Below, piece after piece: positions 1 to 64,000 of a stretch of DNA of 64,000 bases. Origin of the DNA: Escherichia coli. GTDB taxonomy: Bacteria > Pseudomonadota > Gammaproteobacteria > Enterobacterales > Enterobacteriaceae. The first letter of the stretch is position 1, and every line of letters starts with the position of its first letter. The notes beneath the pieces were generated by a model. The model was not told the DNA's origin. It searched no databases and saw nothing but the letters and a program-made list of their open reading frames with translations. The DNA lies in the NCBI RefSeq assembly GCF_030013595.1, contig NZ_CP122768.1. The stretch is one strand, 5' to 3'. The position numbers and the translations under genes were made by a program.

Positions 1-270
1 CGTAAGTCGATGGCGTTCGTACTCAATAGTCCCTGGCTGGAGATCTGCCTCGCTGGCCTGGCGCAGTTCTTCAACCTCCCGGCGCAGCTTTTCGTTCTCA
101 ATTTCAGCATCCCTTTCGGCATACCATTTTATAACGGCGGCAGAGTCATAAAGCACCTCATTACCCTTGCCACCGCCTCGCAGAACGGGCATTCCCTGTT
201 CCTGCCAGTTCTGAATGGTACGGATACTCGCACCGAAAATGTCAGCCAGCTGCTTTTTGTTGACTTCCAT
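1..270 (-). CDS. nu1: Terminase small subunit Nu1, N-terminal part (gene continues past the left edge of the window)
   Basis: Reverse-strand translation from the ATG at 268-270 reads MEVNKKQLADIFGASIRTIQNWQEQGMPVLRGGGKGNEVLYDSAAVIKWYAERDAEIENEKLRREVEELRQASEADLQ..., which I recognise as phage lambda Nu1; a cos site lies just upstream. Confidence 0.9.
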   Translation of the reverse strand, partial: MEVNKKQLADIFGASIRTIQNWQEQGMPVLRGGGKGNEVLYDSAAVIKWYAERDAEIENEKLRREVEELRQASEADLQPGTIEYERHRLT

Positions 271-439
271 TGTTCATTCCACGGCCAAAAACAGAGAAAG
301 GAAACGACAAAGGCCCAAAAGTTCGTTTTCAGCACCTGTCGTTTCCTTTCTTTTCAGGGGGTATTTTAAATAGAAACATTAAGTTACGACGAAGAAGAAC
401 GGAAACGCCTTAAACCGGAAAATTTTCATAAATAGCGAA

Positions 440-470
440 AACCCGCGAGGTCGCCGCCCCGTGGCAGGCC
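440..470 (-). other. Lambdoid cos site (cosN cohesive-end sequence)
   Basis: Reverse complement of about 448-459 is GGGCGGCGACCT, the lambda left cohesive end, followed (in phage orientation) by lambda-like leader sequence running into nu1. Confidence 0.7.
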
Positions 471-863
471 ACCCCACCGGAAGGACCCGCACAAATGAGA
501 GTGATTATCACCATTGCTGATGAATAAATTGATGAAAATCATTAAAACGCCTTTCAGCAAGATAACGGCGACGGTCGTTGTTGCACTCCGTAACTCTGCG
601 ACTAAGGTTAAAAGCATGGCCCTCTTTTGCCACCGGCAAATCTTCAATGGATTTCCCCTGCCGGTTTTTTATTTTCGTCGATGCATAACATTGCATTTAC
701 ATCAATAGCGGCTATTGTCATTAGTATGTTGCATAAATGCATGGGTGGTATTGGCGGTCTTCGCCGGCCGGTTCTGTGTAGCTGGACCGTTTTTTTATTT
801 CTCACATTACAGCAGCCCCTTAGAGTGAAGGGCTGCTGTAATGCCGCAATCTTTTTTAACATG

Positions 864-883
864 AAAAAGGCCGCAGAGCGGCC
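864..883. repeat. attL core of the P2-like prophage (direct repeat copy 1)
   Basis: Exact 20-bp match to 36907-36926; contains the hairpin GGCCGC-aga-GCGGCC. Confidence 0.6.
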
Positions 884-1008
884 ATAAACACAAGTAAAAA
901 TCAATAAGTTATATAATTATCAAAGACTTACAGACACACAAAAACACAGCCAACCACAACAAATAACAGGGATGTGGTCATTTTGTGGATCATATCGCCG
1001 CCATAAAT

Positions 1009-1446
1009 TTACTTAATAACAGTAACCACAGCCACAAGCACGGCCATCGCAGACAGGACAATACCTGTGAGTAACCAAGTCTGATTTGCAAATGATTTCT
1101 GAAGTTCAGTACGATGCTCAGCCATCTCAACTTTCAGAGACTGGCGTAAATCAGCCATCTCAGACTTCAGGGATTGGCGCGATTCTGCCATCTCAAGCCT
1201 CAACCCTTCGCGAATCTCCAGTACATCAGATTTGGTAGCAAAGGATTCGCTTCTTGTGGTGAGAGTAATCAGGTTGTTTTTGATTTCAGTCACATCACTT
1301 TCCAGGCAACTGACCCGCCGTTCAAGGTCGTCATTCATGCCATCACCTCCATCATTACCACTTCCTGTTACTTGGTTGTTGGATACATTATAGGCATTCT
1401 CTTTCTTTTTTCTGAACCGCGAAATATGTGCAACATTCTCTGCCAT
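1009..1446 (-). CDS. Hypothetical coiled-coil protein with C-terminal transmembrane anchor (cargo)
   Basis: ORF with repeated heptad-like segments (LRLEMAESRQSLKSEMADLRQSLKVEMAEHRTEL) and a hydrophobic C-terminus; start overlaps the stop of the upstream ORF (TGATG). Confidence 0.5.
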   Translation of the reverse strand: MAENVAHISRFRKKKENAYNVSNNQVTGSGNDGGDGMNDDLERRVSCLESDVTEIKNNLITLTTRSESFATKSDVLEIREGLRLEMAESRQSLKSEMADLRQSLKVEMAEHRTELQKSFANQTWLLTGIVLSAMAVLVAVVTVIK

Positions 1447-1808
1447 CACTTCTCATCACCCTGCTTGCCTACCCAGTTCATAAAGGCCCGGGCCGAGTAA
1501 CGATGAACAAACCCACATCTGTTACAGGTAAGTCGGAATTCATAGTTATGGATATTTTCCCGATCATGTCCCTCATATCCCGGATACCCAGTAAATGGAC
1601 CGATGTAATCAAGCATAACAAAAGTGCCTAAATCACACTCCTCAGCAGTTTTCGGCTCAGGCCCCACCTCAACAATATTCGTCAAATACATGTACATATC
1701 CGTATCGCCACACGACAAACATTTTTCATTCGTAGACGACTCATTGAGAAAACGCGCAAAATTATCGAGCGTTGCCATTCTTTTAAGTTCATCTAAATGA
1801 AACTTCAC
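1446..1808 (-). CDS. Hypothetical protein with two CxxC pairs (possible zinc ribbon), cargo
   Basis: GTG start preceded by AGGAGG located inside the last int codons; CLSCG and CNRCG motifs. Confidence 0.5.
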   Translation of the reverse strand: MKFHLDELKRMATLDNFARFLNESSTNEKCLSCGDTDMYMYLTNIVEVGPEPKTAEECDLGTFVMLDYIGPFTGYPGYEGHDRENIHNYEFRLTCNRCGFVHRYSARAFMNWVGKQGDEK

Positions 1809-1810
1809 TC

Positions 1811-2788
1811 TTAAGCACCTCCTAGTGGATTAAACCTCACCGCATCCTGCAGGTAATCCGGCGCAAGATGGGCATAAATCATCGTTGTCTGAATCTTTGC
1901 GTGCCCCAGAATTTTCTGGAGCGTCAGAATATTGCCGCCGTTCATCATGAAATGACTGGCGAAGGTATGGCGCAGCGCATGAACAGCCTGGCCGTCAGGA
2001 ACATCAGGTGCGACCGTTTTGATGACATCGCGAACCAATGGATAATCCAGCGTCGGAAACACCAGTTTCCCGCCCCGTATTTTGATCTTTTCAAACAGGC
2101 TTTCAGAAATAGGAACGGTACGGTTTTTGCTGTTCTTCGTTTTTGAAAAAGTGATTCGACAATGAAGAACACGGCGCTGCTCTAGTGCCGCTACCTCGCC
2201 CCATCGCGCCCCGGTCGACAGAAGGATTTCGACAGCCAGCCGTTCATCGGGATTTTCAGCCAGTGCATCCAGCAACTGAACACATTCAGACTTACTCAGA
2301 TATCCCATTTCGCGCTCGTTAACCTTCATTCCTTTAAGGCCTTGAACGGGGTTATCGTTAAGAAAATGGCCGGATGAGATGAGTGCGGTAAACATCGCGC
2401 TTAACGCCCCAATCTCTCGATTTATGGTGCTGGGCTGTATCCCCTGCTCTATCCTGGACACACGTAGCTCGGTGAGCATCGTTGTATTAAGTTTATGCAC
2501 GCACGGGTCATCCATTGCCTCACTCAAGCGCAGCAATTTAAGGCGCGTGTTATGCCCTGACTTCATTAGCTGGCCGTGGTATTTCCACCACAAGTCAATA
2601 AGCACTGACAGCGGGCGGCGATCAATGGAGTTTCCTTTCCACTCATTGTTATGCTGTTGCGCCAGCACCCACCGCTCATATAAAACTGCATCCGATTTCG
2701 TTTTAAATTTTTTGCGAATGCGTTTGCCTTTACGCCCCTCAGGACGCATGTCAAGAAGATACCCTCCCGGAATTGATTTTATGCTCAT
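1811..2788 (-). CDS. int: Tyrosine integrase (P2 Int-like)
   Basis: C-terminal HxLRHT...Y catalytic region (AVHALRHTFASH...MIYAHL); adjacent to C repressor as in P2. Start chosen at MSIKS (ORF is open up to 2938). Confidence 0.85.
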   Translation of the reverse strand: MSIKSIPGGYLLDMRPEGRKGKRIRKKFKTKSDAVLYERWVLAQQHNNEWKGNSIDRRPLSVLIDLWWKYHGQLMKSGHNTRLKLLRLSEAMDDPCVHKLNTTMLTELRVSRIEQGIQPSTINREIGALSAMFTALISSGHFLNDNPVQGLKGMKVNEREMGYLSKSECVQLLDALAENPDERLAVEILLSTGARWGEVAALEQRRVLHCRITFSKTKNSKNRTVPISESLFEKIKIRGGKLVFPTLDYPLVRDVIKTVAPDVPDGQAVHALRHTFASHFMMNGGNILTLQKILGHAKIQTTMIYAHLAPDYLQDAVRFNPLGGA

Positions 2789-2837
2789 TCGTGAAGCCCC
2801 AGCGTTACAAGACCACCATGCCCCCAGCGTTCCATGA

Positions 2838-3149
2838 TTAGCCGGGCTGTGTGCCAGTCTTGCGGGATTTTTGAGAAGACGATGTGTTTTCTGGCCCATC
2901 AGGGGAGAGAGAAGGACTGATCTGCCCAGCAGCCTCATTTGTTTCGTTACTCATCAACCACGTAGTGTATTTTTTAAATTCCGGGTGCATTGTGATTTTC
3001 AGTAAAACCTCCGTTCCCACACCTCGAATACCAGTCTCGTATTGCTTAACCGTACCAACCGCAATACCTATTGAATCCGCGAACTTTGCCTGACTAAGCC
3101 CCTCAGATTCTCGAATTGCTTTTAGCTTCTTTGATATCTCTATTGACAT
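2838..3149 (-). CDS. C: Immunity repressor (P2 C-like, HTH)
   Basis: About 103 aa from MSIEISKKLKAIRESEGLSQAKFADSIGIAVGTVKQYETG; helix-turn-helix; divergent from the early operon. Confidence 0.75.
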   Translation of the reverse strand: MSIEISKKLKAIRESEGLSQAKFADSIGIAVGTVKQYETGIRGVGTEVLLKITMHPEFKKYTTWLMSNETNEAAGQISPSLSPDGPENTSSSQKSRKTGTQPG

Positions 3150-3244
3150 GGTGTGCACCTGAATACTATATTGGTTATCAGTTGAGTACCACTTGACACT
3201 ACAAAGAGCCACAAATAGCACCAGATTGAATAGGTTATCACACC

Positions 3245-3523
3245 ATGGCAAAAGTCCTTAACACATACGAACAAGCGGATTTTGAGCGTTTGGCGGCGTT
3301 CTACCCATACCGTAATGAACATGGGCTACCGGTACTTGAAGAAAGCCTGGAGGATTATGCGAAACGCACAAATCAAAGCATTCTCGCTGTAAGAAGGCAG
3401 GCTGATAGATCGGTAATTCCCGTTACTCAAGAAGGAAGAAACACAAAACGCAAAGTAAATCTCTTCGCAATTTTCCTGAAAACCATCAGAAACGCAGAGA
3501 AATACGTGCAAATGACAAAATAA
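3245..3523 (+). CDS. First early-operon gene, putative Cox/Apl-like regulator
   Basis: 92-aa ORF divergent from the repressor, positionally equivalent to P2 cox; no clear sequence match recalled. Confidence 0.45.
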   Translation: MAKVLNTYEQADFERLAAFYPYRNEHGLPVLEESLEDYAKRTNQSILAVRRQADRSVIPVTQEGRNTKRKVNLFAIFLKTIRNAEKYVQMTK

Positions 3524-3537
3524 CGAGGTGTCATTTT

Positions 3538-3876
3538 ATGCTGAAGCAACGCCGTAATTTTTGTACCGGAACAGAACGCCACGCTAACCGTTTCACTACC
3601 AGTGCATCACGCAGCAACATCCGCTACAGCCTGAGTGATACACACGCAACGCCGGATGGCTACCCAGTAAAACAAATCGGCGAGCACGCCTGGCTGATTG
3701 AGAAAGCTGGAATCGTGATCCACAAATGCCCACGCAATCCGTTTACCGGAAACCGCATTTTTGCACTGAGCTGTGGCGACAATCAGTTCGGGCAGGATTT
3801 CACATTATACGAAGCACTTCGCACGGTTGATCGTCTGCTTCGCGGGCAAAGTTTTATTAAACAGGCTGATTTATAA
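3538..3876 (+). CDS. Hypothetical early protein
   Basis: ORF with GAGGTG ribosome-binding site. Confidence 0.5.
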   Translation: MLKQRRNFCTGTERHANRFTTSASRSNIRYSLSDTHATPDGYPVKQIGEHAWLIEKAGIVIHKCPRNPFTGNRIFALSCGDNQFGQDFTLYEALRTVDRLLRGQSFIKQADL

Positions 3877-3886
3877 CAGGTGCTTT

Positions 3887-4174
3887 ATGACCAAAGACCA
3901 TGCACAAGGTGTATTTATTCGTTTTATTGATTTTCGCGGTGAACTGTTATTACGTGCATCCGCTATTGACGGAGTGACTCCGGCGGGTAAAAACGGAGCC
4001 GACGAAGCCACTTACGTTTATCTGAACGGCACGCGACTGCTTGTGGAACTTCCGTACCAGACCGTACGAGAAATCATCAGCGAAGCTGAAAAGGCACGCC
4101 AGGTTAATGGCGATGAACCCTATATCGAAATTATTTGTATGGATTCAGAAGCTGAAATACAGAAAGCAGATTAA
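3887..4174 (+). CDS. Hypothetical early protein
   Basis: ORF from internal ATG directly after the previous stop. Confidence 0.5.
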   Translation: MTKDHAQGVFIRFIDFRGELLLRASAIDGVTPAGKNGADEATYVYLNGTRLLVELPYQTVREIISEAEKARQVNGDEPYIEIICMDSEAEIQKAD

Positions 4175-4182
4175 AGGGCGTT

Positions 4183-4428
4183 GTGATGGGCAAAGAATAT
4201 AAAACTCTCATTAACAAAGCACTTGAGCGTTTTTATTTTCGCTTAAGTGCATCAGGCGCTCATGCTGAACGTGCGGCCCGTGACTCATTGACCAGAGCAA
4301 TCCGAAGTCTGTATGACGTGGCTTTTTACGCTGATGATCTGGATGCACTTAACGAACTTTCCGAGCTGATCTGTGCCGCAGAATGCGGGGAACATATTGA
4401 ACCGTATAAGCTGGGAAATATCGCATGA
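4183..4428 (+). CDS. Hypothetical early protein
   Basis: 81-aa ORF in the early operon. Confidence 0.5.
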   Translation: MMGKEYKTLINKALERFYFRLSASGAHAERAARDSLTRAIRSLYDVAFYADDLDALNELSELICAAECGEHIEPYKLGNIA

Positions 4429-4538
4429 GTATATTTATTTCATGGCTTGTTCTGATTATTTCGGTGGCCTGCGCCATTGGGATTATGCGAATTATTAATT
4501 CAGTAAAAAAGATTGAACGCTTTTTCACTGAAGAATAA
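4425..4538 (+). CDS. Small hydrophobic peptide (37 aa), translationally coupled
   Basis: ATGA overlap with upstream stop; MSIFISWLVLIISVACAIGIMRIINSVKKIERFFTEE is a single predicted transmembrane helix. Confidence 0.3.
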   Translation: MSIFISWLVLIISVACAIGIMRIINSVKKIERFFTEE

Positions 4539-4624
4539 CCGCGCAAATAAGACCCCAGGTTAAATAAGAAAATGTGAAAACAATCCGCATTCGCGGAGGT
4601 ATTCGCACACGCCAAGGAGGCGTA

Positions 4625-4828
4625 ATGGCAATTAAGCATTTTCCTGTCGTTCGTTTCACCTCCAGAGGACGTGAATACGAAGTTGACGAACGCCTGATTA
4701 CCACAATCGACAAACACCGTTCAGAAAAGGATGCACATCACATCTATCTCACTGACGGCACTTACTTCTGCGCCACCAATGTGGTGCAGGTGAATCTTAT
4801 CAGACAGGTACAGGAGTCACGCAGATGA
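4625..4828 (+). CDS. Hypothetical early protein
   Basis: ORF with AAGGAGG ribosome-binding site. Confidence 0.5.
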   Translation: MAIKHFPVVRFTSRGREYEVDERLITTIDKHRSEKDAHHIYLTDGTYFCATNVVQVNLIRQVQESRR

Positions 4829-5070
4829 CCATTCTGGACTACATCGCTGCCAATCCGGGTTGTAGCAGTGGAGAAATCGCCGCAGCACTGAATACACCAA
4901 CCACAACCATTAATGCGGAGCTACGCCGTCTCTGGCGCAGCGGTTTAGTCACAAGAAAAGAGCGCAAAACAGGCGGTCGCTTTTCTTATCAGGTAAACCC
5001 GATGCCGTTTGGGTGTAGCAACCCACTAACCCAGATGTTCAACCAGCTACTGAGGGAAATCAGAGCATGA
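4825..5070 (+). CDS. Hypothetical early protein (possible winged-helix DNA binding)
   Basis: 81-aa ORF, overlaps previous stop. Confidence 0.45.
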   Translation: MTILDYIAANPGCSSGEIAAALNTPTTTINAELRRLWRSGLVTRKERKTGGRFSYQVNPMPFGCSNPLTQMFNQLLREIRA

Positions 5071-5211
5071 GCACCTCCAACTGCCGGAAACCACGTCGGG
5101 CTTCAGCAGCTCATCCGGCAGCAAAACAAACTCCATTAATTCCTGTTCCGGGCCTTTCCTGCACCTTGCGGCGGGAGGCCTTCGCACATCTGTAACAAGA
5201 GGATTGCCGCA

Positions 5212-5577
5212 ATGATTCTCGCCAACGACTTTCTTGAATACCTGCTCAACACAGAGCGTGATCTTGCCGTTCGCGTGCGTGAACGTTATGACATGTACCT
5301 GAAATCCCTGCCTGTACCGCAGCTCGCTGACGGAAAGATTGTTATTGATGGTCGCTACATGATTGACAGCCACGAGGGAAATTACAGGCTTTACCGCATT
5401 GAAGGTGGCACCCCGTCCGTTATTGGCATTTACCAGCGCCCATCCTCTGCAATCGTCGATGTGATTGCCGACAGCATCCGCATCACACATCGCCATGCCG
5501 ACACAGAAGACACCGTGCTGGAAATTCAGCGGCTGGCTACAGTCTGCCGCGACACCCTGAATGGCATGACGAAGTAA
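5212..5577 (+). CDS. Hypothetical early protein
   Basis: 121-aa ORF upstream of A. Confidence 0.5.
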   Translation: MILANDFLEYLLNTERDLAVRVRERYDMYLKSLPVPQLADGKIVIDGRYMIDSHEGNYRLYRIEGGTPSVIGIYQRPSSAIVDVIADSIRITHRHADTEDTVLEIQRLATVCRDTLNGMTK

Positions 5578-5583
5578 ATCACT

Positions 5584-8406
5584 ATGACGGCAAAGTACAT
5601 CAGGGACTGGCAACAACCGCGCCACGCAGTGGGGCGTGAAGGAACGGGGATCCCCGCTCCTGAATCCGCGCTTTCCTCCTGGCTGGATGCCTACCGGGCA
5701 GAGAACGAGCGCCGCCAGGAAATGGCTGATGCGGCGTTCTCCGCCACGCCGCTGGGCAACCTGATTAATAAAAGCCTGGACGCACAGGAAAAACAGGACA
5801 AAACCATCACACTGGCAGGAGACGCCAGAAAACAGGCACGCGGCGCGGTGGATGAAGCCATGGCCTCGCTGCGCCTGCTGCCGTCCTATCTGCGCGATCC
5901 GCTTATTCGCCACCTCTCCTTCCTGCGCAAAAAACAGGAAGCCGATCGTCAGAAAGGAAAAAACGCCAGGCAGGCAGAACGCTATGCGCGTGGGACCCTG
6001 CGCAAAATATTCGAACGTCTGGAGCGCACCGATCACCGCTGGCTGACACCGGGTTATCGCTCCCTTGCCGGACGCGAACGCCTGGACGATTTGCTTTACC
6101 TGCCGCAGCTCAACAAACACCAGATACAGACGCTGGCCACCATGACGGCGGCGATGTTCAGCAGCACCTTCGAAAAACTCTGCGATGGCTTTGGCGCGAC
6201 CGATGGCGAACTGACCATGGATGTAACGCTGAAGGCGTATCAGATGCTGGCCCGCATGGCGTTACACCTGCACATCATGCCTCCACATTATGACGCACTG
6301 ACAACAGACAAAGACCGGAGGAACGAACCGGACACGGAGCTGCTGCCGGGCGCAATCCTTCGCCTGACCTGTGCGGAATGGTGGAAACGCAAACTGTGGC
6401 TGTTACGTTGCGAGTGGCGGGAAGAACAACTCCGCGCCGCCTGTCTGGTTTCCAGAAAAACATCACCCTATCTGAGCCAGGACGCGTTAAGCGAGTTTCG
6501 CGCACACCGCGAGAAAACACGCGATTTCCTGAAAAGTTTCATGCTGGAAAATGAAGACGGGTTCACGATTGATCTCGAGACGGTGTATTACGCGGGAGTA
6601 AGTAACCCGGTTCACCGTAAGGCAGAAATGATGGCCACCATGAAGGGGCTGGAACTTCTGGCCGAAGCCCGTGGCGACAGAGCGGTGTTTCTGACTGTCA
6701 CCTGCCCGTCAAAATACCACGCAACAACGGAGAACGGTCATCCGAATCCCAAATGGAACGGGGCCACCATGCGCGACTCCAGCGATTACCTGGTTAACAC
6801 GTTTTTTGCGACGGTCCGCAAAAAACTGAACCGCGACGGTCTTCGCTGGTATGGCATCCGCACGGTGGAGCCTCACCATGACGGCACTGTGCACTGGCAT
6901 ATGATGGTCTTTGCACATCCGGACGAGATTGAAACCATCGTGTCCCACGTCTGCGATATTGCCATTCAGGAAGACCGCCACGAGCTGGGCGATGATATTA
7001 CTCCGCGTTTTAAAGCGGAGTACGTCGACGGCTCAAAAGGCACGCCAACCAGCTACATCGCCACCTACATCGGAAAGAACCTGGACAGCCGCGCCGTGGA
7101 TGGCATCGCCCCGAAAACGGGCAAGCCACGCGTTGACCACGAAACCGGAAAATCAATGGCCGAGAGCGTGGAGCGCGCCATCGGCTGGGCGCGCCTTCAC
7201 CGGGTCCGCCAGTTCCAGTTCTTTGGCATCCCCTCCCGTCAGGTGTGGCGTGAACTGCGCCGCCTTGCCAGCCAGATGGCACGCAACCCGGAAGGCCCGC
7301 AACGGCTGAAGGATGACGCAATGGATGCAGTGCTCGCTGCCGCTGATGCCGGGTGTTTTGCCTCCTACATTGAAAAACAGGGCGGCGTACTTGTTCCACG
7401 CCAGGACTACCTGATTCGCACCGCCTACGACCTCGCAGATGAGCTGAACGATTACGGCGAACAGAGCGTACAGATTTACGGGATCTGGTCACCACTCATC
7501 GGGGAGTCTTCCCGTGTGTGCACACATCCGGATAACTGGAAGCTGGTAAGACGTAAACCGGAAGCGGAAGACAGCGCCCGCGAAAATGGTTTTGACCTTC
7601 AGGGCGGCCCTGCCGCCCCTTGGACTCGTGGCAATAACTGTCCCCGTGTACAGGAAACGGACAACAACGGGACAGAACAGCCGGAAGAACGGCCAGCACC
7701 GTGGCCGCAGCTCCCTGACGGCGTTGAAGTGAACGAATGGATGCGCTCACTGAAACGGCACGAACGCCGGGCGCTGATGCGTTCGCTTCGTGACAAACAG
7801 GCAAAAAACAGCAGTGATGAAATGCAGAGCTGGACACAGAGCCGCAAACAGCAGCGGCCTTTGCCTGATAACCACGAATTACTCGCTAAAGAATGGCGGG
7901 AGTCTGCTGAATCTCTCGGCCTGCATATCGGTGAACAACAGATGCAGCACCTGTTACGGGGCGGCAGTCTGTACGTTGACGGCAGCATCATTGCACCGCA
8001 GGGATTTGAAATTGTACGCAAACCGGATACCCGCCCGGACAGCCGAATCACGCAGCTCTGGCAGCGCCTGAGCCGTAATCATGGCGTAAGCAGCACGGAG
8101 ATCCGCCATAACCCGGTCGCCAGCTATCTGGCACAGCTGGGGGCATCAGACCCTGAAGCCGCCGCACGCCTGGCATCCACACTTCAGCAGGACCAGAACA
8201 CCATGAAAACACCCGTTACCGTGCTTTCTGACATGCTGCGCGCCATCCGCGACGCAGAGCACGCACAGAGAATCAGTGAAACCACTGAACGCGCCAGCCG
8301 CAAAGCAGACCTGCTGCGGGGTGGCCTGACCAGTGGAAACAAAAAACAGACAGAAACGGGACTCACGAATCCCGCAAATGAGCAAAAAACGCGCAGCGAT
8401 ATATGA
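5584..8406 (+). CDS. A: Replication initiation endonuclease (P2 gpA family, rolling-circle)
   Basis: 940-aa ORF with the HUH-type region (GTVHWHMMVFAHPDE) and conserved P2 position between early genes and the Q/P packaging genes. Confidence 0.85.
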   Translation: MTAKYIRDWQQPRHAVGREGTGIPAPESALSSWLDAYRAENERRQEMADAAFSATPLGNLINKSLDAQEKQDKTITLAGDARKQARGAVDEAMASLRLLPSYLRDPLIRHLSFLRKKQEADRQKGKNARQAERYARGTLRKIFERLERTDHRWLTPGYRSLAGRERLDDLLYLPQLNKHQIQTLATMTAAMFSSTFEKLCDGFGATDGELTMDVTLKAYQMLARMALHLHIMPPHYDALTTDKDRRNEPDTELLPGAILRLTCAEWWKRKLWLLRCEWREEQLRAACLVSRKTSPYLSQDALSEFRAHREKTRDFLKSFMLENEDGFTIDLETVYYAGVSNPVHRKAEMMATMKGLELLAEARGDRAVFLTVTCPSKYHATTENGHPNPKWNGATMRDSSDYLVNTFFATVRKKLNRDGLRWYGIRTVEPHHDGTVHWHMMVFAHPDEIETIVSHVCDIAIQEDRHELGDDITPRFKAEYVDGSKGTPTSYIATYIGKNLDSRAVDGIAPKTGKPRVDHETGKSMAESVERAIGWARLHRVRQFQFFGIPSRQVWRELRRLASQMARNPEGPQRLKDDAMDAVLAAADAGCFASYIEKQGGVLVPRQDYLIRTAYDLADELNDYGEQSVQIYGIWSPLIGESSRVCTHPDNWKLVRRKPEAEDSARENGFDLQGGPAAPWTRGNNCPRVQETDNNGTEQPEERPAPWPQLPDGVEVNEWMRSLKRHERRALMRSLRDKQAKNSSDEMQSWTQSRKQQRPLPDNHELLAKEWRESAESLGLHIGEQQMQHLLRGGSLYVDGSIIAPQGFEIVRKPDTRPDSRITQLWQRLSRNHGVSSTEIRHNPVASYLAQLGASDPEAAARLASTLQQDQNTMKTPVTVLSDMLRAIRDAEHAQRISETTERASRKADLLRGGLTSGNKKQTETGLTNPANEQKTRSDI

Positions 8407-8451
8407 AGCGCGCACAAAACAGGCAAAAACGGGATTTCAGAATCCCGTAAA
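8354..8451. repeat. Two copies of a roughly 25-bp palindromic motif (AAACGGGA-N6-GAATCCCG-AAA) upstream of parM; candidate centromere/operator
   Basis: Copies at about 8354-8378 and 8427-8451, each an inverted repeat CGGGA...TCCCG; copy 1 overlaps the 3' end of A. Confidence 0.45.
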
Positions 8452-8482
8452 CGATTAATTAATCAACATAAGGAAAAGCGAC

Positions 8483-9442
8483 ATGAAAATTTGTATCGAC
8501 GACGGCTCCACCAACATCAAGCTGGCATGGACTGAGAACGGCGAACGCCGCAACGCCATCAGCCCGAACAGCTTCAAGTCGGAATGGTCTGCGCCGTTCG
8601 GCGGCACGCAGCCCGCGAACTACATGCTTGATGGCGTGCGCTATGGTTTTGATCCGGTCAGCGATCGCTTTGTCCAGACGACCGACACGCAATACCAGTA
8701 CAGCGATGTAAATGTCATTGCCATTCATCACGCGCTGGTCAAATCAGGCATCACGCCACAGGAGGTGGATGTGGTTGTCACCCTGCCACTGAGCGAGTAT
8801 TTCGACACAAACGCACAGCCGGACATGGCCAACATCAACCGCAAAAAAGCGAACGTTATGCGCCCGGTGGAGTACCAGAACGGCGAAGCATTCACTATCC
8901 GTAACGTGCGGGTTATGCCTGAATCCATTCCGGCTGGCTTTAAAGCACTGGCTGACATGAGTCCGTTTGAATCCCTGCTGATTGTGGATTTAGGTGGAAC
9001 CACGCTGGATGTGGCAAAGGTTCAGGGACAACTGGCAGGTATCAGCCAGGTGTTTTGCGATCCACACGTAGGCGTTTCCCTGATGGCCGATGCAGTACTG
9101 TCGGTGATGGCCACTAACGGTATGCGTACCAGTCACCACATCGCCAATACCATTATCGAACATCGCCATGATGAAGCCTGGCTGCGCCAGCACATCCACA
9201 ATGACGCGCATTACGCCAGCCTGATGGCGGTTATTCGTGAAAAGGAAGAAACACTGAAACAACGCGTGATCCGCGCGCTGGCGGGTTTTTCGGGTTACGG
9301 GCGGGTGATGGTTGTCGGTGGCGGGGCGGAGATTGTGGCACCCGCTATCCGCGAAGCCTGCGGAGTTAATGCGACTTTCATCGCGGACGGGGTGCCACAG
9401 TTTGCTCTGGTTAATGGGCTGTACGCAATGGACAAGGAGTAA
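8483..9442 (+). CDS. parM: ParM/StbA-like actin-family partition ATPase
   Basis: Residue-level similarity along the whole length to plasmid R1 ParM as I remember it (IDDGSTNIKL, YSDVNV...HHAL, VMPESIPAG, LI.DLGGTTLD, GGGAE, LVNG). Confidence 0.85.
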   Translation: MKICIDDGSTNIKLAWTENGERRNAISPNSFKSEWSAPFGGTQPANYMLDGVRYGFDPVSDRFVQTTDTQYQYSDVNVIAIHHALVKSGITPQEVDVVVTLPLSEYFDTNAQPDMANINRKKANVMRPVEYQNGEAFTIRNVRVMPESIPAGFKALADMSPFESLLIVDLGGTTLDVAKVQGQLAGISQVFCDPHVGVSLMADAVLSVMATNGMRTSHHIANTIIEHRHDEAWLRQHIHNDAHYASLMAVIREKEETLKQRVIRALAGFSGYGRVMVVGGGAEIVAPAIREACGVNATFIADGVPQFALVNGLYAMDKE

Positions 9443-9446
9443 ACCA

Positions 9447-9758
9447 ATGACGACACCAACCAGACGGATAAGTTTCTATCTGAAGCCCGCCGCCGTCAAG
9501 AACGAAGGCGAAGCATGCGCCTGGCTGGACAGCCTTACACCAGAAGCCCGCAAAAGCGGCCAACGTGTGGCTTTTCTGGCCGGGCTGGCACTTCTGAAAA
9601 TGAATCCGGCAGAGGCTTACCGACTGGCTGCATGGGCTGACGATGAGGCGTTATCAGTGACACAAACCAGGACAGAACGCCCCGCGTCACAGCCAGTACC
9701 AACCACACAGATAACCAGTCGGATGGCCGGAAATATCAGGGCGTTATTTCCCGAATAA
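9447..9758 (+). CDS. parR: ParR/StbB-like centromere-binding protein
   Basis: Starts 4 bp after parM; resembles R1 ParR from memory (FYLKP, AALTAGLAL-type helix, RALFPE C-terminus). Confidence 0.6.
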   Translation: MTTPTRRISFYLKPAAVKNEGEACAWLDSLTPEARKSGQRVAFLAGLALLKMNPAEAYRLAAWADDEALSVTQTRTERPASQPVPTTQITSRMAGNIRALFPE

Positions 9759-9821
9759 CACAACATCAGGGCGCATCCGCCCTGATGACTTTAATCCGGG
9801 AACATAAACAAGGGGGACACA

Positions 9822-10154
9822 ATGCAACACATTGACAGAGAAAAAGCGCAGCGACTGATTGAGCGGATGGAAGCGCTGGCGAAAGAAGAAAATGTCAACA
9901 TCCAAAAAATAGCTGAATGTGGCCAGATAGTTCTTCGTCGTGAAAAAGACCTCAAACAACTGATGTCTGGCGAAACCAGCAAAACATGGACTTCAGGCGA
10001 GGAGACGATTTATTGCAGCTTCTGCAATAAATCTCAGTACGAAGTCACAAAGGTGATTGCCGGACCGTCTGTTTACATCTGCAATGAGTGCGTGGATTTG
10101 TGCAATGAAATTATCAGGAGAGAAGTGACAGACAAAAAGGGAAAAAACGCATGA
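9822..10154 (+). CDS. Small protein with a C-terminal ClpX-type C4 zinc-binding domain
   Basis: [39 protein letters not shown] closely parallels the ClpX N-terminal zinc-binding domain ([40 protein letters not shown]); no AAA+ module follows. Confidence 0.7.
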
Positions 10155-10489
10155 ACAGAAAACAAAAACAAGAGTTGAAATACTTTTTACGTAAAGAAAT
10201 TGCCAGGCTTGAAGATGCAGAATCACAATCATCAGAAATTCCGTTCGGAATGGATATCAACGACGCCCGTATGCTCCAGGCATACCGCATAGCTCAGGCT
10301 GCACTACAGGCAAAACCGTCAGATGGACTGGTTAGAGCAGTACGATTCTATGAACTGGTAAAGCGTGAGAATCCGCCAGCCGAAACCGGAGCATGGAAAG
10401 ACGCTGTTGACTGGGTACTCAAAGAGGCTTGTCAGGTTGTAAACACTGGCATCAAAGGAGACCTAGCCCAGCCTGCATCAAAGCTATAG
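10151..10489 (+). CDS. Hypothetical protein translationally coupled to the ClpX-ZBD gene
   Basis: ATGA overlap with upstream stop; 112 aa, no recognised domain. Confidence 0.5.
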
Positions 10490-10498
10490 AAATGAGCC

Positions 10499-10527
10499 AA
10501 AACGCCCTCTTCCAGGGCGTTTATTTC
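10499..10527 (+). terminator. Rho-independent terminator after the accessory genes
   Basis: GC stem AACGCCCT/AGGGCGTT followed by a T-rich tract. Confidence 0.55.
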
Positions 10528-10980
10528 AATGCACAATAGTGCACAAATTTGCACAATTTTTTTGAACGAATTTTTGCCCTTCCGGCCCGCGTGACAGTTG
10601 GATCCGTCAAGGATCCGTGCGTGCACAAAAAAACGCGCTTTTTCTGCGCGCAGGTGACGGGGGAACAGCCCGCGTTTCAGGGGGTAAATAGCATTCCCTG
10701 AACGATGTCGCAGAGATACAACAGAATGGCTGTATTTCTCACGCTGAGCGTGAAAAAGATGTGAGGGCTTTTGATTTGATGGGGTGAAAGGTAAGGCCGT
10801 CAAAATCGCACTGAGGCGGCGAGAACATACAGTCAACGCGGTAGGATTGCGTAAGAGTCTGACCGTCGATGGTGGCGATAAACTGGAAGGCGTCGTGAAA
10901 TTATCTGATTGATACAGGAGCTGGAGAGTCGGGGCATAAATTTTTTATGCCCCGGCGAAGCAGCAGACAAGCGAAGCGCG

Positions 10981-12027
10981 TCAGGATGTGGGCTGGGTAT
11001 CTAACAGTGCGTAAGGGTTAAAGCGGATCACCTCTTCGCCAAGCCAGTCATTGATGTGCTTCATGGCCTCCATGACGGGCATCAGCTCGTTAATTGCGTA
11101 AACCCGCGCGGCCTTCTCCACATCACCAAACGCACTTTTTTCACCCGGCATCGCTCCCATCAGTTGCGGCGGAACGCGGTGCGCAGCCAGCACATCATCA
11201 CGGGATGCCGCCTTAACATTCATGAACTCATCCTTTGCGGTGATCTGCTGGAACGGCAAAATTTGCACACCTTCTTTGCCCCCGTTGGGCGCATGAATGA
11301 GCACGTTTTTAAATGCACCACCACCACGCGCACCCTGTAACGTTTCTTTCAGGGAGTCCATGCTTTCGCGGTTTACCTGCGCTGCACCGATGTAGATGAT
11401 GCACCCGGCGTGGGATCCGTTGTCGTAATACAGTTTTCTGAACATGTCCGCCGAATGAGACAGGCTGGCCGAGAGTAATGCGCCAAGATATTCCGGCATG
11501 CCGTAAATTTCCTGGTTAATGTCAGGATTCATCAGGTGACACACTTTGCCTGGGCGAAACTGAAACGCATCCTTGCCATCCTGCACATACCACCATGATT
11601 CAAGATCGCTTCCGCGTCGCATGTATTTCGCCAGGGCGTGCCGTAATTTAAGCGGTTCGCCGAGCATATTGCTTCGAAGCTCAAGGAATGCGTTACCGAA
11701 CACAAACCAGTCCAGCGCCAGCGCCGAGAAATCCTGCCGGGAAAGCAGCGGGTGCGGAATATAGCAGCCGAGCAATACATTGCGCTTAAAGTAAAGCGCA
11801 GACTGATGCCAGGACGTTTGCCGGGCAGCTCTTGCCAGACCGTACCAGTCTACCGGGGTTTCATACCACCGCCCGTTATCAGCACAGTACATATTGTCCA
11901 GCAGGTCATGCCCGGTCAGGCGATAAGGACCATCAAATGTGAATGCACTGAGCGATGATTCTTTCCTGAGCGCATCAGCGAGATCAATGCGTGAACTCAT
12001 GCGCACTTTTTTATTTTTTCTGCTCAT
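10981..12027 (-). CDS. Q: Portal protein (P2 gpQ)
   Basis: 348-aa ORF matching P2 Q in size and position, divergent from O. Confidence 0.85.
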   Translation of the reverse strand: MSRKNKKVRMSSRIDLADALRKESSLSAFTFDGPYRLTGHDLLDNMYCADNGRWYETPVDWYGLARAARQTSWHQSALYFKRNVLLGCYIPHPLLSRQDFSALALDWFVFGNAFLELRSNMLGEPLKLRHALAKYMRRGSDLESWWYVQDGKDAFQFRPGKVCHLMNPDINQEIYGMPEYLGALLSASLSHSADMFRKLYYDNGSHAGCIIYIGAAQVNRESMDSLKETLQGARGGGAFKNVLIHAPNGGKEGVQILPFQQITAKDEFMNVKAASRDDVLAAHRVPPQLMGAMPGEKSAFGDVEKAARVYAINELMPVMEAMKHINDWLGEEVIRFNPYALLDTQPTS

Positions 12028-13778
12028 CAGAACTCCATAACCGTGAAACGCTCGTTTTCTCCTTCGCCGCCAATTGGTTCGTTAATGACAGCAAGCATGG
12101 TTGCCCACGCAAGGTCGCCGTGGCTGATCCCCCTCGCGCGGTCCGTTTCGTAAGTGATAAAGCCGCCCGGTGTTTTCACCTTACGCACGGCGTTAAAGGC
12201 CGCGACCAGCTCGCGTTCGGCGCGATCGTATTCCCACCGTCCGGCACGCATTATTTGCAGCATTTTCAGTACCAGCGACCGTTTGGATGACAGCGTGAAG
12301 GTGTACGGAATAGCAGCAGGGAAAAACCGCTTCACTATCTGATAAACAGCCTCCCCGTTCCCGCCCGTCACATCAATGCCGATGTGTTCCACGTTGTAGC
12401 GACACGTGAACTCTTCAATGACTCTGGCCTGTTCTTCAAACTCCAGCCCCTGAACGCGTCGCGTCTCCACCGTTCGAAAACGGCCACCAGGAACAGCCGG
12501 AGGAACCACCACGGACACAGCGCCGCTGTCGCCGTTGCCACTGCTGCCGTTTGCGTCATACCCAATCCATACCGGACGATTCCCCATCGGGCGGGGAGCA
12601 AAAGGTTTCCAGTCTTTCCAGTCGTCGTATCCGTCAACACCGCAGCCAATCAGGATATTCAGGTTAAATGCCGATTCCCCTTCGCGAACAAACTCACACA
12701 TATAGAGATTGAGGAACTCGTCTTCGGTGTTTTCATCACGGATTTCGTCAATATCGGTGTGTTTCCAGCCGTGATTAACCACATCTTCCAGCGTGACAAT
12801 TTGCCGCCACGTCCGGTCAGGGCAGATAAGCCCGTTATGCAGCGTTTTCCAGTCCACAGAAAAACGCTGGCGTTTATGCGCGGCCTTTTTCTCGTTCCAG
12901 CGGTCGCCGTTCCAGTAGACGTATGCCTCGTGCGTTTCGGTTGATGGCGTGGAGAAGTAGGTGCGCCGCAGTCCGCTGAGGGTTGCCATAGCGCCAGCCA
13001 CCTTGCGCAGTTCAGCAAAGCGACTGACCCAGAAAAATTCATCAAAATAAAAATTGCCTGTGTAGGACTGTGCCGTCGCAGCAGAAGTACCGAGAAAATG
13101 CAGTTCTGCGCCGTTGGAGAGGATGATTTTATCGCCCCCTTTCAGCTCCACATCAACTTCAGCCGCGGCCTTCTGAATAATGCTTTTAAACTGGAACGCC
13201 TGACGACGCGACGCAGACAAAAAAATCTGGTTACGCTGGTAAGGTTGTGCCACATCGTCACGCAGCGCCATCAGCAGTGCTTCCTGTGCAAAATACCAGG
13301 TCGCCCCAATCTGTCGGGATTTCAGGATCATCCTGTTACGTATCCCGGCTTCACTGCAAAGGGTCAGGGAGTCAAACCAGCCCCGCTGATGCCACTCCAG
13401 CCTGCTGATGATTTTTTCCCGCAGTGCGGCAATCTGCTCCGGCGTGAAATGATTTTTAAGTTTTTTCGCCCGGCCTTTCTTTCCTGTGGCCGTCGCATCC
13501 GGCTGGCCATCATGCAGTTTTTTAAGCTGCCGGGTCAGCAGGTCTATTTCCTTAAAGTCACCACCTGTTTTATTCTGTTTTTCAGTAAGCTGGATGAGGC
13601 GCGCATCGATGGACTGCGTGACACGCTGCACGGGTGGCGTTTCATCCCACTGGTCGCGTTTTTTCCACGCATAAATCGTGTTCGGGTTTATTCCCATCAG
13701 ACGTGATATTTCTGCGGGCGGATAACCCTGCCAGTAAAGTTGCCGCGCACGCTGGCGCACAAAAGCGTCCTGAATCAT
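12027..13778 (-). CDS. P: Terminase large (ATPase) subunit (P2 gpP)
   Basis: 583-aa ORF directly upstream of Q on the same strand; P2 P family. Confidence 0.85.
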   Translation of the reverse strand: MIQDAFVRQRARQLYWQGYPPAEISRLMGINPNTIYAWKKRDQWDETPPVQRVTQSIDARLIQLTEKQNKTGGDFKEIDLLTRQLKKLHDGQPDATATGKKGRAKKLKNHFTPEQIAALREKIISRLEWHQRGWFDSLTLCSEAGIRNRMILKSRQIGATWYFAQEALLMALRDDVAQPYQRNQIFLSASRRQAFQFKSIIQKAAAEVDVELKGGDKIILSNGAELHFLGTSAATAQSYTGNFYFDEFFWVSRFAELRKVAGAMATLSGLRRTYFSTPSTETHEAYVYWNGDRWNEKKAAHKRQRFSVDWKTLHNGLICPDRTWRQIVTLEDVVNHGWKHTDIDEIRDENTEDEFLNLYMCEFVREGESAFNLNILIGCGVDGYDDWKDWKPFAPRPMGNRPVWIGYDANGSSGNGDSGAVSVVVPPAVPGGRFRTVETRRVQGLEFEEQARVIEEFTCRYNVEHIGIDVTGGNGEAVYQIVKRFFPAAIPYTFTLSSKRSLVLKMLQIMRAGRWEYDRAERELVAAFNAVRKVKTPGGFITYETDRARGISHGDLAWATMLAVINEPIGGEGENERFTVMEF

Positions 13779-13932
13779 TGCTCCCCCTGAGTAATTACAG
13801 GAAGATTACCCGCGCGCGAAACCGTTCTCCTTAACCCCCTGTTCTGGCCGTTTTCTTACAACAAAAGCCCTTTGTATCAGCCTGTTACGCTTTGCCATCA
13901 TGACTGAAGAACCAGTCAGAGGGGCAAAAACT

Positions 13933-14769
13933 ATGGCTAATGAAAAAAAGACATCCCGCAAAAAGTTTCGCGTGGCTGTCTCCGGATCAACTGTTGATGG
14001 CCGTGAAATCAGTCCGGTGCATCTGCGTGAAGCCGCCGAGAACTTCAACCCGGATGTTTACGCTGCCCGCGTGAACGTTGAGCACTATCTCTCGCCATGC
14101 CCGTCAAGCGAATTTTCCGCAATGGGCGATGTCACCGCACTGAGTACGGAAGACATTACGGAAGGTCCGCTGGCCGGACGTACTGCGCTGTATGCAGAAA
14201 TCGAACCGACCGAGCGCATGAAGCAGCTTGTCGCGGACGGCAAGAAAATCTATTCCAGTATCGAACTGCACCCGCAGTTCTCCGTTAACGGGCGCGCCTA
14301 TCTGGTCGGGCTGGCGATGACCGACACCCCGGCAAGCCTGGGCACTGAGCGCCTGAAATTCACGGCACAGCAACGTCAGGCGGTGATGACGTTCAACAGT
14401 GTCCAGGGTGAAGCACCGCTCATTTCCGAAGCCATCGAGTCTGAAATCATCGAAATGGCAGAACAACGCCAGGAAGAAGGCACCCAGTGGTTTAACCGCG
14501 TAATGGGGATTATTGGTCGTGGCCGCAAAGCGGATGACGCCAGTTTCTCCCGTATTCAGGAAGCGGTGGAAGGCGTCGCAACGTCACAGGCCGACATTAT
14601 CGACCGTTTTAATGTGCTGGAAACCCGCCATCAGCAGGACCGCCAGAAAATCACGTCACTGACCACAGAGCTGACAGCACTGAAGGAAAAACTGCGCACG
14701 CAGGACGGCGATCCGCAGAACCGCTTCACCGCAACGGGCGCAGCCTCCGACCAGCTGGCTGACTTCTGA
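13933..14769 (+). CDS. O: Capsid scaffolding protein (P2 gpO)
   Basis: Resembles P2 O N-terminus (FRVAVSGSTVDGREIS...VNVEHYL); ORF open from 13900. Confidence 0.8.
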   Translation: MANEKKTSRKKFRVAVSGSTVDGREISPVHLREAAENFNPDVYAARVNVEHYLSPCPSSEFSAMGDVTALSTEDITEGPLAGRTALYAEIEPTERMKQLVADGKKIYSSIELHPQFSVNGRAYLVGLAMTDTPASLGTERLKFTAQQRQAVMTFNSVQGEAPLISEAIESEIIEMAEQRQEEGTQWFNRVMGIIGRGRKADDASFSRIQEAVEGVATSQADIIDRFNVLETRHQQDRQKITSLTTELTALKEKLRTQDGDPQNRFTATGAASDQLADF

Positions 14770-14791
14770 TAAGACAAAGGAGCAAATTTTT

Positions 14792-15844
14792 ATGAATCTG
14801 GTGATGTCAGATATTACCCGCAACAAGCTGGGTTGCTATATGGCGCAGCAGGCGTCGCTTAACAATATCCCGGTATCTGCACTGGTATCGCGATTTACCG
14901 TAGAACCCTCGGTGCAGCAGCGTTTTGAAAACGCAGTAAAGGAGAGCACTGAATTTACAAAAAAAATTAACGTGTTCGGTGTGACTGACCAGAAAGGCGA
15001 AAAAATCCTCCTTGACACCACCGGGCCGATTGCGCGCACGAATACCAGTTATGACGGCACAAAACGCCGTAACCCGAATAACGTGGTTGATCTGAAAAAC
15101 CGCAAATACCAGTGCGAACAGGTGAACTACGACACGTTTATTTCGTATCCGCAGCTTGATGCCTGGGCGGCACACCCTGATTTTCAGTCCCGCGTCAGCA
15201 CACAGATTGCCCGGCAGGTGGCGCTTGACCGCATCATGATCGGTTTCAACGGCACGTCTCACGCAGATGAGTCCAACTTCAGCACTAACAAGCTGCTTCA
15301 GGACGTTAACGTGGGATGGCTGGAGCACATCAGAACCGACGCCAGCGAGCGCGTTATGAATGATGTAACGCTGACCTCCCGCAACATGGACAACACCGTG
15401 GCGCACGCGGGTAAATATGCGAACGCTGATGCACTGGTACAGGACGCGCGCTCATCCCTGCTGGATGAATGGCACAAGGAAGCTGACGACCTCGTGGTGA
15501 TTATGGGGCGCAACCTGTTTAACTCGCTGCGTCTGCCCGTGCTGAACAGCATCAGCGGCCAGAATCCCAATGCGGAATTACTTGCCGGACAGCTCATCCT
15601 GTCATCGCGCGCCATTGGCGGGCTGGATGTATTCCTTGCGCCGTTCTTCCCGGATGCAACGATGCTGATCACCTCGTTCAACAACCTGTCAATTTACTGG
15701 CAGAAAGGAACAATGCGTCGCCTGATGAAAGACGAGCCGGAATACAACCGCATCGCCACCTACCAGTCCATCAATGACGCTTATGTCGTTGAAGACTATG
15801 GCAAGTGCGCGATGGTCACTGGCCTGAAGTTCGCCGACAGCTAA
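14792..15844 (+). CDS. N: Major capsid protein (P2 gpN)
   Basis: 350 aa; conserved blocks FTVEPSV, MIGFNG, LVVIMGR, NLSIYW as in P2 N. Confidence 0.9.
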   Translation: MNLVMSDITRNKLGCYMAQQASLNNIPVSALVSRFTVEPSVQQRFENAVKESTEFTKKINVFGVTDQKGEKILLDTTGPIARTNTSYDGTKRRNPNNVVDLKNRKYQCEQVNYDTFISYPQLDAWAAHPDFQSRVSTQIARQVALDRIMIGFNGTSHADESNFSTNKLLQDVNVGWLEHIRTDASERVMNDVTLTSRNMDNTVAHAGKYANADALVQDARSSLLDEWHKEADDLVVIMGRNLFNSLRLPVLNSISGQNPNAELLAGQLILSSRAIGGLDVFLAPFFPDATMLITSFNNLSIYWQKGTMRRLMKDEPEYNRIATYQSINDAYVVEDYGKCAMVTGLKFADS

Positions 15845-15889
15845 TCACCTCACGGCGGGCATCATGCCCGCCTGTAACGGAGAGAAAAA

Positions 15890-16690
15890 ATGATTACTCC
15901 TGCACAGCAACACTGGCAGAACGTGATGGCACAGCGCGCAGGCCGGGCGAATGAAGGCGTGGACCACGCCGCGCGTACCGCGCATGAAGAGGTGCTGTAT
16001 CGTCTGCGTCTGGCACAGGCCCGGCTTAAGGGCGTACAGGCCAGAAGCGCGAAAGCCGCCATCAAAAAAGAGTTATTGCCGGACTTTTCCGGCTGGATTG
16101 AGGGAACGCTGGAGGCTGACGGCGGGCAGCAGGATGAAGTGATTGCCACGCTGATGGTCTGGGCGATTGACTGCGGCGATCTTCCGCTGGCGCTGCGTAT
16201 TGGTGCATATGTGGTCCGTCACAACCTCATCATGCCGGATAACTTTGGACGTACTGCTGCCACGGTACTGACCGAAGAAATCTGTAATCCGGTACTGACG
16301 CAGGCCGGGACGGATGCCGACGCGGATTTGTCCGCCTTTATCGAACCACTGGACACCCTCCGGGAGATTGTCACCGACCAGGACATGCCGGACGAAGTGC
16401 GCGCCAAATTATGCAAAGCGTGCGCCTTTGCCCGCCGTGGCCTGAGTGATACGGACAGCATGGCCCTGTCACTGAAGCTGCTGCGCGAAGCAATGCACCT
16501 GAACCCGAACGCAGGTGTGAAACGCGAGATTGCAACCCTTTCCCGCGCCCTGAAAAAAGCCGATTCCGCAGCCGCACCAGAAGACGCCAGCGCACAGCAG
16601 ACGCAGGACGAAAGCAGCAAAAGTAAAAAGACAACGCGGAAGCCTGCAACACGAAAAACCACCGCGACGCAGAAGGCGAAGCGCGGTTAA
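15890..16690 (+). CDS. M: Terminase small/endonuclease subunit (P2 gpM)
   Basis: Conserved KKELLP, DMPDEVRAKL, AGVKREI blocks of P2 M. Confidence 0.85.
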   Translation: MITPAQQHWQNVMAQRAGRANEGVDHAARTAHEEVLYRLRLAQARLKGVQARSAKAAIKKELLPDFSGWIEGTLEADGGQQDEVIATLMVWAIDCGDLPLALRIGAYVVRHNLIMPDNFGRTAATVLTEEICNPVLTQAGTDADADLSAFIEPLDTLREIVTDQDMPDEVRAKLCKACAFARRGLSDTDSMALSLKLLREAMHLNPNAGVKREIATLSRALKKADSAAAPEDASAQQTQDESSKSKKTTRKPATRKTTATQKAKRG

Positions 16691-16783
16691 CGACTGACCC
16701 CGTCAGCGGGCGGCGTGCGCGGTGTTCCGGTTTGACTCCGTGACCGTTTACACCGCGCACCCACCGCCCGATTTTTTTCAGGA

Positions 16784-17287
16784 GTGAACCCCATGAGTAT
16801 GGTTGCCAGAACTGAACCCAGACCCGCAGAGGACGACATCACCGATACCGATGATGGCGATACCCGCATTTCAGCGGGTGCATTCTGGCCGGATATTGTG
16901 CTGCGCGAGCTGCGTCTGGCGGTACGACTGCCGGGCCGCGTGACCACCTCCCGCCTGCTACATACTGCCACCGGGGCTGTGGCACACGTTACCCGCGAGC
17001 TGGAAGCATGGCAGCAGGAACAGCAGGCAGCTGGCCATCAGACGCTGGCCGATGTTCCGGCACCCGTAATTAACGGAGAAAGCGTCAATCTCTGGCACTG
17101 GCGCAATGCTGTTTATACCGCCACGCGCGCCCTGATTCTGGAGCGTTACCGCGATGCGGACACAACGGATAAGGGCGACCGCCGGGCGGACGCACTGGAT
17201 ATACAGACATCGGATTTGTGGCGCGATGTGAGCTGGGCCATCTCTGACATTCTGCGCCGCCCGCGAATTTTTGCGGAGCTGTGCTGA
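16784..17287 (+). CDS. L: Capsid completion protein (P2 gpL)
   Basis: C-terminal LWRDVSWA...RRPRI matches P2 L. Confidence 0.85.
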   Translation: MNPMSMVARTEPRPAEDDITDTDDGDTRISAGAFWPDIVLRELRLAVRLPGRVTTSRLLHTATGAVAHVTRELEAWQQEQQAAGHQTLADVPAPVINGESVNLWHWRNAVYTATRALILERYRDADTTDKGDRRADALDIQTSDLWRDVSWAISDILRRPRIFAELC

Positions 17288-17487
17288 TGAAAGTGAAGGC
17301 ACTGGAAGGCGACACCGTGGATTCGCTCTGTTTCCGGTACTACGGCACGACGCAGGGCGTCACCGAAAAGGTGCTGGATGCCAACCCCGGACTCTGTCAG
17401 CAGGTATTTCTGGACGCCGGGCAGGACGTGGAGATGCCGGAGCCGGAGAAGAAGAAACGAGAAATGATTCAGTTGTGGGGGGAGTAG
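17287..17487 (+). CDS. X: Tail protein X (P2 gpX)
   Basis: MKVKALEGDTVDSLCFRYYGTTQGV...ANPGL parallels P2 X. Confidence 0.85.
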   Translation: MKVKALEGDTVDSLCFRYYGTTQGVTEKVLDANPGLCQQVFLDAGQDVEMPEPEKKKREMIQLWGE

Positions 17488-17489
17488 CA

Positions 17490-17813
17490 GTGAGCACCAT
17501 TCAAACAGGGATCACAGAGCAGGTTATTGCGTGGCTCTTTGACCACCTGCCAACGGTGTATGCAGTAGGCGCGGCGGTCAGCATTTCCGCGCTGATGAGT
17601 CTTTATGACGGACGAACACTGGTTCAGACCGTAACGGGATCGCTGGCGTGCGGCGTTCTTGCCATGGCCGTGGCCGGGTCGTTGCGCTTCTTCGGGTTTC
17701 CTGAAGATGCCGTGACGTTTATCGGCGCATCAATCGGTTTTATGGGCGCAGAGAAAGCACGCGACAAGGTTATTGCGGCCTTTAATCGCAGGGTGAAGGG
17801 GAAGGACGAATGA
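17490..17813 (+). CDS. Y: Holin (gpY position)
   Basis: GTG start with GGGGGAG ribosome-binding site; small protein with hydrophobic helices directly before the endolysin. Confidence 0.65.
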   Translation: MSTIQTGITEQVIAWLFDHLPTVYAVGAAVSISALMSLYDGRTLVQTVTGSLACGVLAMAVAGSLRFFGFPEDAVTFIGASIGFMGAEKARDKVIAAFNRRVKGKDE

Positions 17814-18202
17814 GCAACACATTTAAATTCAGCAGTCGGAGCGAAAAGAATTTGCAGGGCGTAAATCCTGATCTGGTGAAAGTGACCCGACGGGCACTGG
17901 AAATTTCGGAAGTGGATTTTGGTATCACCGAAGGGTTGCGCAGCCGTTACCGCCAGAAGCAACTTGTGGCCACAGGTAAGAGCCAGACCATGAACAGCCG
18001 CCACCTTACGGGACATGCCGTGGATGTTGTGGCTTATATCGGCAGCCAGGTGTCATGGGAATGGCCGCTGTACGAAAAAATCGCAGCAGCATTCAGACAG
18101 GCCAGCCGGGAGCTGAATATTCCGGTGGAATGGGGCGGCGACTGGAAGACCCTGAAAGACGGACCGCATTTTCAGTTACCACACGGAGCCTATCCGGCAT
18201 GA
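17810..18202 (+). CDS. Endolysin, peptidase M15 family (L-alanyl-D-glutamate peptidase-like)
   Basis: SRHLTGHAVDV...VEWGGDW motif arrangement typical of zinc D-Ala-D-Ala carboxypeptidase-like phage lysins; occupies the P2 K position. Confidence 0.7.
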   Translation: MSNTFKFSSRSEKNLQGVNPDLVKVTRRALEISEVDFGITEGLRSRYRQKQLVATGKSQTMNSRHLTGHAVDVVAYIGSQVSWEWPLYEKIAAAFRQASRELNIPVEWGGDWKTLKDGPHFQLPHGAYPA

Positions 18203-18606
18203 AGCTCTGGCCCACGCTGGGTGTCGCTTTCCTTCTGATTGCCGCATGGGGAACATCCATGCGTCTGTCATGGTCGCTGGGCCGGGAGAACGCCAGAAAC
18301 GAAGCGCAGGCCAGCACCCTGAAACGTACCGCCGACACCCTGAATATCATCAGCGCCGGGGTACAGGATATGCAGCAGGTGCTGGCGCAACTCCGCGTGG
18401 AAAATCAGCAACGCAATCAGGACGGAGAGGTAAGACGTGAACAGCTACGCAACGATATTGCAAAAGATGAATGCGCCCACGCTTTGCCTGACGCTCGTTT
18501 TACTGACAGGCTGCGCAGGCACGCAGAACGCGCCACTGCCAGCGCCGTCAGTCCGGCTTATACCGCAGACGCTGACCATACCGGTAACGCCGCCCCCCTT
18601 CCCTGA
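18199..18606 (+). CDS. i-spanin (LysB/Rz-like)
   Basis: N-terminal transmembrane segment followed by coiled-coil; overlaps the embedded lipoprotein gene. Confidence 0.6.
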   Translation: MKLWPTLGVAFLLIAAWGTSMRLSWSLGRENARNEAQASTLKRTADTLNIISAGVQDMQQVLAQLRVENQQRNQDGEVRREQLRNDIAKDECAHALPDARFTDRLRRHAERATASAVSPAYTADADHTGNAAPLP

Positions 18607-18757
18607 TACTCCCACATGGGGAAATCTCGGTATATGGGGCGACCGCCTTCTGGATGCACTGGAAACCTGTAACGCGGATAAACGGGCCATTGAATTACTG
18701 GAACAGCGCAGGCTGCAACGACTGAACAACGAGGACAACAACCATGCTGAAAACTGA
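18437..18757 (+). CDS. o-spanin lipoprotein (LysC/Rz1-like), embedded and overlapping
   Basis: Signal peptide with lipobox LLTGC; proline-rich mature part; starts inside the i-spanin gene in another frame. Confidence 0.6.
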   Translation: MNSYATILQKMNAPTLCLTLVLLTGCAGTQNAPLPAPSVRLIPQTLTIPVTPPPFPDTPTWGNLGIWGDRLLDALETCNADKRAIELLEQRRLQRLNNEDNNHAEN

Positions 18758-19211
18758 TTCCCTGCGTGAAGCCATGACCCGTTCATGCCGATGGTGTCAG
18801 GCCAACCCGGAAAAATTCACCATTTTCGTGGAGAGCGGCAACATTGAAACGACCGGAGAAACGCCCTCGTTTGTTTACCGCTATCAGATGGTGATGTTTG
18901 TCATGGATTACGCCGGGGAGCTGGACGACCTCACGCTGCCGCTGCTGGCGTGGTTATCCGAAAATCAGCCACAGTTGTTGCTCAACCCTGAGCGTAATCA
19001 GGACATCAAATTCTCCGCCGTTATCAATGACGATGACAGCGCCGATCTCCTGTTTACGCTCCCCCTGCGGGAACGCGTTCGCATCACGCGCAGCAGTCAG
19101 GGGACACCGCAGGCAGAACACCTGCCGGAGCCAAAACCCCGCCTGCCATCACCCGAAGGCGACTGGTCGCATGTATTCCAGGATGTGACGTGGGGTGAAA
19201 GCGATGGATAA
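18744..19211 (+). CDS. R: Tail completion protein (P2 gpR)
   Basis: 155 aa, same length and position as P2 R. Confidence 0.8.
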   Translation: MLKTDSLREAMTRSCRWCQANPEKFTIFVESGNIETTGETPSFVYRYQMVMFVMDYAGELDDLTLPLLAWLSENQPQLLLNPERNQDIKFSAVINDDDSADLLFTLPLRERVRITRSSQGTPQAEHLPEPKPRLPSPEGDWSHVFQDVTWGESDG

Positions 19212-19839
19212 GGCATTCACCCGCGTGGATGAAACCTTTGAGGCCATCCGCGACAGCCTGAATCAGCAGGCCATCAATAACATCGCCAGAAAGCTGGCAC
19301 AGGATTTACGCCGCGCCCAGCAGGCGCGTATCCGGTCACAGAAAGCGCCGGACGGGACCGCGTGGACACCACGCAGACGCCGCGTAACCCGGATACAGGA
19401 GCGCATTCGCTTTATCTGGAATAACGAAGCACGCACGCTGAAAAACTGGCATCACGACACGGGGAAATACGGGCGAACCATTACCGGGTGGGATGAGGAT
19501 AAAAACAATATCCGCACGTTTTACCGGGATGACATCGACCGTTTTCTGGAAATACGCACCCGGCGCATCAACCAGGACAGCACAAAGCGCGTCCCCATGT
19601 TCGTAAAACTGCGCACCGCCCGCTACCTGAAAGCCCGTGCAGATGCTTCCGGTGTGACGGTGGGTTACAGCGGCGTGGCCGCACGTATTGCCCGCGTTCA
19701 TCAGTTCGGTGAGCGCGATCAGGTTGCGCCGGGCATTTTCACCGATTACCCGGTACGTGAGCTGCTGGGTATCAGCCAGGCAGATGAGCGCCTGATTTAT
19801 AACACGGTGCTGGGCCGGATTGCGGAGGCTGTACGGTGA
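19195..19839 (+). CDS. S: Tail completion/virion morphogenesis protein (P2 gpS-like)
   Basis: Position between R and V; longer than P2 S. Confidence 0.7.
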   Translation: MKAMDKAFTRVDETFEAIRDSLNQQAINNIARKLAQDLRRAQQARIRSQKAPDGTAWTPRRRRVTRIQERIRFIWNNEARTLKNWHHDTGKYGRTITGWDEDKNNIRTFYRDDIDRFLEIRTRRINQDSTKRVPMFVKLRTARYLKARADASGVTVGYSGVAARIARVHQFGERDQVAPGIFTDYPVRELLGISQADERLIYNTVLGRIAEAVR

Positions 19840-20417
19840 GCGCAGAACTCATGCGACTGCTGAGCAATATCATCCGCACCGGGATCATCTCTGAAGTTGA
19901 TGAGAAGTCCTGGCGCGTGCGCGTTCGCAGCGGCGAACTGGAAACAGGCTGGTTGCGCTGGAACACCACGCGCGCGGGAGCCTTCAATGTATGGCTGCCG
20001 CCATCACCAGGCGAACAGGTGGTAATTGCCTGCATTGGCGGCAACCCGGAAACCGCCATGATAATTGGCAGCCTGTGGAGTGATGCCAGTCCGGCCCCCG
20101 GCAAAAGCCTGAAAGAAATCGTGGTCAGCGCGCCGGATGGCGCGGCGTTCCGCTACGACGCAGACGCTGGCGCACTGAGCGCCAGCGGCATGAAAACAGC
20201 CACCCTGCAGGCATCCGTCAGCGTGACACTGGATACGCCCGTCGTGGAATGCACAAACCTTCTGAGAACAGCGACGCTTGACGTCACAAAAGGGGGAAAG
20301 ATGAGCGGCAATATCACGCACAGCGGCGGCGATTTCACCTCAAACGGCATCACAGTGCATACGCATAAGCACGGTGGCGTTAAAGGTGGCAGCGATTCGA
20401 CAGGAGGCCCGCAGTGA
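19836..20417 (+). CDS. V: Baseplate spike/assembly protein (P2 gpV)
   Basis: 193 aa with the conserved GG/HTH..HGG C-terminus of gpV-type spikes. Confidence 0.85.
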   Translation: MSAELMRLLSNIIRTGIISEVDEKSWRVRVRSGELETGWLRWNTTRAGAFNVWLPPSPGEQVVIACIGGNPETAMIIGSLWSDASPAPGKSLKEIVVSAPDGAAFRYDADAGALSASGMKTATLQASVSVTLDTPVVECTNLLRTATLDVTKGGKMSGNITHSGGDFTSNGITVHTHKHGGVKGGSDSTGGPQ

Positions 20418-20764
20418 CAACCCGCTACACAGGAATGAACCCGGACGGAACGGGAAACCTGAACGATATGGAGCACCTGAAACAGTCAGTCAGGGACATC
20501 CTGACCACCCCGCTGGCCAGCCGGGTTATGCGACGGGAATATGGCAGCCTTGTGCCTGATTTGATTGACGAACCCATGAATAACACCACGCGTCTGCAAT
20601 GCATGAGTGCTGCCGTGATTGCGCTGACACGATGGGAACCCCGCATTGCCCTGGACGCTATCGACGTTGTCTGGAAGGCAGGAGGCCGCGCCGGGGTGAC
20701 GCTGTCGGGCACTGTCATGCAGACCATGCAGAATGTTGAATTAACCATCACGCTGAGGGAGTAA
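20414..20764 (+). CDS. W: Baseplate protein (P2 gpW)
   Basis: 116 aa, overlaps V stop; P2 W size and position. Confidence 0.85.
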   Translation: MTTRYTGMNPDGTGNLNDMEHLKQSVRDILTTPLASRVMRREYGSLVPDLIDEPMNNTTRLQCMSAAVIALTRWEPRIALDAIDVVWKAGGRAGVTLSGTVMQTMQNVELTITLRE

Positions 20765-20767
20765 ATC

Positions 20768-21664
20768 ATGCCTGCCGTTGACCTTTCACAGTTACCGGAC
20801 CCCGCCATCATCGCGGAGCCTGACTTTGAGGCAATTCTGGCTGACACAAAGGCCATGATGATTGCGTCCTATCCCGCCGAACAGCGTGAAGCCGTTTCCG
20901 CCGCGCTGGAGCTGGAATCGGAACCCCTTAACGTTATCGCTCAAACCATGTCGTTTCGTGAAATGCTGTTACGCCAGCGGGTCAATGAGGGTGCACGCGC
21001 CTGCATGCTAAGCCACAGCGCCGGGACAGACCTGGACAACCTCGCGGGCAATATGAACACAAAGCGCCTGGTTATCACTCCGGCAACGGATACCACCGAC
21101 GCAGTGATGGAAAGTGACACCTCGCTGAGACTACGGGCGCAACGGGCATATGACGGTCTGAGTGTTGCTGGCCCGTCAGGTGCATACGAGTATTTTGCAC
21201 GCAGCGCCAGCGGTCTGGTACGCGATGCGCGGGCCATCAGCCCGTCTCCGGCCAACGTGACGGTTTCCATCCTGTCCACTGAGGGCGACGGCACAGCAAC
21301 GGAGGCATTGCTTAATACCGTTCGCGCCGTTCTGAATGCAGAGGATACCCGCCCGGTGGCCGACCGCCTGACCGTACAGAGTGCCAGAATCGTGACATGG
21401 CGGCTGAATGCAAAACTGTACTTTTACCCCGGCCCGGAATCCGAACCTATTCTGGCCGCGGCGGAATCGTCGTTCAGGAAGTGGCTGTCTGAGCAGGGGC
21501 TTATCGGTCAGGATGTGGCGTTGTCAGCCATTGCTGCCGCACTGCATGTGCACGGTGTGCAACGCGTGGAGATAATCGAACCCACACAAAATATGGCCAT
21601 CAGCGACATACAGGCGGCGCGCTGTGAGTCATTCACCATCAGCGAAGGTGGGCGTAATGAGTAA
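20768..21664 (+). CDS. J: Baseplate assembly protein J (P2 gpJ)
   Basis: 298 aa, P2 J position. Confidence 0.85.
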   Translation: MPAVDLSQLPDPAIIAEPDFEAILADTKAMMIASYPAEQREAVSAALELESEPLNVIAQTMSFREMLLRQRVNEGARACMLSHSAGTDLDNLAGNMNTKRLVITPATDTTDAVMESDTSLRLRAQRAYDGLSVAGPSGAYEYFARSASGLVRDARAISPSPANVTVSILSTEGDGTATEALLNTVRAVLNAEDTRPVADRLTVQSARIVTWRLNAKLYFYPGPESEPILAAAESSFRKWLSEQGLIGQDVALSAIAAALHVHGVQRVEIIEPTQNMAISDIQAARCESFTISEGGRNE

Positions 21665-22187
21665 TTCACTGTTACCGCCATCAGCCAGCAATTTCATGCG
21701 TTGTGCCGAAGCTGTCGGAACGCGCATTACAGACATTCCGGTAGACCTCAACACGCTGTGGTCGCCGGACACCTGCCCGGTGCATCTGCTGCCTTATCTC
21801 GCCTGGGCATTTTCCGTTGACCGCTGGGATCGCAACTGGCCGGAAGAGACAAAGCGACAGGTGATTCGTGATGCATGGCTGATACACCGACACAAAGGGA
21901 CCATCAGCGCACTGCGCCGGGCCATTGAGCCGCTGGGATACCTCATTCGTGTGTCTGAGTGGTGGGAGTTCGGCGGAGAACCGGGAACATTTACCGTTGA
22001 AGTCGGCACGCTGGACAGTGGCGTGACGGAGGAAATGTATCTGGAAATGGAGCGGTTGATTGCTGATGCCCGCCCGGTCAGCCGCCACATGACAGGGCTG
22101 AATATCATTCAGGAGATCCCGGGGGATATTTTCGCGGCGGCAGCAACTTACGACGGTGAAGTCATTACCATTTATCCGGACGATTAA
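21657..22187 (+). CDS. I: Baseplate/tail protein I (P2 gpI)
   Basis: Starts 8 nt inside J; 176 aa as in P2 I. Confidence 0.85.
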   Translation: MSNSLLPPSASNFMRCAEAVGTRITDIPVDLNTLWSPDTCPVHLLPYLAWAFSVDRWDRNWPEETKRQVIRDAWLIHRHKGTISALRRAIEPLGYLIRVSEWWEFGGEPGTFTVEVGTLDSGVTEEMYLEMERLIADARPVSRHMTGLNIIQEIPGDIFAAAATYDGEVITIYPDD

Positions 22188-22189
22188 GC

Positions 22190-24781
22190 ATGAGTACCAC
22201 AACACGAAAATTTAAAACCATTATCACTGATACTGGTGCCAAAAAATTAGCTCAGGCAGCCGCGCCAGATGGTAATCCTGTCCGCCTGACTCACATGGCC
22301 GTGGGCGACGGTGGCGGCACGTTGCCCACACCAGACAGTAAGCAGACCCGTCTGGTGCATGAGGTGTGGCGACATACTGTTAATCGCGTCATCCTGGACG
22401 CAACACATCAGAACCGCATTATTGCGGAGCTGGTTATTCCTCCTGAAACGGGCGGATTCTGGATCCGGGAAATTGGTGTATTTGATGAGCACGGCGATTT
22501 GATCGCGGTGGGCAATACTGCGGAAAGTTACAAGCCAGCCGTTGCCGAAGGATCCGGACGTGTACAAACATTTCGCACCATTCTGACCGTATCCAGCACT
22601 GCCACCGTGGCGCTTACCGTGGATAACACCATGGTTATGGCCACAGTGGATTACGTGAATGACAAACTGAAAGAACATGAACAGTCACGACGTCACCCGG
22701 ACGCCTCGCTGACCGCAAAAGGCTTTGTTCAACTCAGTAGCGCCACCAACAGCACGTCTGAAACACTGGCCGCAACGCCGAAAGCGGTAAAGGCCGCGTA
22801 TGACCTTGCTAACGGGAAATATACCGCACAGGACGCCACCATAGCGCGAAAAGGCCTTGTCCAGCTCAGTAGTGCCACCAACAGCACGTCTGAAACGCTC
22901 GCCGCAACGCCGAAAGCGGTAAAGGCAGCATATGACCTTGCTAACGGGAAATACACTGCACAGGACGCCACCACAACGCGAAAAGGCCTTGTTCAGCTCA
23001 GTAGCGCCACCAACAGTGATTCTGAAACGCTTGCGGCAACGCCAAAGGCGGTAAAGGCAGCATATGACCTTGCTAACGGGAAATACACTGCACAGGACGC
23101 CACCACAGCGCGAAAAGGTCTTGTCCAGCTCAGTAGCGCCACCAACAGCACGTCTGAAGCATTGGCCGCAACACCGAAAGCGGTAAAGGCCGCGTATGAC
23201 CTTGCTAACGGGAAATACACTGCACAGGACGCCACCACAGCGCGAAAAGGTCTTGTCCAGCTCAGTAGCGTCACCAACAGCGATTCTGAAACGCTTGCGG
23301 CAACGCCAAAGGCGGTAAAGGCCGCGTATAACCTTGCTAACGGGAAATACACTGCACAGGATGCCACTACAGCGCGAAAAGGTCTTGTCCAGCTCAGTAG
23401 CGTCACCAACAGTGATTCTGAAACGCTGGCCGCAACATCAAAAGCGGTGAAGTCTGCCTATGACAATGCTGAAAAACGCCTTCAGAAAGATCAGAACGGT
23501 GCGGATATTCCGGGAAAGGATACCTTCACGAAAAATATCGGTGCCTGTCGTGCTTATAGCGGCGCTTTGAGCACTGAAGCCGGAAACTGGACAACCGCTC
23601 AGTTTATTGAATGGCTGGATTCCCGTGGTGCATTTAATCATCCGTACTGGATGTGCAAAGGCTCATGGTCATATGCAAATAACAAAATCATTACGGATAC
23701 CGGATGTGGTGATATCCACCTGGCTGGTTGTGTCGTCGAGGTCATGGGAACTAAATCTGCAATCACTATCCGAGTAACCACGCCGACAACATCAAGTGGT
23801 GGCGGTACAACCAGCGCACAATTCACTTACATTAATCATGGGGGCGGCTACTTCCCCGGCTGGCGTCGTGACTGGAATCGTCAGGGCGACTCAATGACCG
23901 GAACGATTAATCAGGATGGCGGAAGCCAGAATGCCTATATGTCTACGGCCTTATGTTCAGGCACCAGAGGCGGCAAAAAATATCTCAGAAAGTTTCGTGG
24001 TGGAGAAGGAGATACTATCTGGCATGAAACAGTACAGGGCGGGGTAATTCGCTGGGCGACAGGAAACTATGACGCTCAGGAAGAATTATCACTCAGCTCC
24101 GCTTATGGTCTCCGTTCAAGAGGTGAGATTACATCACTCAGTGCTAATGGTCTGCGCATTGCTTATGGCAATTATGGATTCTTTATCAGGAATGATGGCG
24201 GCAGCACATATTTAATGCTGACGGCCTCTGGCGATAAATTTGGGACATGGAACGGCTTAAGACCGCTGACTATCAATAACGCCAATGGCGGAGTGTCAAT
24301 GGGGCATGGCCTGAGTGTTACAGGTGATATTGTCTCAAGTACCAAAGTACGTGCCGGTAGCGGGAAAAAGTTCACGGTCAGCAGCAGCAATACATCCACG
24401 AAGGAAGCCGCATTCAATTTGTGGGGAAACGCAAGTCGTCCGGTGGTGGCTGAATTAGGTGATGATGCAGGCTGGCATTTTTACAGTCAGAGAAATACAG
24501 ATAACAGCATCACTTTTGCTGTTAACGGGCAGGTATCACCATCTAACTATGGCAACTTTGATTCACGCTATGTCCGGGATATTAGACTTGGTGGCGCGTC
24601 ATCCTATAAACCAGCAAATAACGGGACAACATGGACGCATCAGGCTCCATCTGGTTGCGCATATACCGGGATTATCGTTCAGGATACAGGCTCAAACTCT
24701 GCCGATAATATTGGTGGTGTTTATTACAGACCAATTCAAAAAAATATTAATGGTACATGGTATAACGTATCGAGTGTTTGA
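22190..24781 (+). CDS. H: Tail fiber protein (P2 gpH-like) with expanded internal repeats
   Basis: Conserved gpH N-terminus, then about 5.5 tandem 44-aa repeats and a distal receptor-binding region. Confidence 0.85.
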   Translation: MSTTTRKFKTIITDTGAKKLAQAAAPDGNPVRLTHMAVGDGGGTLPTPDSKQTRLVHEVWRHTVNRVILDATHQNRIIAELVIPPETGGFWIREIGVFDEHGDLIAVGNTAESYKPAVAEGSGRVQTFRTILTVSSTATVALTVDNTMVMATVDYVNDKLKEHEQSRRHPDASLTAKGFVQLSSATNSTSETLAATPKAVKAAYDLANGKYTAQDATIARKGLVQLSSATNSTSETLAATPKAVKAAYDLANGKYTAQDATTTRKGLVQLSSATNSDSETLAATPKAVKAAYDLANGKYTAQDATTARKGLVQLSSATNSTSEALAATPKAVKAAYDLANGKYTAQDATTARKGLVQLSSVTNSDSETLAATPKAVKAAYNLANGKYTAQDATTARKGLVQLSSVTNSDSETLAATSKAVKSAYDNAEKRLQKDQNGADIPGKDTFTKNIGACRAYSGALSTEAGNWTTAQFIEWLDSRGAFNHPYWMCKGSWSYANNKIITDTGCGDIHLAGCVVEVMGTKSAITIRVTTPTTSSGGGTTSAQFTYINHGGGYFPGWRRDWNRQGDSMTGTINQDGGSQNAYMSTALCSGTRGGKKYLRKFRGGEGDTIWHETVQGGVIRWATGNYDAQEELSLSSAYGLRSRGEITSLSANGLRIAYGNYGFFIRNDGGSTYLMLTASGDKFGTWNGLRPLTINNANGGVSMGHGLSVTGDIVSSTKVRAGSGKKFTVSSSNTSTKEAAFNLWGNASRPVVAELGDDAGWHFYSQRNTDNSITFAVNGQVSPSNYGNFDSRYVRDIRLGGASSYKPANNGTTWTHQAPSGCAYTGIIVQDTGSNSADNIGGVYYRPIQKNINGTWYNVSSV
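22715..23460 (+). repeat. Tandem in-frame 132-bp repeats (about 5.5 copies) inside the tail fiber gene
   Basis: Unit encodes RKGLVQLSSATNSxSETLAATPKAVKAAYDLANGKYTAQDATTA; copies near-identical at DNA level. Confidence 0.85.
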
Positions 24782-25317
24782 TTATGATGCATTTAAAAAA
24801 TATAAAACCGGGCAATCCAAAAACAAAAGAACAGTACCTGTTAACTAAAAACTCCGGCGTTGTCTGGTTATTCGCTGAAGATGGTAAAAACTGGTATGAG
24901 GAACAAAAGAACTTTCAGCCAGACACCATAAAGATTGCATATGATGAAAATAATGTCATATGCGACGTGCAAACGGATGTAACTGCAATTTGCCCGGAAG
25001 GAAAAAGTGTTGTCGAGTTGCCTAATATTACAGCAAACCGACGCGCTGATATTTCAGGTAACTGGATGTTTAAAGATGGCTCAGTCATTAAACGTGTGTA
25101 TACCGAAGAAGAGCAACGCTTGCAGGCTGAAAACCAGAAACAAAGGTTATTACAGCAGGCCAGAGAAAAAACGCAGTTCTGGCAGACCCAGCTTGCATTA
25201 GGGATTATCAGTGATTCAGATAAGCAACAACTGATGCGCTGGATGCGGTACGTGCAACAAGTTGAGACCACTGATACCACTGAATTACCCGTTACGTTCC
25301 CTGATCAACCAGAATAA
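24778..25317 (+). CDS. G: Tail fiber assembly chaperone (P2 gpG-like)
   Basis: Immediately downstream of H with overlap; typical tfa size. Confidence 0.8.
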   Translation: MIMMHLKNIKPGNPKTKEQYLLTKNSGVVWLFAEDGKNWYEEQKNFQPDTIKIAYDENNVICDVQTDVTAICPEGKSVVELPNITANRRADISGNWMFKDGSVIKRVYTEEEQRLQAENQKQRLLQQAREKTQFWQTQLALGIISDSDKQQLMRWMRYVQQVETTDTTELPVTFPDQPE

Positions 25318-25350
25318 ACGAAAGGCCCGAATATCGGGCCTTATCGTTAT
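25318..25350. terminator. Bidirectional rho-independent terminator between convergent G and U
   Basis: Hairpin AAAGGCCCGA-tat-CGGGCCTT flanked by T/A runs. Confidence 0.6.
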
Positions 25351-25385
25351 TTCTGTTTATCTAACTATTTGTGATTTGCGTTAAA

Positions 25386-25880
25386 TCAGAACAGTCCCTT
25401 AACAGAACTGACCGCACTGTTAAGGGATGACGCCACCTTATCTTTGAAGCCGGACAGCATATCGCTGAACGATGAGGATTGCAGGCGCTCCCGCAAATCC
25501 TCATCACAGCGTTCAAGGGTCAGTGAAAATTCTATCTTTTTCGCCTTACCGTAGCGATCAAACTCGGAACGGGTCGTATTCGTTTCAGTCAGCACATACA
25601 TGCCGTAAATCTGCCCGACACCATCAATCAGAGGCCAGGGGCGTCCTGTATATGCCTGCGTGGTCAGCAACGAAAGCGACACTTCGCCACCTGTAATTTC
25701 AGGATAAAGCACGCCGGAAAGCACAATGCGATCATCACCTGCACCTATATACTGCCAGCTTGCTGAACGGTTAACGCGTTCATTTTTTACATGCCGCCAG
25801 CTTTTGTTTTGCTGTAACTGCTGATGCGGCAGTGTGCGCAGCTCAAAAACAAACATGCCGTAGATCATCATCATGGCCAT
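25386..25880 (-). CDS. U: Tail protein U (P2 gpU)
   Basis: MMIYGMFVF...QQLQ...SW N-terminus resembles P2 U. Confidence 0.85.
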   Translation of the reverse strand: MAMMMIYGMFVFELRTLPHQQLQQNKSWRHVKNERVNRSASWQYIGAGDDRIVLSGVLYPEITGGEVSLSLLTTQAYTGRPWPLIDGVGQIYGMYVLTETNTTRSEFDRYGKAKKIEFSLTLERCDEDLRERLQSSSFSDMLSGFKDKVASSLNSAVSSVKGLF

Positions 25881-25886
25881 GACTCC

Positions 25887-28703
25887 TCAATCTTTATCGT
25901 AAAAACTGCCACGTCCGGCACGGGCGCGCCGTTCCATCTCTGCCCTGACCATTTCACCGACCAGTTTCGCCAGTTCGCGGGGATTCTGCGTAACAACGTT
26001 ATGCAGATGAACATGAATTTCACCGCCAAACCCGGAGGCAACAGGCTCCCGGTTACGGAAAGTTGCAGGAACTGATGCCACTGGAGAGCGTATGGCCTCC
26101 GCCACCGGGCGGGAGCTGGCCGCAACAACAGGGACCAGCGCCGGAGGCAGCGGAGCCGGGACCACGGGTGTGATATTAATTGCGGGGGCAGGCTTACTGA
26201 CCTGCGCAATCTTCCGCTCCTGCCACTCCCCACGAACAGCAAGTGCGCGGGGCAGGTTCTTAAAGACAATATCGCCGGGGCCAATGCGTTTTTTCGTCTC
26301 ATCAACCAGCTTACCTGTGTTATCAGCAATTTTGCTGAGTCTGCGTAGCGTACCGGTATTGCTGTCTGTGAGCGGTTTGTTGTCTTTGGGCTTATCACCT
26401 CCGGTGCCATTGCCATTTTCCACAGGCTTCGGCGGATTGATTTTCGCCAGGTCCCCCTGAAGCAAGGCAACCTTGTCCTGAAGAATGGCCGCACGCTGTG
26501 CGTCTTCGATTTTCTTGCGCGCCCTTTCCGCTTCATCCGGAAGCACACCGAGCTTTTCAAGTATCCACGCCAGCGTATCCAGCAACATTTTTGCAGGTGT
26601 CAGAACAAGTTGTAACGCACCGCCAAGAACGTTACCGAATATCTCGCCAGCACTGGTACATTTATCCAGCGTTTCCTTGCTGGACTCCATCGGTGACAGC
26701 AGCGATTTAAACCAGTTAAACACCTGGCTGATCCCGCTTCCGATTGCGTCAAAAACAGGACCAAACCGTTCAAAGGTTTCGCGCAACGGGGTCAGCCTTT
26801 CCATAATCCCGCTGAACACTCCGGCAAAAAATGCCCTGATGGGATCCCAGTATTTCCAGATAAGAACGGCAGCTCCGGCAAGCGCAGCCACAATAAGACC
26901 AACCGGACTGAACAACGCCCCGATAGCGCCTCCCAGTAAAGAAACAGAACCCGTCACCATTCCCCACAGCGCAGGCAACACCCTGACGACATTCATTGAC
27001 CGGGTCAGGATGTCAAAACCAAGACGCAGGGTGGCCAGCTTCCCGTAAAGCACCCCAATAACCAGCGACAACGAGCCAATCGTTGCAGTCATTGCCAGCA
27101 ACGCACCGCCTGCTATCAGTAGCTGGCGCGTCAGTACCGGATGGGCCTGCGCCAGCGAGGTGATTTTTTCAAGCACCCGCGTGAACCACTGCGTGACAAA
27201 ACGCAGCGGACCGTCAACCAGATCACTGATGCGAATACGAAGACCTTCCCATGCGCTGTCGAGATTTTTCAGGTCCCCATCAAGATTATCGGCCATTACT
27301 TTTGCAACGCGATCGGCCTCTCCCCTTGCCCCCTGCAATTCTCTGGTCAGTTTTTGCAGCTCTCCTGAACCAGCCGCCGCAACAAGCGTCTGCAAACCAA
27401 CGAACGCCTCTTCTCCGGCGATGTCCTTGAAGAAGGAGACCTGGTCCACCTGTCCGTATTTTTGTGTCGCCTTATAGAGATCAAGCAGCACATCCTCCAT
27501 CGGGCGCATTTTGCCTCTGGCGTCAGCAACTGACACCCCAAGCTCTTTCAGCGCATCAGCCGCAGCTTTTGGCGGTGATGCAAGGCGGGACAGACTTGCG
27601 CGCATGGCCGTACCAGCATCGCTTCCACGAAGACCATTATTGGCAAGCATCCCGGCCATGGCTGCCGCTTCTTCAAGACTGATACCAAGTTTTGCGGCAA
27701 CCGGACCGGTATACTTCATGGTTTCGCCCAGCGCGCGTAAATCAGTATTGGTCCGGGTGAATGCCGCTGTCAGCGTATCGCCAACCCGGTCCATTTGATC
27801 GGCTGTCAGGTTGAACTGTGTGAGGATATTGGAGCCTATATCAGCCGTCTCGCCGAGTTCGACGCCACCTGCCAGCGCCATATTAAGAACACCGGGCAAT
27901 GCGGCCTGAATGGCCTGCGGAGTAAAACCAGCCATTGCCAGAAAGCTCTGCCCACTGGCGGCATCACTCGCAGTAAACTGTGTTTCAGAGCCAAGTTTTA
28001 ACGCCTGCTCACGCAGCGCCTTAAACTGCGGGCTGTTTTTGTCGATTCGCGTCAGTGCCTGAACGCGGGACATCTCTTTGCCGAACCCGATCGCAGGCTG
28101 CAAAAAACGCCCGGCAGCATAGCCGCCCGCCGCTGCCGCACCAATTGCCAGCGCACCACCTGTTTTCAGTTTTCCCGCTGTTTCCTGCGCGCGCGAATAC
28201 CGCTCACGCGCCCGCGTTACACGCGCAAGCGCCTGCCGTTCGCGTTCAAGCTGGTTGTTGTACTGTTCGGTGCGTCTGATGGCCTGCTGGATGGTGTTAT
28301 CGCTGCCTGTCAGGGAAATGCCGTGGCGTTTCAGCTCTCCGCCAAGCTCCCGCATTTTCTGAATTTCCCGTGTGCGCGATTCATTCAGGCGTTCAAGCCG
28401 GGTGCTTAACTGCTGCATCAGCTTTTGTTGTTTTTCGCTGAGCACTGTACCCGTGCGTTGTAACTGATTAAGGGCGTTAAGCTGGCGTCGTGCTTTCAAT
28501 ATGCCAGCATCCGCTTTACTGACAGCGTCACGGGCGCGCTCAAATGAACGCGCCTGACGCTCGAGATTTTTGATCGCCCCCTGCGTTCGCTGGATGGAGT
28601 CACCAAGCTGCCCCATCAGGCGGCGGGCGTTTTCGGCAGGCCGGGTCAACCTGTCAACGGCGCTGAAAGCGACCCGGATATCAAGAGTCTTCATTATCTG
28701 CAT
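25887..28703 (-). CDS. T: Tail tape measure protein (P2 gpT)
   Basis: 938-aa protein, helical with a central hydrophobic glycine-rich segment; between E and U. Confidence 0.85.
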   Translation of the reverse strand: MQIMKTLDIRVAFSAVDRLTRPAENARRLMGQLGDSIQRTQGAIKNLERQARSFERARDAVSKADAGILKARRQLNALNQLQRTGTVLSEKQQKLMQQLSTRLERLNESRTREIQKMRELGGELKRHGISLTGSDNTIQQAIRRTEQYNNQLERERQALARVTRARERYSRAQETAGKLKTGGALAIGAAAAGGYAAGRFLQPAIGFGKEMSRVQALTRIDKNSPQFKALREQALKLGSETQFTASDAASGQSFLAMAGFTPQAIQAALPGVLNMALAGGVELGETADIGSNILTQFNLTADQMDRVGDTLTAAFTRTNTDLRALGETMKYTGPVAAKLGISLEEAAAMAGMLANNGLRGSDAGTAMRASLSRLASPPKAAADALKELGVSVADARGKMRPMEDVLLDLYKATQKYGQVDQVSFFKDIAGEEAFVGLQTLVAAAGSGELQKLTRELQGARGEADRVAKVMADNLDGDLKNLDSAWEGLRIRISDLVDGPLRFVTQWFTRVLEKITSLAQAHPVLTRQLLIAGGALLAMTATIGSLSLVIGVLYGKLATLRLGFDILTRSMNVVRVLPALWGMVTGSVSLLGGAIGALFSPVGLIVAALAGAAVLIWKYWDPIRAFFAGVFSGIMERLTPLRETFERFGPVFDAIGSGISQVFNWFKSLLSPMESSKETLDKCTSAGEIFGNVLGGALQLVLTPAKMLLDTLAWILEKLGVLPDEAERARKKIEDAQRAAILQDKVALLQGDLAKINPPKPVENGNGTGGDKPKDNKPLTDSNTGTLRRLSKIADNTGKLVDETKKRIGPGDIVFKNLPRALAVRGEWQERKIAQVSKPAPAINITPVVPAPLPPALVPVVAASSRPVAEAIRSPVASVPATFRNREPVASGFGGEIHVHLHNVVTQNPRELAKLVGEMVRAEMERRARAGRGSFYDKD

Positions 28704-29219
28704 TCCCGCTGCGAAGTGCCGCCCGCTCGCGCCAGCTAACCACTTCGCCGGGCGTCATCATGAAGATTTCGGCGGGCGACCAGTTAAAAATGGCGGCAAT
28801 ATCCGCCACCAGATCTTCGATGTGCTCAAAGCACACCAGGGTGATTACGCTGCCGTCTCCTGCACGCTCTTCGCGCCAGAGTCTGGCTCGCTCATAAAAT
28901 TTACAGCCACAGCGCACAACTGAATAAAATCGCGTGACGACATTTTTTTAATCATCACTTCATCCAGTCGTGGCGAGGTCACGCGAGGCAACAGCGTGAA
29001 CATGGTATCCGCTTTCAGATTCAGCACATCAGACAGCGACAGACCACGCAGGGATCCAGCCTGCTCAATAGCCCCGGTGATCTCCACATACGTGATTTTT
29101 TCGCCACCACGCTCAATTGGTCGGGTCAGTTTTACGCCACGTTCGACAGCCATATCCTCACCTGCCGTCACATCATCCGCCACGGTGTTATTCCGGGTTT
29201 CAGTATCGATGTCTTTCAT
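28681..29219 (-). CDS. E+E': E+E' fusion produced by programmed -1 frameshift
   Basis: A7 tract (plus-strand T7 at about 28943-28949); the -1 frame continues into the 28681-28917 ORF, as in P2 E/E' and lambda G/GT. Confidence 0.65.
28845..29219 (-). CDS. E: Tail assembly chaperone E (zero-frame product)
   Basis: ORF upstream of T containing an A7 slippery run; exact start uncertain. Confidence 0.7.
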   Translation of the reverse strand: MKDIDTETRNNTVADDVTAGEDMAVERGVKLTRPIERGGEKITYVEITGAIEQAGSLRGLSLSDVLNLKADTMFTLLPRVTSPRLDEVMIKKMSSRDFIQLCAVAVNFMSEPDSGAKSVQETAA

Positions 29220-29274
29220 CAGTTGTCTCCTTTTCAGTCAGAGGCGACGCACTGCGCCGCCTGCATATTATTTA

Positions 29275-29787
29275 TCAGCCAAGCCCAAGCGCGGAACGGA
29301 TACGGTCAGGCACAATGTCCTTGCCGTCCTTCCGGTAGATGTGGTTCAACAGGTCGATTTCCCACAGCGGGCGATCGTTAACGCTCAGCTTGTAGTAGGT
29401 GTTTTTGACAGCGTAAGTGTGTGATGTGGCTTCGCCCTGTTTGGCTTCCCCCATATCAATTTCCGTCACACGCCCGCGCATCTCGATTTCATACAGATCA
29501 CTTTCTGCATCGGTGTAGTATTCACCCGCAAAACGCAGCAGCGTGCCGTCAATCGTGCCGCCATATTTAAGGAACAGCGCACGAACAGCTCCCCCCATAA
29601 CAAAACTCGCATCAAGCGCGGAGTCGTCCAGACCGAGATCAATACTTACCGCCCCCATCATGCCACCACCACGATAGCTGTCGGTTTTGCGCGTCAGTTT
29701 GGGCGGCGTGACGGATGTCACTTTACCCACTTCGTTTTCACCATCCACAAACAACGTAAAAAAGCGAAGATGTTTTGGTACAGCCAT
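29275..29787 (-). CDS. FII: Tail tube protein (P2 gpFII)
   Basis: 170 aa, directly downstream of the sheath gene. Confidence 0.85.
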   Translation of the reverse strand: MAVPKHLRFFTLFVDGENEVGKVTSVTPPKLTRKTDSYRGGGMMGAVSIDLGLDDSALDASFVMGGAVRALFLKYGGTIDGTLLRFAGEYYTDAESDLYEIEMRGRVTEIDMGEAKQGEATSHTYAVKNTYYKLSVNDRPLWEIDLLNHIYRKDGKDIVPDRIRSALGLG

Positions 29788-30971
29788 CAGACACCTCCCA
29801 GCACCGCAAATGCGGGACCAAAGAATTCATCAGTAAACGTCTGGTAAAGCTCCATGTCTTCCAGTGGCGGAACGGGCGTATATTTGTAGCGAATACGCAC
29901 ACGTCCCTGACGTAAATCCGTGGTGCCGTTATCCACCACGTCATACCAGCACTCCGCACCAATCAGTTTCCCGGCAGTAACCAGCGAATCCAGTTTTGCT
30001 CTGATGGCACTGATAACATCCTTCACGTTCGCAGGCGTCAGTGGACTGTCGATGGTTTCAAACTGCGCTTCCGCAATTGAATCAGCCAGCACCTGTGCGG
30101 TTCGGGTATACACCTCAAAGATGTAGGCGTTCGTTTCCGGTGTGCGGTTGCCCCAGAAGCGGAACCCGTTGCGACGAATAATGGTCGTGATTTCTTTGTT
30201 GTTGAGGCTGTTGGCATCACTGTCTTCAGCCTGCAACGACCAGAACACATGCCTCGACATCCCCAGCACATTTTTAACCGGAACGTTGGACAGCGATTTG
30301 TGCCAGCCCTGCTCATGGTCAATGTACGCACGAAGGCCGCACGCATAGGCAGGCGCGGGGAACGTTTCGTTTTCGCCACTTTTCGGGTTGTAGGCGATGA
30401 AGTCCGGCCACAAGAGCATCACCTCACGTTCGTTGAATTTCTGGCGGTAGGTAATCGCTTCAGCCATCGTGTTACAGCCGTGACATGCGGCATACACAAA
30501 CGCGCGCAGTTTACCCGCAATCACGCACAGGGATTTTGTCACCGCCTCCGTGTCCAGCTCCGGCGCGGCCAGAATACGCGGACGGTATCCGATGCTTTCA
30601 TCCTGCTCTGCAACAAGCAGCGCATACATCCCCGTATAGCTGCCGTCATCCTCAGAACCACCGATAACCAGTTGATCCTGCGTCTTACCGTCTTCTTCTT
30701 TGTGTTCAGCCACGCGAACGACGATCACCTTTGTGCTCACCTGGTCTGCGATGGCCTTAAGCGCACGATAAAGCGTCCCCGTTGTTCCGCATTTTCCCAG
30801 CACGTCATTGACGCGGGTCAGCAGTGTGGGCTTGTTCAGCGGGAACAGCTTCGCGTCCGCATCATCCGCCGTTGCCACGATACCGATAACGCTGGAATCA
30901 ACATCGTTAATCGCTGTTACCAGGTCGGTATTTTCCGTAACACGGGCACCATGAAAACGAGTTTCACTCAT
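29787..30971 (-). CDS. FI: Tail sheath protein (P2 gpFI)
   Basis: 394 aa with conserved sheath blocks (GFRFWGNRT, YTRTAQV, YKYTPVPPLE). Confidence 0.9.
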   Translation of the reverse strand: MSETRFHGARVTENTDLVTAINDVDSSVIGIVATADDADAKLFPLNKPTLLTRVNDVLGKCGTTGTLYRALKAIADQVSTKVIVVRVAEHKEEDGKTQDQLVIGGSEDDGSYTGMYALLVAEQDESIGYRPRILAAPELDTEAVTKSLCVIAGKLRAFVYAACHGCNTMAEAITYRQKFNEREVMLLWPDFIAYNPKSGENETFPAPAYACGLRAYIDHEQGWHKSLSNVPVKNVLGMSRHVFWSLQAEDSDANSLNNKEITTIIRRNGFRFWGNRTPETNAYIFEVYTRTAQVLADSIAEAQFETIDSPLTPANVKDVISAIRAKLDSLVTAGKLIGAECWYDVVDNGTTDLRQGRVRIRYKYTPVPPLEDMELYQTFTDEFFGPAFAVLGGV

Positions 30972-31128
30972 AGCTTCAGCCCCTTGTATCCGTTAAATGA
31001 TTCGGCAACAATCATCACCCACCACGCGCGTAATCTCACCCCTGCGCCGTTCTCCCGACCCAGCGACAACAAAAAGCAGTAACCCCCTCCGCACGCACAT
31101 GCGACCATGCCGCACAGGGAGGGAACAG

Positions 31129-32232
31129 ATGACCGACACCACCATGCAATTGCTCAGTCAGGGCACAGACCCCGTGAAAATGCCGGATTTTGATATTCTT
31201 GCGGAGGGTAAAACGCTGTCAGGCGTGGCAGAGCGCCTGATGAGCCTGTCACTGACCGACAACCGGGGATTTGAGGCGGACCAGCTCACCATCACGCTGG
31301 ATGATGCGGATGGTCAGTTGCAGCTACCGCCACGGGGCGCGCGCCTGACGGTTCTCATTGGCTGGAAAGGAGAACCGCTGACAGAAAAAGGCACTTACAT
31401 TGTTGATGAAATCGCTCACGAAGGACCGCCGGACAGGCTGACAGTTTCAGCCAGAAGCGCAGATTTTCGGGATGAATTTAACGTTAAACGTGAGGTGTCC
31501 TGGCATGATGTGACCGTTGAGCGTGTGGTATCCGCCATCGCTCATCGGTATGGTCTGAAATCGCAAATCAGCGAAATGCTGATGGATATTGAAATCGACC
31601 ACGCCGACCAGACCGAAGAAAGCGACATGTCCTTCCTTACGCGCATGGCGGAAATGCTGGGCGCAATCACTACGGTAAAAAGCGGTAATCTGTTATTCAT
31701 TATGCCAGGCGGTGGCGTGAACGCGCAGGGCCAGCCGTTGCCCTCGTTCGCCATCACACGCAGCAGCGGCGATCGCCATCAGTTCCGCATTGCTGACCGA
31801 GAGGCGTATACGGGGGTACGCGCTTACTGGCTTGATCTTAATTACGGGAAAAAGAAAAAAGTCAGCGTGAAACGCCGTAAACCGCCAAAACCCAAAAAGG
31901 AGAAAAGCAGCAGCCGTGAAGGTGATTATATGGAAGGCGCGGAAGGCAATGTGTTTGTGTTACGCAAGACTTATCAGAACGAGCAGGCAGCAAGACGCGC
32001 AGCGGCGGCAAAGTGGCAGCAGCTACAACGCGGAGCCGCAGCGTTCTCCATCACATTGGCACGTGGACGCGCAGAACTCTACCCCGAAATGCATGGCACG
32101 GTAACAGGCTTTAAAAGCGAGATTGATAATCAGGACTGGATTATTGCGAAAGCCGAGCACACCATTGATAACAGCGGCTTTACCACGCAGCTTGAGCTTG
32201 AGGCAAAAATCCCGGAATGGATAGCAGAATGA
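31129..32232 (+). CDS. D: Tail protein D (P2 gpD, late control gene D family)
   Basis: Start at MTDTTMQLL with AGGGAGGG ribosome-binding site; size and position as P2 D. Confidence 0.8.
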   Translation: MTDTTMQLLSQGTDPVKMPDFDILAEGKTLSGVAERLMSLSLTDNRGFEADQLTITLDDADGQLQLPPRGARLTVLIGWKGEPLTEKGTYIVDEIAHEGPPDRLTVSARSADFRDEFNVKREVSWHDVTVERVVSAIAHRYGLKSQISEMLMDIEIDHADQTEESDMSFLTRMAEMLGAITTVKSGNLLFIMPGGGVNAQGQPLPSFAITRSSGDRHQFRIADREAYTGVRAYWLDLNYGKKKKVSVKRRKPPKPKKEKSSSREGDYMEGAEGNVFVLRKTYQNEQAARRAAAAKWQQLQRGAAAFSITLARGRAELYPEMHGTVTGFKSEIDNQDWIIAKAEHTIDNSGFTTQLELEAKIPEWIAE

Positions 32233-32396
32233 GACTCTTAAATGTATTAGTCCAGACACGTACTAGCGGGCTAAACGGCACAGTCTTATCTGACCATCTG
32301 CCCCTGACACAGAGCAGACGGTCCTTGATCTTACCCACTAATAATGGACGCGCGACTAATATAATTTATTGCTTTTTATTTATACCTCACTGAGAT

Positions 32397-33032
32397 TTAG
32401 CGAGCTAATATATTCAAAGAATTTAACAATTGAGTGTCGAGTGTTTCAGTTGCAGGAATCGGTAATCCATTCGCAATGCGGTAATTTTTCACAGACAGCC
32501 TTGTGGATGGCCCCATTATGCCGTCAATATTTCCGTTATAAAATCCCCTGTCCAGCAATGCGAACTGAACTCGCATAATCAATCGCTTACGTTTCTCTGC
32601 ATCAGAAGCAAGCCCATTACTCGTACGGTTAACCTCTGAAGTTCCAACAGAACTCGTGTTAGTGGTTCTATTATTATCGTTAGAACGAAGTGCACGCACC
32701 GAGGAAGAGGACGATGAGGAACTTGCACCTGAACTTGAAGAACCAGATGAACTTGGTGAGCTGTATGTTTTTGGATAATAGGGGGTACTTCCACCATAGT
32801 ATCCACCACCTGATGAGGATCTATGAGAGCTATGGCTCCTATGAGAACTATGGCTTCGATGCCCTGCGATATAAAATGGGACTTCCGTGTTAAGTGGAGC
32901 TATCACTAAATCATGCTCATTAAGAGTCATACCAGGTAAATCACTCGCTCCTGTAGATGAATCGCTTGCCCATACAGAATTGTTGAGAGCCAAAAATCCC
33001 GGAAGTAGAGCAGCAAAATTAAACTTTTTCAT
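32397..33032 (-). CDS. hxsA: His-Xaa-Ser repeat protein HxsA: secreted precursor with Gly/Ser/Tyr-rich linker and C-terminal peptidoglycan-binding domain
   Basis: Signal peptide MKKFNFAALLPGFLALNNSVWA; HRSHSSHRSHSSHRS repeats; C-terminus LLDRGFYNGNIDGIMGPSTRLSVKNYRIANGLP resembles PG_binding_1; ATGA overlap with hxsC. Confidence 0.8.
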   Translation of the reverse strand: MKKFNFAALLPGFLALNNSVWASDSSTGASDLPGMTLNEHDLVIAPLNTEVPFYIAGHRSHSSHRSHSSHRSSSGGGYYGGSTPYYPKTYSSPSSSGSSSSGASSSSSSSSVRALRSNDNNRTTNTSSVGTSEVNRTSNGLASDAEKRKRLIMRVQFALLDRGFYNGNIDGIMGPSTRLSVKNYRIANGLPIPATETLDTQLLNSLNILAR

Positions 33033-34141
33033 AAAATTGGTCTCGGTGATTGATGAAAACGGCCTTTTGAGGAACTGAAATAGCCAGCACAGGAAGGCTT
33101 CTGAGTACATTCATCACATTCTTTTGGATAGTAATTTTTCCAATCAGAGATCGACTGAACAGCAAGCTCCCTAGCCCTTTCAGGAAGATAACACAAAGGA
33201 TAATTAAAAATTGTCAGAGGTATGCCTGACCTGTATGCAGCGTCTATGGCAGAGATTATTTTCTCACTATAACTACTGTGATCAATGAAGATGGTGGACC
33301 AGTTTTTTCGTGCCCAACCGATAGGCTCCAACCCCATAAGGGAAATCTGATTGATGTTGGAGAACACACGGCCAGCGAATTCTACGATATCATCCAATTC
33401 GGTATAGTTAGCCAGTGTAGGAATAACTCTAAGTTCGATATTAATCCCCAAGTTTCCTGCATTGATTAACCCTTTAACCGTTTCATTAAATGCGCCATCA
33501 CTCCCTACCAGATGATCATGCACAAGTGGTCTTGATGAGTAGAGCGGGATACCAAAGGTGATTTTGATCTTTTTGCTTCGCTTTGCCATTTCCTGTGTAA
33601 AGTTGGTATCAGCAAATTTGCGTCCGTTTGTTAAAACATGTAAAGCAGTATCTGGTGAATTCTCGATGATAAAATCAATGAAGTGAAGGAAGTCATCCCC
33701 ATATAGCAAAGGTTCACCACCGCTGACCCCAACAACTCCGTTCAAGCCAAATGAAGCTATAGCAAGAGCTGATTGGGTAAGTAGCCAGTCATCATTTATT
33801 TTCTTTGGTGGCTGCGAACAAAACAGACACAAGTTATTGCAGCGTTCCGTAACTAAGACAGTATTATGATTGGCTTTGCGTGACAGAATAACGCGTATCA
33901 TATTGCCATTGTTGATTATCCCAATATCTCCATCTTCAATTGACTCAAATAATTCAGTGCTAATAACAGAGAAATCAAAGCATGGTGGAATGGCATCATT
34001 ATTGCCTTCAGCAACTACTAGCAAATTGGGCAAAAAGAATAAAGGGTTCACTGGTTTTTGTTTGCATAACCGATAGAACCCCGTGGGCACGTTCTCTGTA
34101 GAAGCAAAATGAAAGATATCGTTCCTGATAACCTCAGACAT
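33029..34141 (-). CDS. hxsC: Radical SAM maturase (HxsC-type assignment; B/C assignment tentative)
   Basis: CNNLCLFC (Cx3Cx2C) radical-SAM cluster motif; C-terminal CDEC...C cluster; overlaps both neighbours. Confidence 0.8.
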   Translation of the reverse strand: MSEVIRNDIFHFASTENVPTGFYRLCKQKPVNPLFFLPNLLVVAEGNNDAIPPCFDFSVISTELFESIEDGDIGIINNGNMIRVILSRKANHNTVLVTERCNNLCLFCSQPPKKINDDWLLTQSALAIASFGLNGVVGVSGGEPLLYGDDFLHFIDFIIENSPDTALHVLTNGRKFADTNFTQEMAKRSKKIKITFGIPLYSSRPLVHDHLVGSDGAFNETVKGLINAGNLGINIELRVIPTLANYTELDDIVEFAGRVFSNINQISLMGLEPIGWARKNWSTIFIDHSSYSEKIISAIDAAYRSGIPLTIFNYPLCYLPERARELAVQSISDWKNYYPKECDECTQKPSCAGYFSSSKGRFHQSPRPIL

Positions 34142-35522
34142 ATGCCCATCCTTTTAGCATCTCAGCCTTCGAACCACCCTCTGAGATGCAGTTCATCAGA
34201 TACCTGAACATCCCCTTGTGATATTGACAAAACGTTGAACGACTCCTATCACCGACAGGCTCACCCTGTACACTTATGTTCTGGCATGGATCTGAACCAC
34301 AAAATGGTTGATATGCACATGTATCACAACCTGGCAGAGCAAAATTGAACGATGAACTCAATACTGCGTTATAGTAAGGACTATCAGAAAATGATAGCGT
34401 CTTAACTTCACCCGCACTGAACTCCGTTTCAGGATTCACCTTCTGCAACATACGGCTCTCATCGCTACCATATACTCGACCGTCATAATTGAAAAGAATA
34501 CTGTTAAGCACGACTCCACTTGGAGACTTTAAATCCGCATAACCACTAAAACCGGGATTGAAGATCCTTTTCAGATGAATGGAGGCCGAATGTTCCACAA
34601 CCCTTATCCCTTCATTATTAATCTTAAGGATTTCATCTATCAACGAGGCATAGAAGCTGAAGTATTCGTCCATAGAAAAGGTGAAAGAAGCTTTTTGTGC
34701 AAACCCATAGGGACTAACAGGTCGGATAAACATGTCCTTGAGACCAAGAGACAAGTGAGCCTGAACAATCGATTCAGGACGTCTGATAAGCTCTTTAGTA
34801 ACTGTAGTAACCGTTGCAACGCGGCCAGCACCTAAAGAGTGTTTGATAGCCTCTACCCCTGACACTGTTCTACTGTACGCAAGCCCACGACCAAGAATTC
34901 GATTACTGTTGTGAACAACTTCCTCACCATCAAGCGACACAGAGAACGTTATGTTCCGGTCTCTCGACCATTCAATCATATCCTCATTCAAGACAGACAG
35001 ACTTGATGCCACCACCATCTCAAAATTGGTTCTTCCCAGCGTTTCAGCACATTGATCATAGATGCTCTGAATTAAATCAAACCGCAAGAGAGGCTCCCCA
35101 CCCTGTATCTCTATTTTGTAAGGTGGCGTTGATAGTTTTTTAATAGCCGAAATAATATCGGGGATGAGCTCAGGATTTAGGTCGTAACCTGAGGCATTAA
35201 CAGAAGCTCTACTAACCTGGCAATACTTGCATGTATGGTCACAACGTAATGTGGGTACAATCATGAAAATTGGCCTGACAGCCAGTTCATTCATCAATCG
35301 TTTTGCAAAAGCAGAACTTAAAGCATAGGGAGTTATAGCAGATGAGCTTTCACTGGTTATGAAAAGCTTACTTTCTAGCACGTTTGATTGCTCCGAACTA
35401 ATTCGCTCATCAGAAAGATCAATAAGGTCTTGCTCACCAATGAAATGATGAAAACCTGCAAGGTTGCTTATAAACACCTGTCCATTAGGCAATCTGTCAA
35501 AATTAAATGGCATCAATTCCAT
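34134..35522 (-). CDS. hxsB: Radical SAM/SPASM maturase (HxsB-type assignment; B/C assignment tentative)
   Basis: CDHTCKYC (Cx3Cx2C) motif plus C-terminal Cys-rich SPASM-like region (CDTCAYQPFCGSDPC...C). Confidence 0.8.
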   Translation of the reverse strand: MELMPFNFDRLPNGQVFISNLAGFHHFIGEQDLIDLSDERISSEQSNVLESKLFITSESSSAITPYALSSAFAKRLMNELAVRPIFMIVPTLRCDHTCKYCQVSRASVNASGYDLNPELIPDIISAIKKLSTPPYKIEIQGGEPLLRFDLIQSIYDQCAETLGRTNFEMVVASSLSVLNEDMIEWSRDRNITFSVSLDGEEVVHNSNRILGRGLAYSRTVSGVEAIKHSLGAGRVATVTTVTKELIRRPESIVQAHLSLGLKDMFIRPVSPYGFAQKASFTFSMDEYFSFYASLIDEILKINNEGIRVVEHSASIHLKRIFNPGFSGYADLKSPSGVVLNSILFNYDGRVYGSDESRMLQKVNPETEFSAGEVKTLSFSDSPYYNAVLSSSFNFALPGCDTCAYQPFCGSDPCQNISVQGEPVGDRSRSTFCQYHKGMFRYLMNCISEGGSKAEMLKGWAYV

Positions 35523-35836
35523 TATGAAAGCCTCTCATCAACACTGCGAAGCACTTTATGGACAATAGAGTCTCTCAACGCCCCTGTTTTATGCTGTAGC
35601 TTTTCTCGCAAAGAGTAATCATTAAGCAGCCTATCGAATTCATAAAGGAATTTGGGATTATCGTTTTCAAAAGAGATTATCCAGTGGGAAACGTCTTCAT
35701 GGAGTTTCCATCGAGTAAGCGGAGTCATCCAATATAGACTATTGCGTATAACCCATTCAGAATATAGTTCTTTCTCAAACACTCTTTCGCTCATTGCAAT
35801 TATCTTCCAATACAAATATTCATGATCAGCAACCAC
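35522..35836 (-). CDS. hxsD: HxsD, small LLNDYxLRE-motif protein of the His-Xaa-Ser system
   Basis: Contains FDRLLNDYSLREKL; GTG start at 35836 (alternative ATG at 35794); stop overlaps hxsB start by 1 nt. Confidence 0.7.
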   Translation of the reverse strand: MVADHEYLYWKIIAMSERVFEKELYSEWVIRNSLYWMTPLTRWKLHEDVSHWIISFENDNPKFLYEFDRLLNDYSLREKLQHKTGALRDSIVHKVLRSVDERLS

Positions 35837-35871
35837 TTTAAAGCGGATTTTTCCTATGGCAACAATAATAT

Positions 35872-35891
35872 AACATATCCATAGATATGTT
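35872..35891. promoter_or_regulatory. Perfect 8-bp inverted repeat (AACATATC-n4-GATATGTT) upstream of the hxs operon; candidate operator
   Basis: Located about 35-55 bp upstream of the hxsD start in the hxs/ogr intergenic region. Confidence 0.35.
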
Positions 35892-36046
35892 ACAGATGCC
35901 TTGTTTCCCGTTGACTAATACATCACAACGTTAGTAATGGCTATCACAATTGTGAACTTCCACTTTTCACACAAGACAAGCTGTTAATTGGAATCTGTAT
36001 CAGTACAACTTAGAATATCGGAAGCACCACAGTAAGGGAGGTCGCT

Positions 36047-36307
36047 ATGTTCCGTTGTCCGCTTTGTGGCGCATCCGCCCGAATCCGCACCAGTCGTCCG
36101 GAAAATGATTCAAACACCGTGCGGCAAAAGTATTACCAATGTAACAACCTAGAATGCGGCGTATGCTTCTCAACACTGGAAGCTTTCCATAAATTCACAT
36201 CAAAACACGCCTCCGGCGCTCACTCTTCAGAAGGTATCCCGTGGCATGAACTGCCAGCTTCACACAAAGGAAACAATCAGATGAGTTTGCCCTTACCTCA
36301 AAATTAA
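36047..36307 (+). CDS. ogr: Late transcription activator Ogr (C4 zinc finger)
   Basis: MFRCPLCGASARIRTSR...YYQCNNLEC parallels P2 Ogr (MFHCPLCQHAAHARTSR...YHQCQNVNC). Confidence 0.9.
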   Translation: MFRCPLCGASARIRTSRPENDSNTVRQKYYQCNNLECGVCFSTLEAFHKFTSKHASGAHSSEGIPWHELPASHKGNNQMSLPLPQN

Positions 36308-36367
36308 CAGGCAGAATTGCCGGAGTAACAAAAAAGAGATAGATTACGCGCGGGTGCCTTTCGGCTG

Positions 36368-36631
36368 ATGGTCGGAGGGAATACCCGAAGGCCAGATGTG
36401 GAAAGGCCCCGGAAAACATTTCTGTTTAACCGAGGCCCTAACCGCATTACCTTGACAAGTGAAAGGTTAGCGCCTCTCCGGAAAAGGAGCAAGTGCTATG
36501 TCGCAAAAATCGCTTACGGCCATCATGTTCTGCGTGACGGCAATCCTCATCATCTGGATGTTGCACGGTTCGCTGTGCGAAATACGGATGAGATTCTGGG
36601 GAGCGGAGTTTGCGGCGTTCTTACAGTGTAA
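36368..36631 (+). CDS. Mok-like overlapping reading frame (translation-coupling ORF for the hok-like toxin)
   Basis: 87-aa ORF in another frame spanning the hok-like gene, as in hok/mok loci; may not yield a stable protein. Confidence 0.35.
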   Translation: MVGGNTRRPDVERPRKTFLFNRGPNRITLTSERLAPLRKRSKCYVAKIAYGHHVLRDGNPHHLDVARFAVRNTDEILGSGVCGVLTV

Positions 36632-36638
36632 GCAGTAA
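36498..36638 (+). CDS. hok: Hok/Gef-family type I toxin (46 aa)
   Basis: AAAAGGAG ribosome-binding site; MSQKSLTAIMFCVTAILIIWMLHGSLCEIRMRFWGAEFAAFLQCKQ has the Hok pattern (TM helix then SLCEIR...AAF). Confidence 0.7.
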   Translation: MSQKSLTAIMFCVTAILIIWMLHGSLCEIRMRFWGAEFAAFLQCKQ

Positions 36639-36725
36639 GGAAACCGCGACGGGGGAGCAATCCCCCGTCAATCGGTTGCCAGGGTAAGGTCGATAAGGCA
36701 CCCTATCTCACAGACATGAACAACA

Positions 36726-36760
36726 AACCCGCAACGTAAAAACTGCGGGTTTTCTTTTTG
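36726..36760 (+). terminator. Rho-independent terminator downstream of the hok-like gene
   Basis: Hairpin ACCCGCA...TGCGGGT followed by TTTTCTTTTT. Confidence 0.6.
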
Positions 36761-36906
36761 GTGTCCTTACTGACTTGAAACGGTGATCAGACTATAAGAC
36801 AAAGCCCACAATGTAGCGGGCTTACTCCCCTCTCCCTCCACTGAATGTGGACACATGGTGGAACGAAGATATATAAAACATTATAAATCAATCGGTTACT
36901 GAAAGA

Positions 36907-36926
36907 AAAAAGGCCGCAGAGCGGCC
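36907..36926. repeat. attR core of the P2-like prophage (direct repeat copy 2); also the terminator hairpin of the downstream lambdoid gene
   Basis: Exact 20-bp match to 864-883; on the minus strand it forms hairpin plus T-run just after the stop of ORF 36949-37164. Confidence 0.6.
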
Positions 36927-36948
36927 TTTATGGTTTATTGACAATTGA

Positions 36949-37164
36949 TTAAGACGTGTGGCACTTATTGGCACACCAATAGCAACCATTCACCCGGGAA
37001 TATCCTTTGGCCTTTGCCTCTGTTACCGCCGAAGAACAATCACTATAGTAACCAAGGTAATCGCGGTTAGCTACAGCAGGAAGATATGAACATTCCTCAG
37101 CATGCACCTCATGATCGCCATTGCTCTGAGCATTTTTGTTCACGTAATAGTGTTTAAAAACCAT
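36949..37164 (-). CDS. Hypothetical small Cys-rich protein (lambdoid late region)
   Basis: 71-aa ORF ending at a hairpin terminator. Confidence 0.4.
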   Translation of the reverse strand: MVFKHYYVNKNAQSNGDHEVHAEECSYLPAVANRDYLGYYSDCSSAVTEAKAKGYSRVNGCYWCANKCHTS

Positions 37165-37584
37165 TGTATAACTCCATGTTGACGCTGATATTCAGCATTA
37201 ACATGCTATATCACCAATTACACAAACATAAGCTTGTTATTTCAATTAGTTGATAACGATCACCACTGAACTTTGGCCTTGCGAAATTCAAATGTTTTTC
37301 TGACTATTATTGGGCCGATAAACAGATATTATTTGAGCGTTTTGGTTCATTACATAAGCAATATCTCCATCTTTCAGAATGACTTTCCCATCCTTTCCCG
37401 ATACGGCAATACTCCGCTGCTCAGGATGATAGCCAATGCTACGCCCGCAATGGATCTCTTCCCCACCATTTTGAGACATGACTTTTACAGTTAACATTTT
37501 TCTGCTCCTATTTAGATGCCCTTTCCATCCGGGCCACTGTTCAAAGTAAATTTAGATTCAACAATATTCTGCTCTTACAGGCGA

Positions 37585-37782
37585 TCAGTTCTGCATACAC
37601 TGCCGAACACCGTCGACAATTTCACAGACCTGAGAAGCTGTATCGAAAAGCTGGCGCGCCTTATCCAGGCTGACGCATCCCACCAGGAAAAAAGGCACCA
37701 GTATCGCTACCAGTGCCCATTTCGCCGCCGTTCGCGGCATTCTGTGTGTCCAGTGTTTTCGCTTCATCTCACTATCCACCAA
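37585..37782 (-). CDS. Putative small lipoprotein
   Basis: Signal peptide with lipobox FLVGC. Confidence 0.35.
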   Translation of the reverse strand: MVDSEMKRKHWTHRMPRTAAKWALVAILVPFFLVGCVSLDKARQLFDTASQVCEIVDGVRQCMQN

Positions 37783-38266
37783 TCAATCCGGATAAGCTCA
37801 ATACTCGCCAGGCGGTGGAAATGAAAATGGCAACCAACATTGCTGAAAATGAAAGGCCAACAACCACACAGAGAATTCGCGCCAGTTTTATAATGCTATC
37901 TGACATATTTACCCCTGCCCCACTTACGATTTCACAGCAATGAGCAATTTTGCCATCCCATACAGCATCGGAGACACAGCGATACCGACCGCCACCCACT
38001 TAATGGCAAAAGCCACCGCTCTGCTGATGTCATCAGTTACAGGCGCTTTCAATTCAAGGCCGTTTTTCATAGTCAACCTCAACAGAATTAGTTTATACTT
38101 CCTCATGTTCTCCTTTGCCTTACCCAAGGCCAGAAACAGAAAACCCCGGACTGTTACCGCAGCCGGGGTTTTTGCTATCTGATGCTATGCCCCTTACTTT
38201 CGCTCATCGTAGCCCCAGAAAAGAGCCTGCATGAGTTGAGGGTGTTCAGCACTTCAGTGTCAGTTT

Positions 38267-38833
38267 TTAAACCACCACGCGCTCTTTCATCCAGCCATAG
38301 ACAAACGACTCATTGGCCTCGCGTTTCTCTGCCAGCTCCAGATAACGCTCGCCCTGCGTACAGTTCAGGGCTTTCACCAGTACCAGTTCACCATCCCTGC
38401 TGCGATTTTTCAGATATGCCCGTAATGCATTAAGAGTACGCGGCCCGATGCGTCCATCAGCATCCATATCCGGATAGAGTTTCCCGCGCAGGTTGAAAAC
38501 GTTCAGCCAGCGCTGAAGCATTCTGGACGCCACAGTTGGCCCCATGTTCACGCCCGTATCGCACAACTCTGCGGCAATATCCGGAGACAGGTCCTCAACC
38601 TGGTCGAATCGTGGTCCGTACCAGTAGTCCGCCTCGAGTATTTCCAGCGCCTGCCCACGCGTCAGGTCACGCATATCGCCCTGATAACCGTGTGCACGGG
38701 CAACTTTTTCAGTGATGCCCCATTTAGTCGGACCACCTTTATCATCCGGGTGATTGACGTAACCGCCCTCTTTTCCCAGAATTTCGTCAAAAATTTCATC
38801 TTTCGACTTCATATCAGCGCCTTCGTAATACAA
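38267..38833 (-). CDS. Endolysin, GH108-type lysozyme with peptidoglycan-binding domain
   Basis: N-terminal EGGYVNHPDDKGGPTKWGIT block typical of GH108 phage lysozymes; follows holin-like genes. Confidence 0.7.
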   Translation of the reverse strand: MYYEGADMKSKDEIFDEILGKEGGYVNHPDDKGGPTKWGITEKVARAHGYQGDMRDLTRGQALEILEADYWYGPRFDQVEDLSPDIAAELCDTGVNMGPTVASRMLQRWLNVFNLRGKLYPDMDADGRIGPRTLNALRAYLKNRSRDGELVLVKALNCTQGERYLELAEKREANESFVYGWMKERVVV

Positions 38834-39104
38834 GGATTTTTGATACGTTCCCGCGTGCTCGTATCACCAGCACGCAGAACACCAGGTTAATCAGGACGAC
38901 CAGCCAGTTACCGGGAGGAAAGCGACCACACAGATAACAAAGCGGCGCAAAGGCATAAAGCAGCATCAGCAGCCAGGCCAGCCACGACATCAGCGGTTTA
39001 TGTCTCGACTCACCACGACGATAAAAAAAGAGCGTCAGCACGATAACCGTGCTTAACACCACATTCAGTAATCCGGGAAGGTTACTTAACATTACCGCCT
39101 CCAC
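38814..39104 (-). CDS. Putative holin/antiholin-like membrane protein
   Basis: Three hydrophobic segments; between holin and lysozyme. Confidence 0.4.
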   Translation of the reverse strand: MEAVMLSNLPGLLNVVLSTVIVLTLFFYRRGESRHKPLMSWLAWLLMLLYAFAPLCYLCGRFPPGNWLVVLINLVFCVLVIRARGNVSKILVLRRR

Positions 39105-39471
39105 CCCGCAGACGGGAGAACAGCCCGGATACCAGCGATGCGATATCCTGCTGGTGGATGAATGAGAGAATCTTCACCGACACCACCGATACCAGTACCG
39201 CACAAAGCGCGTCGAGAGATGTGCTGTGGAGATTCAATTTTTCGACCAGCCAGGACGCAAGGACATCCGCCCCCAGCACGCCAACAATGAACGACACCAG
39301 AAAATGCGCCGCCACACGCCAGACAGAAATCACCTGTGGCATCGTGGCCACAAACAACGCCCCGGCAAACGCGCCAAACACAATCCCGAAATCCGTCCCG
39401 GTAAACAGCCCGAATACCGTCGCCCCGCCGAGCGCCACAGCAGTGCTGGAACCGGATAAGGGTTCAGACAT
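39082..39471 (-). CDS. Putative holin
   Basis: Gly/Ala-rich transmembrane helices; first gene of the lysis cassette. Confidence 0.5.
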   Translation of the reverse strand: MSEPLSGSSTAVALGGATVFGLFTGTDFGIVFGAFAGALFVATMPQVISVWRVAAHFLVSFIVGVLGADVLASWLVEKLNLHSTSLDALCAVLVSVVSVKILSFIHQQDIASLVSGLFSRLRGGGGNVK

Positions 39472-41095
39472 ATTTATTCTCCTGTAAATAAAAAGGACCA
39501 TCAGCGGCCCCGTAACTGACATTTTATTAACGTTTGAAGATATGGATATTTATCAGGGTTTACCGTTTTCTGAACCCTGGATATGTTAAGCATTCAGCCC
39601 GCCAGTGGTGGGACGCTGGCTCATCATAGAGAAAGAGGGATGGCTGATTACCTCTGATCAGGGAAATCACATGCAGTTTTTACATAAAAGAATGCATTTA
39701 AATGCAGGAGATACGGTAGTGGTTGACTGCTCTCATCAGTGCAATATTTTGCTGATGACAGATACAAACTTTAATAACTACCGCAACGCAAGAAGCTTTC
39801 ATCATCACGGTGGTGGCGGTTTTTTTCAGAGATTACCGGCCCACCTTCATGTACCGCATTCAGGTTACTGGAATATTACAATTGATTTAGGAGGCGGAAG
39901 TGCAGCTATTCGGCACTCCATTTCCGTCATCCCAGCATAGCAACTCGCCTTTAGCCTGAGTAAATGCGTCCTCAAGGACGGCAACGAGTCGCAGTTGCGT
40001 GCCGTCCTTTACACAGCGTGTGCAGGCAATACCTTCAGAACTTTCATTATGCCGAGCTCATACAATTTCACCATTTTGTTCAACTACAACGCTCATAATT
40101 TTCTTACACTTTTTTAATAAACCACACCAATAACAACCATCACCGATACCTTTTGTATGCTGTTATTTTGCATTACGGTGTAACGGCAAGAGCCCCCTCC
40201 CCGCCCTGAAAGGCTCTGTGTTTTTGATGTGCGCCTGATGTGGCTCAGATACAAAAAAGCTCGCAGTAGCGAGCTAACAGAAAATATGAAGCATGTTTTT
40301 ATCCACGAAGTATGACGTTGAATTCATCCATACCGACACGGCTGGCTATCTCGTTGTATTCCTCAACAAGAGCCAGCAATTCTGAATTAGCAGCCATGAA
40401 CTCTTCAAAAACCTTATGGATGGCATCACTGTTTAATAAAACAATGTTCTTTCCTGAAAGGCGATCAGGGGTAGAAAATATAACTGTCAAACGACTAAAG
40501 GCCCTGGCTCGTTCAGCATTAACATCCTCAATACGCTGCAACAAGCTGGAGCACCTGGAAATATCATCAATATTCACTCTACTCCTGCCATCTGGATGAT
40601 AATCATTTCACGGAGAGAAGCACTCAGAAGTACCACTGAAGTATAGCTGGTGACCAGCTACTTACACATCTATTGCCATCCTGCTGATGATAAGTCGACA
40701 TTAGCCCTTCTGTCTATAAACGAAACAAAGGATAAGTTCAGGTTTTAAACACACTGCCAGGATAAAGTATTGTATACAGTATAGAAGAGCGTTATTGAAT
40801 GACATAAAAAACCAGACCTAATCCCTTATCCGGAAGATATATCAAATAAACGGGGAAAATGTATTAAGATGGCGTTCCTATTCTCTCCATCCCTGATGTC
40901 CACGTAACTCGTTATAGAATCAGAACGCCATCTGAATACACACAAAAAAGCTGACTTCACACCCTCCAGATGTGTGAACGCAGTGCCCGACCACGTGCTT
41001 TCGCAACCAGCACAAATCATTTTAAAGCATCGAAAAACGATCAGAATATATCAGAACTTCCTAGCATCCTGCTTGGCTTAGATATTAATCGAGGA

Positions 41096-42181
41096 TTAGC
41101 TCCTGTTCTTATCTAATTGTGCATTTCGCAATTTATCGTTCAGCACCAATATTTCACCAACTGTTTGTTCAAAACGCCCGGACTCAAGTTCAACCCCAAT
41201 CGTGCGACGCCCCAATCCCATTGCTGCTTTTATTGTTGCCCCCGATCCCATAAAAAAATCCGCAACCACATCCCCCGGACGACTGCTGGCAGAAATTATC
41301 TGACGCAACATATCCGCCGGTTTTTCGCAGGGATGCTTACCCGGATAATACTGCACGGGCTTATGCGTCCAGACGTCCGTATAAGGAACGGCGGCCGATA
41401 CAGAAAAATAACGCCGCAGAGATTTGTATTCCTCAAGCAGACTGGCATATTGCCGGTTCAGTTCACTGTATGTGCTGACCAGTTGCTGGTGTGGCGTTGC
41501 CAGCTCCCCACGCTGGTGCTTTTCTTCTGCAACACACGCGAACAGCGCCTGCAGTTTTCTGTAATCAGCTTCGTTCGGTAACTGCCACTGACAGGTACCA
41601 AACCAGTGCGACACCATGTTTTTCTTTCCGGTGGCTTCCGCTATCTGTTTGGACGTTATCCCCAGTGATTCACGCGCATCACGGAAGTAAGAAATCAGCG
41701 GGGCCATGACGTGTTGTTTAAGCTCGCGCTCCTTTGCCGCATAGCCATCATTTTTTGGCTGGTATGGCCCCTGATAATGTTCGGCAAACAGAATGCGCTC
41801 TGTTGCCGGGAAATACGCCCGCAGGCTTTCTTTGTTGCACCCGTTCCAGCGTCCGGATGGCTTCGCCCAGATAATGTGGTTCAGCACATTAAAGCGCTCA
41901 CGCATCATGATTTCGGTGTCAGATGCCAGGCGATGACCACAGAACAGGTAGAGACTTCCGGCAGGTTTCAGTACCCGCCAGAACTGAGCCAGACACTGAT
42001 CCAGCCATTTCAGGTAATCATCGTCGCCCTTCCACTGGTTATCCCAGCCCTCGGGCTTCACTTTAAAGTATGGCGGGTCTGTGACTATCAGATCGACAGA
42101 GTTTTCCGGTAAGGTCTGGATAAATTCCAGGCAATCAGCGTTGATTAACTCACAACTGGATATTTTTACAGTATCAACCAT
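41096..42181 (-). CDS. DNA N6-adenine methyltransferase (orphan)
   Basis: DPPY catalytic motif (VTDPPYF); SAM-binding region FFMGSGAT near the C-terminus; no adjacent endonuclease gene. Confidence 0.8.
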   Translation of the reverse strand: MVDTVKISSCELINADCLEFIQTLPENSVDLIVTDPPYFKVKPEGWDNQWKGDDDYLKWLDQCLAQFWRVLKPAGSLYLFCGHRLASDTEIMMRERFNVLNHIIWAKPSGRWNGCNKESLRAYFPATERILFAEHYQGPYQPKNDGYAAKERELKQHVMAPLISYFRDARESLGITSKQIAEATGKKNMVSHWFGTCQWQLPNEADYRKLQALFACVAEEKHQRGELATPHQQLVSTYSELNRQYASLLEEYKSLRRYFSVSAAVPYTDVWTHKPVQYYPGKHPCEKPADMLRQIISASSRPGDVVADFFMGSGATIKAAMGLGRRTIGVELESGRFEQTVGEILVLNDKLRNAQLDKNRS

Positions 42182-42702
42182 AGATCAATAAGCACTTCTC
42201 TGATAGGCTCATACCGCTTTTGCGCAAAGCAGATGGGCCTGAGGTTTGCTTGTGACCCTAACGCATGAGCAGATGGCTGGCAGGTGCCGCTAACACCCAC
42301 CAGCCGCCCATTACCACAAATGAAAAAACCTTCACTGCGGAAGGCGTCTGTAACAACCGAACTGATAATCTGCCAGACCCGCCATAACAAGCTGGGTCAG
42401 TATTAACTGACAGCGTTCGCGTGAAAGGTAAGTATTCTGCGCAATTTCCCCAACTGTTGCCGGTTCAGTGACGCTTAATTCATTAAACACCACTCTGGCT
42501 GTTTCGGTCATATCCTGCTGTTTTAGCATGTCTTTTTCTCTTTATTGGTTAACGTGACATACCAATAACTCTTGTCGAAAAAGCCAGCAAGCTGAAAGAC
42601 CGGTATTAATAACCACCTGCACATTTTATGTACCGAACCATTTTTCTGGCATAAAAAACCTCTCAATGGCGGGCGGTAAAAATCTTTGTTACTCAAGAAA
42701 TT

Positions 42703-43416
42703 TTAACGCACTCTGACTGTATTAATTTCAAAATCATTAATATTTCCGCTATTAAATATAACGAATTTCTTACCCCCACTCCTGTATGATTTCGATAACA
42801 CCAGACGATCATCATAACGCGCAATAATGTAATACCATACATTCTCATAGTGGATCGCCTGATATTCCCTCTTAAACTGTGGTTTGTACCAACCGGCAAT
42901 AAGAGAGAATGCCCAGAAATAAATCATAAACCCAGCCATCATGAACTCAATTCGGTGATGACGAATAAAAGACATTTCCGAAAAACATTTGACTGAAACA
43001 AGTCTTCTTCCAAACCTGACAAAAAGCGTGATTGTAAAGGCAGCAAGAATGCAGAAAATCAGTACATCTGGCTCAACATGCTGATGGATTACCGAAAACT
43101 CCAGAACAGGTGGAATAAAAAGCAGCAATATCGCGAGAAAAAGCCGGATAAAACTCAAATTTTGTATATTGCGCTTTTGTTTTATGCCCAAAAAGAAAAC
43201 AATACCAACTCCCCATCCAATAAGGAATATAACGATAACTGTCACAGCATAAAACAAACTTCGTGCTACATCATCGACACCAGCCCCGACAACCCACCAT
43301 GGAAAGCCATAGTAAAATGAAGTACCCCATCCATAGAAATAAGCGCTTCCCCATCCTAGACAGCCCATATAAGCAACAAAAAGTGAAGAGTTTCTGAGCA
43401 GAGCACTGTCATCCAT
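42703..43416 (-). CDS. Multi-pass membrane protein of unknown function (cargo downstream of Q)
   Basis: 237 aa, several hydrophobic helices rich in Trp/Tyr/Phe; AT-rich gene. Confidence 0.5.
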   Translation of the reverse strand: MDDSALLRNSSLFVAYMGCLGWGSAYFYGWGTSFYYGFPWWVVGAGVDDVARSLFYAVTVIVIFLIGWGVGIVFFLGIKQKRNIQNLSFIRLFLAILLLFIPPVLEFSVIHQHVEPDVLIFCILAAFTITLFVRFGRRLVSVKCFSEMSFIRHHRIEFMMAGFMIYFWAFSLIAGWYKPQFKREYQAIHYENVWYYIIARYDDRLVLSKSYRSGGKKFVIFNSGNINDFEINTVRVR

Positions 43417-43670
43417 AGTAACACCATTAACAACTCAAAAATATCAACACATATTACATAACAAATTGGATTCCATGCAGTCAAGGGGCGTCATTGATGG
43501 AGAAAGTATTGGCACAATCATCATCACGTTTAATGTCTATGCCATTTTTTTGGGGATAAAAAAACCCGCTCGGTCACGGGTTTTACTAGCTTTGCCATCA
43601 CGTATAAAAACGGCAAAATATCAGATTCACACGAAATATATGCCTTTTTATCTACTTTTGCAATACTTTG

Positions 43671-44342
43671 CTATGAAAATGCCGCCTTTTGTTTTGAACG
43701 TGTTCCCTCCACCAACAATAAAGCTTCACCATCCAGCCGATGAAAAATGTGTTTCATTGCAACCCAGTGACCAGTAAATGTCTTGGACCAGTTTTTGGTT
43801 GTTACTCCCACCAGTAACGCCAGTTCCTGGTATTCGTAACCTTCCCCACCAAAAAGCTCAGCTTTTACCGCCTGCGCCGCCAACCAGATCAACGTCTTCA
43901 GGCGCACCAGAGTTTTTCCTGCAATTTTTCTGGTACCGGATTGAGCATTAAATTCAGTCCACGCCCACTGCGTTATCGCGATCTGATGCTCCCAGCAAAT
44001 GCTACCGCTGTAACACCACAGCAGCCAGGCTTTATGATGTTCTTCAAGAGACAGAACGGCGCGTCGCCATGATGATGTCGAAAACTCAACCGGACTGACC
44101 AGGGCAATTGATGAACCTTTCACCAGCGATTGCTTTCCCGGGATCGGTGGATTATCCAGCGTTACTATTTTTCCAGTGACCTTATCGCGGTACCGGATTT
44201 TTTTACGTCTGTAACGCCCTGTATTGAACATGGCATTCTCCTGCCAGGCTTCAAGCTGACCTTTTGTTGCTCCACTCAAATCAGCGGTGGCGATCATGAG
44301 CTGCTCACGCACAAACTGTAAATACTGGTTATTCATGCGCAC
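43671..44342 (-). CDS. Putative late antiterminator Q-like protein
   Basis: Position between rusA and the lysis region; 223 aa; family assignment from memory only. Confidence 0.5.
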   Translation of the reverse strand: MRMNNQYLQFVREQLMIATADLSGATKGQLEAWQENAMFNTGRYRRKKIRYRDKVTGKIVTLDNPPIPGKQSLVKGSSIALVSPVEFSTSSWRRAVLSLEEHHKAWLLWCYSGSICWEHQIAITQWAWTEFNAQSGTRKIAGKTLVRLKTLIWLAAQAVKAELFGGEGYEYQELALLVGVTTKNWSKTFTGHWVAMKHIFHRLDGEALLLVEGTRSKQKAAFS

Positions 44343-44692
44343 TCCAGTTCTGTGATTTTTATCCCCAGCCGACCACCGGGAACAACCTGACCGCGCATAA
44401 TATTAACTTCATCAAACTGCTCATCGTCGATAAGCAGTCCCGCATGTGTCAGCGCATCCAGTGGTGCCTTCAGGATATTGTCCAGGTCGCGGCGGCGCTT
44501 ATCCGGTGGCTCTGCAATAATTTTTATTGCCAGCCTTCCGGACAGGTTTAATTTCAGTCGCTGCTGGCGAACAATAAGCGCCACATCACGGCGATAACGC
44601 TCACCGGCTTTTGATACAAAATATGTGCTGCCACGACGTCGCCAGTAGGTGTTCACCGTTGGCGGGTAAGGCAAAACAAATTCTATCCCCAT
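44333..44692 (-). CDS. rusA: Holliday junction resolvase RusA
   Basis: RRRDLDN...D motif and 119-aa size match RusA. Confidence 0.85.
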   Translation of the reverse strand: MGIEFVLPYPPTVNTYWRRRGSTYFVSKAGERYRRDVALIVRQQRLKLNLSGRLAIKIIAEPPDKRRRDLDNILKAPLDALTHAGLLIDDEQFDEVNIMRGQVVPGGRLGIKITELECA

Positions 44693-44704
44693 CAGTAACC
44701 TCTT

Positions 44705-45754
44705 TTATCCGAGTACGCCTGTTGCAAAGGCGTGATCAAGAAAACGAAAAATTAAATCAACCTGAGAACCATGTTTTTCTTCGAATGCCTGCGGATCCGC
44801 ATGAAGCTCGTTGTGATGCTCCCGACACAGCGGCAACGTAAAAATATCGTGGGCCTTTGTTCCCATCCCTCCCTGACCGTGACCAATCAGGTGATGGGGA
44901 TCGTCGGCTGGCTTACCACAACACGCACACGGCTGTGTCTTCACCCAGCGTGTGTATTTCTCATTTACCCAACGGCGACGTTTAGGTCGCTTCATGAAAG
45001 ATTCCGGAGACTCAGGATCAACGGCAATGCTGACCACCGTCTTTTCCTGTGGTGTGTTCTGTTGCTGGTGGACGTGAGGCAACGGCGCAAGATTTTTTGT
45101 GCGCTGCTTCAGTATGCTGGTGGCGGTCTGCTCTCCCGGTACGATGTCGCTTTCGCGGTAAACCGTGCGGATTTTTTCCGCACGTAATCCCAGAGAACGA
45201 CGTAATACTGCCTCCGGTAGCGCGTCCGCCACCTGATTGCAGACCGCCCACCAGGATAATTCAGCCAGCGATAATTCCCGTTCCTGTGCACCACTTATTG
45301 CGTGACGTATGACGTCAATCATCCAGGCTGTCAGATTTTGTTGAGCAAGCTGCCCGAGTGATTCGGATGTCTGGTCGCGCAGCTGGTTGTCGCAGTGCCA
45401 GCACAACAACATTGCGCCGGTACCGTAACGATGTATGACGGTTTCACTGTGGTGATAGTCTCCATGAGGCCACTGGCAGGATTTAACATGACGCAGGAGC
45501 CAGTCAGACAGTGCGCCAGCGCCGCCAGCAGCACGAATCACACGCTCATCGCTGAAAAACGGCAGCAATGTTTTATCTTCCGCCAGCGGCTGGCGAACGG
45601 CAGGAACGACTCCGGACGGCATACCGCGCATGTTTTTCGGTTCCGGCTCCACCAGCACCCTGCCGTTATGGAATACCTGCATGGATTCACGCCCCGGCTT
45701 AAGGACCACCAGCCCGAGTTCCGGTACCGGAACAGGTCGAAGTAATACCCGCAC
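44705..45754 (-). CDS. Phage nin-region protein with Cys/His-rich C-terminus (YdfU/DUF968-like)
   Basis: 349 aa; CACCGK...HHLIGHGQGG...CREHHNELH zinc-binding-like motif. Confidence 0.5.
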   Translation of the reverse strand: MRVLLRPVPVPELGLVVLKPGRESMQVFHNGRVLVEPEPKNMRGMPSGVVPAVRQPLAEDKTLLPFFSDERVIRAAGGAGALSDWLLRHVKSCQWPHGDYHHSETVIHRYGTGAMLLCWHCDNQLRDQTSESLGQLAQQNLTAWMIDVIRHAISGAQERELSLAELSWWAVCNQVADALPEAVLRRSLGLRAEKIRTVYRESDIVPGEQTATSILKQRTKNLAPLPHVHQQQNTPQEKTVVSIAVDPESPESFMKRPKRRRWVNEKYTRWVKTQPCACCGKPADDPHHLIGHGQGGMGTKAHDIFTLPLCREHHNELHADPQAFEEKHGSQVDLIFRFLDHAFATGVLG

Positions 45755-45755
45755 G

Positions 45756-46082
45756 TTACCTCCAGATGCGTTGCTGGAATGTGCGGGACGGACGCGGCGG
45801 GCGTTCGGAATAAGGGAGCCTGACGTAGATTATCCAGTGATGGTAGTCGAGGCTAAGGGCTTTCTTAAACTCATACCCACGTCTGCGGTAGTTATGAATC
45901 AGCCATTCGGCCTGTTCTTCAGTGCAGGGATCGTGCTGATACCAGTCATATTTGAATGTGTGAGAACACCGCCCTTGCCTGCTGGCAGGGGCGGTATCAG
46001 AATTGTGATGTTTGGTATTGTGCGCCATCGGTTTTCTCTGCTGGCGCAGCAGGTGCCAGTTGTTCAAGCTGGCGTGCGGCAA
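45756..46082 (-). CDS. Hypothetical phage protein
   Basis: 108-aa ORF directly upstream of the DUF968-like gene. Confidence 0.45.
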   Translation of the reverse strand: MPHASLNNWHLLRQQRKPMAHNTKHHNSDTAPASRQGRCSHTFKYDWYQHDPCTEEQAEWLIHNYRRRGYEFKKALSLDYHHWIIYVRLPYSERPPRPSRTFQQRIWR

Positions 46083-46163
46083 TATTGTCTCTGATTTCTG
46101 TTGTCGTCAACAGGCAACGTGCTATCATCGAATGGTGTTCTATCCTACTCCGTGAGGTTTACC

Positions 46164-46421
46164 ATGCGTACAACCCAACAATTCAGCATTACATTAACTA
46201 ACGAAATGGCTGACATGGTGCGCGCCCGTGTGGCTTCCGGTGCCTATGCTTCAGAAAGCGAGGTCATTCGTGAAGGGCTTCGCGCACTGAATGAGCGCGA
46301 TAAAGCAATCGAAGCGTGGTTAACGCATTCAGCCGCCCCCTCTCTTGATTCTATCCGCGAAACCCCAAACAACGGACGCTCCATTTCACAGGTTCGCGCC
46401 GCGATTCGATCCGGGAAGTAA
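46164..46421 (+). CDS. parD: ParD-family antitoxin (ribbon-helix-helix)
   Basis: GTGAGGT ribosome-binding site; ITLTNEMADMVRARVASGAYASESEVIREGLRAL is a typical ParD/CopG fold; paired with downstream toxin. Confidence 0.75.
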   Translation: MRTTQQFSITLTNEMADMVRARVASGAYASESEVIREGLRALNERDKAIEAWLTHSAAPSLDSIRETPNNGRSISQVRAAIRSGK

Positions 46422-46426
46422 TCTGC

Positions 46427-46726
46427 ATGACATATGAAGTCATCATTACTCCTGAGGCCGAACAACAAATAATCAACCTGCACAGGTATATAACGGAGAA
46501 AGCAGGGAACGTCATTGCTGACAATTATGCCAATGCGCTTCTTGATTATCTTGATGGGTTTTCTACATTCCCGCATCGGGGCAATAAACGCGATGATATT
46601 CGCCAGGGGATGCGGGTAACTCATTTCCGCCACAGAACGATTATTGCTTTTGCCGTTGATAGCAGAAAAGTCTTTATTGTCGGTATCTATCATGGTGGGC
46701 AAAGTTATGAAACCGATTTCTTATAA
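46427..46726 (+). CDS. parE: ParE/RelE-family toxin
   Basis: 99 aa, 5 bp downstream of the antitoxin; RelE/ParE-like motifs. Confidence 0.75.
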   Translation: MTYEVIITPEAEQQIINLHRYITEKAGNVIADNYANALLDYLDGFSTFPHRGNKRDDIRQGMRVTHFRHRTIIAFAVDSRKVFIVGIYHGGQSYETDFL

Positions 46727-46930
46727 ACTTTTACCCACATCATTCCGGTGTTAGAATTAACCGTCCGCCCCCTCTCTTACTGGCGGATTCGTAGGCTATA
46801 TAAATCAAAGATCCCGGCTCATGTTTGTGTCGGGATCTTTTTTCGGCGATTTATCCCCAGCGGCAAATCGAATACACCACCAGCGCCACCGCCATCGCAA
46901 TTCCTACCGTTGTGAATGCTTCAGGCCAGG

Positions 46931-47275
46931 TCATCGTAAAATATCCTCCACGCTTATCAGTCCGTTCCGCTCCAGATAACTCATCGCCTTATCCGGTAAT
47001 TTGCAGTCTGGCTTCGCTTTCCTCAGTTGCCAGGTTAACTGCTTTACCAGCATGGTTAACTCATCGACCAGACGCTGATATCCCACTGGTTTGTATTCAT
47101 GCAATTTACCGGCTGGCTCTGCTGCCAGCGATACCAGTGCGATTTCCAGAACAGCAATATCCATCTTATATGTGCGGATGATGTCATGGTCGATTGTGCC
47201 CGGTATGCACAGTCTCTGTGCTTCAATAGTCTCCTCTGCGTGAGCTATTAACTGCTCTCTGGTAAAAGTCGTCAT
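46931..47275 (-). CDS. Hypothetical phage protein
   Basis: 114-aa ORF overlapping the HNH gene stop. Confidence 0.4.
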
Positions 47276-47637
47276 GCCGTAGCCCCTTCTTGATATTTTT
47301 CAAACCAGAACACAACTGGGTCAGATTTCATTTCAACCAATCCCATACGAACCAGCGCTTTGCCTTTCCCGGACGCAAGGAATTCACGACGACCATCACT
47401 GATAATTCGCCGATAATCTTCCAGACTACTGCAATGCTTGTGCAGATTGCATGGGTGGCATGCCGGAACCATGTTGGATATATCGTCACGTTCCTGGTGA
47501 AGCATATTTCCATCAAAACGAATGACCGGTTTTACATGGTCTGCATGCCACTTTTCGCCAAGTTCGCAGCCGCAATAAGCACAGCGACCGCCGAACTTCA
47601 TGCGCAGCTCTGCACGTTGTTTTTTCGTCAGTGCCAT
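47272..47637 (-). CDS. HNH endonuclease
   Basis: CAYCGC...HADHVKP...CHPCN motif. Confidence 0.75.
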
Positions 47638-48566
47638 ATCAGCTTTCCTTATACGGATTAATTTTATTGTGCAGTGTGTTGAACGACGCCCACACCACGT
47701 CGTTATACAATTCAATAACTGGCTCAATTATTTTCACGATAAACCAGACCAGTAATAGCGGGGATATCGGTATCATCAACACGATAAATATAATGAGAAA
47801 CAAAAATTCTGTCGCTCTACTTTTTCTCGGATATTCTTTTCTGAATAATGTAGTCATTTCTTACCGCCCTTTCGGGCGGCCTCCTGACATTAATCATTGT
47901 GATAACTCATAGTTTCATTTGCAGCATCAACTGGATCAACATCCCACCAGCAATAATTTTGGTCGAGTCCTTCAGGTGTCCACGGCTCTAATTCATTTTT
48001 TACCGCATTCTCGTCACCAGTAATTTTAAAAATCTGCTCAGAAAATTTCCTCACCCACTCGTTATATTTTTCCGCATTAATGGTTTTCTGTGTATTTAAC
48101 ATAGATATGCCTCCAGTTAAGGATTTGATTTTATTTACAGTGCTAAATTTAATTATTCAGTTCTGGATTTTGTCGCCCTGCGTATCCGCGCTTTCGCGTT
48201 ACGCTCAATCTGAATTAACTTTTCTATATTTTTCCGTCTTTCCTGTTCCTCCTGGCGCAATAGCCTTACATCATCTGCCAGTCTGGTTTCTCTTTTCGCC
48301 ACAGAGAGCATCCAGTCAAACGGCTCCACAACTGCACCGCAGATTTTACAGCGGACCTGACGCTCTTTTTCGTCAACCCGAACAGAGGCGTGATGACAAT
48401 ATGCTCTTTCCGATGGCTCATAAAGAAAATTAACCTGATTACGTGGGTCATCCTCTTTTACCGGAAATAAAACGATATTGCTTAACTCATCTTCTGGTTT
48501 TATTTCCATGCTCTTCTCCTTTGATGTGAATGCCAGCGGTAATTGAAGCCTGATAGCTAATTTCAT

Positions 48567-48989
48567 TCACAGTATCGCCTCCTGAAATTTACCCTGATAG
48601 AAAGCCAGTACACGCTGCATAGCTGCGCTCTTCCGGCACTCGCTACAGATTATGTTCTGACGCCTGTCGTAGCGGCGTATTTCTCCGTCTGGTAATGACC
48701 AGATAAGGTCCGGATCAACCACAGATGTTTTCTTCAGATTTGCCCTTGAGAGTTTTTTGCGGGCATTTTGCCAGTCCTTACGCGCCTGCGCTGACGGGAA
48801 TAACCCGTAACCAGAGTTGTATACATCGCCGCTGGCAACCAGCTCTCTTGCGAGAACGCTCATCAGATATCTTGTTGCCCCAGTTTTAGCTTCCAGTTGT
48901 CGTAACGTCTCTCGCCCGCTCTGGCGTACGAGATCAACAATCTGCCCTTTAATTTTTTCCCGCTCTTCCTGTGTAAATACTTTTGCCAT
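48567..48989 (-). CDS. Hypothetical phage protein
   Basis: Start at MAKVF with AGGGGAGGG ribosome-binding site. Confidence 0.45.
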   Translation of the reverse strand: MAKVFTQEEREKIKGQIVDLVRQSGRETLRQLEAKTGATRYLMSVLARELVASGDVYNSGYGLFPSAQARKDWQNARKKLSRANLKKTSVVDPDLIWSLPDGEIRRYDRRQNIICSECRKSAAMQRVLAFYQGKFQEAIL

Positions 48990-49005
48990 AAGCCCTCCCC
49001 TGGAA

Positions 49006-49731
49006 TCACTTTTCCGACACAATACGACTGGAGGAATCAACAATCTGTCGGACAATATCCCGGTGCTTGTTCAGCTCCCGCAGCGCGGCGCAGACTCGCT
49101 CCCACTTCTGGACATGACTTTTCGCCCGGCGCAGTTCGCGGTTTGCCATATGCAGCGATGGTAAAATCAGGCCATTCGCTCGCGTTTCAGTGAACGATGG
49201 CAGTGACTGCACAAGGTCCGCCACAGTTTCTGTTTTAATTTCCTCCTGTGTTGCCGCTTCCTGTACTGGTAACGCAACACCGGCTGGCTGAGGAAAGGCT
49301 TTACCAGATGTTTTCGCTACCGATACAACTTTCGGCTCTGCTGGTAAATTACCGTCCGGCAGGCAGTAACGAAATTTACCGTTCTGATTTACGCGAATCA
49401 GACGACCTTTGCTGATGGCCATAGCCAGCGATGAGTTCACCCTGCGGGAAGTAATTCTGAATATCAGTGCAAGTTCATCAGCCGCTTTAGGGCCATGCTG
49501 TTCAATCGCCTCGATCAGCATTTGCGCTGTCACTTTAGAAGCCTGTGCCACAGATGCGTTTTCGTCGGTTTGAGTCAACCACCACATCGGGCCCTTGTTA
49601 TCAGCTTCCCCGCGACGCTTCAGTTTCCACAGCTCGTTAATCGCCTCATCCCGGGTCATTCCCAGACGTGCTGCCACTTCCTGGGAAGAGGCTTTTCCCA
49701 TTGCTTTCAGTGCGTCAAAAACGGTCTCCAT
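49006..49731 (-). CDS. Hypothetical phage protein
   Basis: Start at METVF with GGAGGAAA ribosome-binding site. Confidence 0.45.
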   Translation of the reverse strand: METVFDALKAMGKASSQEVAARLGMTRDEAINELWKLKRRGEADNKGPMWWLTQTDENASVAQASKVTAQMLIEAIEQHGPKAADELALIFRITSRRVNSSLAMAISKGRLIRVNQNGKFRYCLPDGNLPAEPKVVSVAKTSGKAFPQPAGVALPVQEAATQEEIKTETVADLVQSLPSFTETRANGLILPSLHMANRELRRAKSHVQKWERVCAALRELNKHRDIVRQIVDSSSRIVSEK

Positions 49732-49765
49732 TAAAATTTCCTCCCGGTAAAAATTACTTCTCAAC

Positions 49766-50227
49766 TCAAACAAAACCAGCCGCTTTCCGGCGTTCATATT
49801 CCTGTTTCAGCAACTCAATTGGCGTTGGTCCCGACGGGTGTTTGGGTGCCGCCAGTTGTCGCCGGACTGGCGGAATGCTCAGGCCATTACCAACATGCTT
49901 TGCCCATTTCGTCAGTTGCCATTCTGCAAGCCGTTTTAACTCCCCTTCGGTCATCTGGCGCTCAATCCCCTTTGAACGCATCTCGAGGCAAATGTGATAC
50001 AGCACAGGCTGAGACCACGGGTACTTATCACTTCCGTCGTATCGCCAGGACTCATTGCGCCAGCGGCGGTACTCCTCCATCACAGCATCCACCGTCAGAC
50101 CAAATGGATTGGCTCCGCTTTCCGAAATCAGCGCCACAAACTCAGCCAGGTCCGGAGGCCATGTTTCACCCGCCCGGCAGCGGTCCATGCACTGGCGGCA
50201 GACCTGCCGGATTTGCTGCTCAGTCAT
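49766..50227 (-). CDS. Replication protein, lambda P-like (helicase loader C-terminal region)
   Basis: DKYPWSQPVLYHICLEMRS...TEGELKRLA parallels lambda P (ESYPWKSNAHYWLVTNLYQ...TDAELRRKA); start set just after the initiator stop. Confidence 0.6.
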   Translation of the reverse strand: MTEQQIRQVCRQCMDRCRAGETWPPDLAEFVALISESGANPFGLTVDAVMEEYRRWRNESWRYDGSDKYPWSQPVLYHICLEMRSKGIERQMTEGELKRLAEWQLTKWAKHVGNGLSIPPVRRQLAAPKHPSGPTPIELLKQEYERRKAAGFV

Positions 50228-51245
50228 CGCGCCAATCTGTGCAATCCAGAGCTTCGAAGGTGCGGCCCCGTTCTTCTGGGTCCAGCGGTTCGAATAAACC
50301 TCCCCCATGAGTTCCCACAGCTTCCAGGCCGTTTCCGTCGCTGATAAATCCGTTTTCACGTTCCCACTGCTCACGTGCTGCCCGAATTTCCTGAACTGCT
50401 CGTGATGCGGTGCCACCTGGTGCTGCTGCATGGTTTACCCCCTTGCTGACTGGTTTAACCTGCGCCCTGACGTGATTTACGTGACGGGCGAATTTCTGCT
50501 CCCACTGAATCTGCGTGAACACTTTCCCCTCCGCTGCCCAGTAGTCCCGGAAGGCTGCAAATTCAGCTGGTGTAAATTCCGGCTCAGGCAGAGCCACTCC
50601 CCACAGAGCAGCCCGTCGTCGAAAATCCGGCGACGGATGCCAGCCATCGGTCATCGGAAATTTCCCGATGGGTTCGCTCATGCCGTCCAGATATTCGGGC
50701 TCCGGTGTCTGCGATGGCGTACCGTTCGACTCACTGGTCGTAGCTCTCTCGCGCACGCGCGCGTTATGTGTGGGGTTTAATTCTTTATCTGTATCTTTAT
50801 CTGTCGTGACTCGTCGTGACATGTCGTGACATATGCGTGACTCGTCGTGACACCCCTCATTCTGTTTTCGTAATTTTTCCCTCTCGCGCTGCGCTCTCTT
50901 GCGCTCTGCCGGGGATTTCGCGGTTTGTGAAACGTTGCCATTGTCCTCTTTCAGTACCTGGCGTTTTTCCCATCCAGTGATTAAATCACCATCAAGTACC
51001 CGCCCCTGCATCGTCTGCAAAATTGAATCAATTACCTCTTCTGTCACGTCGAGCGCACTTGCCAAATCTTCTGTCGTGACATCAATGTGACCTCGCGTGA
51101 CATTTCGTGACGCGCTCACCAGGAGGTGGATATACACTGCCATCACTGTTGCAATTGGCTGCCCTGACACCCTGGCAATTGTTCGCCACTTAGGGTCATT
51201 TGGCATGTCATGCCATAATCTGAGCCAAGCGTTAGCCATACTCAC
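50220..51245 (-). CDS. Replication initiator (YdaU/O-like) containing the origin iterons
   Basis: 341 aa; two clusters of TCGTGAC iterons inside the coding sequence, as in lambda O/ori. Confidence 0.6.
   Translation of the reverse strand: MSMANAWLRLWHDMPNDPKWRTIARVSGQPIATVMAVYIHLLVSASRNVTRGHIDVTTEDLASALDVTEEVIDSILQTMQGRVLDGDLITGWEKRQVLKEDNGNVSQTAKSPAERKRAQREREKLRKQNEGCHDESRICHDMSRRVTTDKDTDKELNPTHNARVRERATTSESNGTPSQTPEPEYLDGMSEPIGKFPMTDGWHPSPDFRRRAALWGVALPEPEFTPAEFAAFRDYWAAEGKVFTQIQWEQKFARHVNHVRAQVKPVSKGVNHAAAPGGTASRAVQEIRAAREQWERENGFISDGNGLEAVGTHGGGLFEPLDPEERGRTFEALDCTDWRDD
50801..51112. repeat. Origin-like iterons: two clusters (about 50801-50853 and 51072-51112) of GTCGTGAC-type repeats at roughly 10-bp spacing
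   Basis: Five and four copies respectively, flanking an AT-rich tract. Confidence 0.6.
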
Positions 51246-51310
51246 CTCTTCTGATACCGAATCTTTTTACTCACGAGTTGCCGGAAGTGATTCGATATGG
51301 CTATTGTCAG

Positions 51311-51736
51311 TCAATGTACTGCCACAGCATTTCCTGCCGGGCCACCACGGTTCATCTGATTGAAACCGGCGATTGCCACTGCGACAAAATCATCAGCGTC
51401 TCTCACCAGTCGCTCCCGCGTCTCCACCAGCTCCCGAAAATAAGCTGAACTGTGGCTGCGCATTCTGGCCACCAGCAAAGGTGGCATTGCCTTTTCGATC
51501 GCTGGTAACAACGTCTGAATTTTTTCAACTGCATCAGGGGTGTCTTTCTCTACCCAGCGGAAAATTTTCTGGGTATTGCGAGCCAGGGCTTCCGGATGGC
51601 TATCGTCATACAGTTCAGGAAACGTCATACCCAACTCAAAATAAGCCTGGGTTATTCCAGCTGCTGGAACTTTTTCGCCATCAGGACGCGCCCAGGCATT
51701 CATCGCCATGCGGATGTGTTCATGCTTGATTTTCAT
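51311..51736 (-). CDS. ydaT: YdaT-like protein (Rac prophage family)
   Basis: Begins MKIKHEHI as I recall E. coli YdaT; 141 aa. Confidence 0.55.
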   Translation of the reverse strand: MKIKHEHIRMAMNAWARPDGEKVPAAGITQAYFELGMTFPELYDDSHPEALARNTQKIFRWVEKDTPDAVEKIQTLLPAIEKAMPPLLVARMRSHSSAYFRELVETRERLVRDADDFVAVAIAGFNQMNRGGPAGNAVAVH

Positions 51737-51758
51737 GAATCATTTGCCTCTTGATGTT

Positions 51759-52055
51759 TCAGGTATGATCAAATGAGGATTTGTTACTGTCATTTAGTTG
51801 CTTCACTGACATATTCTGCGAACAACATGCCGAACGTCGTAAATATGACCAGTCAATATCAGGACGAAGTTCTTCGCACAGAACCTCACCTCTTGTTGCA
51901 CGTTCAATTGCTGGACATCTCTCGGCAGGCAATTGACGTACCCCTTTGATCCATTGATTTACGCTTGGAGGTGATACACCTAAAAGCCTAGCCATTGCTG
52001 ATTGCCCACCGACAACAGCACAAGCTTGCTTGAATGAATAGTTCTCTTTTTTCAT
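51759..52055 (-). CDS. ydaS: Cro-like HTH protein, YdaS-like
   Basis: MKKENYSFKQACAVVGGQSAMARLLGVSPPSVNQW matches my memory of Rac YdaS; divergent from the repressor. Confidence 0.6.
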   Translation of the reverse strand: MKKENYSFKQACAVVGGQSAMARLLGVSPPSVNQWIKGVRQLPAERCPAIERATRGEVLCEELRPDIDWSYLRRSACCSQNMSVKQLNDSNKSSFDHT

Positions 52056-52084
52056 CGAATGAACTCCAAAAACACACAGAAATA

Positions 52085-52151
52085 TTAGGCGACGCCTAAC
52101 ACAAATGTCAATAGGCTGTGCCTAATGCGATAAAGGTAGGAATTGCCTAAT
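52085..52151. promoter_or_regulatory. Operator region: three TTAGGC-n3-GCCTAA-type palindromes between the divergent ydaS-like and repressor genes
   Basis: TTAGGCGACGCCTAA (perfect), ATAGGCTGTGCCTAAT, TAGGAATTGCCTAAT. Confidence 0.6.
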
Positions 52152-52178
52152 ACAATGAGCATAGGAGAATATTAAGCA

Positions 52179-52655
52179 ATGCTTAGTGGTAAAGACTTAG
52201 GCCGAGCGATAGAGCAGGCCATTAACAAAAAAATCGCATCGGGATCCGTCAAATCAAAGGCGGAGGTCGCACGCCACTTCAAAGTCCAACCACCATCAAT
52301 TTATGACTGGATTAAGAAAGGCTCTATAAGTAAAGATAAACTTCCAGAATTATGGCGTTTCTTTTCTGATGTTGTTGGTCCAGAGCATTGGGGGCTTAAC
52401 GAATACCCCATACCAACCCCCACCAATTCAGATACAAAAAGTGAACTTTTAGATATAAACAACCTTTATCAAGCAGCCTCTGATGAAATAAGAGCGATTG
52501 TAGCTTTCCTGTTATCTGGAAATGCTACAGAACCAGATTGGGTTGACCACGATGTTCGCGCCTACATAGCAGCGATGGAAATGAAAGTGGGTAAGTATCT
52601 GAAAGCTCTAGAATCTGAACGGAAAAGCCAGAACATCACAAAAACTGGAACTTAA
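52179..52655 (+). CDS. Prophage repressor (XRE-type HTH, RacR-like position)
   Basis: 158 aa; N-terminal helix-turn-helix; flanked on both sides by the same palindromic operator motif. Confidence 0.6.
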   Translation: MLSGKDLGRAIEQAINKKIASGSVKSKAEVARHFKVQPPSIYDWIKKGSISKDKLPELWRFFSDVVGPEHWGLNEYPIPTPTNSDTKSELLDINNLYQAASDEIRAIVAFLLSGNATEPDWVDHDVRAYIAAMEMKVGKYLKALESERKSQNITKTGT

Positions 52656-52970
52656 ACTTATATGGTCTGACGGAAAACTCCTGGATTCCGTTATTTAACC
52701 CCCCATCACTTTCTGCTGTCGCCATCACCTATTAGGTTACGATCAAAACATTAGGCATAGCCTATTGACAATCAATTAGGCATTACCTATAGTTCCAGCA
52801 TACCACCCACCCCGCCCCACAGAACGCAGGGCAATACTTCGAGTTACCAGGCAGTGGTCAGGGGTTAAGTAGCCAGCCCGAGGCGTAAGAACATGACGGC
52901 AGGGTTCAACTTTAACTATGCAGCAGGTTTTTGTTCCGCCACCCCGGCGTTAAGGGGAAATGAGGTCAGC

Positions 52971-53126
52971 ATGGATACTATCGATCTTGGCAACAGCGAA
53001 TCTCTGGTATGTGGCGTGTTCCCCAACCAGGACGGCACGTTCACTGCGATGACGTATACCAAAAGCAAAACGTTTAAAACCGAATCTGGCGCGCGTCGCT
53101 GGCTGGAAAGAAACTCAGGTGAGTGA
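52971..53126 (+). CDS. Small Rac-type protein (YdaF-like)
   Basis: MDTIDLGNSESLV... 51 aa with AAGGGGAAATGAGG ribosome-binding site; assignment from memory. Confidence 0.4.
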   Translation: MDTIDLGNSESLVCGVFPNQDGTFTAMTYTKSKTFKTESGARRWLERNSGE

Positions 53127-55109
53127 TATGGATTTCGACACAATCATGGAAAAGGCTTACGAAGAATACTTCGAAGGCCTTGCCGAAGGCGAAGAAGCTC
53201 TCAGCTTCAGTGAGTTTAAACAGGCGCTTTCCAGCTCGGCAAAATCTAACGGCTGATAAGCGAAGCAGCACCGCGAGGAATCAGTATGCAGAAACGAGAA
53301 CCCGTCATCATCGCGCCAGACTATACCGATGATGAACTTTATGAGTGGATGCGCCAGAAAATTAATGCAGCGCAGGATCTGAAATGGGCCAATGAAGCCA
53401 GGGCTAAGCAGGCTGAAAATCTGTCCGCTCTGGAGCAGGATATCACCAGGCTGGAAAAAGCAGCGGCATTAAGCATTGCCAGAATGATTTCATACCCGCG
53501 TTAATAGCTAACCAACGAAGCTAAGGTTGGTAATTAAGGAGTTCTCCACGGGTCAGGTGGAGTGCGTGCGCCGGACACGGGTGAGCATCCGGTACGTTCT
53601 TTAAAAATCTGGATAGTCCCAACTTATTTAAACGGTTAATTATCTTGAGTTCATCCAGAACTTATTATTGCAAGCGAGGCAAAAAGTACGAAAATGAGCA
53701 TCAAAGCGCATTATTTCCATTGGCTGAAGTACAGATATTACCTTTTTTCCAAAACATTGTGGGCAAAGATACACAGTTATCTCAGTATCGCCTATAAATT
53801 GCTTCTTGGAATATACAAGGGTTCCAGAATCAAGCTTGTTAAGCTTGTAACCTTCCGCCTGTCGCTGAAAATCTTCTGTCTCTGCAATTTTTGCTTTGAG
53901 ATGCATTATCTCTTCATCACGAAAGCGGATCGCATCGCAAAGAGAGAAGCATTCCGCCTGAAGCGTGATTAGTTTGTTCTGAAGTTCAATAGTTGCGGCT
54001 TTAACTTCTGCATCCGTTTTTGCGTCATTAATAACCTTAGCGAGACCAGCTGTCTCCTTTATCGCAGCCATAGCCGCTGACAGTTCTGCTATCACGTTGA
54101 GTACTCTTCTCGTTGTTGGGGATATCCGGATTATACAAATTTCTTGTTGTTGGGGAATAACAGGAACCACCTCGCCTGACGTGGTTAAAAGCAGGCACAC
54201 AACGCGAAAGCGTACGGCGAGGTAGCTGGTTCATAGATAGCCTGTCGTTAAATTTTCGTCGACCGTGCACTTCCGGTTGTGGCAATCCGCGAAATGGCGC
54301 GGCGGTAAGTATGGCTGGGTTATCCTTACCCCATTAGTGGCACCGGGTTGTCAGGTTGACCATACGCTTAAGTGACAACCCCGCTGCAACAACCCATGTT
54401 GATTACCTTTTGGCGGGTATCCGTTTTTTGTTTTCCCTTGTGATACCCGCCCTTTTTAAAGTGAATTTTGTGATGCGGTGAATGCGGCTCAGCGCACGCG
54501 GAACAGTTAAAAAGGCCAGTTGACTTCCGTATTGGTTCTTATGGGTGGGTTCTCTGTATCCGGCGTTAATTATTAACTGGTTAACGTCACCTGGAGGCAC
54601 CAGGCACCGCATCACAAAATTCATTGTTGAGGATGCGATAATGGAAACGTTATTACCAAACGTCAATACGTCTGAAGGTTGTTTTGAAATTGGTGTCAGA
54701 ATCAGTAACCCTGTATTTACTGAAGATGCCATTAATAAGAGAAAACACGAACGGGAGCTATTAAATCAAATATGCATTGTTTCAATGCTGGCCCGTTTAC
54801 GCCTGATGCAAAAAGGACGATGACAATGAATACAGTATTTGCACTCGTTCTGACGGTTTTTCTTAATACAGGCGAGCCAGTCGATCTTGTTATTGGTATA
54901 CATGACTCAATGAAAGAATGCATGGCTGCCGCAGCGGAACAGAAAATTCCCGGCAACTGTTATCCGGTTGATAAAGTTATTCGCATGGACAATAACGAAA
55001 TCCCGGCAGGACTTAAAACAGCACCGTAATTAATATCCGGTTTCATTTTTATATGCCAGCAATGGCAGGGATTTGTTCACCCTTAAATCTGTAATGAGGT
55101 TAAAACAAA

Positions 55110-57581
55110 ATGAGTAAAGTCTTTATTTGCGCCGCCATTCCGGACGAACAGGCAATAAAGGAAGAAGGTGCAGTCGCTGTAGCCACTGCCATTGAAGCCG
55201 GCGACGAACGCCGCGCCCGAGCCAAATTTACCTGGCAATTCCTGGAGCAATATCCGGCTGCTCAGGACTGCGCTTATAAATTTCTTGTTTGCGAGGATAA
55301 ACCCGGCATGCCCCGCCCTGCCATCGACTCCTGGGATACCGAATATATGCAGGAAAACTGCTGGGATGAGGAATCCGCTTCCTTTATTCCGGTCGAACCA
55401 GAATCCGATCCGATGAACGTCAATTTTGACAAGCTGTCCCCTGAAGTACAGAACGCGGTCCTGGTTAAGTTCGACACATGTGAAAACATCACCGTTGATA
55501 TGGTTATTAGCGCACAGGAATTGTTGCAGGAAGACATGGCAACATTCGACGGACATATCGTTGAAGCGTTGATGAAAATGCCAGAAGTTAACGCCATGTA
55601 TCCGGAGCTTAAGTTGCACGCCATTGGGTGGGTTAAGCATAAATGTATTCCTGGTGCTAAATGGCCCGAAATTCAGGCAGAGATGCGCATCTGGAAAAAA
55701 CGTCGCGAAGGTGAACGCAAGGAAACCGGAAAATACACGTCTGTTGTTGATCTCGCCCGCGCCAGAGCCAATCAACAGTACACTGACAATTCAACAGGAA
55801 AAATCAGCCCGGTCATTGCTGCCACTCATCGCGAATACAAGCAGACATGGAAAACACTGGATGACGAACTGGCCTACGCTCTCTGGCCTGGTGATGTGGA
55901 TGCCGGAAACATTGACGGCAGCATCCATCGCTGGGCAAAAAATGAAGTTATCGACAACGACCGCGAAGACTGGAAGCGTATCTCGGCATCAATGCGCAAA
56001 CAGCCTGATGCCCTTCGCTACGACCGCCAGACTATTTTTGGCCTTGTCCGTGAACGTCCGATCGACATTCACAAAGACCCTGTGGCACTGAACAAATACA
56101 TTACTGAATACCTGACTACAAAGGGCGTGTTTGAAGATGAAGGAAGAAATCAGAGCGCAACTGATACTCTCTCGTCGCCAGTACCAGAAACTGATGCAGT
56201 GGAAACGGCAATTCCGGACAACGAAAAAACCGAATGCAAAGTGGAAGTCGAACCATCTGTAGAGCGTGAGGGGCCGTTCTACTTCCTCTTCACCGACAAG
56301 GATGGCGAAAAATATGGTCGCGCAAACAAACTTTCTGGTCTGAATAAGGCGCTGACTGCAGGGGCTACTGAAATCACGAAAGAAGAATATTTTGCCCGTA
56401 AAAACGGTACATACTCAGGTTCACAACAAAATACTGGTGCATCTGACACGACCGCACAACCAGAGCCGGTAAAAGTTACCGCTGACGAAGTAAACAAAAT
56501 TATGCAGGCAGCCAATATCAGCCAGCCTGACGCCGATAAGTTGCTTGCTGTATCACGTGGTGAATTTGTTGCAGGGATTAGCGACCCGAATGATCCGAAA
56601 TGGGTGAAGGGGATTGAAACCCGCGATTCAGTGAATCAGAACCAGCAAGAAACGGAACAGAACGACCAGAAAGCGGAACAAAACAGCCCAAATGCGTTAC
56701 AAAACGAGCCAGAAACGAAACAACCTGAGCCAGTAGCGCAACAGGAAGCGGAAAAAGTCTGCACCGCCTGCGGTCAGACCGGCGGCGGCAACTGCCCTGA
56801 TTGTGGTGCGGTGATGGGCGACGCAACATACCAGGAAACATTCGATGACAAGAACCAGGTTGAAGTTCAGGAAGACGATTCGGAGAAAATGGAAGGCGCT
56901 GAACATCCACACAAAGAGAATGCTGGCAGCGCTCAGGATCACGCCAGCGATAGTGAAACTGGCGAGACGGCAGATCCCTTAATTACGGTGAACGGTCATC
57001 ACGTTATCACATCCACCAGCAGGACGTGTGACCATCTAATGATCGACCTTGAAACCATGGGAAAAAATCCTGATGCCCCGATTATCTCAATAGGTGCAAT
57101 ATTTTTCGATCCGCAAACCGGAGATATGGGACCGGAATTTAGTAAGACTATCGATCTGGAAACTGCTGGCGGAGTCATTGATCGGGACACCATTAAATGG
57201 TGGCTTAAGCAATCACGCGAAGCGCAATCTGCCATTATGACCGATGAAATCCCGTTAGATGATGCACTGTTACAATTGCGGGAATTTATCGACGAAAACT
57301 CCGGTGAATTTTTTGTTCAGGTCTGGGGAAATGGAGCCAACTTCGACAACACGATTTTGCGCCGTTCATACGAACGGCAGGGGATCCCCTGCCCGTGGCG
57401 TTACTACAACGATCGCGATGTACGCACAATCGTTGAGCTGGGGAAAGCCATAGACTTCGATGCCAGAACGGCTATTCCATTCGAAGGTGAGCGCCATAAT
57501 GCACTTGATGACGCCCGTTACCAGGCAAAATACGTTTCAGCAATCTGGCAAAAACTGATCCCGAATCCGGTTGATTTTTAA
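55110..57581 (+). CDS. Large exonuclease, RecE-like middle region with C-terminal DEDD-type 3'-5' exonuclease-like motifs
   Basis: 823 aa; segment DKLLAVSRGEFVAGISDPNDPKWVKGIETRDSVNQNQ resembles RecE as I remember it; C-terminus has DLET, NGANFD and HNALDDA motifs. Confidence 0.55.
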   Translation: MSKVFICAAIPDEQAIKEEGAVAVATAIEAGDERRARAKFTWQFLEQYPAAQDCAYKFLVCEDKPGMPRPAIDSWDTEYMQENCWDEESASFIPVEPESDPMNVNFDKLSPEVQNAVLVKFDTCENITVDMVISAQELLQEDMATFDGHIVEALMKMPEVNAMYPELKLHAIGWVKHKCIPGAKWPEIQAEMRIWKKRREGERKETGKYTSVVDLARARANQQYTDNSTGKISPVIAATHREYKQTWKTLDDELAYALWPGDVDAGNIDGSIHRWAKNEVIDNDREDWKRISASMRKQPDALRYDRQTIFGLVRERPIDIHKDPVALNKYITEYLTTKGVFEDEGRNQSATDTLSSPVPETDAVETAIPDNEKTECKVEVEPSVEREGPFYFLFTDKDGEKYGRANKLSGLNKALTAGATEITKEEYFARKNGTYSGSQQNTGASDTTAQPEPVKVTADEVNKIMQAANISQPDADKLLAVSRGEFVAGISDPNDPKWVKGIETRDSVNQNQQETEQNDQKAEQNSPNALQNEPETKQPEPVAQQEAEKVCTACGQTGGGNCPDCGAVMGDATYQETFDDKNQVEVQEDDSEKMEGAEHPHKENAGSAQDHASDSETGETADPLITVNGHHVITSTSRTCDHLMIDLETMGKNPDAPIISIGAIFFDPQTGDMGPEFSKTIDLETAGGVIDRDTIKWWLKQSREAQSAIMTDEIPLDDALLQLREFIDENSGEFFVQVWGNGANFDNTILRRSYERQGIPCPWRYYNDRDVRTIVELGKAIDFDARTAIPFEGERHNALDDARYQAKYVSAIWQKLIPNPVDF

Positions 57582-57647
57582 TGTTCAACCCTGATCGCCG
57601 TCCCCGAATTATATTGGCGGCGGTCATGCTGTAAGGCACGTGACCAC

Positions 57648-57899
57648 ATGTACGAATTAACTCTATCGCCAGCAGAGATTCAAGAGATCACGAAATACGA
57701 GCGATACACAAAACAGCAACACCAGTTAAGGCTGCACGGTATCCCATTTGTAATCGGTCCTAAAAACGAACCAATAGTTCTTCGCAGGGATATTCCACAC
57801 GGACTGACTACGATGCCAAAAGCACCTGAACTGGTTTCCGCTGAACCCGATTTTGAGGCGCTGAACAATGGGAAGACCAAGAAAAAACAAAAAAGATAA
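57648..57899 (+). CDS. xis: Excisionase-like protein
   Basis: 83-aa basic protein immediately upstream of and overlapping int. Confidence 0.55.
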   Translation: MYELTLSPAEIQEITKYERYTKQQHQLRLHGIPFVIGPKNEPIVLRRDIPHGLTTMPKAPELVSAEPDFEALNNGKTKKKQKR

Positions 57900-58887
57900 T
57901 GCACTACCACCGCGTGTTAGATCGAATGGTTACAGTTACGTATGGAAACCCGAAGGAAGCACAAGAACTATAGGGCTCGGAAGAGTGCGGGAAACCAGCG
58001 TAGCTAAAGTCTGGCAAAATTATGAGCTGGAAAAAGCAAAACTCCACAACATAATGACAGTAGCTAAATTATGGCACATGTTTATGGACTCCCCTGCATT
58101 TACAGAACTGGCCCCCCGAACCCAAAAAGATTATCGGCAACATCAAAGGGCATTGTTGGCAGTATTCGGAAAAGTGCTTGCTGATAATGTAAAAATTGAA
58201 CAGGTAAGAATTTTCATGGATAAGCGAGGACTTGAGAGCAAGACCCAAGCAAACCATGAACTGGCAAGTCTGAGCCGTGTATACGGATGGGGATATGAGC
58301 GTGGGTATGTGAAAAATAATCCATGCAAAGGAGTCAGAAAATTCACACTTAAAGCCCGTACTGTTTACATCACCGATGAACAGTATGCTGCAATATATGC
58401 GGAAGCAATTCCACAGTTACGTATTGCAATGGAGATATCCTATCTTTGTGCGGCAAGGCTCGGTGATGTACTCGAGCTGAAATGGCAGGATATTATGGAG
58501 AAAGGGATTTACATTGAGCAAAACAAGACCGGCACTAAACAAATCAAGGAATGGTCTCCGCGATTACGTACGGCGATCCAGTTAGCCCGAAATGTATCTT
58601 CCGGCACATGCGAGTATGTGATCAACACAACCAAAGGCGGGAAGGTAATAGCCAAGACGCTGAACAACTGGTGGAATCAGGCTAAACGTGCAGCCGAGCA
58701 AAAAGCCGGCGTTCCGTTTGGGTGCAACTTCCATGACATAAAAGCCAAAGGGATTTCAGATTACGAAGGCAGCAGTCGCGACAAACAAATTTTCAGTGGA
58801 CACAAAACAGAAAATCAGGTGTTGATTTACGATCGTAAAACCAAAATAACACCAACACTGGATTTGCCGCTTGTGGTCAGTAAGTAG
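57868..58887 (+). CDS. int: Tyrosine integrase (lambdoid)
   Basis: 339 aa with ARLGD and H..K...Y-type C-terminal catalytic region; adjacent to the tRNA att fragment. Confidence 0.8.
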   Translation: MGRPRKNKKDNALPPRVRSNGYSYVWKPEGSTRTIGLGRVRETSVAKVWQNYELEKAKLHNIMTVAKLWHMFMDSPAFTELAPRTQKDYRQHQRALLAVFGKVLADNVKIEQVRIFMDKRGLESKTQANHELASLSRVYGWGYERGYVKNNPCKGVRKFTLKARTVYITDEQYAAIYAEAIPQLRIAMEISYLCAARLGDVLELKWQDIMEKGIYIEQNKTGTKQIKEWSPRLRTAIQLARNVSSGTCEYVINTTKGGKVIAKTLNNWWNQAKRAAEQKAGVPFGCNFHDIKAKGISDYEGSSRDKQIFSGHKTENQVLIYDRKTKITPTLDLPLVVSK

Positions 58888-59028
58888 GCAATACAGAAAA
58901 TTTTCTGGCAAAAAGACTTGGTATATTAACTCTGAATAACTCCCTAATATATTGATTTTTCTTGGTGTCAAGTCTGATTAACTTTTCGGATATTTTCCGT
59001 ATTATACTGATTTTTCTTTATTTTTCTT

Positions 59029-59088
59029 CGGTCTTGAAAACCGGCGACCCGAAAGGGTTCCAGAGTTCGAATCTCTGCGCTTCCGCCA
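59029..59088 (+). tRNA. 3' fragment (about 60 nt) of tRNA-Ser(UGA), serT-like; prophage att remnant, not an intact tRNA
   Basis: Anticodon stem-loop CCGGT-CTTGAAA-ACCGG (anticodon TGA), variable arm, T-arm CAGAG-TTCGAAT-CTCTG, acceptor 3' strand and CCA; the 5' half is replaced by phage sequence. Confidence 0.75.
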
Positions 59089-59294
59089 AATAAGATAAGG
59101 GGTTAGCTAAATGCTACCCCCTTTTTCTTTTGCCTGTCGAAATTCTCAGGGCGTTATATTTGCTTAATGACCTGATAATCCGCTGTTAAACCTGTTCCAG
59201 ATCAAATGCGTAAAGATGGGTAAAACTTCTGGGTGCCCTTACGCATTATCATTATGCTGCTTAATTAATTACATCTGTCATAGAGAGTGACTCA

Positions 59295-59954
59295 ATGGAT
59301 CGTATTGTTAGTTCTTCACATGACCGTACATCGCTGCTTAGCACCCATAAGGTGCTGCGTAATACCTATTTTCTGCTGAGCCTGACGCTGGCCTTTTCTG
59401 CGATTACCGCAACTGCCAGTACGGTGCTGATGCTGCCATCTCCGGGTCTGATTCTGACGCTGGTGGGTATGTATGGTTTGATGTTCCTGACCTATAAAAC
59501 GGCGAATAAGCCGACCGGGATTATCTCCGCATTCGCCTTTACCGGTTTTCTGGGTTATATCCTCGGACCAATTCTGAATACCTATCTGTCTGCCGGAATG
59601 GGTGACGTAATCGCTATGGCACTGGGCGGAACGGCGTTAGTGTTCTTCTGCTGCTCTGCATATGTGCTGACCACCCGCAAAGATATGTCGTTCCTCGGCG
59701 GTATGCTGATGGCGGGTATTGTGGTGGTGCTGATTGGTATGGTTGCTAATATCTTCCTGCAACTGCCTGCTCTGCATCTGGCGATCAGCGCGGTCTTCAT
59801 TCTGATCTCCTCTGGCGCTATTTTGTTTGAAACCAGCAACATCATTCATGGCGGTGAAACGAACTATATTCGTGCCACGGTTAGCCTGTATGTTTCGCTG
59901 TACAACATCTTCGTCAGCCTGCTGAGCATTCTGGGCTTCGCCAGCCGCGATTAA
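59295..59954 (+). CDS. yccA: FtsH modulator YccA (BAX-inhibitor family membrane protein)
   Basis: 219-aa polytopic membrane protein matching E. coli YccA; next to serT as in E. coli. Confidence 0.9.
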
Positions 59955-60044
59955 TCTCGCCCAGGGTTACTTACCGAGCCTCGCTTTATGCGGGGCTTTG
60001 TTTTTTGTTACACTGCCGCCAGTCTGATTAAGGTAGTAATAATT

Positions 60045-60374
60045 ATGCTGATCTTCGAAGGTAAAGAGATAGAAACGGATACCGAAGGCTATCTCAAAGA
60101 AAGCAGCCAGTGGAGTGAGCCGCTGGCGGTGGTGATTGCAGAGAACGAAGGGATTACGCTGTCGCCAGAACACTGGGAAGTGGTGCGTTTTGTGCGTGAT
60201 TTCTATCTGGAATTCAATACTTCTCCGGCGATTCGTATGCTGGTAAAAGCGATGGCGAATAAATTTGGCGAAGAAAAAGGTAACAGCCGCTATTTATACC
60301 GACTGTTTCCGAAAGGTCCGGCTAAGCAAGCCACCAAAATTGCTGGCCTGCCAAAACCGGTAAAATGTATTTAA
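60045..60374 (+). CDS. tusE: Sulfurtransferase TusE
   Basis: [17 protein letters not shown]...LPKPVKCI matches E. coli TusE. Confidence 0.95.
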
Positions 60375-60649
60375 CGGATACGAAAATCGGTTAATTCCCC
60401 CGAGGGATGATGCGGCTCGCTGAGCACCCGTTCTACACGCGCAGAACGCGGGCCGCCACTCTTTAACCACTGCATTAATTTTTCTACCTGCCCTTCTTCA
60501 CCGCAGGCAACCACTTCCACGCTGCCATCGTCAAGATTTTTGGCGTACCCGGCTAATCCCAGTTTTTTCGCTTCGTACTGCGTGGTATAGCGAAATCCAA
60601 CGCCCTGAACTCGCCCGTAAACCCAGGCAATTATGCAGACTTTCGACAT
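60371..60649 (-). CDS. acyP: Acylphosphatase
   Basis: [23 protein letters not shown]..., 92 aa. Confidence 0.9.
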
Positions 60650-60743
60650 TGCTGCTCTCCTTATCCTTAATGGACGCGTTGCAAATCCATGGAAAACTCC
60701 GGACAATGACGCCCATTTCTTTGCATCGACAGAAAAGTAAATT

Positions 60744-61934
60744 ATGAGTGTACGTTTAGTGTTAGCCAAAGGGCGCGAAAAATCATTACTTCGTCGCCAT
60801 CCGTGGATCTTTTCCGGGGCCGTTGCCCGCATGGAAGGTAAAGCCAGCCTCGGTGAAACCATCGATATTGTTGATCATCAGGGAAAATGGTTAGCACGCG
60901 GCGCTTATTCGCCAGCTTCGCAAATCCGGGCGCGCGTCTGGACGTTTGACCCGAATGAATCTATCGACATTGCTTTTTTTTCCCGCCGTTTGCAACAAGC
61001 ACAAAAATGGCGTGACTGGCTGGCGCAAAAAGATGGCCTCGACAGTTATCGTTTAATCGCCGGAGAATCTGATGGCCTGCCGGGTATTACTATCGATCGT
61101 TTCGGTAATTTTCTGGTGCTGCAACTACTGAGTGCTGGCGCAGAATATCAGCGCGCGGCATTAATTAGCGCCCTGCAAACGCTGTACCCGGAATGTGCGA
61201 TTTACGATCGCAGCGATGTTGCGGTACGTAAAAAAGAAGGGATGGAGCTGACCCAGGGCCCCGTCACCGGCGAGTTGCCGCCTGCCCTGCTGCCGATTGA
61301 AGAACACGGCATGAAGCTGCTGGTGGATATTCAACACGGACACAAAACGGGCTACTACTTGGATCAGCGTGATAGCCGCCTGGCTACCCGCCGCTACGTT
61401 GAAAATAAACGCGTACTGAACTGTTTCTCCTATACCGGTGGTTTCGCCGTATCGGCACTGATGGGCGGTTGCAGCCAGGTTGTCAGCGTTGATACCTCCC
61501 AGGAAGCCCTGGATATTGCACGGCAGAACGTTGAGCTGAACAAACTGGATCTGAGCAAGGCTGAGTTTGTCCGTGATGATGTCTTTAAATTGCTGCGTAC
61601 CTATCGCGATCGCGGTGAAAAATTTGACGTTATCGTGATGGACCCGCCGAAGTTTGTTGAGAATAAAAGCCAGTTGATGGGCGCGTGTCGTGGTTATAAA
61701 GACATCAACATGCTGGCGATTCAGTTGCTGAATGAAGGCGGTATTCTCCTGACTTTCTCCTGTTCCGGTCTGATGACCAGCGATTTATTTCAGAAAATCA
61801 TCGCGGATGCCGCAATTGATGCCGGTCGTGATGTACAATTTATAGAGCAGTTCCGTCAGGCAGCCGATCATCCGGTGATCGCTACCTATCCGGAAGGGCT
61901 ATATCTGAAAGGGTTTGCCTGTCGCGTCATGTAA
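60744..61934 (+). CDS. rlmI: 23S rRNA m5C1962 methyltransferase RlmI
   Basis: 396 aa, PUA plus SAM-methyltransferase architecture; matches E. coli RlmI (YccW). Confidence 0.9.
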
Positions 61935-62309
<375 letters not shown>

Positions 62310-62320
62310 TCCCTGAACAA

Positions 62321-62358
62321 ATCCCCGGAAGGTTTTTGCCTTCCGGGGATTTTTTATT
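62321..62358. terminator. Bidirectional rho-independent terminator between convergent hspQ and yccU
   Basis: Hairpin CCCCGGAAGG-ttttt-GCCTTCCGGGG followed by TTTTTATTT. Confidence 0.7.
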
Positions 62359-62767
62359 TGGCCAGGCCCAGGCGAGGGATCTCAATAGCCGGGCAGCGAT
62401 CCATCACTACATTTAACCCGGCATCCCGTGCCAGTACTGCCGCTTGCTCATTAATCACCCCCAGTTGCATCCAGAGGGTTTTCGCGCCAATGGCAATAGC
62501 TTCCTGCGCTACGCCCCACGCCGCTTCTGAATTCCGGAAAACATCGACCATATCGACTTTTTCAGGAACTTCTGCCAGCGTGCCATACCCCTGCTGGCCC
62601 AGCAGTGTTTTGCCGGCAACTTTTGGCGAAACCGGAATGACGTGATACCCCTGGTCGAGTAGATATTTCATCACACGATAGCTGGGACGATCGGGTTTGT
62701 CGCTTGCCCCCACCAGCGCAATGGTGTGAGTGGACGTTAAAATGCCTGCAATATCGGTTTCTTTCAT
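62354..62767 (-). CDS. yccU: CoA-binding protein YccU
   Basis: 137 aa from [10 protein letters not shown] with GGAGG ribosome-binding site. Confidence 0.85.
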
Positions 62768-62939
62768 TATTTCCTCCAGACTGTTTAACAAAGTGTACGA
62801 CAAAGCCGACATGCCAACCATGCAGCTAATACGAATGAATGAGAGCAAAAGCGGGAAATATGTCTATATGTTAGTAAGTATGATTAAAGAAAAATTTTGA
62901 CACATTATTATTCGGGCGGTCTTTTGACAGGAGCTACCT

Positions 62940-63602
62940 ATGAAAACCGGCATCGTGACCACCTTGATTGCATTATGTTTGCCGGTATCCGTTTTTGCCA
63001 CCACGCTGCGGCTTTCAACCGATGTCGATCTTCTGGTACTCGACGGCAAGAAGGTTTCCAGCTCTCTGCTGCGCGGTGCGGACAGCATTGAACTGGATAA
63101 CGGACCGCATCAGTTAGTGTTTCGCGTTGAGAAGACGATTCATCTTTCCAATAGTGAAGAACGGCTGTATATCTCCCCACCGCTGGTGGTCAGTTTTAAT
63201 ACCCAGCTCATCAACCAGGTCAATTTTCGCCTGCCTCGCCTGGAGAATGAGCGGGAAGCTAACCATTTTGATGCCGCGCCGCGCCTTGAATTGTTGGATG
63301 GCGATGCGACGCCGATTCCGGTAAAGCTGGATATTCTCGCCATTACCTCAACGGCAAAAACGATTGATTATGAGGTCGAGGTTGAACGCTATAACAAATC
63401 CGCGAAACGCGCTTCACTACCGCAATTTGCCACGATGATGGCAGATGACAGTACGCTGCTTTCGGGTGTTTCCGAGCTGGATGCTATTCCACCGCAGTCT
63501 CAGGTGCTCACAGAACAACGGCTGAAGTATTGGTTTAAACTGGCTGACCCACAAACGCGAAATACTTTTCTGCAATGGGCGGAAAAACAACCATCTTCCT
63601 GA
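62940..63602 (+). CDS. yccT: Periplasmic protein YccT (UPF0319)
   Basis: Signal peptide; 220 aa; matches E. coli YccT. Confidence 0.85.
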
Positions 63603-63698
63603 GATTTTTGTGCCTGTGCGCAGGCTTTTTCGGTCTTTATCTTGCAGCGATAAGTGCTTACAGTAATCTGTAGGAAAGTTAACTACGGATGTAACATT

Positions 63699-64000
63699 AT
63701 GGAACTGACGACACGCACTTTACCTGCGCGGAAACATATTGCGCTGGTGGCACACGATCACTGCAAACAAATGCTGATGAGCTGGGTGGAACGACATCAA
63801 CCGTTACTGGAACAACACGTACTGTATGCAACAGGCACTACCGGTAACTTGATTTCCCGTGCAACCGGCATGAACGTCAACGCGATGTTGAGTGGCCCAA
63901 TGGGGGGTGACCAGCAGGTTGGCGCATTGATCTCAGAAGGGAAAATTGATGTATTGATTTTCTTCTGGGACCCACTAAATGCCGTTCCGCACGATCCTGA
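63699..64000 (+). CDS. mgsA: Methylglyoxal synthase, N-terminal part (runs off the right edge)
   Basis: [24 protein letters not shown]... matches MgsA. Confidence 0.9.

Follow-up and report, generated by a model that had tools for sequence, protein, structure and literature searches.

The 64,000-nucleotide stretch of Escherichia coli DNA analysed here (the window) contains a prophage nested within a prophage, and the arrangement very probably arose when a temperate P88-like peduovirus integrated, through its own tyrosine integrase, into a secondary site of a resident lambda-like prophage. The attP core of the guest would normally recombine with the intrinsic terminator downstream of ihfA, with which it has 25 identical bp, and the terminator hairpin in the interval between the lysis cassette and cos of the lambdoid prophage offers it 20 identical bp. 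Conservative site-specific recombination at this hairpin, presumably catalysed by Int, would generate the nested structure and leave a 20-bp repeat at either end.

A direct copy of the att core, the 20-mer AAAAAGGCCGCAGAGCGGCC, stands at each end of the element, and the earlier note had described this repeat as perfect. Analysis reveals it to be exact and unique to positions 864-883 and 36907-36926 (plus strand) within the window, these two copies alone being recovered even with up to 3 mismatches (chance expectation, 0 matches in the window). The further claim that the repeat doubles as the terminator hairpin of the gene at 36949-37164 also holds: a bidirectional intrinsic terminator is predicted at the core, which lies 22 nt 3' of the stop codon of this 71-aa minus-strand ORF, and the hairpin and its T-run are still present in the post-insertion attR. 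An intact integrase gene (1814-2788, minus strand) adjoins one att site. Moreover, arm-type integrase-binding repeats of the P2 type (consensus tgTGGaCa; PMC3448106) flank the core in the reconstructed attP, with TGTGGACA at -61 and TGTGGTCA at +109, where 0.44 would be expected in 820 bp. The predicted attP junction of the excised or free form is absent from 50,697 phage records and from IMG/VR; attP is a reconstruction rather than a sequence observed in a free phage genome, which does not contradict integration. The junction features are as follows.

864..883, plus strand: attL core on the nu1/cos side, AAAAAGGCCGCAGAGCGGCC
973..980, plus strand: P'-arm P2-type arm-binding repeat TGTGGTCA, consensus match
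984-991, plus strand: second, weaker P'-arm repeat TGTGGATC
36846..36853, plus strand: P-arm P2-type arm-binding repeat TGTGGACA, consensus match
36907..36926, plus strand: attR core on the lambdoid lysis side, doubling as the terminator hairpin of the 36949-37164 ORF
36949..37164, minus strand: 71-aa lambdoid ORF, phrog_4298 match, with the attachment core as its predicted terminator

An unoccupied form of the target, holding one core copy between otherwise identical flanks, is present in related strains. In NZ_CM149870 of HCP5S3_I2, a near-isogenic pig E. coli (99.9% identity over 24,974 bp), window positions 1-883 and 36907-37800 map adjacently and overlap by exactly the 20-bp core, and the reconstructed empty site differs from this natural one at 1 of 620 positions. 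A search for related strains without the insert, as the earlier note had suggested, recovers the empty 61-nt site at 100% identity in 43 of 5,426 complete E. coli genomes (HCP5S3_I2 and 42 more) and also finds the empty site in 23 IMG/VR contigs, the lambdoid 61-mer being single-copy per genome. A REP-like or otherwise dispersed repeat is rejected as the nature of the core, since a loose search (E up to 10) returns a median of 3 and a maximum of 6 places per genome and the window holds 2 copies. Neither of the two refuting outcomes named in the earlier note was thus observed. These results bear out the proposal that a P2-like phage entered the terminator hairpin of a resident lambdoid prophage, with the refinement that this hairpin appears to serve as a secondary version of the attB normally used by the phage.

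The usual landing site of the element is the ihfA terminator in the btuC-ihfA interval, with a 25-bp core. In many genomes the same element ends are found at btuC-core-phage and phage-core-ihfA junctions, btuC is adjacent to the attL-proximal gene in 10 of 10 sampled contexts, and an occupied primary attL junction is present in 304 of the 5,426 complete E. coli genomes. E. coli SE11 is described as holding a P2-like prophage in this interval, with 25 nt duplicated (PMC2608844). Identity extends over 25 bp between attP and the chromosomal attB, 20 bp between attP and the lambdoid site, and 23 bp between the lambdoid site and the chromosomal attB. Past these 23 bp no flanking homology is detected between the lambdoid site and the chromosomal attB, the 100-bp flanks scoring within the shuffle distribution. 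Because of these common lengths and the lack of flanking homology, the lambdoid site is a putative secondary attB-in-prophage for the element.

The guest is complete, in agreement with the earlier reading of an entire P2-like genome between the repeats: the genes whose annotation was carried over from relatives (int, C, A, Q, P, O, N, M, L, lysis, baseplate, H, FI-U, D and ogr) are all full length and stop-free. Its virion, lysis, replication and late-control genes stand in the order of the family at 94-100% identity to annotated relatives, placing it among P88/Xuanwuvirus-like Peduoviridae, and in its backbone 82% of window 864-25000 matches P88 at 97.5% nucleotide identity. The 325-aa integrase at the same position in relatives' prophages carries the Pfam domains Int_N and Phage_integrase. 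The minus-strand FI-U tail genes were considered as a rearrangement, which was rejected, this orientation being the usual layout in the phage group.

884..36906, plus strand: P88-like prophage (Peduoviridae, Xuanwuvirus-like), 36,043 bp including one core copy, all genes intact
1012..1808, minus strand: a pair of cargo ORFs (145 aa, 120 aa) in the attL-int interval, phrog_9415 and phrog_4293, function unknown
1814..2788, minus strand: P2-like tyrosine integrase, 325 aa, 99.1% identity to an annotated 'phage integrase'
2841-3149, minus strand: C-type repressor of the immunity switch, 103 aa, phrog_147 transcriptional regulator
3245-3520, plus strand: Cox-position gene, 92 aa, divergent from C, phrog_11533, function unknown
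5584..8403, plus strand: gpA-like replication endonuclease, 940 aa
10984..32232: P2-type structural and lysis genes Q (portal), P (terminase), O, N, M, L, X, holin, endolysin, R, S, V, W, J, I, H, G, U, T, E, FII, FI and D
32400..35794, minus strand: cargo operon hxsD-hxsB-hxsC-hxsA, a His-Xaa-Ser radical-SAM system, 99.5-100% identity to annotated hxsA/C/B/D of O26:H11 11368
36047-36304, plus strand: ogr late activator
36498-36635, plus strand: hok/gef toxin gene

The host prophage occupies the serT-yccA site and lies on both sides of the guest. To the left, the lambda-type cos and nu1 named in the earlier note are confirmed by a phrog_57 match and by 92% cos identity, relatives annotating the nu1-type gene as 'DNA-packaging protein'. 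The sequence GGGCGGCGACCT, which we take to be the 12-nt lambda cohesive-end sequence (cosN), occurs once in the window at 448-459 on the minus strand (0.01 expected by chance), placing the attL core 405 bp from the lambda cosN. In the segment without annotated genes between cos and the core, all 23 empty-site IMG/VR contigs conserve the final 77 bp. To the right, the genes of 37291..58884 include, besides those listed, small ORFs, a DNA MTase, RusA, replication genes, YdaS/YdaT/RacR immunity, dicB, an exonuclease and an xis-like gene. The lambdoid genes visible in the window are intact, and completeness of the left part is presumed from the near-isogenic HCP5S3_I2, whose host prophage of about 45.4 kb has a complete lambda-like gene set with no pseudogene flags.

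1..270, minus strand: 5' portion of the nu1-type small terminase gene of the lambdoid prophage, phrog_57, E = 2e-34, running past the left window edge
300..510, minus strand: lambda-type cos region, 92% identity to the annotated 'cos site' of lambda, HK629 and DE3
470..863: segment without annotated genes from cos to the attachment core (no annotated CDS in the relative L001), common to several lambdoid backbones
37291..58884: rest of the host lambdoid prophage, 99.9% identity to the relative L006, proteins about 100%
38270-39471: GH108 endolysin and holins
43674-44336: lambdoid Q
57868-58884: lambdoid int
59295..64000: chromosomal flank with yccA, tusE, yccX, rlmI and further genes

Nested junctions are also found outside the window. 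IMG genome 2737471845 holds both of them (contigs L018 and L042), formed by a different lambdoid/P2-like pair that departs from the window in terminase module, P2-like cargo gene and arm haplotype; the lambdoid left flank of this pair is also known with an empty site (L020 and L040, 100%). IMG genome 2778261251 carries a nested attR junction on contig L043 (99.97% to the window) together with a primary-site attL on contig L049, the first 4.2 kb of which differs from the nested phage of the window at 1 of 4,207 positions. The primary site of HCP5S3_I2 is likewise taken by a P88-like prophage that is homoimmune, and the primary-site prophages of these two strains differ from each other at their attL-proximal cargo. 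Judged from these assemblies, P2-like-in-lambdoid nesting is rare yet recurrent. On the basis of the two relatives, the primary site is also occupied in the window's lineage, and double lysogeny or duplication therefore looks likely. The cell may already have been a primary-site lysogen when the incoming phage took the lambdoid copy, which would make the event a duplication or a second lysogenisation.

Two other origins for the nested junctions must be weighed. An assembly artefact, in which the P2-like genome resides only at btuC-ihfA and was misjoined to lambdoid sequence through the common 20-23 bp, would fit the presence, at the primary site in genomes of the lineage, of a nearly identical P2-like left end, and related draft contigs (L018, L043 and L049) do break within P2-like sequence, as expected of repeated DNA that is hard to assemble. 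However, nested junctions stand on three independent contigs of two other genomes with long unique sequence on both sides: L018 joins 4.5 kb of lambdoid to 8.1 kb of P2-like sequence, while L042 and L043 each join about 14 kb of lambdoid sequence to a P2-like arm. A 20-23 bp repeat is, moreover, below the usual assembly k-mer length, and each of the two junctions in the window is exact and shows the target duplication that integration would produce, leaving a misjoin extremely unlikely. Scarcely more credible is recombination without a free phage circle, whether by RecA or microhomology exchange of primary-site att cores with the lambdoid terminator or by an Int-mediated attL/attR-lambdoid rearrangement relocating the prophage. 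The primary-site P2-like prophage in the lineage would supply a possible partner, and the four-junction connectivity of 2778261251 is not resolvable from its short contigs; this route nevertheless requires two precise exchanges within the same 20 bp, a very poor RecA substrate. The window flank yccA-rlmI is also colinear with the empty-site strain, and nesting recurred with a different phage/lambdoid pair, as a site-specific reaction predicts.

Excised together with its insert, the lambdoid genome would span about 81.5 kb between cos sites (about 45.4 + 36.0 kb). A lambda head takes about 51 kb, far less than this, and for this reason the lambdoid prophage could reasonably be expected to form no viable particles without prior precise excision of the P2-like element. 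The trapping suggested in the earlier note is sound as an argument from size, but would not hold if induction led to efficient excision of the P2-like element. The Q-dependent lambdoid late transcript would, in addition, have to traverse 36 kb of foreign DNA on its way to the genes for head and tail. If the P2-like element left precisely, the lambdoid genome and its site would both be restored. It is possible, though doubtful, that the insertion is harmless, the P2-like element excising before or together with the lambdoid prophage on induction such that site and terminator are restored and both phages are made. Both att cores, int and the Cox-position gene are intact, so that precise excision could in principle occur; the reconstructed empty site matches natural ones almost exactly; and helper-embedded PICIs (HE-PICIs) provide a precedent for a nested element excising from an induced lambdoid prophage (PMC10111431). 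Against this reading, the guest encodes a short P2 C-type HTH repressor and no convincing LexA box was found; the lambdoid repressor is RacR-type. P2-type prophages with C/Cox switches are not known to be SOS-inducible. Gene orientation further suggests that lambdoid late transcription would read C and int in the sense direction and the Cox-position gene in antisense, leaving no evident path to expression of Cox.

Among known systems, secondary attachment by phage P2 at the loc sites of E. coli likewise depends on an integrase that accepts partial matches to its preferred core; those sites are chromosomal, whereas the present one is carried by another prophage. The btuC-ihfA prophages, such as PP_SE11-4 of SE11 (PMC2608844), share the int/att module and the 25-bp core of the present element but are chromosomal, while the copy described here sits in a lambdoid prophage with core identity of only 20 bp. 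Escherichia phage P88 (KP063541) differs in its int/immunity module, its match beginning at window position 3574. As in HE-PICIs (Mageeney et al. 2023, PMC10111431), an element is nested in a lambdoid late region, helper replication and late transcription would run into the guest, and helper late functions would not run normally before the guest excises. HE-PICIs are ~11-kb satellites of one integrase clade that lie inside late coding genes in the same orientation and need the helper for packaging (PMC10111431). The present guest is instead a 36-kb phage that is autonomous and encodes its own virion, located at an intergenic terminator with no sign of host dependence, and is not a small virion-less satellite placed in and co-oriented with a helper late gene.

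The prophage-in-prophage arrangement is already described (Nakamura et al. 2021, PMC8112680), and the present case is real but rare. In that work the attB copies, whose flanks match yecE, ykgJ-ecpE or ompW over 79-184 bp, lie in prophage-end effector loci (PMC8112680). Here there is no homology past 23 bp, such that derivation of the in-prophage attB from chromosomal DNA is not apparent, and the site is a lysis-cos terminator inside a late transcription unit. The guests in Nakamura et al. are lambdoid, often Stx phages, in contrast to a P2-family peduovirus here. Their host prophages are all defective, a regularity rather than a defining property, whereas here the visible half of the host is intact, the left half lies outside the window and the near-isogenic host gene set is complete. 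In both systems a temperate phage occupies, by site-specific integration, a copy of its chromosomal attB (here the ihfA terminator) inside an E. coli lambdoid prophage, the junction core is duplicated (21 bp at attB-in-PP_1/2/3 of the STEC/EPEC strains, 20 bp here), and one phage type is found at both chromosomal and in-prophage sites, amounting to duplication.

A P2-family prophage (the guest) lies between two exact direct copies of a 20-bp core inside a lambdoid prophage (the host), as the earlier note had accurately described. The core, AAAAAGGCCGCAGAGCGGCC, occurs exactly twice in the window, at 864-883 (attL, on the nu1/cos side) and at 36907-36926 (attR, on the lysis side), both on the plus strand; a search allowing up to 3 mismatches detects no third copy in the window, with none expected by chance. 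The repeats enclose 36,043 bp of P2-family sequence, in which the genes transferred from annotated relatives are all full length and free of stop codons. To the left of the guest lies the following packaging gene of the host:

1-270, minus strand: start of the lambda Nu1-type small terminase gene (phrog_57)

The 12-nt lambda cohesive-end sequence occurs once in the window, at 448-459, within a stretch 92% identical to the lambda cos region. The insertion is positioned 405 bp from cosN and leaves cos itself intact. To the right, the remainder of the lambdoid prophage comprises small ORFs, a GH108 endolysin, holins, a DNA methyltransferase, Q and RusA, followed by replication genes, YdaS/YdaT/RacR immunity, dicB, an exonuclease and int, beyond which chromosomal yccA, tusE, yccX and rlmI follow. 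The host also carries a ParD/ParE toxin-antitoxin pair (46164-46723), and its Rac-type immunity region (51314-54820) combines RacR, YdaS and YdaT with ydfB, ydfC and dicB; DicF gives no Rfam match in the window.

Sequence comparison identifies the guest as a P88-like peduovirus: Escherichia phage P88 matches it at 97.5% identity over 82% of window 864-25000, and many E. coli prophages are 96-99% identical to it. The tail genes FI-U lie on the strand opposite to the other late genes of the guest. An inversion relative to P2 was suspected and rejected, since all relatives are annotated with the same layout, which is normal for the family. The accessory genes of the guest are as follows:

8483-9755, plus strand: parM and a parR-like partition gene, directly after the replication gene and conserved in relatives
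32400-35794, minus strand: hxsD, hxsB, hxsC and hxsA, a His-Xaa-Ser radical-SAM operon carried as cargo between D and ogr
36498-36635, plus strand: hok/gef family toxin gene, about 270 bp from the guest attR

The D-ogr interval is a variable cargo hotspot, because the related prophage at the primary attachment site of HCP5S3_I2 (NZ_CM149870), a near-isogenic pig E. coli, carries an ATP-binding protein, hypothetical proteins and ISVsa5 at the hxs position. Applied to the guest cargo genes, PADLOC detects no more than a weak similarity of hxsB and hxsC to radical-SAM (pVip) systems. The parM/parR-like pair suggests that the integrated phage may pass through a plasmid-like phase or be stabilised in some way. 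An Rfam scan of the window yields no family, Sok included, at gathering score, and the P2 cos sequence has no match, leaving the cos of the guest unlocated. Within the tail-fibre gene H, a 132-bp (44-codon) tandem unit is present in 5.7 copies at 89% identity (22717-23464, plus strand), and close relatives differ from the guest in the C-terminal part of H and in the assembly gene that follows it. ARAGORN additionally calls a 90-nt tRNA-Leu(CAG) at 20123-20212 (minus strand) within the baseplate V gene (19851-20414), which is probably a false positive.

In other genomes, the left end of guest-type prophages adjoins btuC and the right end adjoins ihfA, and the attL-proximal gene stands next to btuC in 10/10 sampled contexts. 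Among complete E. coli genomes, 304 of 5,426 carry the occupied btuC junction, and the SE11 genome paper (PMC2608844) records a P2-like prophage of 35.8 kb at this position, between btuC and ihfA, with a duplication of 25 nt. In all loci examined (L002, L004, L005 and L007-L016), btuC is the chromosomal neighbour just outside attL. The BtuC permease has been counted among phage auxiliary metabolic genes in a 2026 survey of P2-like viruses (PMC13100340), an assignment that may therefore be a prophage-boundary artefact.

Attachment sites reconstructed from junction sequences
attP: ...ctgaaaga(core)ataaacac...
Chromosomal attB (ihfA terminator): ...gtgaaaaga(core)tttttag...
Lambdoid site: ...aacatg(core)tttatgg...

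The reconstructed attP is identical to the chromosomal attB over 25 bp and to the lambdoid site over 20 bp, and carries P2-type arm repeats at -61 and +109 (consensus tgTGGaCa; PMC3448106). The core is predicted to act as a bidirectional intrinsic terminator, and the predicted terminator of a 71-aa lambdoid ORF (36949-37164) is regenerated at attR. The earlier reading, that a P2-like phage integrated into a lambdoid terminator hairpin, is supported and refined: the hairpin represents a secondary attB, its use recurs, the primary site is occupied in the same lineage, and the trapping of the host is only conditional. As to where the lambdoid site came from, it shares only 23 bp with the chromosomal attB and the flanks align no better than shuffled sequence, so that a chromosomal origin is rejected as unsupported for want of flanking homology to ihfA-btuC. 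An old P2-like insertion remnant is likewise rejected, because the flanks are unlike the attP arms beyond the core. The excised attP has no match in phage records or IMG/VR, and the chromosomal attR junction has 0 matches in IMG/VR, probably because UViG boundaries end at the repeat.

HCP5S3_I2 matches the lambdoid half of the window and its chromosomal flank at 99.9% identity over 24,974 bp and supplies the empty site that had been sought in related strains, joining both insertion flanks through one core copy; the reconstructed empty site differs from it at 1/620 positions. The earlier note had also considered that the repeat might be a common REP-like element. The core is not a dispersed repeat, even a loose search locating at most 6 places per genome. 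The empty 61-nt site occurs at 100% identity and in single copy per genome in 43 of the 5,426 complete E. coli genomes, and further in 23 IMG/VR contigs representing at least 3 or 4 different lambdoid backbones, while no occupied lambdoid site is present among the complete genomes searched. Primary-site occupancy is 5.6%, and the same rate at the lambdoid site would predict about 2.4 occupied sites in 43; the observed 0/43 is weakly below this expectation (P about 0.08), so the rarity of nesting largely follows from the rarity of the lambdoid site itself. The segment of roughly 400 bp between cosN and the core (470-863) contains no annotated gene but includes hairpins, for example CAGCAGCCCCTT...AAGGGCTGCTG at about 821-849, and its last 77 bp are kept across lambdoid backbones with otherwise different packaging modules (L019-L041).

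Nesting recurs in a second phage pair. The isolate IMG genome 2737471845, represented by IMG/VR contigs, contains both nested junctions (attL in L018, attR in L042), with a terminase module different from that of the window (phrog_141 and phrog_15), another P2-like cargo gene beside attL (phrog_14142) and another phage-arm haplotype. Its lambdoid left flank is also known with an empty site, at 100% identity, in contigs L020 and L040. These differences argue that P2-like phages have entered this lambdoid site independently at least twice. Neither nested junction is found again in GTDB species representatives or JGI metagenomes.

The primary site is occupied in the lineage of the window. In HCP5S3_I2, where the lambdoid site is empty, btuC-ihfA is occupied by a P88-like prophage of 37.6 kb whose C repressor is identical to that of the nested phage and whose Int is identical at 316/324 positions; 86% of the nested phage aligns to this prophage at 96-98% identity, with different cargo. 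In IMG genome 2778261251, contig L043 spans the nested attR junction and departs from the window by 4 mismatches over 14,180 nt, and contig L049 shows an occupied btuC junction, the first 4.2 kb of which differ from the nested phage at 1/4,207 positions. Among 58 junctions, no other primary site has the phage-arm haplotype of the window. Double lysogeny, or one phage type duplicated at chromosomal and in-prophage sites, is the most economical reading, the short contigs of 2778261251 leaving its four junctions unconnected and the primary site of the window genome lying outside the view. The sole difference between L049 and the window falls within the core:

876 and 36919: core position 13, a loop nucleotide polymorphic for A/G (L045, L049), which is A at the primary-site attL of L049 and G in the window

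A is recorded at 5/58 attL junctions, on five different phage-arm haplotypes, and is present at the primary-site attL of both HCP5S3_I2 and 2778261251 despite their different prophage left ends, while G is present in both nested copies and all lambdoid sites. This distribution fits a host-derived A allele; strand exchange would then have taken place rightward of position 13, inside AGCGGCC, although the cases are few and only suggestive.

The lambdoid prophage of HCP5S3_I2 extends from serT to yccA over about 45.4 kb, and its lambda-like head, tail and packaging genes form a complete set with no pseudogene flags. With the insert, the excised host would measure a computed 81.5 kb or so from cos to cos. 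Lambda packages roughly 75-105% of 48.5 kb, so the excised nested lambdoid genome would be too large to package. The proposal that the host is trapped is therefore well founded but conditional, since the site would be re-formed if the guest excised precisely. From gene orientation, Q-dependent late transcription runs on the minus strand of the window, from the lysis genes toward nu1, and the late transcript would have to enter at attR and traverse the entire guest, where hxs, FI-U, P, Q, C and int share its orientation and the Cox-position gene and main late operons would be read antisense. The repressors are of different types, a short P2 C-type protein in the guest and a RacR-type protein in the host. 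LexA boxes, searched to judge inducibility, are not above chance; one LexA-box-like palindrome, TACTGTAAAAATATCCAGTT at 42154-42173, has 2 mismatches to the search consensus and overlaps the beginning of the DNA methyltransferase gene of the host (41099-42181, minus strand).

A further reading, which we regard as improbable, is that the terminator shape of the lambdoid core is no coincidence, the core having been kept as a landing pad that lets P88-like phages enter a competitor that still functions and disable it. A guest placed between the lysis genes and cos would then render the host unpackageable and bring it under the guest's control. If true, a prophage of one family would here be 'locking' a prophage of another, through antagonism between phages or through hitchhiking, unlike the prophage-in-prophage cases at effector loci, where the host is already dead.

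Integration at a secondary attB, together with near-isogenic strains in which the site is empty or occupied and the primary site is occupied, provides a clean natural system for asking what degree of core identity is required by a P2-type integrase, and whether insertion beside cos is enough for one prophage to silence another. Composites of this kind will tend to be merged or wrongly split by prophage-calling software.

Among the closest known systems is that of Nakamura et al. (PMC8112680), in which E. coli lambdoid phages, often Stx phages, integrate at attB copies within lambdoid prophages. Those copies are embedded in 79-184 bp of flanking chromosomal homology at effector loci at the prophage end, the host prophages are all defective, and one Stx phage type occupies both chromosomal and in-prophage sites (PMC8112680). 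The nesting described here is an event of that type; unlike those cases, its guest is P2-like, its host apparently intact, and its site a bare terminator look-alike within the late transcription unit, beside cos, for which chromosomal derivation is not demonstrable. Prophage-in-prophage is extended in three respects: a P2-family phage joins the lambdoid guests of lambdoid prophages, the host appears intact where earlier hosts were defective, and the attB is a bare terminator look-alike of 20-23 bp in place of a copy derived from the chromosome. Helper-embedded PICIs (PMC10111431) are similar in that the host can finish only once the guest has left, but, unlike the guest described here, they are satellites residing in late coding genes.

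Follow-up and report, generated by a model that had tools for sequence, protein, structure and literature searches.

A prophage-borne two-gene cassette between int and attL in Escherichia coli, built from uncharacterised protein families and a candidate anti-phage system

Several described gene systems resemble, in one respect or another, the prophage cassette that is the subject of this work. One is the rexA-rexB pair of lambda, where RexA has about 280 aa and RexB is a four-pass membrane protein. The mycobacteriophages Sbash (gp30/31) and Butters (gp30/31) carry two-gene prophage defence pairs that are expressed in the lysogen, each combining a cytoplasmic with a membrane protein and lying beside the repressor or integrase. 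For phage P2, the classical defence hotspot runs from gpA to the portal gene gpQ (PMC9122126). A 2026 preprint that covers thousands of P2-like elements found that the interval between int and att is a minor hotspot, with 3% of the P2 defence systems, and called this location atypical (bioRxiv 10.64898/2026.02.27.708500). On the protein side, XhlA is a membrane protein that PBSX needs for lysis, alongside its holin and endolysin (PMC5589764), and Hartmann et al. have described a beta-layer motif, [aliphatic]-A-T-K-[polar]-[D/E], that marks trimeric alpha/beta coiled coils and is prominent in DUF1640 membrane proteins (PMC4786415).

In this work, we analyse two small genes in a 64,000-nucleotide stretch of Escherichia coli DNA (GCF_030013595.1 NZ_CP122768.1; hereafter 'the window'), which a first-pass annotation had picked out as a possible cargo module next to a P2-like integrase. 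Our literature searches, by RefSeq accession and for DUF1640 in phages, found no study of the pair, and the XhlA literature gave only the PBSX/XhlA lysis work. We propose that the pair is a prophage-borne two-component cassette built from uncharacterised protein families, and that it is a good candidate for a new anti-phage system.

Layout of the locus and its host prophage

The pair belongs to a tight block of four genes on the minus strand (1009-3149) that consists of the C repressor, int, gene 1 and gene 2 (Table 1). The repressor is the presumed first gene of a C-int-g1-g2 transcript. The int stop codon (TAA, 1813-1811) is separated from the GTG of gene 1 (1808-1806) by a gap of just 2 nt, and the gene-1 stop (TGA, 1448-1446) and the gene-2 ATG (1446-1444) overlap as TGATG, a 4-nt gene overlap. 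Both junctions are as the first-pass annotation had read them: an AGGAGG-preceded GTG directly after the int stop does open a 120-aa frame, and the stop/start overlap is found at 1448-1444. In identical prophages the same two ORFs are annotated by NCBI, at 120 and 145 aa.

Table 1. Coordinates of the cassette and of neighbouring features in the window.
Feature	Position	Strand	Remarks
attL core AAAAAGGCCGCAGAGCGGCC, 20 nt	864-883	.	exact repeat at 36907-36926 = attR
hairpin like an intrinsic terminator	862-883 (stem and loop 883-869)	-	formed by the att core, GGCCGC-TCT-GCGGCC then TTTTTC
gene 2, 145 aa	1009-1446	-	ATG start as in the NCBI call; phrog_9415, a family without assigned function
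C-terminal transmembrane anchor, residues about 124-144, WLLTGIVLSAMAVLVAVVTVI	1015-1077	-	Kyte-Doolittle mean 2.58
tandem 33-nt (11-aa) repeats in the coiled coil	1118-1183	-	copy number differs among homologues
F-A-T-K-S-D, residues 69-74	1225-1242	-	beta-layer motif; D74 nearly invariant; F replaces the aliphatic residue
conserved internal ATG, Met37 (1338-1336), after GGAGGTGAT (1350-1342)	1336-1350	-	candidate second start, giving a 109-aa isoform
gene 1, 120 aa, GTG start, four-cysteine zinc-ribbon type (predicted)	1446-1808	-	phrog_4293, a family without assigned function
gene-1 Shine-Dalgarno AGGAGG	1818-1823	-	inside the int 3' end, 9 nt 5' of the GTG; read from the sequence
P2-type tyrosine integrase (int), 325 aa	1811-2788	-	phrog_1 match 5e-72; phage integrase annotation in L001
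C-type immunity repressor, 103 aa	2838-3149	-	phrog_147 match 5e-34; NCBI annotation is HTH regulator

The first terminator 3' of gene 2 is the hairpin formed by the att core, with no earlier one in the gene block. A promoter scan of the minus strand gave nothing above chance in front of gene 1; the single match on this strand (1416-1387) lies within gene 2, and the total number of matches is not above chance. The 2-nt gap, the 4-nt overlap, the lack of a promoter match before gene 1 and the terminator after gene 2 fit co-transcription with C and int. As no promoter of its own was detected, expression of the pair would rest on read-through from Pc. We infer that the pair is probably transcribed from the repressor promoter along with C and int, and would thus be made in the lysogen. 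This case is strengthened by relatives that occupy other lysogeny operons, namely L034 and the lambdoid prophages in which the pair lies between cI and a terminator (see below). The placement in a lysogeny operon that had been proposed at the outset is well supported, and the comparative data have made it stronger.

Direct repeats of the att core at 864-883 and 36907-36926 mark the ends of the element, hence the pair sits between int and attL. When the window is compared with the same prophage in its usual btuC-proximal location, homology sets in at about 864, in agreement with this boundary and with the location first claimed for the pair. The element is P2-like, as indicated by a GpA-type nickase, a tail sheath, and portal and large terminase genes divergent from the capsid gene. 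This 36-kb prophage (864-36926) is nested within a lambdoid prophage (1-863 and 36927-52655). One lambdoid flank holds the 5' end of Nu1 and cos (1-465), while the minus strand of the other (38267-51736) encodes an endolysin, holins, a methyltransferase and cII. Because other strains carry this P2-like phage next to btuC, the site used here, a terminator-like hairpin between another phage's lysis genes and cos, is a secondary att site. We searched the flanking lambdoid prophage for a second copy of the cassette and found none.

The prophage hosts further genes of interest. A complete His-Xaa-Ser radical-SAM cassette (HxsD, HxsB, HxsC and HxsA) lies on the minus strand between gpD and attR (32397-35836), from which we conclude that the attR end of the prophage also bears cargo. 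Each of the four exceeds its curated NCBIfam cut-off, and the PADLOC viperin matches of the two radical-SAM enzymes are only weak. Several ORFs without a PADLOC match occupy the classical P2 hotspot (8483-10836, from gpA to the portal gene), and a 110-aa protein encoded there (9822-10154) has a C-terminus that matches the ClpX N-terminal region (profile positions 6-52, 2e-13). In the tail-gene region, an 863-aa ORF (22190-24781), presumably a tail fibre, includes six tandem copies of a 132-nt unit that are up to 92% identical (22585-23544).

The two proteins

The gene-1 family comprises 96 clusters (50% identity level) at E <= 1e-3 in a profile search against 1.84 billion cluster representatives, and an alignment of 71 sequences was drawn from them. 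Exactly five internal positions are invariant in this alignment: C30, C33, C95, C98 and W112. The protein had been noted for two CxxC pairs, and these (C30/C33 and C95/C98) are borne out by the invariance of all four cysteines. The AlphaFold model built from the 71 sequences has a mean pLDDT of 87.9 and supersedes a model from only 9 sequences (pLDDT 66). It consists of two N-terminal helices, a beta-sheet that bears both CxxC knuckles and a C-terminal helix. The product is small, with an acidic C-terminal tail, and we predict that it is a soluble protein of the zinc-ribbon type.

Searches of gene 1 found no significant match in Pfam, NCBIfam or PADLOC, and nothing in the PDB by sequence profile. 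When the model was compared with AFDB50 using Foldseek, only uncharacterised proteins were returned; Enterobacterales supplied most of them, and Pseudomonas, Aeromonas and Halomonas a few. At Foldseek rank 46 (TM 0.37) the fold weakly recalls zinc fingers of the YgiT/MqsA type, and a structure search of BFVD gave no match at or below 1e-3.

Gene 2 encodes, in order, a basic N-terminal peptide of approximately 36 aa, a Gly/Asp-rich linker, a coiled coil and a C-terminal transmembrane anchor. The coiled coil and the C-terminal anchor are as the first-pass annotation described them, whereas the length needs correction: the protein has 145 aa from the ATG, and the 146 aa reported earlier uses a GTG one codon upstream. 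In an alignment of diverse partners the N-terminal peptide spans 25-37 residues and follows an [LI]xx[FY][PR]-basic pattern. The linker ends at a conserved Met, after which the coiled coil opens with LE(K/R)RV..LE and goes on to the motif F/Y-A-T-K-x-D. The coiled coil has a segment of variable length, made up of three 11-residue repeats in the window, and homologues are longer or shorter here. The anchor, a single C-terminal transmembrane helix, is preceded by N-Q-T-(K)-W. From hydropathy, the product is predicted to be a tail-anchored protein of the inner membrane.

Two variants of gene 2 deserve a mention. In a lambdoid form (L060:4377-4931 and L061:4377-4907) the anchor is followed by (Ala-Pro)n, with 14-19 or more copies, and the length of this tail differs between the two similar prophages. 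Presumably it extends rigidly into the periplasm, and a periplasmic tail in this position implies an N-in/C-out, tail-anchored topology for gene 2. In L052, L054 and L056, which belong to a Klebsiella siphophage group, the gene is broken after NQKW by a sequence encoding '...AFVHRVGY...', which suggests that a mobile element was inserted into the cassette.

The window's gene 2 has no significant Pfam match (CCDC90-like at E = 0.064, XhlA unlisted), and by sequence profile the PDB offers generic coiled coils only. Its relatives are more informative. Pfam assigns two of them to XhlA (best 3.8e-6) and one to three to CCDC90-like/DUF1640 (best 3.5e-8); the gene-2 relatives bridge XhlA and DUF1640. 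In the domain and remote-homology searches suggested at the outset, some relatives of gene 2 thus match XhlA/DUF1640, and the window proteins themselves match no named family in Pfam, NCBIfam, PADLOC or the PDB. Neither protein shows homology to defence or toxin proteins in PADLOC 2.0, NCBIfam or Pfam, the last searched with both family alignments as well, and NCBIfam and PADLOC yielded only noise such as Cas12a at 0.03 and LmuB at 0.007.

Which form of gene 2 is made? Many databases, the commonest cluster included, annotate just a 109-aa form that would begin at the conserved internal ATG (Table 1). The anti-Shine-Dalgarno duplex at this ATG is -10.6 kcal/mol, and at most -9.3 kcal/mol in 10 of the 12 lineages compared, with the pairing contributed by Gly codons; at the upstream start the duplex is -3 to -9 kcal/mol. 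We take the long form to be real because its frame is open in all 12 lineages, where the start, counted from the last base of the gene-1 stop codon, ranges from -32 to 0 nt. The 109-aa form as the sole product is rejected, since in 12/12 lineages a further 25-37 open codons precede it, beginning at the gene-1 stop or overlapping it. The short isoform is possibly a second product.

The selective constraints on the locus can be compared between the window and related prophage copies. The pN/pS ratio is 0.05-0.17 for gene-1 residues 65-120 and 0.02-0.03 for the gene-2 coiled coil and anchor (residues 37-145), while int gives 0.04-0.3 in the same comparison. The central loop of gene 1 (residues 40-64; 1617-1691) behaves differently, with 19.7 non-synonymous versus 3.3 synonymous changes and a pN/pS of 1.8 against L030, a copy that is 99% identical to the window in int, 93% in gene 2 and 78% in gene 1. 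As judged from these comparisons, both genes are real and under purifying selection, which is strong on most of both, and the fast-evolving loop of gene 1 suggests an arms race.

Distribution of the pair

Do the two genes belong to the backbone of P2-like phages, or are they cargo? Our census covered 5,426 complete E. coli genomes. This integrase is found in about 298 of them (238 at >= 80% coverage), and the two-gene cassette in 85, or about 1.6% of the sample, with STEC, ETEC and APEC strains among the carriers. In 158 genomes the same slot of the same btuC-site prophage is filled by an unrelated gene of 131 aa, and about two thirds of the prophages with the same integrase and att site are without the pair. 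The 131-aa gene (L010:3082-3477; E. coli O104:H4 2009EL-2050 and 157 others) starts 10 nt past the int stop and has no PADLOC match. A tblastn search of 50,697 phage records found no gene 2 and a gene 1 in just four Klebsiella records, and the pair is absent from the sequenced P2/186-type phages of this phage collection.

The slot census (85 versus 158 versus about 298) and the scarcity in the phage collection lead us to regard the pair as optional cargo, and on the census a role as P2 backbone is rejected. The earlier suggestion that accessory genes occupy the slot between int and attL is upheld by the same figures and by the absence from P2/186-type phages. That suggestion would have fallen if homologues had proved to be routine backbone genes at this position in related P2-like phages. 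Homologues do recur here in P2-like lineages of Klebsiella, Salmonella and others, as a passenger that switches sites and not as backbone. The cassette also displays the pattern by which a moron is recognised, that is, presence, absence and replacement among near-identical phages.

Beyond E. coli P2-like prophages, the pair is found in a variety of settings. We sampled 12 independent lineages, and in each of them the gene next after a gene-1 homologue (18-42% identity) is a gene-2 analogue; the two are always adjacent or overlapping, with a spacing of -32 to 0 nt, and the architecture of gene 2 is constant despite 25-40% identity. P2-like prophages have the order C-int-g1-g2 (the window, L002 from Klebsiella, L004 and L058/59), and the allele of L058/59, which also occupy the btuC site, is 23% identical. 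The order is C-VasI-int-X-g1-g2 in L005-7 and cI-X-g1-g2-int in L034. In the Rac-like lambdoid prophages L060-63 it is cI-g1-g2-terminator, with the pair directly downstream of cI, the site at which lambda carries rexA-rexB. Insertions into tail modules are seen in L003 (of the Klebsiella siphophage group) and L064 (a myovirus). Finally, in L008/L009 the pair stands alone in the chromosome, flanked by cdaR and dapD/glnD and away from any phage genes. Terminators were found 3' of the pair in L064 and L060, and none was found in L003. No holin or endolysin genes lie next to the pair in any context examined. On this distribution, the pair is an old, mobile accessory operon ('moron') of temperate phages.

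Function and comparison with known systems

We hypothesize that the pair is a lysogen-expressed, membrane-tethered system for phage exclusion or abortive infection that follows a Rex-like logic, a reading to which we give about an even chance. A trimer of the gene-2 protein would hold the gene-1 protein at the cytoplasmic face of the membrane, the candidate contacts being the basic N-terminal peptide of the former and the acidic C-terminal tail of the latter, and the two together would act on superinfecting phages at the inner membrane. They could do this in either of two ways. The gene-1 protein may sense a phage component and set off membrane damage mediated by gene 2, as in abortive infection of the Rex kind, or a complex of both proteins may block genome entry at the inner membrane, which would amount to exclusion.

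We favour exclusion or abortive infection because of the operon layout, the accessory status of the pair and its location in a known minor defence slot. The reading gains further from a pairing that is kept in 12/12 lineages, at both lysogeny and tail-module sites, and from the combination of purifying selection, a fast gene-1 loop and gene-2 relatives that match XhlA/DUF1640. Counting against it are the lack of any match in PADLOC 2.0, NCBIfam or Pfam and of a promoter of its own, and the fact that most P2 cargo at the int-att slot is not known defence. Likewise, the standalone chromosomal copy persists without a phage and would also fit a role in host physiology, and a single-pass trimeric anchor makes no obvious pore.

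A more elaborate version of the same idea can only be advanced tentatively. The pair would represent a family, not described before, of two-component anti-phage systems that Enterobacterales prophages express in the lysogen. In these, a flexible leash would link a fast-evolving zinc-ribbon sensor to a tail-anchored, trimeric coiled coil of the alpha/beta type, and 11-residue repeats would tune the length of the coiled coil. The membrane protein might exist as two isoforms, one from the coupled start and one from the conserved internal start with its Shine-Dalgarno in the Gly-rich linker. The inner membrane would be the site of action, and the logic would be that of Rex, with unrelated parts.

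The standalone copy between cdaR and dapD/glnD also encourages a rather different view, that the pair is a lysogenic-conversion factor acting on host physiology, such as envelope stress, stationary-phase behaviour or colonisation. It might do so in the manner of ElaB and YqjD, which are host tail-anchored proteins. Position in a lysogeny operon and accessory status suit this view as well as they suit exclusion, and so does the lack of similarity to known defence proteins. We nevertheless consider it unlikely: unrelated temperate phages have repeatedly taken up the pair at sites of exclusion genes (the rexAB position and the tail-module moron), which is most typical of competition between phages, the gene-1 loop suggests an arms race, and Pfam gave no similarity to DUF883, the ElaB family. 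The pair could instead be an addiction module similar to toxin-antitoxin systems, with gene 2 as a membrane toxin, the zinc-ribbon protein as its antidote, and the prophage or the slot stabilised as a result. The overlap of two small genes, the first of them for the soluble protein, in a mobile cassette with many contexts is in keeping with this, as are the echo of YgiT/MqsA-type zinc fingers and the part that XhlA relatives take in membrane lysis. Yet neither protein matched a toxin or antitoxin family in Pfam, NCBIfam or PADLOC, the pair has neither a promoter of its own nor a DNA-binding domain for autoregulation, and gene 2 is far larger than known membrane-peptide toxins, highly conserved and endowed with a long structural coiled coil, which together make addiction quite improbable.

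Might the pair serve the phage's own life cycle, by assisting lysis as XhlA does, by regulating integration or excision, or as a counter-defence factor produced when the phage enters the cell? The Pfam XhlA matches of gene-2 relatives, together with the need for XhlA in PBSX lysis, invite the question, and the pair adjoins int in the window and in several relatives, with some copies in late, tail-gene regions. The chance of this is slim, however, given that about two thirds of the prophages with the same integrase and att site do without the pair, as do sequenced P2-type phages, that it was never seen beside holin or endolysin genes, and that it also occurs beside cI with no int nearby and alone in the chromosome. 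Nothing besides the missing annotation speaks for chance or decaying ORFs without function. Four cysteines and one tryptophan are invariant in 71 diverse homologues, the AlphaFold model is confident, the pairing is kept in 12 lineages and purifying selection acts on both genes; the invariant residues, the pairing and the selection exclude this reading, and we regard its probability as negligible.

If the pair does prove to be anti-phage, the defence repertoire would gain a two-gene family that is compact (about 800 bp) and has no known domains. Such a finding would also illustrate that P2-like, lambdoid and other temperate phages can house one and the same cargo interchangeably at the int-att end and at the rexAB position, and provide a first functional handle on bacterial tail-anchored coiled coils of the XhlA/DUF1640 type. 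Since the pair is found in about 1.6% of complete E. coli genomes, STEC, ETEC and APEC strains included, an effect on the host range of therapeutic phages is possible. If it is not a defence system, it is still a widespread lysogenic-conversion pair.

How does the cassette compare with the systems described to date? With XhlA (PF10779) of Bacillus subtilis PBSX and with the DUF1640-CCDC90-like proteins (PF07798), gene 2 shares a coiled coil followed by a C-terminal transmembrane helix, and it carries the A-T-K-x-D motif. It differs in that the window's gene 2 is sub-threshold for these families and has an additional N-terminal peptide and Gly-rich linker. It also differs from XhlA in its company, a zinc-ribbon gene in a lysogeny operon instead of holin and endolysin in a lysis cassette.

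The likeness to lambda RexA/RexB is one of layout: two genes, transcribed together with the repressor in the lysogen (as is predicted for our cassette), that end in a terminator and yield one soluble and one inner-membrane product, both likewise predicted in our case. The position downstream of cI is found in the relatives L060-L063, and its equivalent in the window is the C-int operon. In contrast, the cassette proteins have no sequence or profile similarity to RexA or RexB by PADLOC, Pfam or NCBIfam. Gene 2 has one hydrophobic segment, at its C-terminus, and is not a multi-pass channel; the membrane protein is a long coiled coil, and its soluble partner is a 120-aa protein of the predicted zinc-ribbon type. 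Of the features that would make it a member of the Rex family, the cassette, as read from its genes, has the position only.

To the Sbash and Butters pairs the likeness is by logic only, the proteins and the hosts being unrelated. The cassette proteins are equally unrelated to those of P2 old, tin and Z/fun, and the locus is the int-att interval as opposed to the main hotspot between gpA and gpQ. Even so, like these genes and the P2 defence hotspots, the cassette is optional cargo of a P2-like prophage that resides at a slot for gene exchange.

Follow-up and report, generated by a model that had tools for sequence, protein, structure and literature searches.

The 37-codon open reading frame (ORF) at positions 4425–4538 of the window, the whole 64,000-nucleotide stretch of Escherichia coli DNA analysed here, is very probably a genuine protein-coding gene whose product is, with good confidence, a membrane protein. 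Across related loci the peptide is under purifying selection, and both its ATGA overlap with the preceding gene and its synteny are conserved. The original prediction of a real, coupled, small hydrophobic gene in a phage early operon is borne out by a conserved frame, a codon-position bias and a dN/dS below 1. The reading we favour, with moderate confidence, is that the ORF is the orthologue of gp07 of phage P88, lies in an operon with a Pe-like promoter, is coupled to the gene of a DUF4754 protein, and encodes a single-pass peptide with an accessory host-directed or tethering role. The gene is already known in public annotation and is in that respect an ordinary finding.

Setting in the early operon and existing annotation

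The prophage in the window is P88-type and P2-like (genus Xuanwuvirus, family Peduoviridae), with its control and early region at 1.8–8.4 kb of the window. Window DNA is 88–97% identical to that of P88-type phages, and positions 4183–4640 are 99.1% identical to a prophage adjoining btuC in E. coli E2348/69, with which the gene order is shared. The features on which the argument rests are the following:

1811–2938, minus strand: integrase gene
2838–3251, minus strand: HTH_3 repressor gene
3143–3172, plus strand: strong promoter-like site TTGACA-18-TATATT, 11/12 consensus matches
4186–4428, plus strand: gene of an 80-aa protein matching Pfam DUF4754 (E = 2.8e-54), a predicted three-helix bundle
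4413–4417, plus strand: weak Shine-Dalgarno-like GGGAA, 7 nt 5' of the ATG, within the end of the DUF4754 gene
4425–4428, plus strand: ATGA start/stop overlap with the DUF4754 gene, a putative translational coupling signal, read from the sequence and kept in all lineages
4425–4538, plus strand: gene of a probable small membrane protein, P88 gp07 orthologue, peptide MSIFISWLVLIISVACAIGIMRIINSVKKIERFFTEE

The ORF runs on the plus strand from an ATG through 37 codons to a TAA. Its ATG (4425–4427) overlaps the TGA stop (4426–4428) of the upstream 80-aa gene, and the GGGAA within the end of that gene would serve as a weak Shine-Dalgarno-like element. The promoter-like site lies between the divergent repressor gene and the first plus-strand gene, as Pe does in P2, and by this analogy it is probably the early promoter Pe, driving the operon that holds the ORF. 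Plus-strand genes follow in the order 92-aa gene, DUF4761, phrog_3800 protein, DUF4754 and the 37-codon ORF, and continue with a phrog_3459 protein, a MarR-type winged-helix protein, a phrog_3237 protein and a 940-aa gpA-like replication endonuclease. The integrase, repressor, Pe-like promoter, DUF4761, phrog_3800, DUF4754, peptide and gpA-like genes thus stand in P2/186 order.

Two other sites in this region differ from those of relatives. The 92-aa gene (3245–3523), which occupies the cox/apl position, matches no Phage_Cox model in Pfam, in contrast to its counterparts in P88 and several relatives, which points to a different immunity or switch module, of the kind in E2348/69. Further downstream, a 42-codon ORF at 5067–5215 begins at an ATGA overlap with the stop of the MarR-type gene, and its counterpart in E2348/69 is annotated as a partial 'ash family' pseudogene. 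Since relatives carry ead/Ea22-like and Phage_ASH genes at this site, the prophage of the window appears to have suffered a deletion there.

The ORF had been described as unannotated, which a comparison with public records corrects: it is already listed in P88, in RefSeq and in UniRef. In phage P88 it is gp07 (YP_009113050.1), annotated as 'membrane protein', and phage vB_EcoM-569R5 has a 'putative membrane protein' at the same position. PGAP calls a 'hypothetical protein' in E. coli E2348/69 (WP_000021668.1, one residue different from that of the window) and in other E. coli genomes, and the exact 37-aa sequence is on record in about 1000 contigs, with the UniRef source name 'Prophage membrane protein'. 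Three phage records, Shae_phiSM, 520873 and 503458, omit the ORF. P88 gp07 is 95% identical to the peptide of the window (35/37 residues), with equal length, the same ATGA overlap and the same place in the operon. Full-length similarity, synteny after DUF4754, the ATGA overlap and the P2-like early operon together place the peptide in the P88 gp07 type. Nothing material distinguishes it from P88 gp07, WP_000021668.1 and the UniRef entries, which carry no experimental characterisation.

About a quarter of the complete E. coli genomes carry the region (1388 of 5426). Using tblastn, we found the peptide at 84–100% identity in 12 P88-type phage records, and a profile search of 1.84 billion proteins retrieved only its own family, with 17 representatives. 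Source names of the peptide were Escherichia throughout, with occasional Shigella, Salmonella, E. albertii and a Citrobacter phage. A DUF4754 profile run against contigs from one genome per species gave no sign of a wider taxonomic spread, matching only E. albertii and one probably contaminated contig of a Collinsella metagenome-assembled genome. The latter (L020, JAIJJM010000267.1) is a 4-kb Collinsella-binned contig with a 99% identical E. coli prophage DUF4754 gene, and its assignment is almost certainly binning contamination. Scans of the peptide against Pfam, PHROGs, NCBIfam and PADLOC gave nothing significant: Pfam returned no family at E <= 1, and the best NCBIfam match, to an unrelated family, had E = 0.079. 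Neither these family scans nor the profile search revealed homology to any characterised protein, and a search of the accessible literature for DUF4754, the peptide sequence, Xuanwuvirus and P88 yielded nothing on the peptide gene or DUF4754.

Conservation and coding evidence

By itself the 37-codon ORF is not significant, because at the local base composition 36 more sense codons follow a start with a chance probability of about 0.15; its conservation is what carries weight. Dozens of spurious ORFs of similar size lie near it. Two candidates overlapping it were rejected as spurious: a minus-strand ORF of 122 aa (4349–4717), which is interrupted by stops in 27 of 43 colinear loci, and a 41-aa ORF in the +2 frame (4373–4498).

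Loss of the frame in related loci had been set as the result that would refute the gene, and on examination the frame proved to be conserved. Phage records, E. coli genomes, IMG/VR contigs and assemblies together supplied 101 related loci. An intact frame of 37 or 41 codons beginning at the ATGA overlap was found in 88 of them, and every intact related locus kept an open frame of 37–41 codons together with the overlap. Nine further loci carry a 45-codon allele produced by the loss of one base from the T-run at 4520 (codons 32–34), which changes only the last four residues and yields the C-terminal end SLANNRANKTTG or similar; this deletion is recurrent. Phage Chuche has a 30-codon nonsense allele, and the rest comprise two frameshifted loci and one cut by a contig end. 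The 45-aa allele in nine loci and the 30-aa allele of Chuche suggest that the last residues of the peptide are dispensable or phase-variable.

Substitutions follow the pattern of a translated frame. Minimal mutations at the three codon positions numbered 15/6/34 in the peptide frame, matching the pattern in DUF4754 (33/21/94), whereas the other two plus-strand frames had no third-position bias and gained stops. According to the Nei-Gojobori method (NG86), dN/dS was 0.11–0.46 for the peptide in every measurable pair, at dS up to ~1.9. Three deep lineages (L102, L103 and L106), found by the profile search of 1.84 billion representative proteins, extended the comparison: their upstream protein is 26–40% identical to that of the window, and their peptide 51–65% identical. 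These peptides have 41 aa (for example MSVFLSWVILIISVLMAIGIMRIIEALKNIESLFTGEERRK), start at an ATGA and are preceded by purine-rich Shine-Dalgarno-like elements. The overlap is retained in the deep lineages despite a differing C-terminus of the upstream protein, and GGGAA has purine-rich counterparts in GGGAG (L017), GAGGAG (L103), GAGGTG (L106) and GGGGA (L102). Eleven residues of the peptide are invariant: M1, S6, W7, L10, G19, I23, I24, K28, I30, E31 and F34. The 37-aa form looks like the 41-aa form with a nonsense change at codon 38, and an in-frame vestigial 'xxK-stop' follows the 37-codon ORF.

Had the ORF arisen by chance, its conservation would have come from an overlapping non-coding element or from the youth of the prophage family. 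Such an origin is compatible with the chance probability of ~0.15, with DNA identity above 85% in most relatives and with the lack of a family in Pfam, PHROGs or NCBIfam. It sits poorly with a third-position bias specific to the frame of the ORF, with dN/dS below 1 even at dS of ~1.9, and with the retention of frame, ATGA and Shine-Dalgarno-like element where the flanking protein is only 26–40% identical. The broken minus-strand 122-aa ORF and the lack of an Rfam match count against it as well. The codon-position bias, the deep lineages and dN/dS largely refute a chance origin, and we give it next to no credence.

In two loci (L015 and L016, 2501–2830), a one-base deletion in the DUF4754 gene gives a 109-aa frameshifted product that crosses the peptide region in another frame; the peptide frame itself is intact.

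Predicted membrane helix, putative DUF4754 partner and downstream hairpin

The peptide divides into a hydrophobic segment and a basic tail, and the single predicted transmembrane segment of the original prediction, like the ATGA overlap, is present in the sequence:

4431–4487, plus strand: predicted transmembrane helix IFISWLVLIISVACAIGIM, codons 3–21 (hydropathy, invariant columns, helix prediction)
4488–4529, plus strand: basic amphipathic tail RIINSVKKIERFFT, codons 22–35, predicted to be cytoplasmic (hydrophobic moment, invariant columns)

Residues 3–21 have a Kyte-Doolittle 19-residue mean of 2.68 and a Hessa sum of -2.9 kcal/mol. Within this segment S6, W7, L10 and G19 never vary, and only small residues occur at positions 13 (S/A) and 17 (A). 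No lysine or arginine lies on its N-terminal side and four lie on its C-terminal side, where the 41-aa forms add a further KRRK, ERRK, KRHK or KHHK. For the tail, the helical hydrophobic moment is 2.0, compared to 0.92 for shuffles (p ~0.02); its invariant residues are I23, I24, K28, I30, E31 and F34. AlphaFold2, run with a 14-sequence family alignment, modelled a single helix over residues 2–35 with a pLDDT of 90, and hydrophobicity is retained across lineages. By the positive-inside rule, we infer a single-pass inner-membrane protein with its N-terminus outside and its C-terminus inside.

The upstream DUF4754 protein was modelled by AlphaFold2 as a three-helix bundle, also with a pLDDT of 90, and a fold search of the PDB with this model returned generic helical bundles, none at E <= 0.001. 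One locus (L107, 3262–3626) is recombinant, combining an E. coli-type DUF4754, 83% identical to that of the window, with the divergent 41-aa type of peptide; the exchange falls exactly at the gene junction, and a Mu-like transposase gene lies upstream. This mixture argues against tight allele-specific co-evolution of DUF4754 and the peptide.

Beyond the ORF, which is the last cistron of the first conserved early block, lies a conserved hairpin:

4584–4597, plus strand: hairpin TCCGC-ATTC-GCGGA, 46 nt 3' of the ORF stop, in all lineages

The element as a whole (4574–4612, seen in L001–L108) consists of an A-rich run, the stem-loop TCCGC-N4-GCGGA and then GG. Every lineage, deep ones included, retains the stem, and the loop is variable. 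Variation within the stem includes one compensatory C-G/U-A exchange and two G.U variants for which pairing is restricted to the plus strand, and 99.3% of cells are paired overall. Between the ORF stop and the hairpin lie 31–46 nt across loci. The hairpin also scans as terminator-like on the minus strand (4597–4584), outside the ORF; a role there as terminator of an antisense RNA is disfavoured, as the natural G.U variants would become A.C mismatches in an antisense transcript. Beyond the stem, the sequence reads GGTATTCGC in the window and GGGCTTCAC in L106; it resembles the tails of P2 and 186 terminators (GGGCTTCTTTTT and GGGCATTCTTTT) but has no U-run.

The early operon of phage 186 comprises, in order, apl, cII, fil and dhr, the terminator tR1 (annotated as anti-terminated in lytic growth) and the genes towards A; in P2 a putative terminator follows gene B. 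We read the hairpin of the window as the positional equivalent of 186 tR1 and of the P2 intra-operon terminator, although 186 tR1 has a U-run and the P88-type hairpin does not. It may act as a leaky terminator or as a site of pausing or processing. The gene after the hairpin (4625 onward) varies between colinear prophages, with products of 67, 71, 92, 137 or 162 aa when the window is compared with L002, L010, L017, L102 and L107. The hairpin therefore marks a mosaic boundary between the conserved early block and a variable accessory block.

Candidate roles and known systems

Both the class of small toxins and the small accessory membrane proteins of the AcrZ, MgtS, CydX and KdpF type have been reviewed (PMC12648545). 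The peptide shares the size class of the accessory proteins (below 50 aa with one transmembrane helix), and by analogy we presume a similar mode, in which it would bind a larger membrane protein. It differs from them in being phage-encoded, in lying in a lytic operon and in having no homology to them. AcrZ and CydX are laid out as a single helix with the N-terminus outside and the C-terminus inside, which is also the layout predicted for the peptide.

In position, the nearest counterparts of the peptide are 186 fil and dhr, which share its slot: they too are short overlapping cistrons that close the first early block, ahead of a hairpin and the replication-gene block. Both have host-takeover functions, fil blocking division and dhr blocking host replication. 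The likeness ends with the slot: Fil has 75 aa and Dhr 66 aa, neither is transmembrane, and Dhr is non-hydrophobic. When the peptide profile was aligned with Fil, hhalign gave a probability of 0.55%, too low to indicate similarity, and a likeness of the tail to the Fil C-terminus (IIRIVH versus IMRIIN) was rejected as not significant. A search of the P2 and 186 early operons for a small transmembrane ORF found none. The analogy to fil and dhr is one of position only. Single-gene lysis peptides of ssRNA phages, such as the 37-aa LysM of phage M, are very small transmembrane proteins that bind a host membrane enzyme; the ORF differs from them in virus class and timing, belonging to the early genes of a tailed phage with a holin-endolysin cassette of its own.

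A membrane-damaging peptide of type I toxin or holin character, which would oligomerise and dissipate the proton-motive force either for host shut-down or within a module for addiction or abortive infection, is in our view improbable. The resemblance to toxins of the Fst, Ldr, TisB and Hok classes is real in size (< 50 aa), in the single N-terminal hydrophobic helix and in the charged C-terminal tail, and the small-xxx-small spacing of positions 13 and 17, together with the invariant G19, would permit helix packing. Of the type I features legible in sequence, the hydrophobic peptide is, however, the only one present, and the original suggestion of a toxin or regulator is weak. The ORF has no promoter, 5' UTR or independent transcription unit of its own, its start overlapping the preceding gene inside a long operon. 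A consensus scan of 2800–5700, which speaks to sequence motifs rather than transcripts, detected no minus-strand promoter-like site for an antisense RNA. Nor did an Rfam scan of 3000–6000 reveal an antitoxin RNA family, its sole match being a chance snoRNA hit (E = 0.22). The peptide has no sequence match to known toxins: Pfam gave none to Hok, Ldr, Fst, TisB or Ibs at E <= 1, and PADLOC gave none either. Moreover, phage replication would suffer if the membrane potential collapsed at an early stage of infection. The ORF is not a holin, because it lies outside the lysis cassette, in the early operon, between the repressor/Pe region and the replication gene A.

Less probable still is that translation alone matters, the ORF carrying translation of the early mRNA forward as far as the tR1-like hairpin and thereby preventing Rho-dependent polarity or modulating the hairpin. 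The position of the ORF suits such a relay, as the last cistron before the conserved hairpin, where 186 has an anti-terminated terminator, and so does a C-terminal end that varies in length among 30, 37, 41 and 45 aa. Yet the amino-acid sequence itself is constrained, as the range of dN/dS, the eleven invariant residues and the retained hydrophobicity indicate, and conservation is higher in the peptide than in the bona fide protein encoded next to it. In addition, a stop 31–46 nt before the hairpin is too far away for a terminating ribosome to occlude it.

In the account we favour, that of a coupled single-pass peptide with an accessory role, we take the following course for its operon expression, topology, dispensability and function. 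The ORF would be the fifth cistron of the rightward early lytic operon, transcribed from the Pe-like promoter, and so would be silent in the repressed lysogen. Ribosomes finishing DUF4754 would re-initiate at the overlapping ATGA, so that the peptide and DUF4754 would be made together. The peptide would form one continuous helix, with residues 3–21 spanning the inner membrane, a two-residue N-terminus outside and the basic amphipathic tail (22–35) in the cytoplasm or on the inner leaflet. Presumably too small for catalysis, it would most likely make helix–helix contact with a host inner-membrane protein or tether DUF4754 to the membrane; in this way it would play a dispensable part, accessory or in host takeover, during the early lytic phase. 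Any one specific function is tentative and has a low probability.

It is conceivable, though we consider it unlikely, that the peptide and DUF4754 work together as a two-protein module for host takeover, not described before, in P88-type phages. If so, the peptide would anchor or activate the three-helix-bundle DUF4754 at the inner membrane, and the pair would block some host process, for example division, envelope synthesis or a membrane-bound defence, as a functional counterpart of 186 fil/dhr.

The finding challenges no current view. It illustrates that a 60-aa ORF cut-off hides real, already annotated genes, here one whose region occurs in about a quarter of complete E. coli genomes yet has neither a family entry nor a publication. 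Better conserved than its neighbours, the peptide gene is a cheap and well-defined candidate for work on small phage membrane proteins and on early host takeover in P2-like phages.

Follow-up and report, generated by a model that had tools for sequence, protein, structure and literature searches.

A plasmid-type ParM/ParR partition cassette with a putative two-site parC-like operator in the backbone of P88-like prophages of Escherichia coli

Type II partition modules on plasmids, integrative elements and phages

The closest described relative of the module considered here is ParMRC (StbA/StbB/parC) of plasmids R1/R100, in which the binding sites are followed by parM and then by parR. The same order is found in the window (the whole stretch of 64,000 nt of E. 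coli DNA that was analysed), where the predicted ParM is about 47% identical and keeps all nucleotide-binding motifs, and the predicted ParR falls into the same Pfam family with a similar N-terminal strand and C-terminal tail. The two modules differ in that ParMRC resides on a low-copy plasmid whereas the window module resides in an integrating P2-like phage, in that 11-bp iterons in two blocks of five flank the promoter in parC of R1 whereas two 18-bp palindromes 73 bp apart are found in the window, and in that ParR of the window (103 aa) is shorter than its R1/R100 counterpart, with about 30 central residues missing.

A precedent for type II partition stabilizing an integrating element is provided by SrpMRC of SXT/R391 ICEs, which stabilizes both the excised circle and a single-copy plasmid (Carraro et al., 2015; PMC4489591). 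Like the window module, it is a type II-like system on an element with chromosomal resting state and relies on few repeats (four of 13 bp in srpC); however, SrpM is distant from ParM and SrpR has no homology to ParR, while the window proteins are clear members of the R1 family, and SrpMRC is located on an ICE rather than a phage, co-transcribed with int and controlled by SetCD. It is the functional model favoured here for the window module. A combination of integrated prophage, actin-like filament former and DNA adaptor is also known for AlpA/AlpC/alpS from prophage CGP3 of C. glutamicum, where AlpA binds repeats near the operon promoter region and acts on excised circular phage DNA, though what has been demonstrated for AlpAC is a role in replication efficiency and in positioning at the membrane rather than in segregation (Donovan et al., 2015; PMC4446434). 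Unlike ParM of the window, AlpC represents a different actin-like family, operates with 24 alpS repeats and functions in a Gram-positive host devoid of MreB. Elsewhere in the phage collection, a homologous ParM (47.8%) with a subsequent StbB-type ParR is encoded only by D6 (StbA/StbB), but for D6, a P1-like phage-plasmid that forms an extrachromosomal plasmid prophage of 91 kb, partition is expected, whereas the P88 group integrates.

The cassette itself is already known: RefSeq and PHROGs have names for both genes, and the idea was stated by Rousset et al. (2022; PMC9122126), according to whom a “putative plasmid partitioning system” occurs in about one in four E. coli P2-like phages. It occupies the same gpA-gpQ locus, and their “around a fourth” stands next to 1369 carriers among the 5426 E. 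coli genomes surveyed here. Their account takes one sentence, without the sites, ParR alleles, cross-genus conservation and selection pattern described below, and the P88 paper does not mention the module.

Composition of the cassette and its upstream sites

A sequence-only reading of this DNA had proposed that an integrated P2-like prophage harbours a type II ParM/ParR cassette preceded by palindromes, and both parts of this proposal held: the cassette passed all sequence and fold tests run, and the prophage is bounded by two exact copies of the 20-bp att direct repeat AAAAAGGCCGCAGAGCGGCC (864–883 and 36907–36926), contains an integrase gene and is flanked by non-phage DNA on both sides, which attests to its integrated state (Table 1). 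Identity with P88 amounts to 98.3% across 5097–23058 and 92–94% in other blocks, while the segment 8200–9900 matches Escherichia phage P88 at 100% identity. The gene directly preceding the cassette, gpA, is annotated as “replication endonuclease” in P88 and E. coli genomes, and its orthologues match PF05840 (Phage_GPA).

Table 1. Features of the prophage and the partition cassette (window coordinates).
Feature	Position	Strand	Basis or remark
P88-like prophage (Xuanwuvirus, Peduoviridae; P2 family), integrated	864–36926		20-bp att repeats, integrase, P88 identity
Integrase ORF	1811–2938	−	Inside prophage
gpA, replication endonuclease, 940 aa	5584–8406	+	ORF directly 5′ of cassette; final codons overlap predicted ParR site 1
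Direct repeat copy 1, with predicted ParR site 1	8340–8381	+	Palindrome CGGGACTCACGAATCCCG at 8357–8374, within gpA 3′ end
Direct repeat copy 2, with predicted ParR site 2	8413–8454	+	Perfect palindrome CGGGATTTCAGAATCCCG at 8430–8447, intergenic
AT-rich box ATTAATTAATCAA	8454–8466	+	Between site 2 and Shine-Dalgarno
parM Shine-Dalgarno AAGGA	8470–8474	+	3′ of AT-rich box
parM, actin-fold partition ATPase (R1 ParM family), 319 aa	8483–9442	+	PDB, Pfam and PHROG matches
parR, ribbon-helix-helix-type StbB/ParR adaptor, 103 aa	9447–9758	+	Pfam, PHROG and fold match
GC-rich hairpin, 10-bp stem, end of cassette	9764–9787		Terminator-like on minus strand

Assignment of the 319-aa protein to R1-type ParM, previously made in the sequence-only reading, was confirmed by direct comparison: residues 2–316 match R1 ParM (1mwk) with E=9e-93 over 315 residues (phmmer against PDB sequences), at about 47% identity over the full length. 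Both Pfam domains are recognized (StbA_N, 2.5e-82; ParM C-terminal domain, 2e-68), as is PHROG 691 “partition protein” (1.8e-90). Motifs for nucleotide binding and hydrolysis are intact, namely phosphate 1 (DDGST..K), the PES glutamate, phosphate 2 (DxGGTTLD) and adenosine (GGGA), and in the alignment of R1-type, IncFIA-type, D6 and four phage-lineage ParMs the invariant residues are D6, D7, G8, S9, T10 and K13; P146, E147 and S148; D169, G171, G172, T173, T174, L175 and D176; and G279–A282.

The parR gene starts 4 nt past the parM stop codon and has its own Shine-Dalgarno sequence, AAGGAG (9434–9439), within the parM 3′ end. Its product, suspected from the start to be ParR-like, matches Plasmid_stab_B (PF10784, 2e-24) and PHROG 2515 (3.2e-58). 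The AlphaFold2 model has an extended N-terminal stretch that leads into helices (pLDDT >86 for residues 1–60), and since it represents a monomer, an intersubunit β-ribbon cannot appear in it; the sole significant Foldseek match is ParR of pB171 (2jd3_A, probability 1.00, rmsd 1.9 Å). Conserved are both ends of the protein, the N-terminal RRISFYLKP and the C-terminal helix with its N-x3-LFP(D/E) tail, the latter motif being common to plasmid ParRs (about 25% identity overall) and both phage ParR alleles. In the second of these alleles, which shows only 56% identity, the first 18 residues are retained, and the same sites lie upstream.

The upstream region contains two direct repeats of 42 nt, 79% identical and offset by 73 nt, each enclosing a palindrome of 18–20 bp; thus two palindromes are indeed present as first proposed, but they are shorter than the suggested 25 bp and the first is imperfect. 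In 95 close relatives the commonest variant of this first site is the perfect CGGGATTCACAAATCCCG. The motif CGGGAYT-N4-AATCCCG has no more than these two occurrences in the entire 64 kb (0.05 expected from shuffles), although, being derived from these very sites, it demonstrates their uniqueness rather than independent significance. Independent support comes from conservation across lineages: the GGG-N10-CCC cores lie at −125/−52 from the parM ATG in the window, at −128/−55 in Hafnia and at −131/−59 in Plesiomonas, so that the spacing of 72–73 bp is common to three lineages whose ParMs are 62–63% identical, with inner bases and flanks diverged. Among the 95 close relatives, natural variants of site 2 affect mostly the central 4 bp (TCAG to TAAA), and much of the overall site variation falls there, yet half-site position 6 of site 1 varies too. 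From the arrangement of these palindromes we infer a putative parC-like operator bound by ParR. Two sites only, compared with ten iterons in parC of R1, could serve as an operator alone, an observation speaking against segregation.

The AT-rich box may be the −10 region of the parM promoter: ATTAAT(Y)AA does not differ between P88, an E. coli variant with 93% identical ParM, Hafnia and Plesiomonas, the flanks being diverged. Scanning 8100–10000 for consensus sigma-70 elements returned no promoter. At the distal end of the cassette, the plus-strand T tract of the GC-rich hairpin is weak, and in many relatives DNA homology stops near this hairpin, with breakpoints corresponding to 9751–9784 of the window.

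By its sequence characteristics, the module is a true type II partition system of the R1 family, consisting of ParM, ParR and a putative two-site parC-like operator.

Conservation in P2-like phages

The order gpA-parM-parR is identical in prophages of Escherichia, Citrobacter, Hafnia, Plesiomonas, Serratia and Enterobacter. In the last four of these genera, whose P2-like prophages encode ParMs with 54–63% identity, these genes are followed by variable cargo and the portal gene, and even between otherwise identical loci the cargo downstream of parR varies while parMR remains constant. Such co-divergence of the cassette with the phage across genera is the behaviour of backbone rather than cargo, and comparative analysis indicates that it is a conserved backbone component of a branch of P2-like phages, invariably situated immediately 3′ of gpA, the gene for the rolling-circle initiator. 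It is under purifying selection (dN/dS 0.07–0.14 for parM and 0.16 for parR), with dS between phage lineages reaching saturation. Identical ParM protein is present in 8576 blocks indexed in the public assembly collection.

Capture of the module from a plasmid, one of the origins initially suggested, fits only as an ancient event. Phage ParMs form two clades (bootstrap 100/100), all in P2-like synteny, and among the best 5000 matching records plasmid ParMs are at least 99% identical in six cases and otherwise at most 52%; these six records correspond to complete or integrated P88-like phages or to “plasmid” entries of chromosome size. Almost all cassettes in complete E. coli genomes, 1538 copies out of 1540, are chromosomal, which in itself speaks against segregation. 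Hence residence on a low-copy extrachromosomal replicon, typical of R1-type modules, is not what is observed for this integrated prophage.

Possible functions of the cassette

We tentatively propose, with a probability of roughly 0.42, that the module is a ParMRC system segregating transient circular phage DNA from within a conserved P2-like backbone. ParR dimers would bind both CGGGATT-N4-AATCCCG palindromes via the N-terminal strand, and the distance of 73 bp, about seven helical turns, would place both sites on the same face of DNA; this binding probably represses parMR as well. The C-terminal ParR helix would capture the ends of ParM filaments, whose ATP-driven growth would push sister circular phage genomes apart. 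Because an integrated prophage segregates with the chromosome, the module should matter only during the extrachromosomal circle stage, either before integration after infection or after excision, when it may keep copies in both daughters and reduce loss, as SrpMRC does. Faithful inheritance is pointless after SOS induction, since the cell lyses. P2-type replication requires gpA, and the immunity repressor should switch gpA off; two non-lytic circles may therefore never be available for segregation.

Somewhat unlikely, yet to be taken seriously, is a contribution to the lytic cycle similar to that of AlpAC, with ParR and ParM moving or dispersing replicating circles, apart or towards the membrane, and raising the efficiency of replication and packaging rather than ensuring inheritance. 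Such a role would explain why selection is strong although the phage is nearly always integrated, and parMR has the orientation of the early operon and lies directly 3′ of gpA in each lineage examined. In CGP3, phage DNA replication reaches its full extent only with the early genes for AlpC and AlpA (about 2-fold effect), and the authors of that study argue that segregation is not their role (PMC4446434). On the other hand, ParM of the window is about 47% identical to a bona fide plasmid segregator and its ParR has the plasmid-like tail, whereas AlpC belongs to a distant family; moreover, the module is absent from about three quarters of E. coli P2-like phages (PMC9122126).

Persistence of the phage as a plasmid, also contemplated in the sequence-only reading, appears at best rare; repurposing of the filaments, the third suggestion made there, may be an alternative. 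A facultative low-copy circle in some hosts, for instance those lacking usable attB, and inherited stably owing to ParMRC, is an improbable explanation, even though this possibility was raised by Rousset et al. (PMC9122126), D6 uses a homologous StbA/StbB pair, the Plesiomonas relative is found on a phage-sized contig of 32 kb, and PLSDB contains a circular “plasmid” of 34,461 bp (NZ_CP148288.1) that is a complete P88-like phage. The latter retains its integrase, near-identical copies (99.8%) are integrated in many other strains, and the record may represent an excised replicating form caught in assembly; the preponderance of chromosomal locations points the same way. Phage-plasmids such as P1, D6, N15 and SSU5 are autonomous replicons in the lysogenic state, equipped with plasmid-type replication genes and usually not integrating, whereas here integrase and att are present and, in the annotations of P88 and of the circular 34.4-kb record, gpA is the only replication gene listed and no plasmid-type one appears.

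There is little to recommend an accessory function for the host or in phage competition, be it incompatibility with or exclusion of plasmids or phages bearing related par systems, or an action on the chromosome upon expression from the prophage. The cassette is self-contained from the sites through the hairpin and occupies the gpA-proximal edge of the gpA-gpQ locus, a hotspot of anti-phage and accessory genes (Rousset et al., 2022; PMC9122126), but neither ParM nor ParR was matched by PADLOC defence models, and parMR stays constant where neighbouring cargo is swapped and co-diverges with the phage across genera, which is at variance with anti-phage cargo.

The chance is slimmer still that the palindromes are not ParR sites at all but RNA hairpins, intrinsic terminators or gpA-related elements, the true parC being elsewhere or absent. 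On the minus strand both score as terminator-like, with 8-bp stems followed by T-rich tails, and the P88 hairpins are predicted at about −10 kcal/mol; however, the equivalents in Hafnia and Plesiomonas fold weakly (−2.7 to −5.6 kcal/mol, 10-nt loops) and have no T tails, yet keep GGG-N10-CCC, its position and the 72–73-bp spacing, and upstream there is no minus-strand gene needing termination. Preservation of position and spacing with differing inner bases fits an operator or centromere, not an RNA hairpin, and the central 4 bp, freer to change than the outer GGG/CCC, conform to an operator for a dimeric protein. That the cassette is an inert relic of old plasmid-phage recombination is strongly disfavoured, since, despite its dispensability for most P2-like phages (PMC9122126), purifying selection up to saturating dS between lineages, intact catalytic motifs, gene order and sites kept across genera, and the wide occurrence of identical ParM all contradict it.

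Returning to the segregation of circular phage DNA, its more far-reaching version appears unlikely, namely that an entire branch of integrating P2-like phages with rolling-circle replication keeps plasmid-type actin-based segregation with a minimal two-operator centromere for a regular, hitherto unrecognized non-lytic episomal phase. This phase might be a carrier or plasmid-like state, or replication followed by partition that would render both daughters of an infected cell lysogenic. If true, a latent ParMRC spindle would be present in about one in four E. coli genomes.

Architecture and identity of the ParM/ParR cassette

The type II partition cassette at 8340-9787 of the window is carried by a P88-like prophage of the P2 family (864-36926) and directly follows gpA, the replication endonuclease gene. 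The sequence-only reading, which described a ParM/ParR cassette with upstream palindromes, was right in its general description, but the palindromes are shorter (18-20 bp) than the 25 bp it proposed and the first one is imperfect. Its recognition of the 319-aa protein as a relative of ParM from plasmid R1 is borne out by comparison with solved R1 ParM structures (E = 9e-93, residues 2-316) and by matches to the two ParM domains of Pfam, the N-terminal StbA_N (2.5e-82) and the C-terminal one (2e-68); NCBIfam gave only sub-threshold hits for ParM (PRTRC protein D, PRK13917) and no match for ParR. In an alignment that included ParMs of R1 type, IncFIA type and phage D6 as well as four diverged relatives borne by phages, the phosphate-1 (DDGST..K), PES glutamate, phosphate-2 (DxGGTTLD) and adenosine (GGGA) motifs are invariant.

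Features of the cassette and of the second prophage-like region in window coordinates
Feature	Position	Strand	Remarks
gpA, 940-aa ORF	5584-8406	+	ORF call; 3' end holds site 1
Direct repeat copy 1, 42 nt	8340-8381		Palindrome CGGGACTCACGAATCCCG at 8357-8374
Direct repeat copy 2, 42 nt	8413-8454		Palindrome CGGGATTTCAGAATCCCG at 8430-8447
parM, 319-aa ORF	8483-9442	+	Own Shine-Dalgarno AAGGA, 8470-8474
parR, 103-aa ORF	9447-9758	+	ATG at 9447, 4 nt past parM stop; Shine-Dalgarno AAGGAG, 9434-9439, within parM end
GC-rich hairpin, 10-bp stem	9764-9787		Directly 3' of parR
DNA methyltransferase	41096-42181	-	Second prophage-like region
DnaT-like protein	50220-51245	-	Second prophage-like region
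RecE-like exonuclease VIII	55110-57581	+	Second prophage-like region
Integrase-like ORF	57868-58887	+	Second prophage-like region
rlmI	60744-61934		Host gene after second prophage-like region

The product of the downstream gene, likewise correctly suspected to be ParR-like, matches Pfam Plasmid_stab_B (StbB/ParR, 2e-24). Since comparison of its sequence with solved structures returned chance antibody matches only, fold comparison was required. The AlphaFold2 model, confident over residues 1-60, has an extended N-terminus, then helices, and a C-terminal helix standing apart; Foldseek matched it meaningfully to pB171 ParR only (2jd3_A, probability 1.00, rmsd 1.9 A). Twelve aligned ParRs share an N-terminal R(R/K)ISFYLKP segment, slightly modified in the Serratia/Enterobacter proteins (NRKISFYLKP), an RxAxLAGLAL helix and a C-terminal N-x3-LFP(D/E) tail separated by a variable linker, and relative to the others the P88-type protein misses about 30 central residues. 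The R(R/K)ISFYLKP segment occupies the place of the DNA-reading strand of ribbon-helix-helix proteins, and in R1 it is the C-terminal peptide of ParR that binds ParM. A natural ParR allele, present for instance in phage vB_EcoM-569R5, has an overall identity of only 56% but retains residues 1-18 as well as the C-terminal tail and goes with the same sites, which fits the expectation for an N-terminal strand reading DNA.

Candidate ParR sites upstream of parM

The two direct repeats are 79% identical, lie 73 nt apart and contain one 18-20-bp palindrome each (candidate ParR sites 1 and 2), while the pattern CGGGAYT-N4-AATCCCG, taken from the two sites themselves, has no third copy in 64 kb. Palindrome 1 falls within the last codons of gpA, so that coding and candidate binding function must both constrain this stretch. 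The gpA product is 940 aa long in the window versus 785-907 aa in other ParMR-carrying P2-like prophages. No promoter was matched by a sigma-70 consensus scan of 8100-10000, and manual inspection found no convincing -35/-10 pair.

A GGG-N10-CCC pair stands at nearly equal distance from the parM start codon in three lineages, namely at -125 and -52 in the P88 type of the window (spacing 73 bp), at -128 and -55 in Hafnia (73 bp) and at -131 and -59 in Plesiomonas (72 bp). The inner bases read GGGAYT-N4-AATCCC in P88, GGGATTGAGGAAACCC and GGGTTCATTAAATCCC in Hafnia and GGGACAAC(A/C)(A/T)(A/T)AACCC in Plesiomonas; DNA around the sites has diverged among the three, the only other invariant island being an ATTAAT(Y)AA box before the Shine-Dalgarno sequence. 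The perfect palindromes CGGGATT-CACA-AATCCCG and CGGGATT-TCAG/TAAA-AATCCCG are the most frequent forms in 95 close relatives, where much of the variation affects the central four bases and some affects half-site position 6 of site 1. Such conservation fits an operator of a dimeric DNA-binding protein, with both sites presumably on the same helical face. Interpretation of the palindromes as terminators or an RNA element was rejected on comparison, since the predicted RNA hairpins, of about -10 kcal/mol in the E. coli group, weaken to -2.7 to -5.6 in Hafnia and Plesiomonas, and the T-rich tails that give the P88 sites the look of minus-strand terminators are not conserved there.

The Serratia/Enterobacter group exhibits another arrangement with inverted arms of about 20 nt, GGGAACnAAAtAGAAAAATG. 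The 16-nt string ACAGGCAAAAACGGGA at the left flank of P88 site 2 (8419-8434) is identical in the Serratia prophage site, the remaining site architecture being different, and the repeated unit may extend beyond the palindrome. Abundance of AAAC (seven copies in 160 nt upstream of parM versus 0.9 expected), a motif also frequent in R1 parC, was discarded as evidence for iterons because the enrichment does not extend to Plesiomonas. An R1-type plasmid used for comparison has a classical A/C-rich iteron array as its parC. The cassette has two candidate sites, which may form a sufficient centromere or an operator only; SrpMRC, the partition module of SXT/R391 ICEs, works with four 13-bp repeats (PMC4489591).

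Host prophage, relatives and selection

Window segment 8200-9900 shows 100% identity to Escherichia phage P88. This P2-like phage (Xuanwuvirus, Peduoviridae) is inducible by mitomycin (PMC5285337), and the whole prophage is a mosaic relative of it (98.3% over 5097-23058, 92-94% elsewhere, an additional 3.8-kb insertion). It is integrated, as follows from the 20-bp direct repeat at 864 and 36907, the integrase ORF (1811-2938) and other DNA on both sides. To the right of attR it adjoins a second prophage-like region (~37000-59000), so that two prophages stand in tandem. Between tail genes and the ogr/hok end, at 32230-36006, the prophage carries a His-Xaa-Ser radical-SAM cassette missing from the P88 record (minus-strand ORFs 33029-34141 and 34134-35522; HxsC, TIGR03977, 1.3e-119, and HxsB, TIGR03978, 8.3e-168; hxsD known from annotation of matching genomes), which is probably cargo of the second P2 hotspot. 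The 90-nt tRNA-Leu(CAG) called by ARAGORN on the minus strand at 20123-20212, antisense to phage baseplate/tail genes, is probably a false positive.

Diverged relatives came from protein search and contig look-ups rather than from the scans of genome representatives or IMG/VR. ParM intermediates at 54-63% identity reside in P2-like prophages of Hafnia (62%), Plesiomonas (63%), Serratia (58%) and Enterobacter (54%), each with a PF10784 ParR and all in one order, in which gpA, parM and parR are followed by a few genes that vary, in some cases by ogr, and then by portal and terminase genes on the other strand; an E. coli variant with 93% ParM has this order as well. Homologues at 49-50% occur in an ICE of Dickeya and in a plasmid-like region of Mangrovibacter. 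Neighbour-joining resolved two phage ParM groups, P88 with Hafnia and Plesiomonas and Serratia with Enterobacter, each at 100/100 bootstrap and with every plasmid ParM outside both; as their union reached only 52/100, a single origin for all phage ParMs is not claimed.

In 10 of the 10 loci with exactly the window's ParM, gpA-parM-parR is constant while the genes after parR differ (Ead/Ea22 genes, a ClpX zinc-finger protein, HTH plus M78 peptidase and others), which places parMR in the backbone at the edge of the gpA-gpQ hotspot, the accessory locus of P2-like phages, rather than among its swappable cargo. In the window this variable slot (9822-10489, the first genes past the hairpin) encodes a protein of 110 aa, made up solely of a ClpX-type C4 zinc finger (TIGR00382 N-terminus, 2e-13), and an unknown one of 112 aa; more distant ParMR-carrying prophages have DUF3800, KAP NTPase or HicAB there. 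Both partition genes are under purifying selection, dN/dS within the E. coli group being 0.07-0.14 for parM and 0.16 for parR and, wherever synonymous sites are unsaturated, not above about 0.3, apart from one parR pair at 0.46.

Possible role of the cassette

Taken together, these comparisons show that the backbone of an integrating phage lineage contains a complete and intact ParM/ParR pair of the R1 family, which is under selection and accompanied by conserved candidate binding sites. By the proposed mechanism, ParR dimers would bind the two palindromes, probably repressing the operon, the ParR tail would capture ParM filaments, and growing filaments would move sister circles of phage DNA apart. 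As long as the prophage is integrated it has no need of partition, so any benefit must arise while the genome is a free circle. We favour stabilisation of this short-lived episome, either ahead of integration or following excision, on the model of SrpMRC, which was shown to stabilise a single-copy plasmid as well as its ICE (PMC4489591). The chief alternative is that the cassette serves lytic replication or positioning, as demonstrated for AlpAC, the actin-like system of prophage CGP3 (PMC4446434); the invariable location of the cassette right after the replication initiator gpA agrees just as well with this alternative.

That the phage regularly lives as a plasmid is unlikely in view of the integrase and the distribution of the cassette. 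The 1.7-kb region was found in 1369 of 5426 complete E. coli genomes (~25%), at 1540 places, 1538 chromosomal and 2 plasmid. A ParM is present in 14 P88-type records of the phage collection at >=95% identity and in plasmid prophage D6 at 47.8%. Among the best 5000 plasmid records, top ParM identity is either >=99% or <=52% with none between, and the six at >=99% are whole or integrated P88-like phages or chromosome-sized "plasmid" records. One PLSDB entry (NZ_CP148288.1), a circular molecule of 34,461 bp, is a complete P88-like phage with its integrase; in many other strains, integrated phages match it at 99.8% over the integrase and immunity region, and the circle may be a plasmid state or an excised form caught by assembly. 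Three large E. coli "plasmids" of PLSDB with the P88-type cassette, CP061244.1 (1.41 Mb), CP054248.1 (542 kb) and NZ_CP114132.1 (439 kb), are of sizes that suggest pieces of a chromosome, or large plasmids into which a prophage has integrated, and "plasmid" labels for the cassette hence need case-by-case checking. Peptide-pattern scan for ParM in species-representative genomes gave only three near-identical loci; one, a 3.7-kb contig of a "Collinsella sp." MAG (JAIJJM010000298.1) with 99%-identical P88-type ParM, is probably binning contamination from an Escherichia prophage. All 80 loci from IMG/VR are at >=99% identity and inform solely on site variation in the population. A role in defence or competition finds no support, as neither protein is matched by PADLOC defence models, and a dead relic is strongly disfavoured by the purifying selection.

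The finding itself is already known, both as annotation and as hypothesis: RefSeq/PGAP names the three genes "replication endonuclease", "plasmid segregation protein ParM" and "partition protein", PHROGs families 691 and 2515 are named "partition protein", the D6 genome record notes likeness to "phage P88 StbA", the gene is listed as a fitness factor in the Citrobacter phiSM paper (PMC6456863), and a putative partition system was mentioned for about a quarter of P2-like phages (Rousset et al., 2022; PMC9122126). What is given here is therefore the correct identification of an annotated module, for which no experimental study was found in the literature. Our analysis adds the two-site architecture and its cross-lineage conservation, the allele structure of ParR, the assignment to backbone rather than cargo, and evidence that the phage clades are old, vertically maintained and subject to purifying selection. 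A segregation machine of plasmid type, carried by an integrating phage, is present in about 25% of complete E. coli genomes. Were it to act on short-lived phage circles, the blurred boundary between integrated and plasmid-like elements that SrpMRC revealed for ICEs would reach the tailed phages too, and a compact two-site parC would be at hand for asking how few ParR sites make a segrosome.
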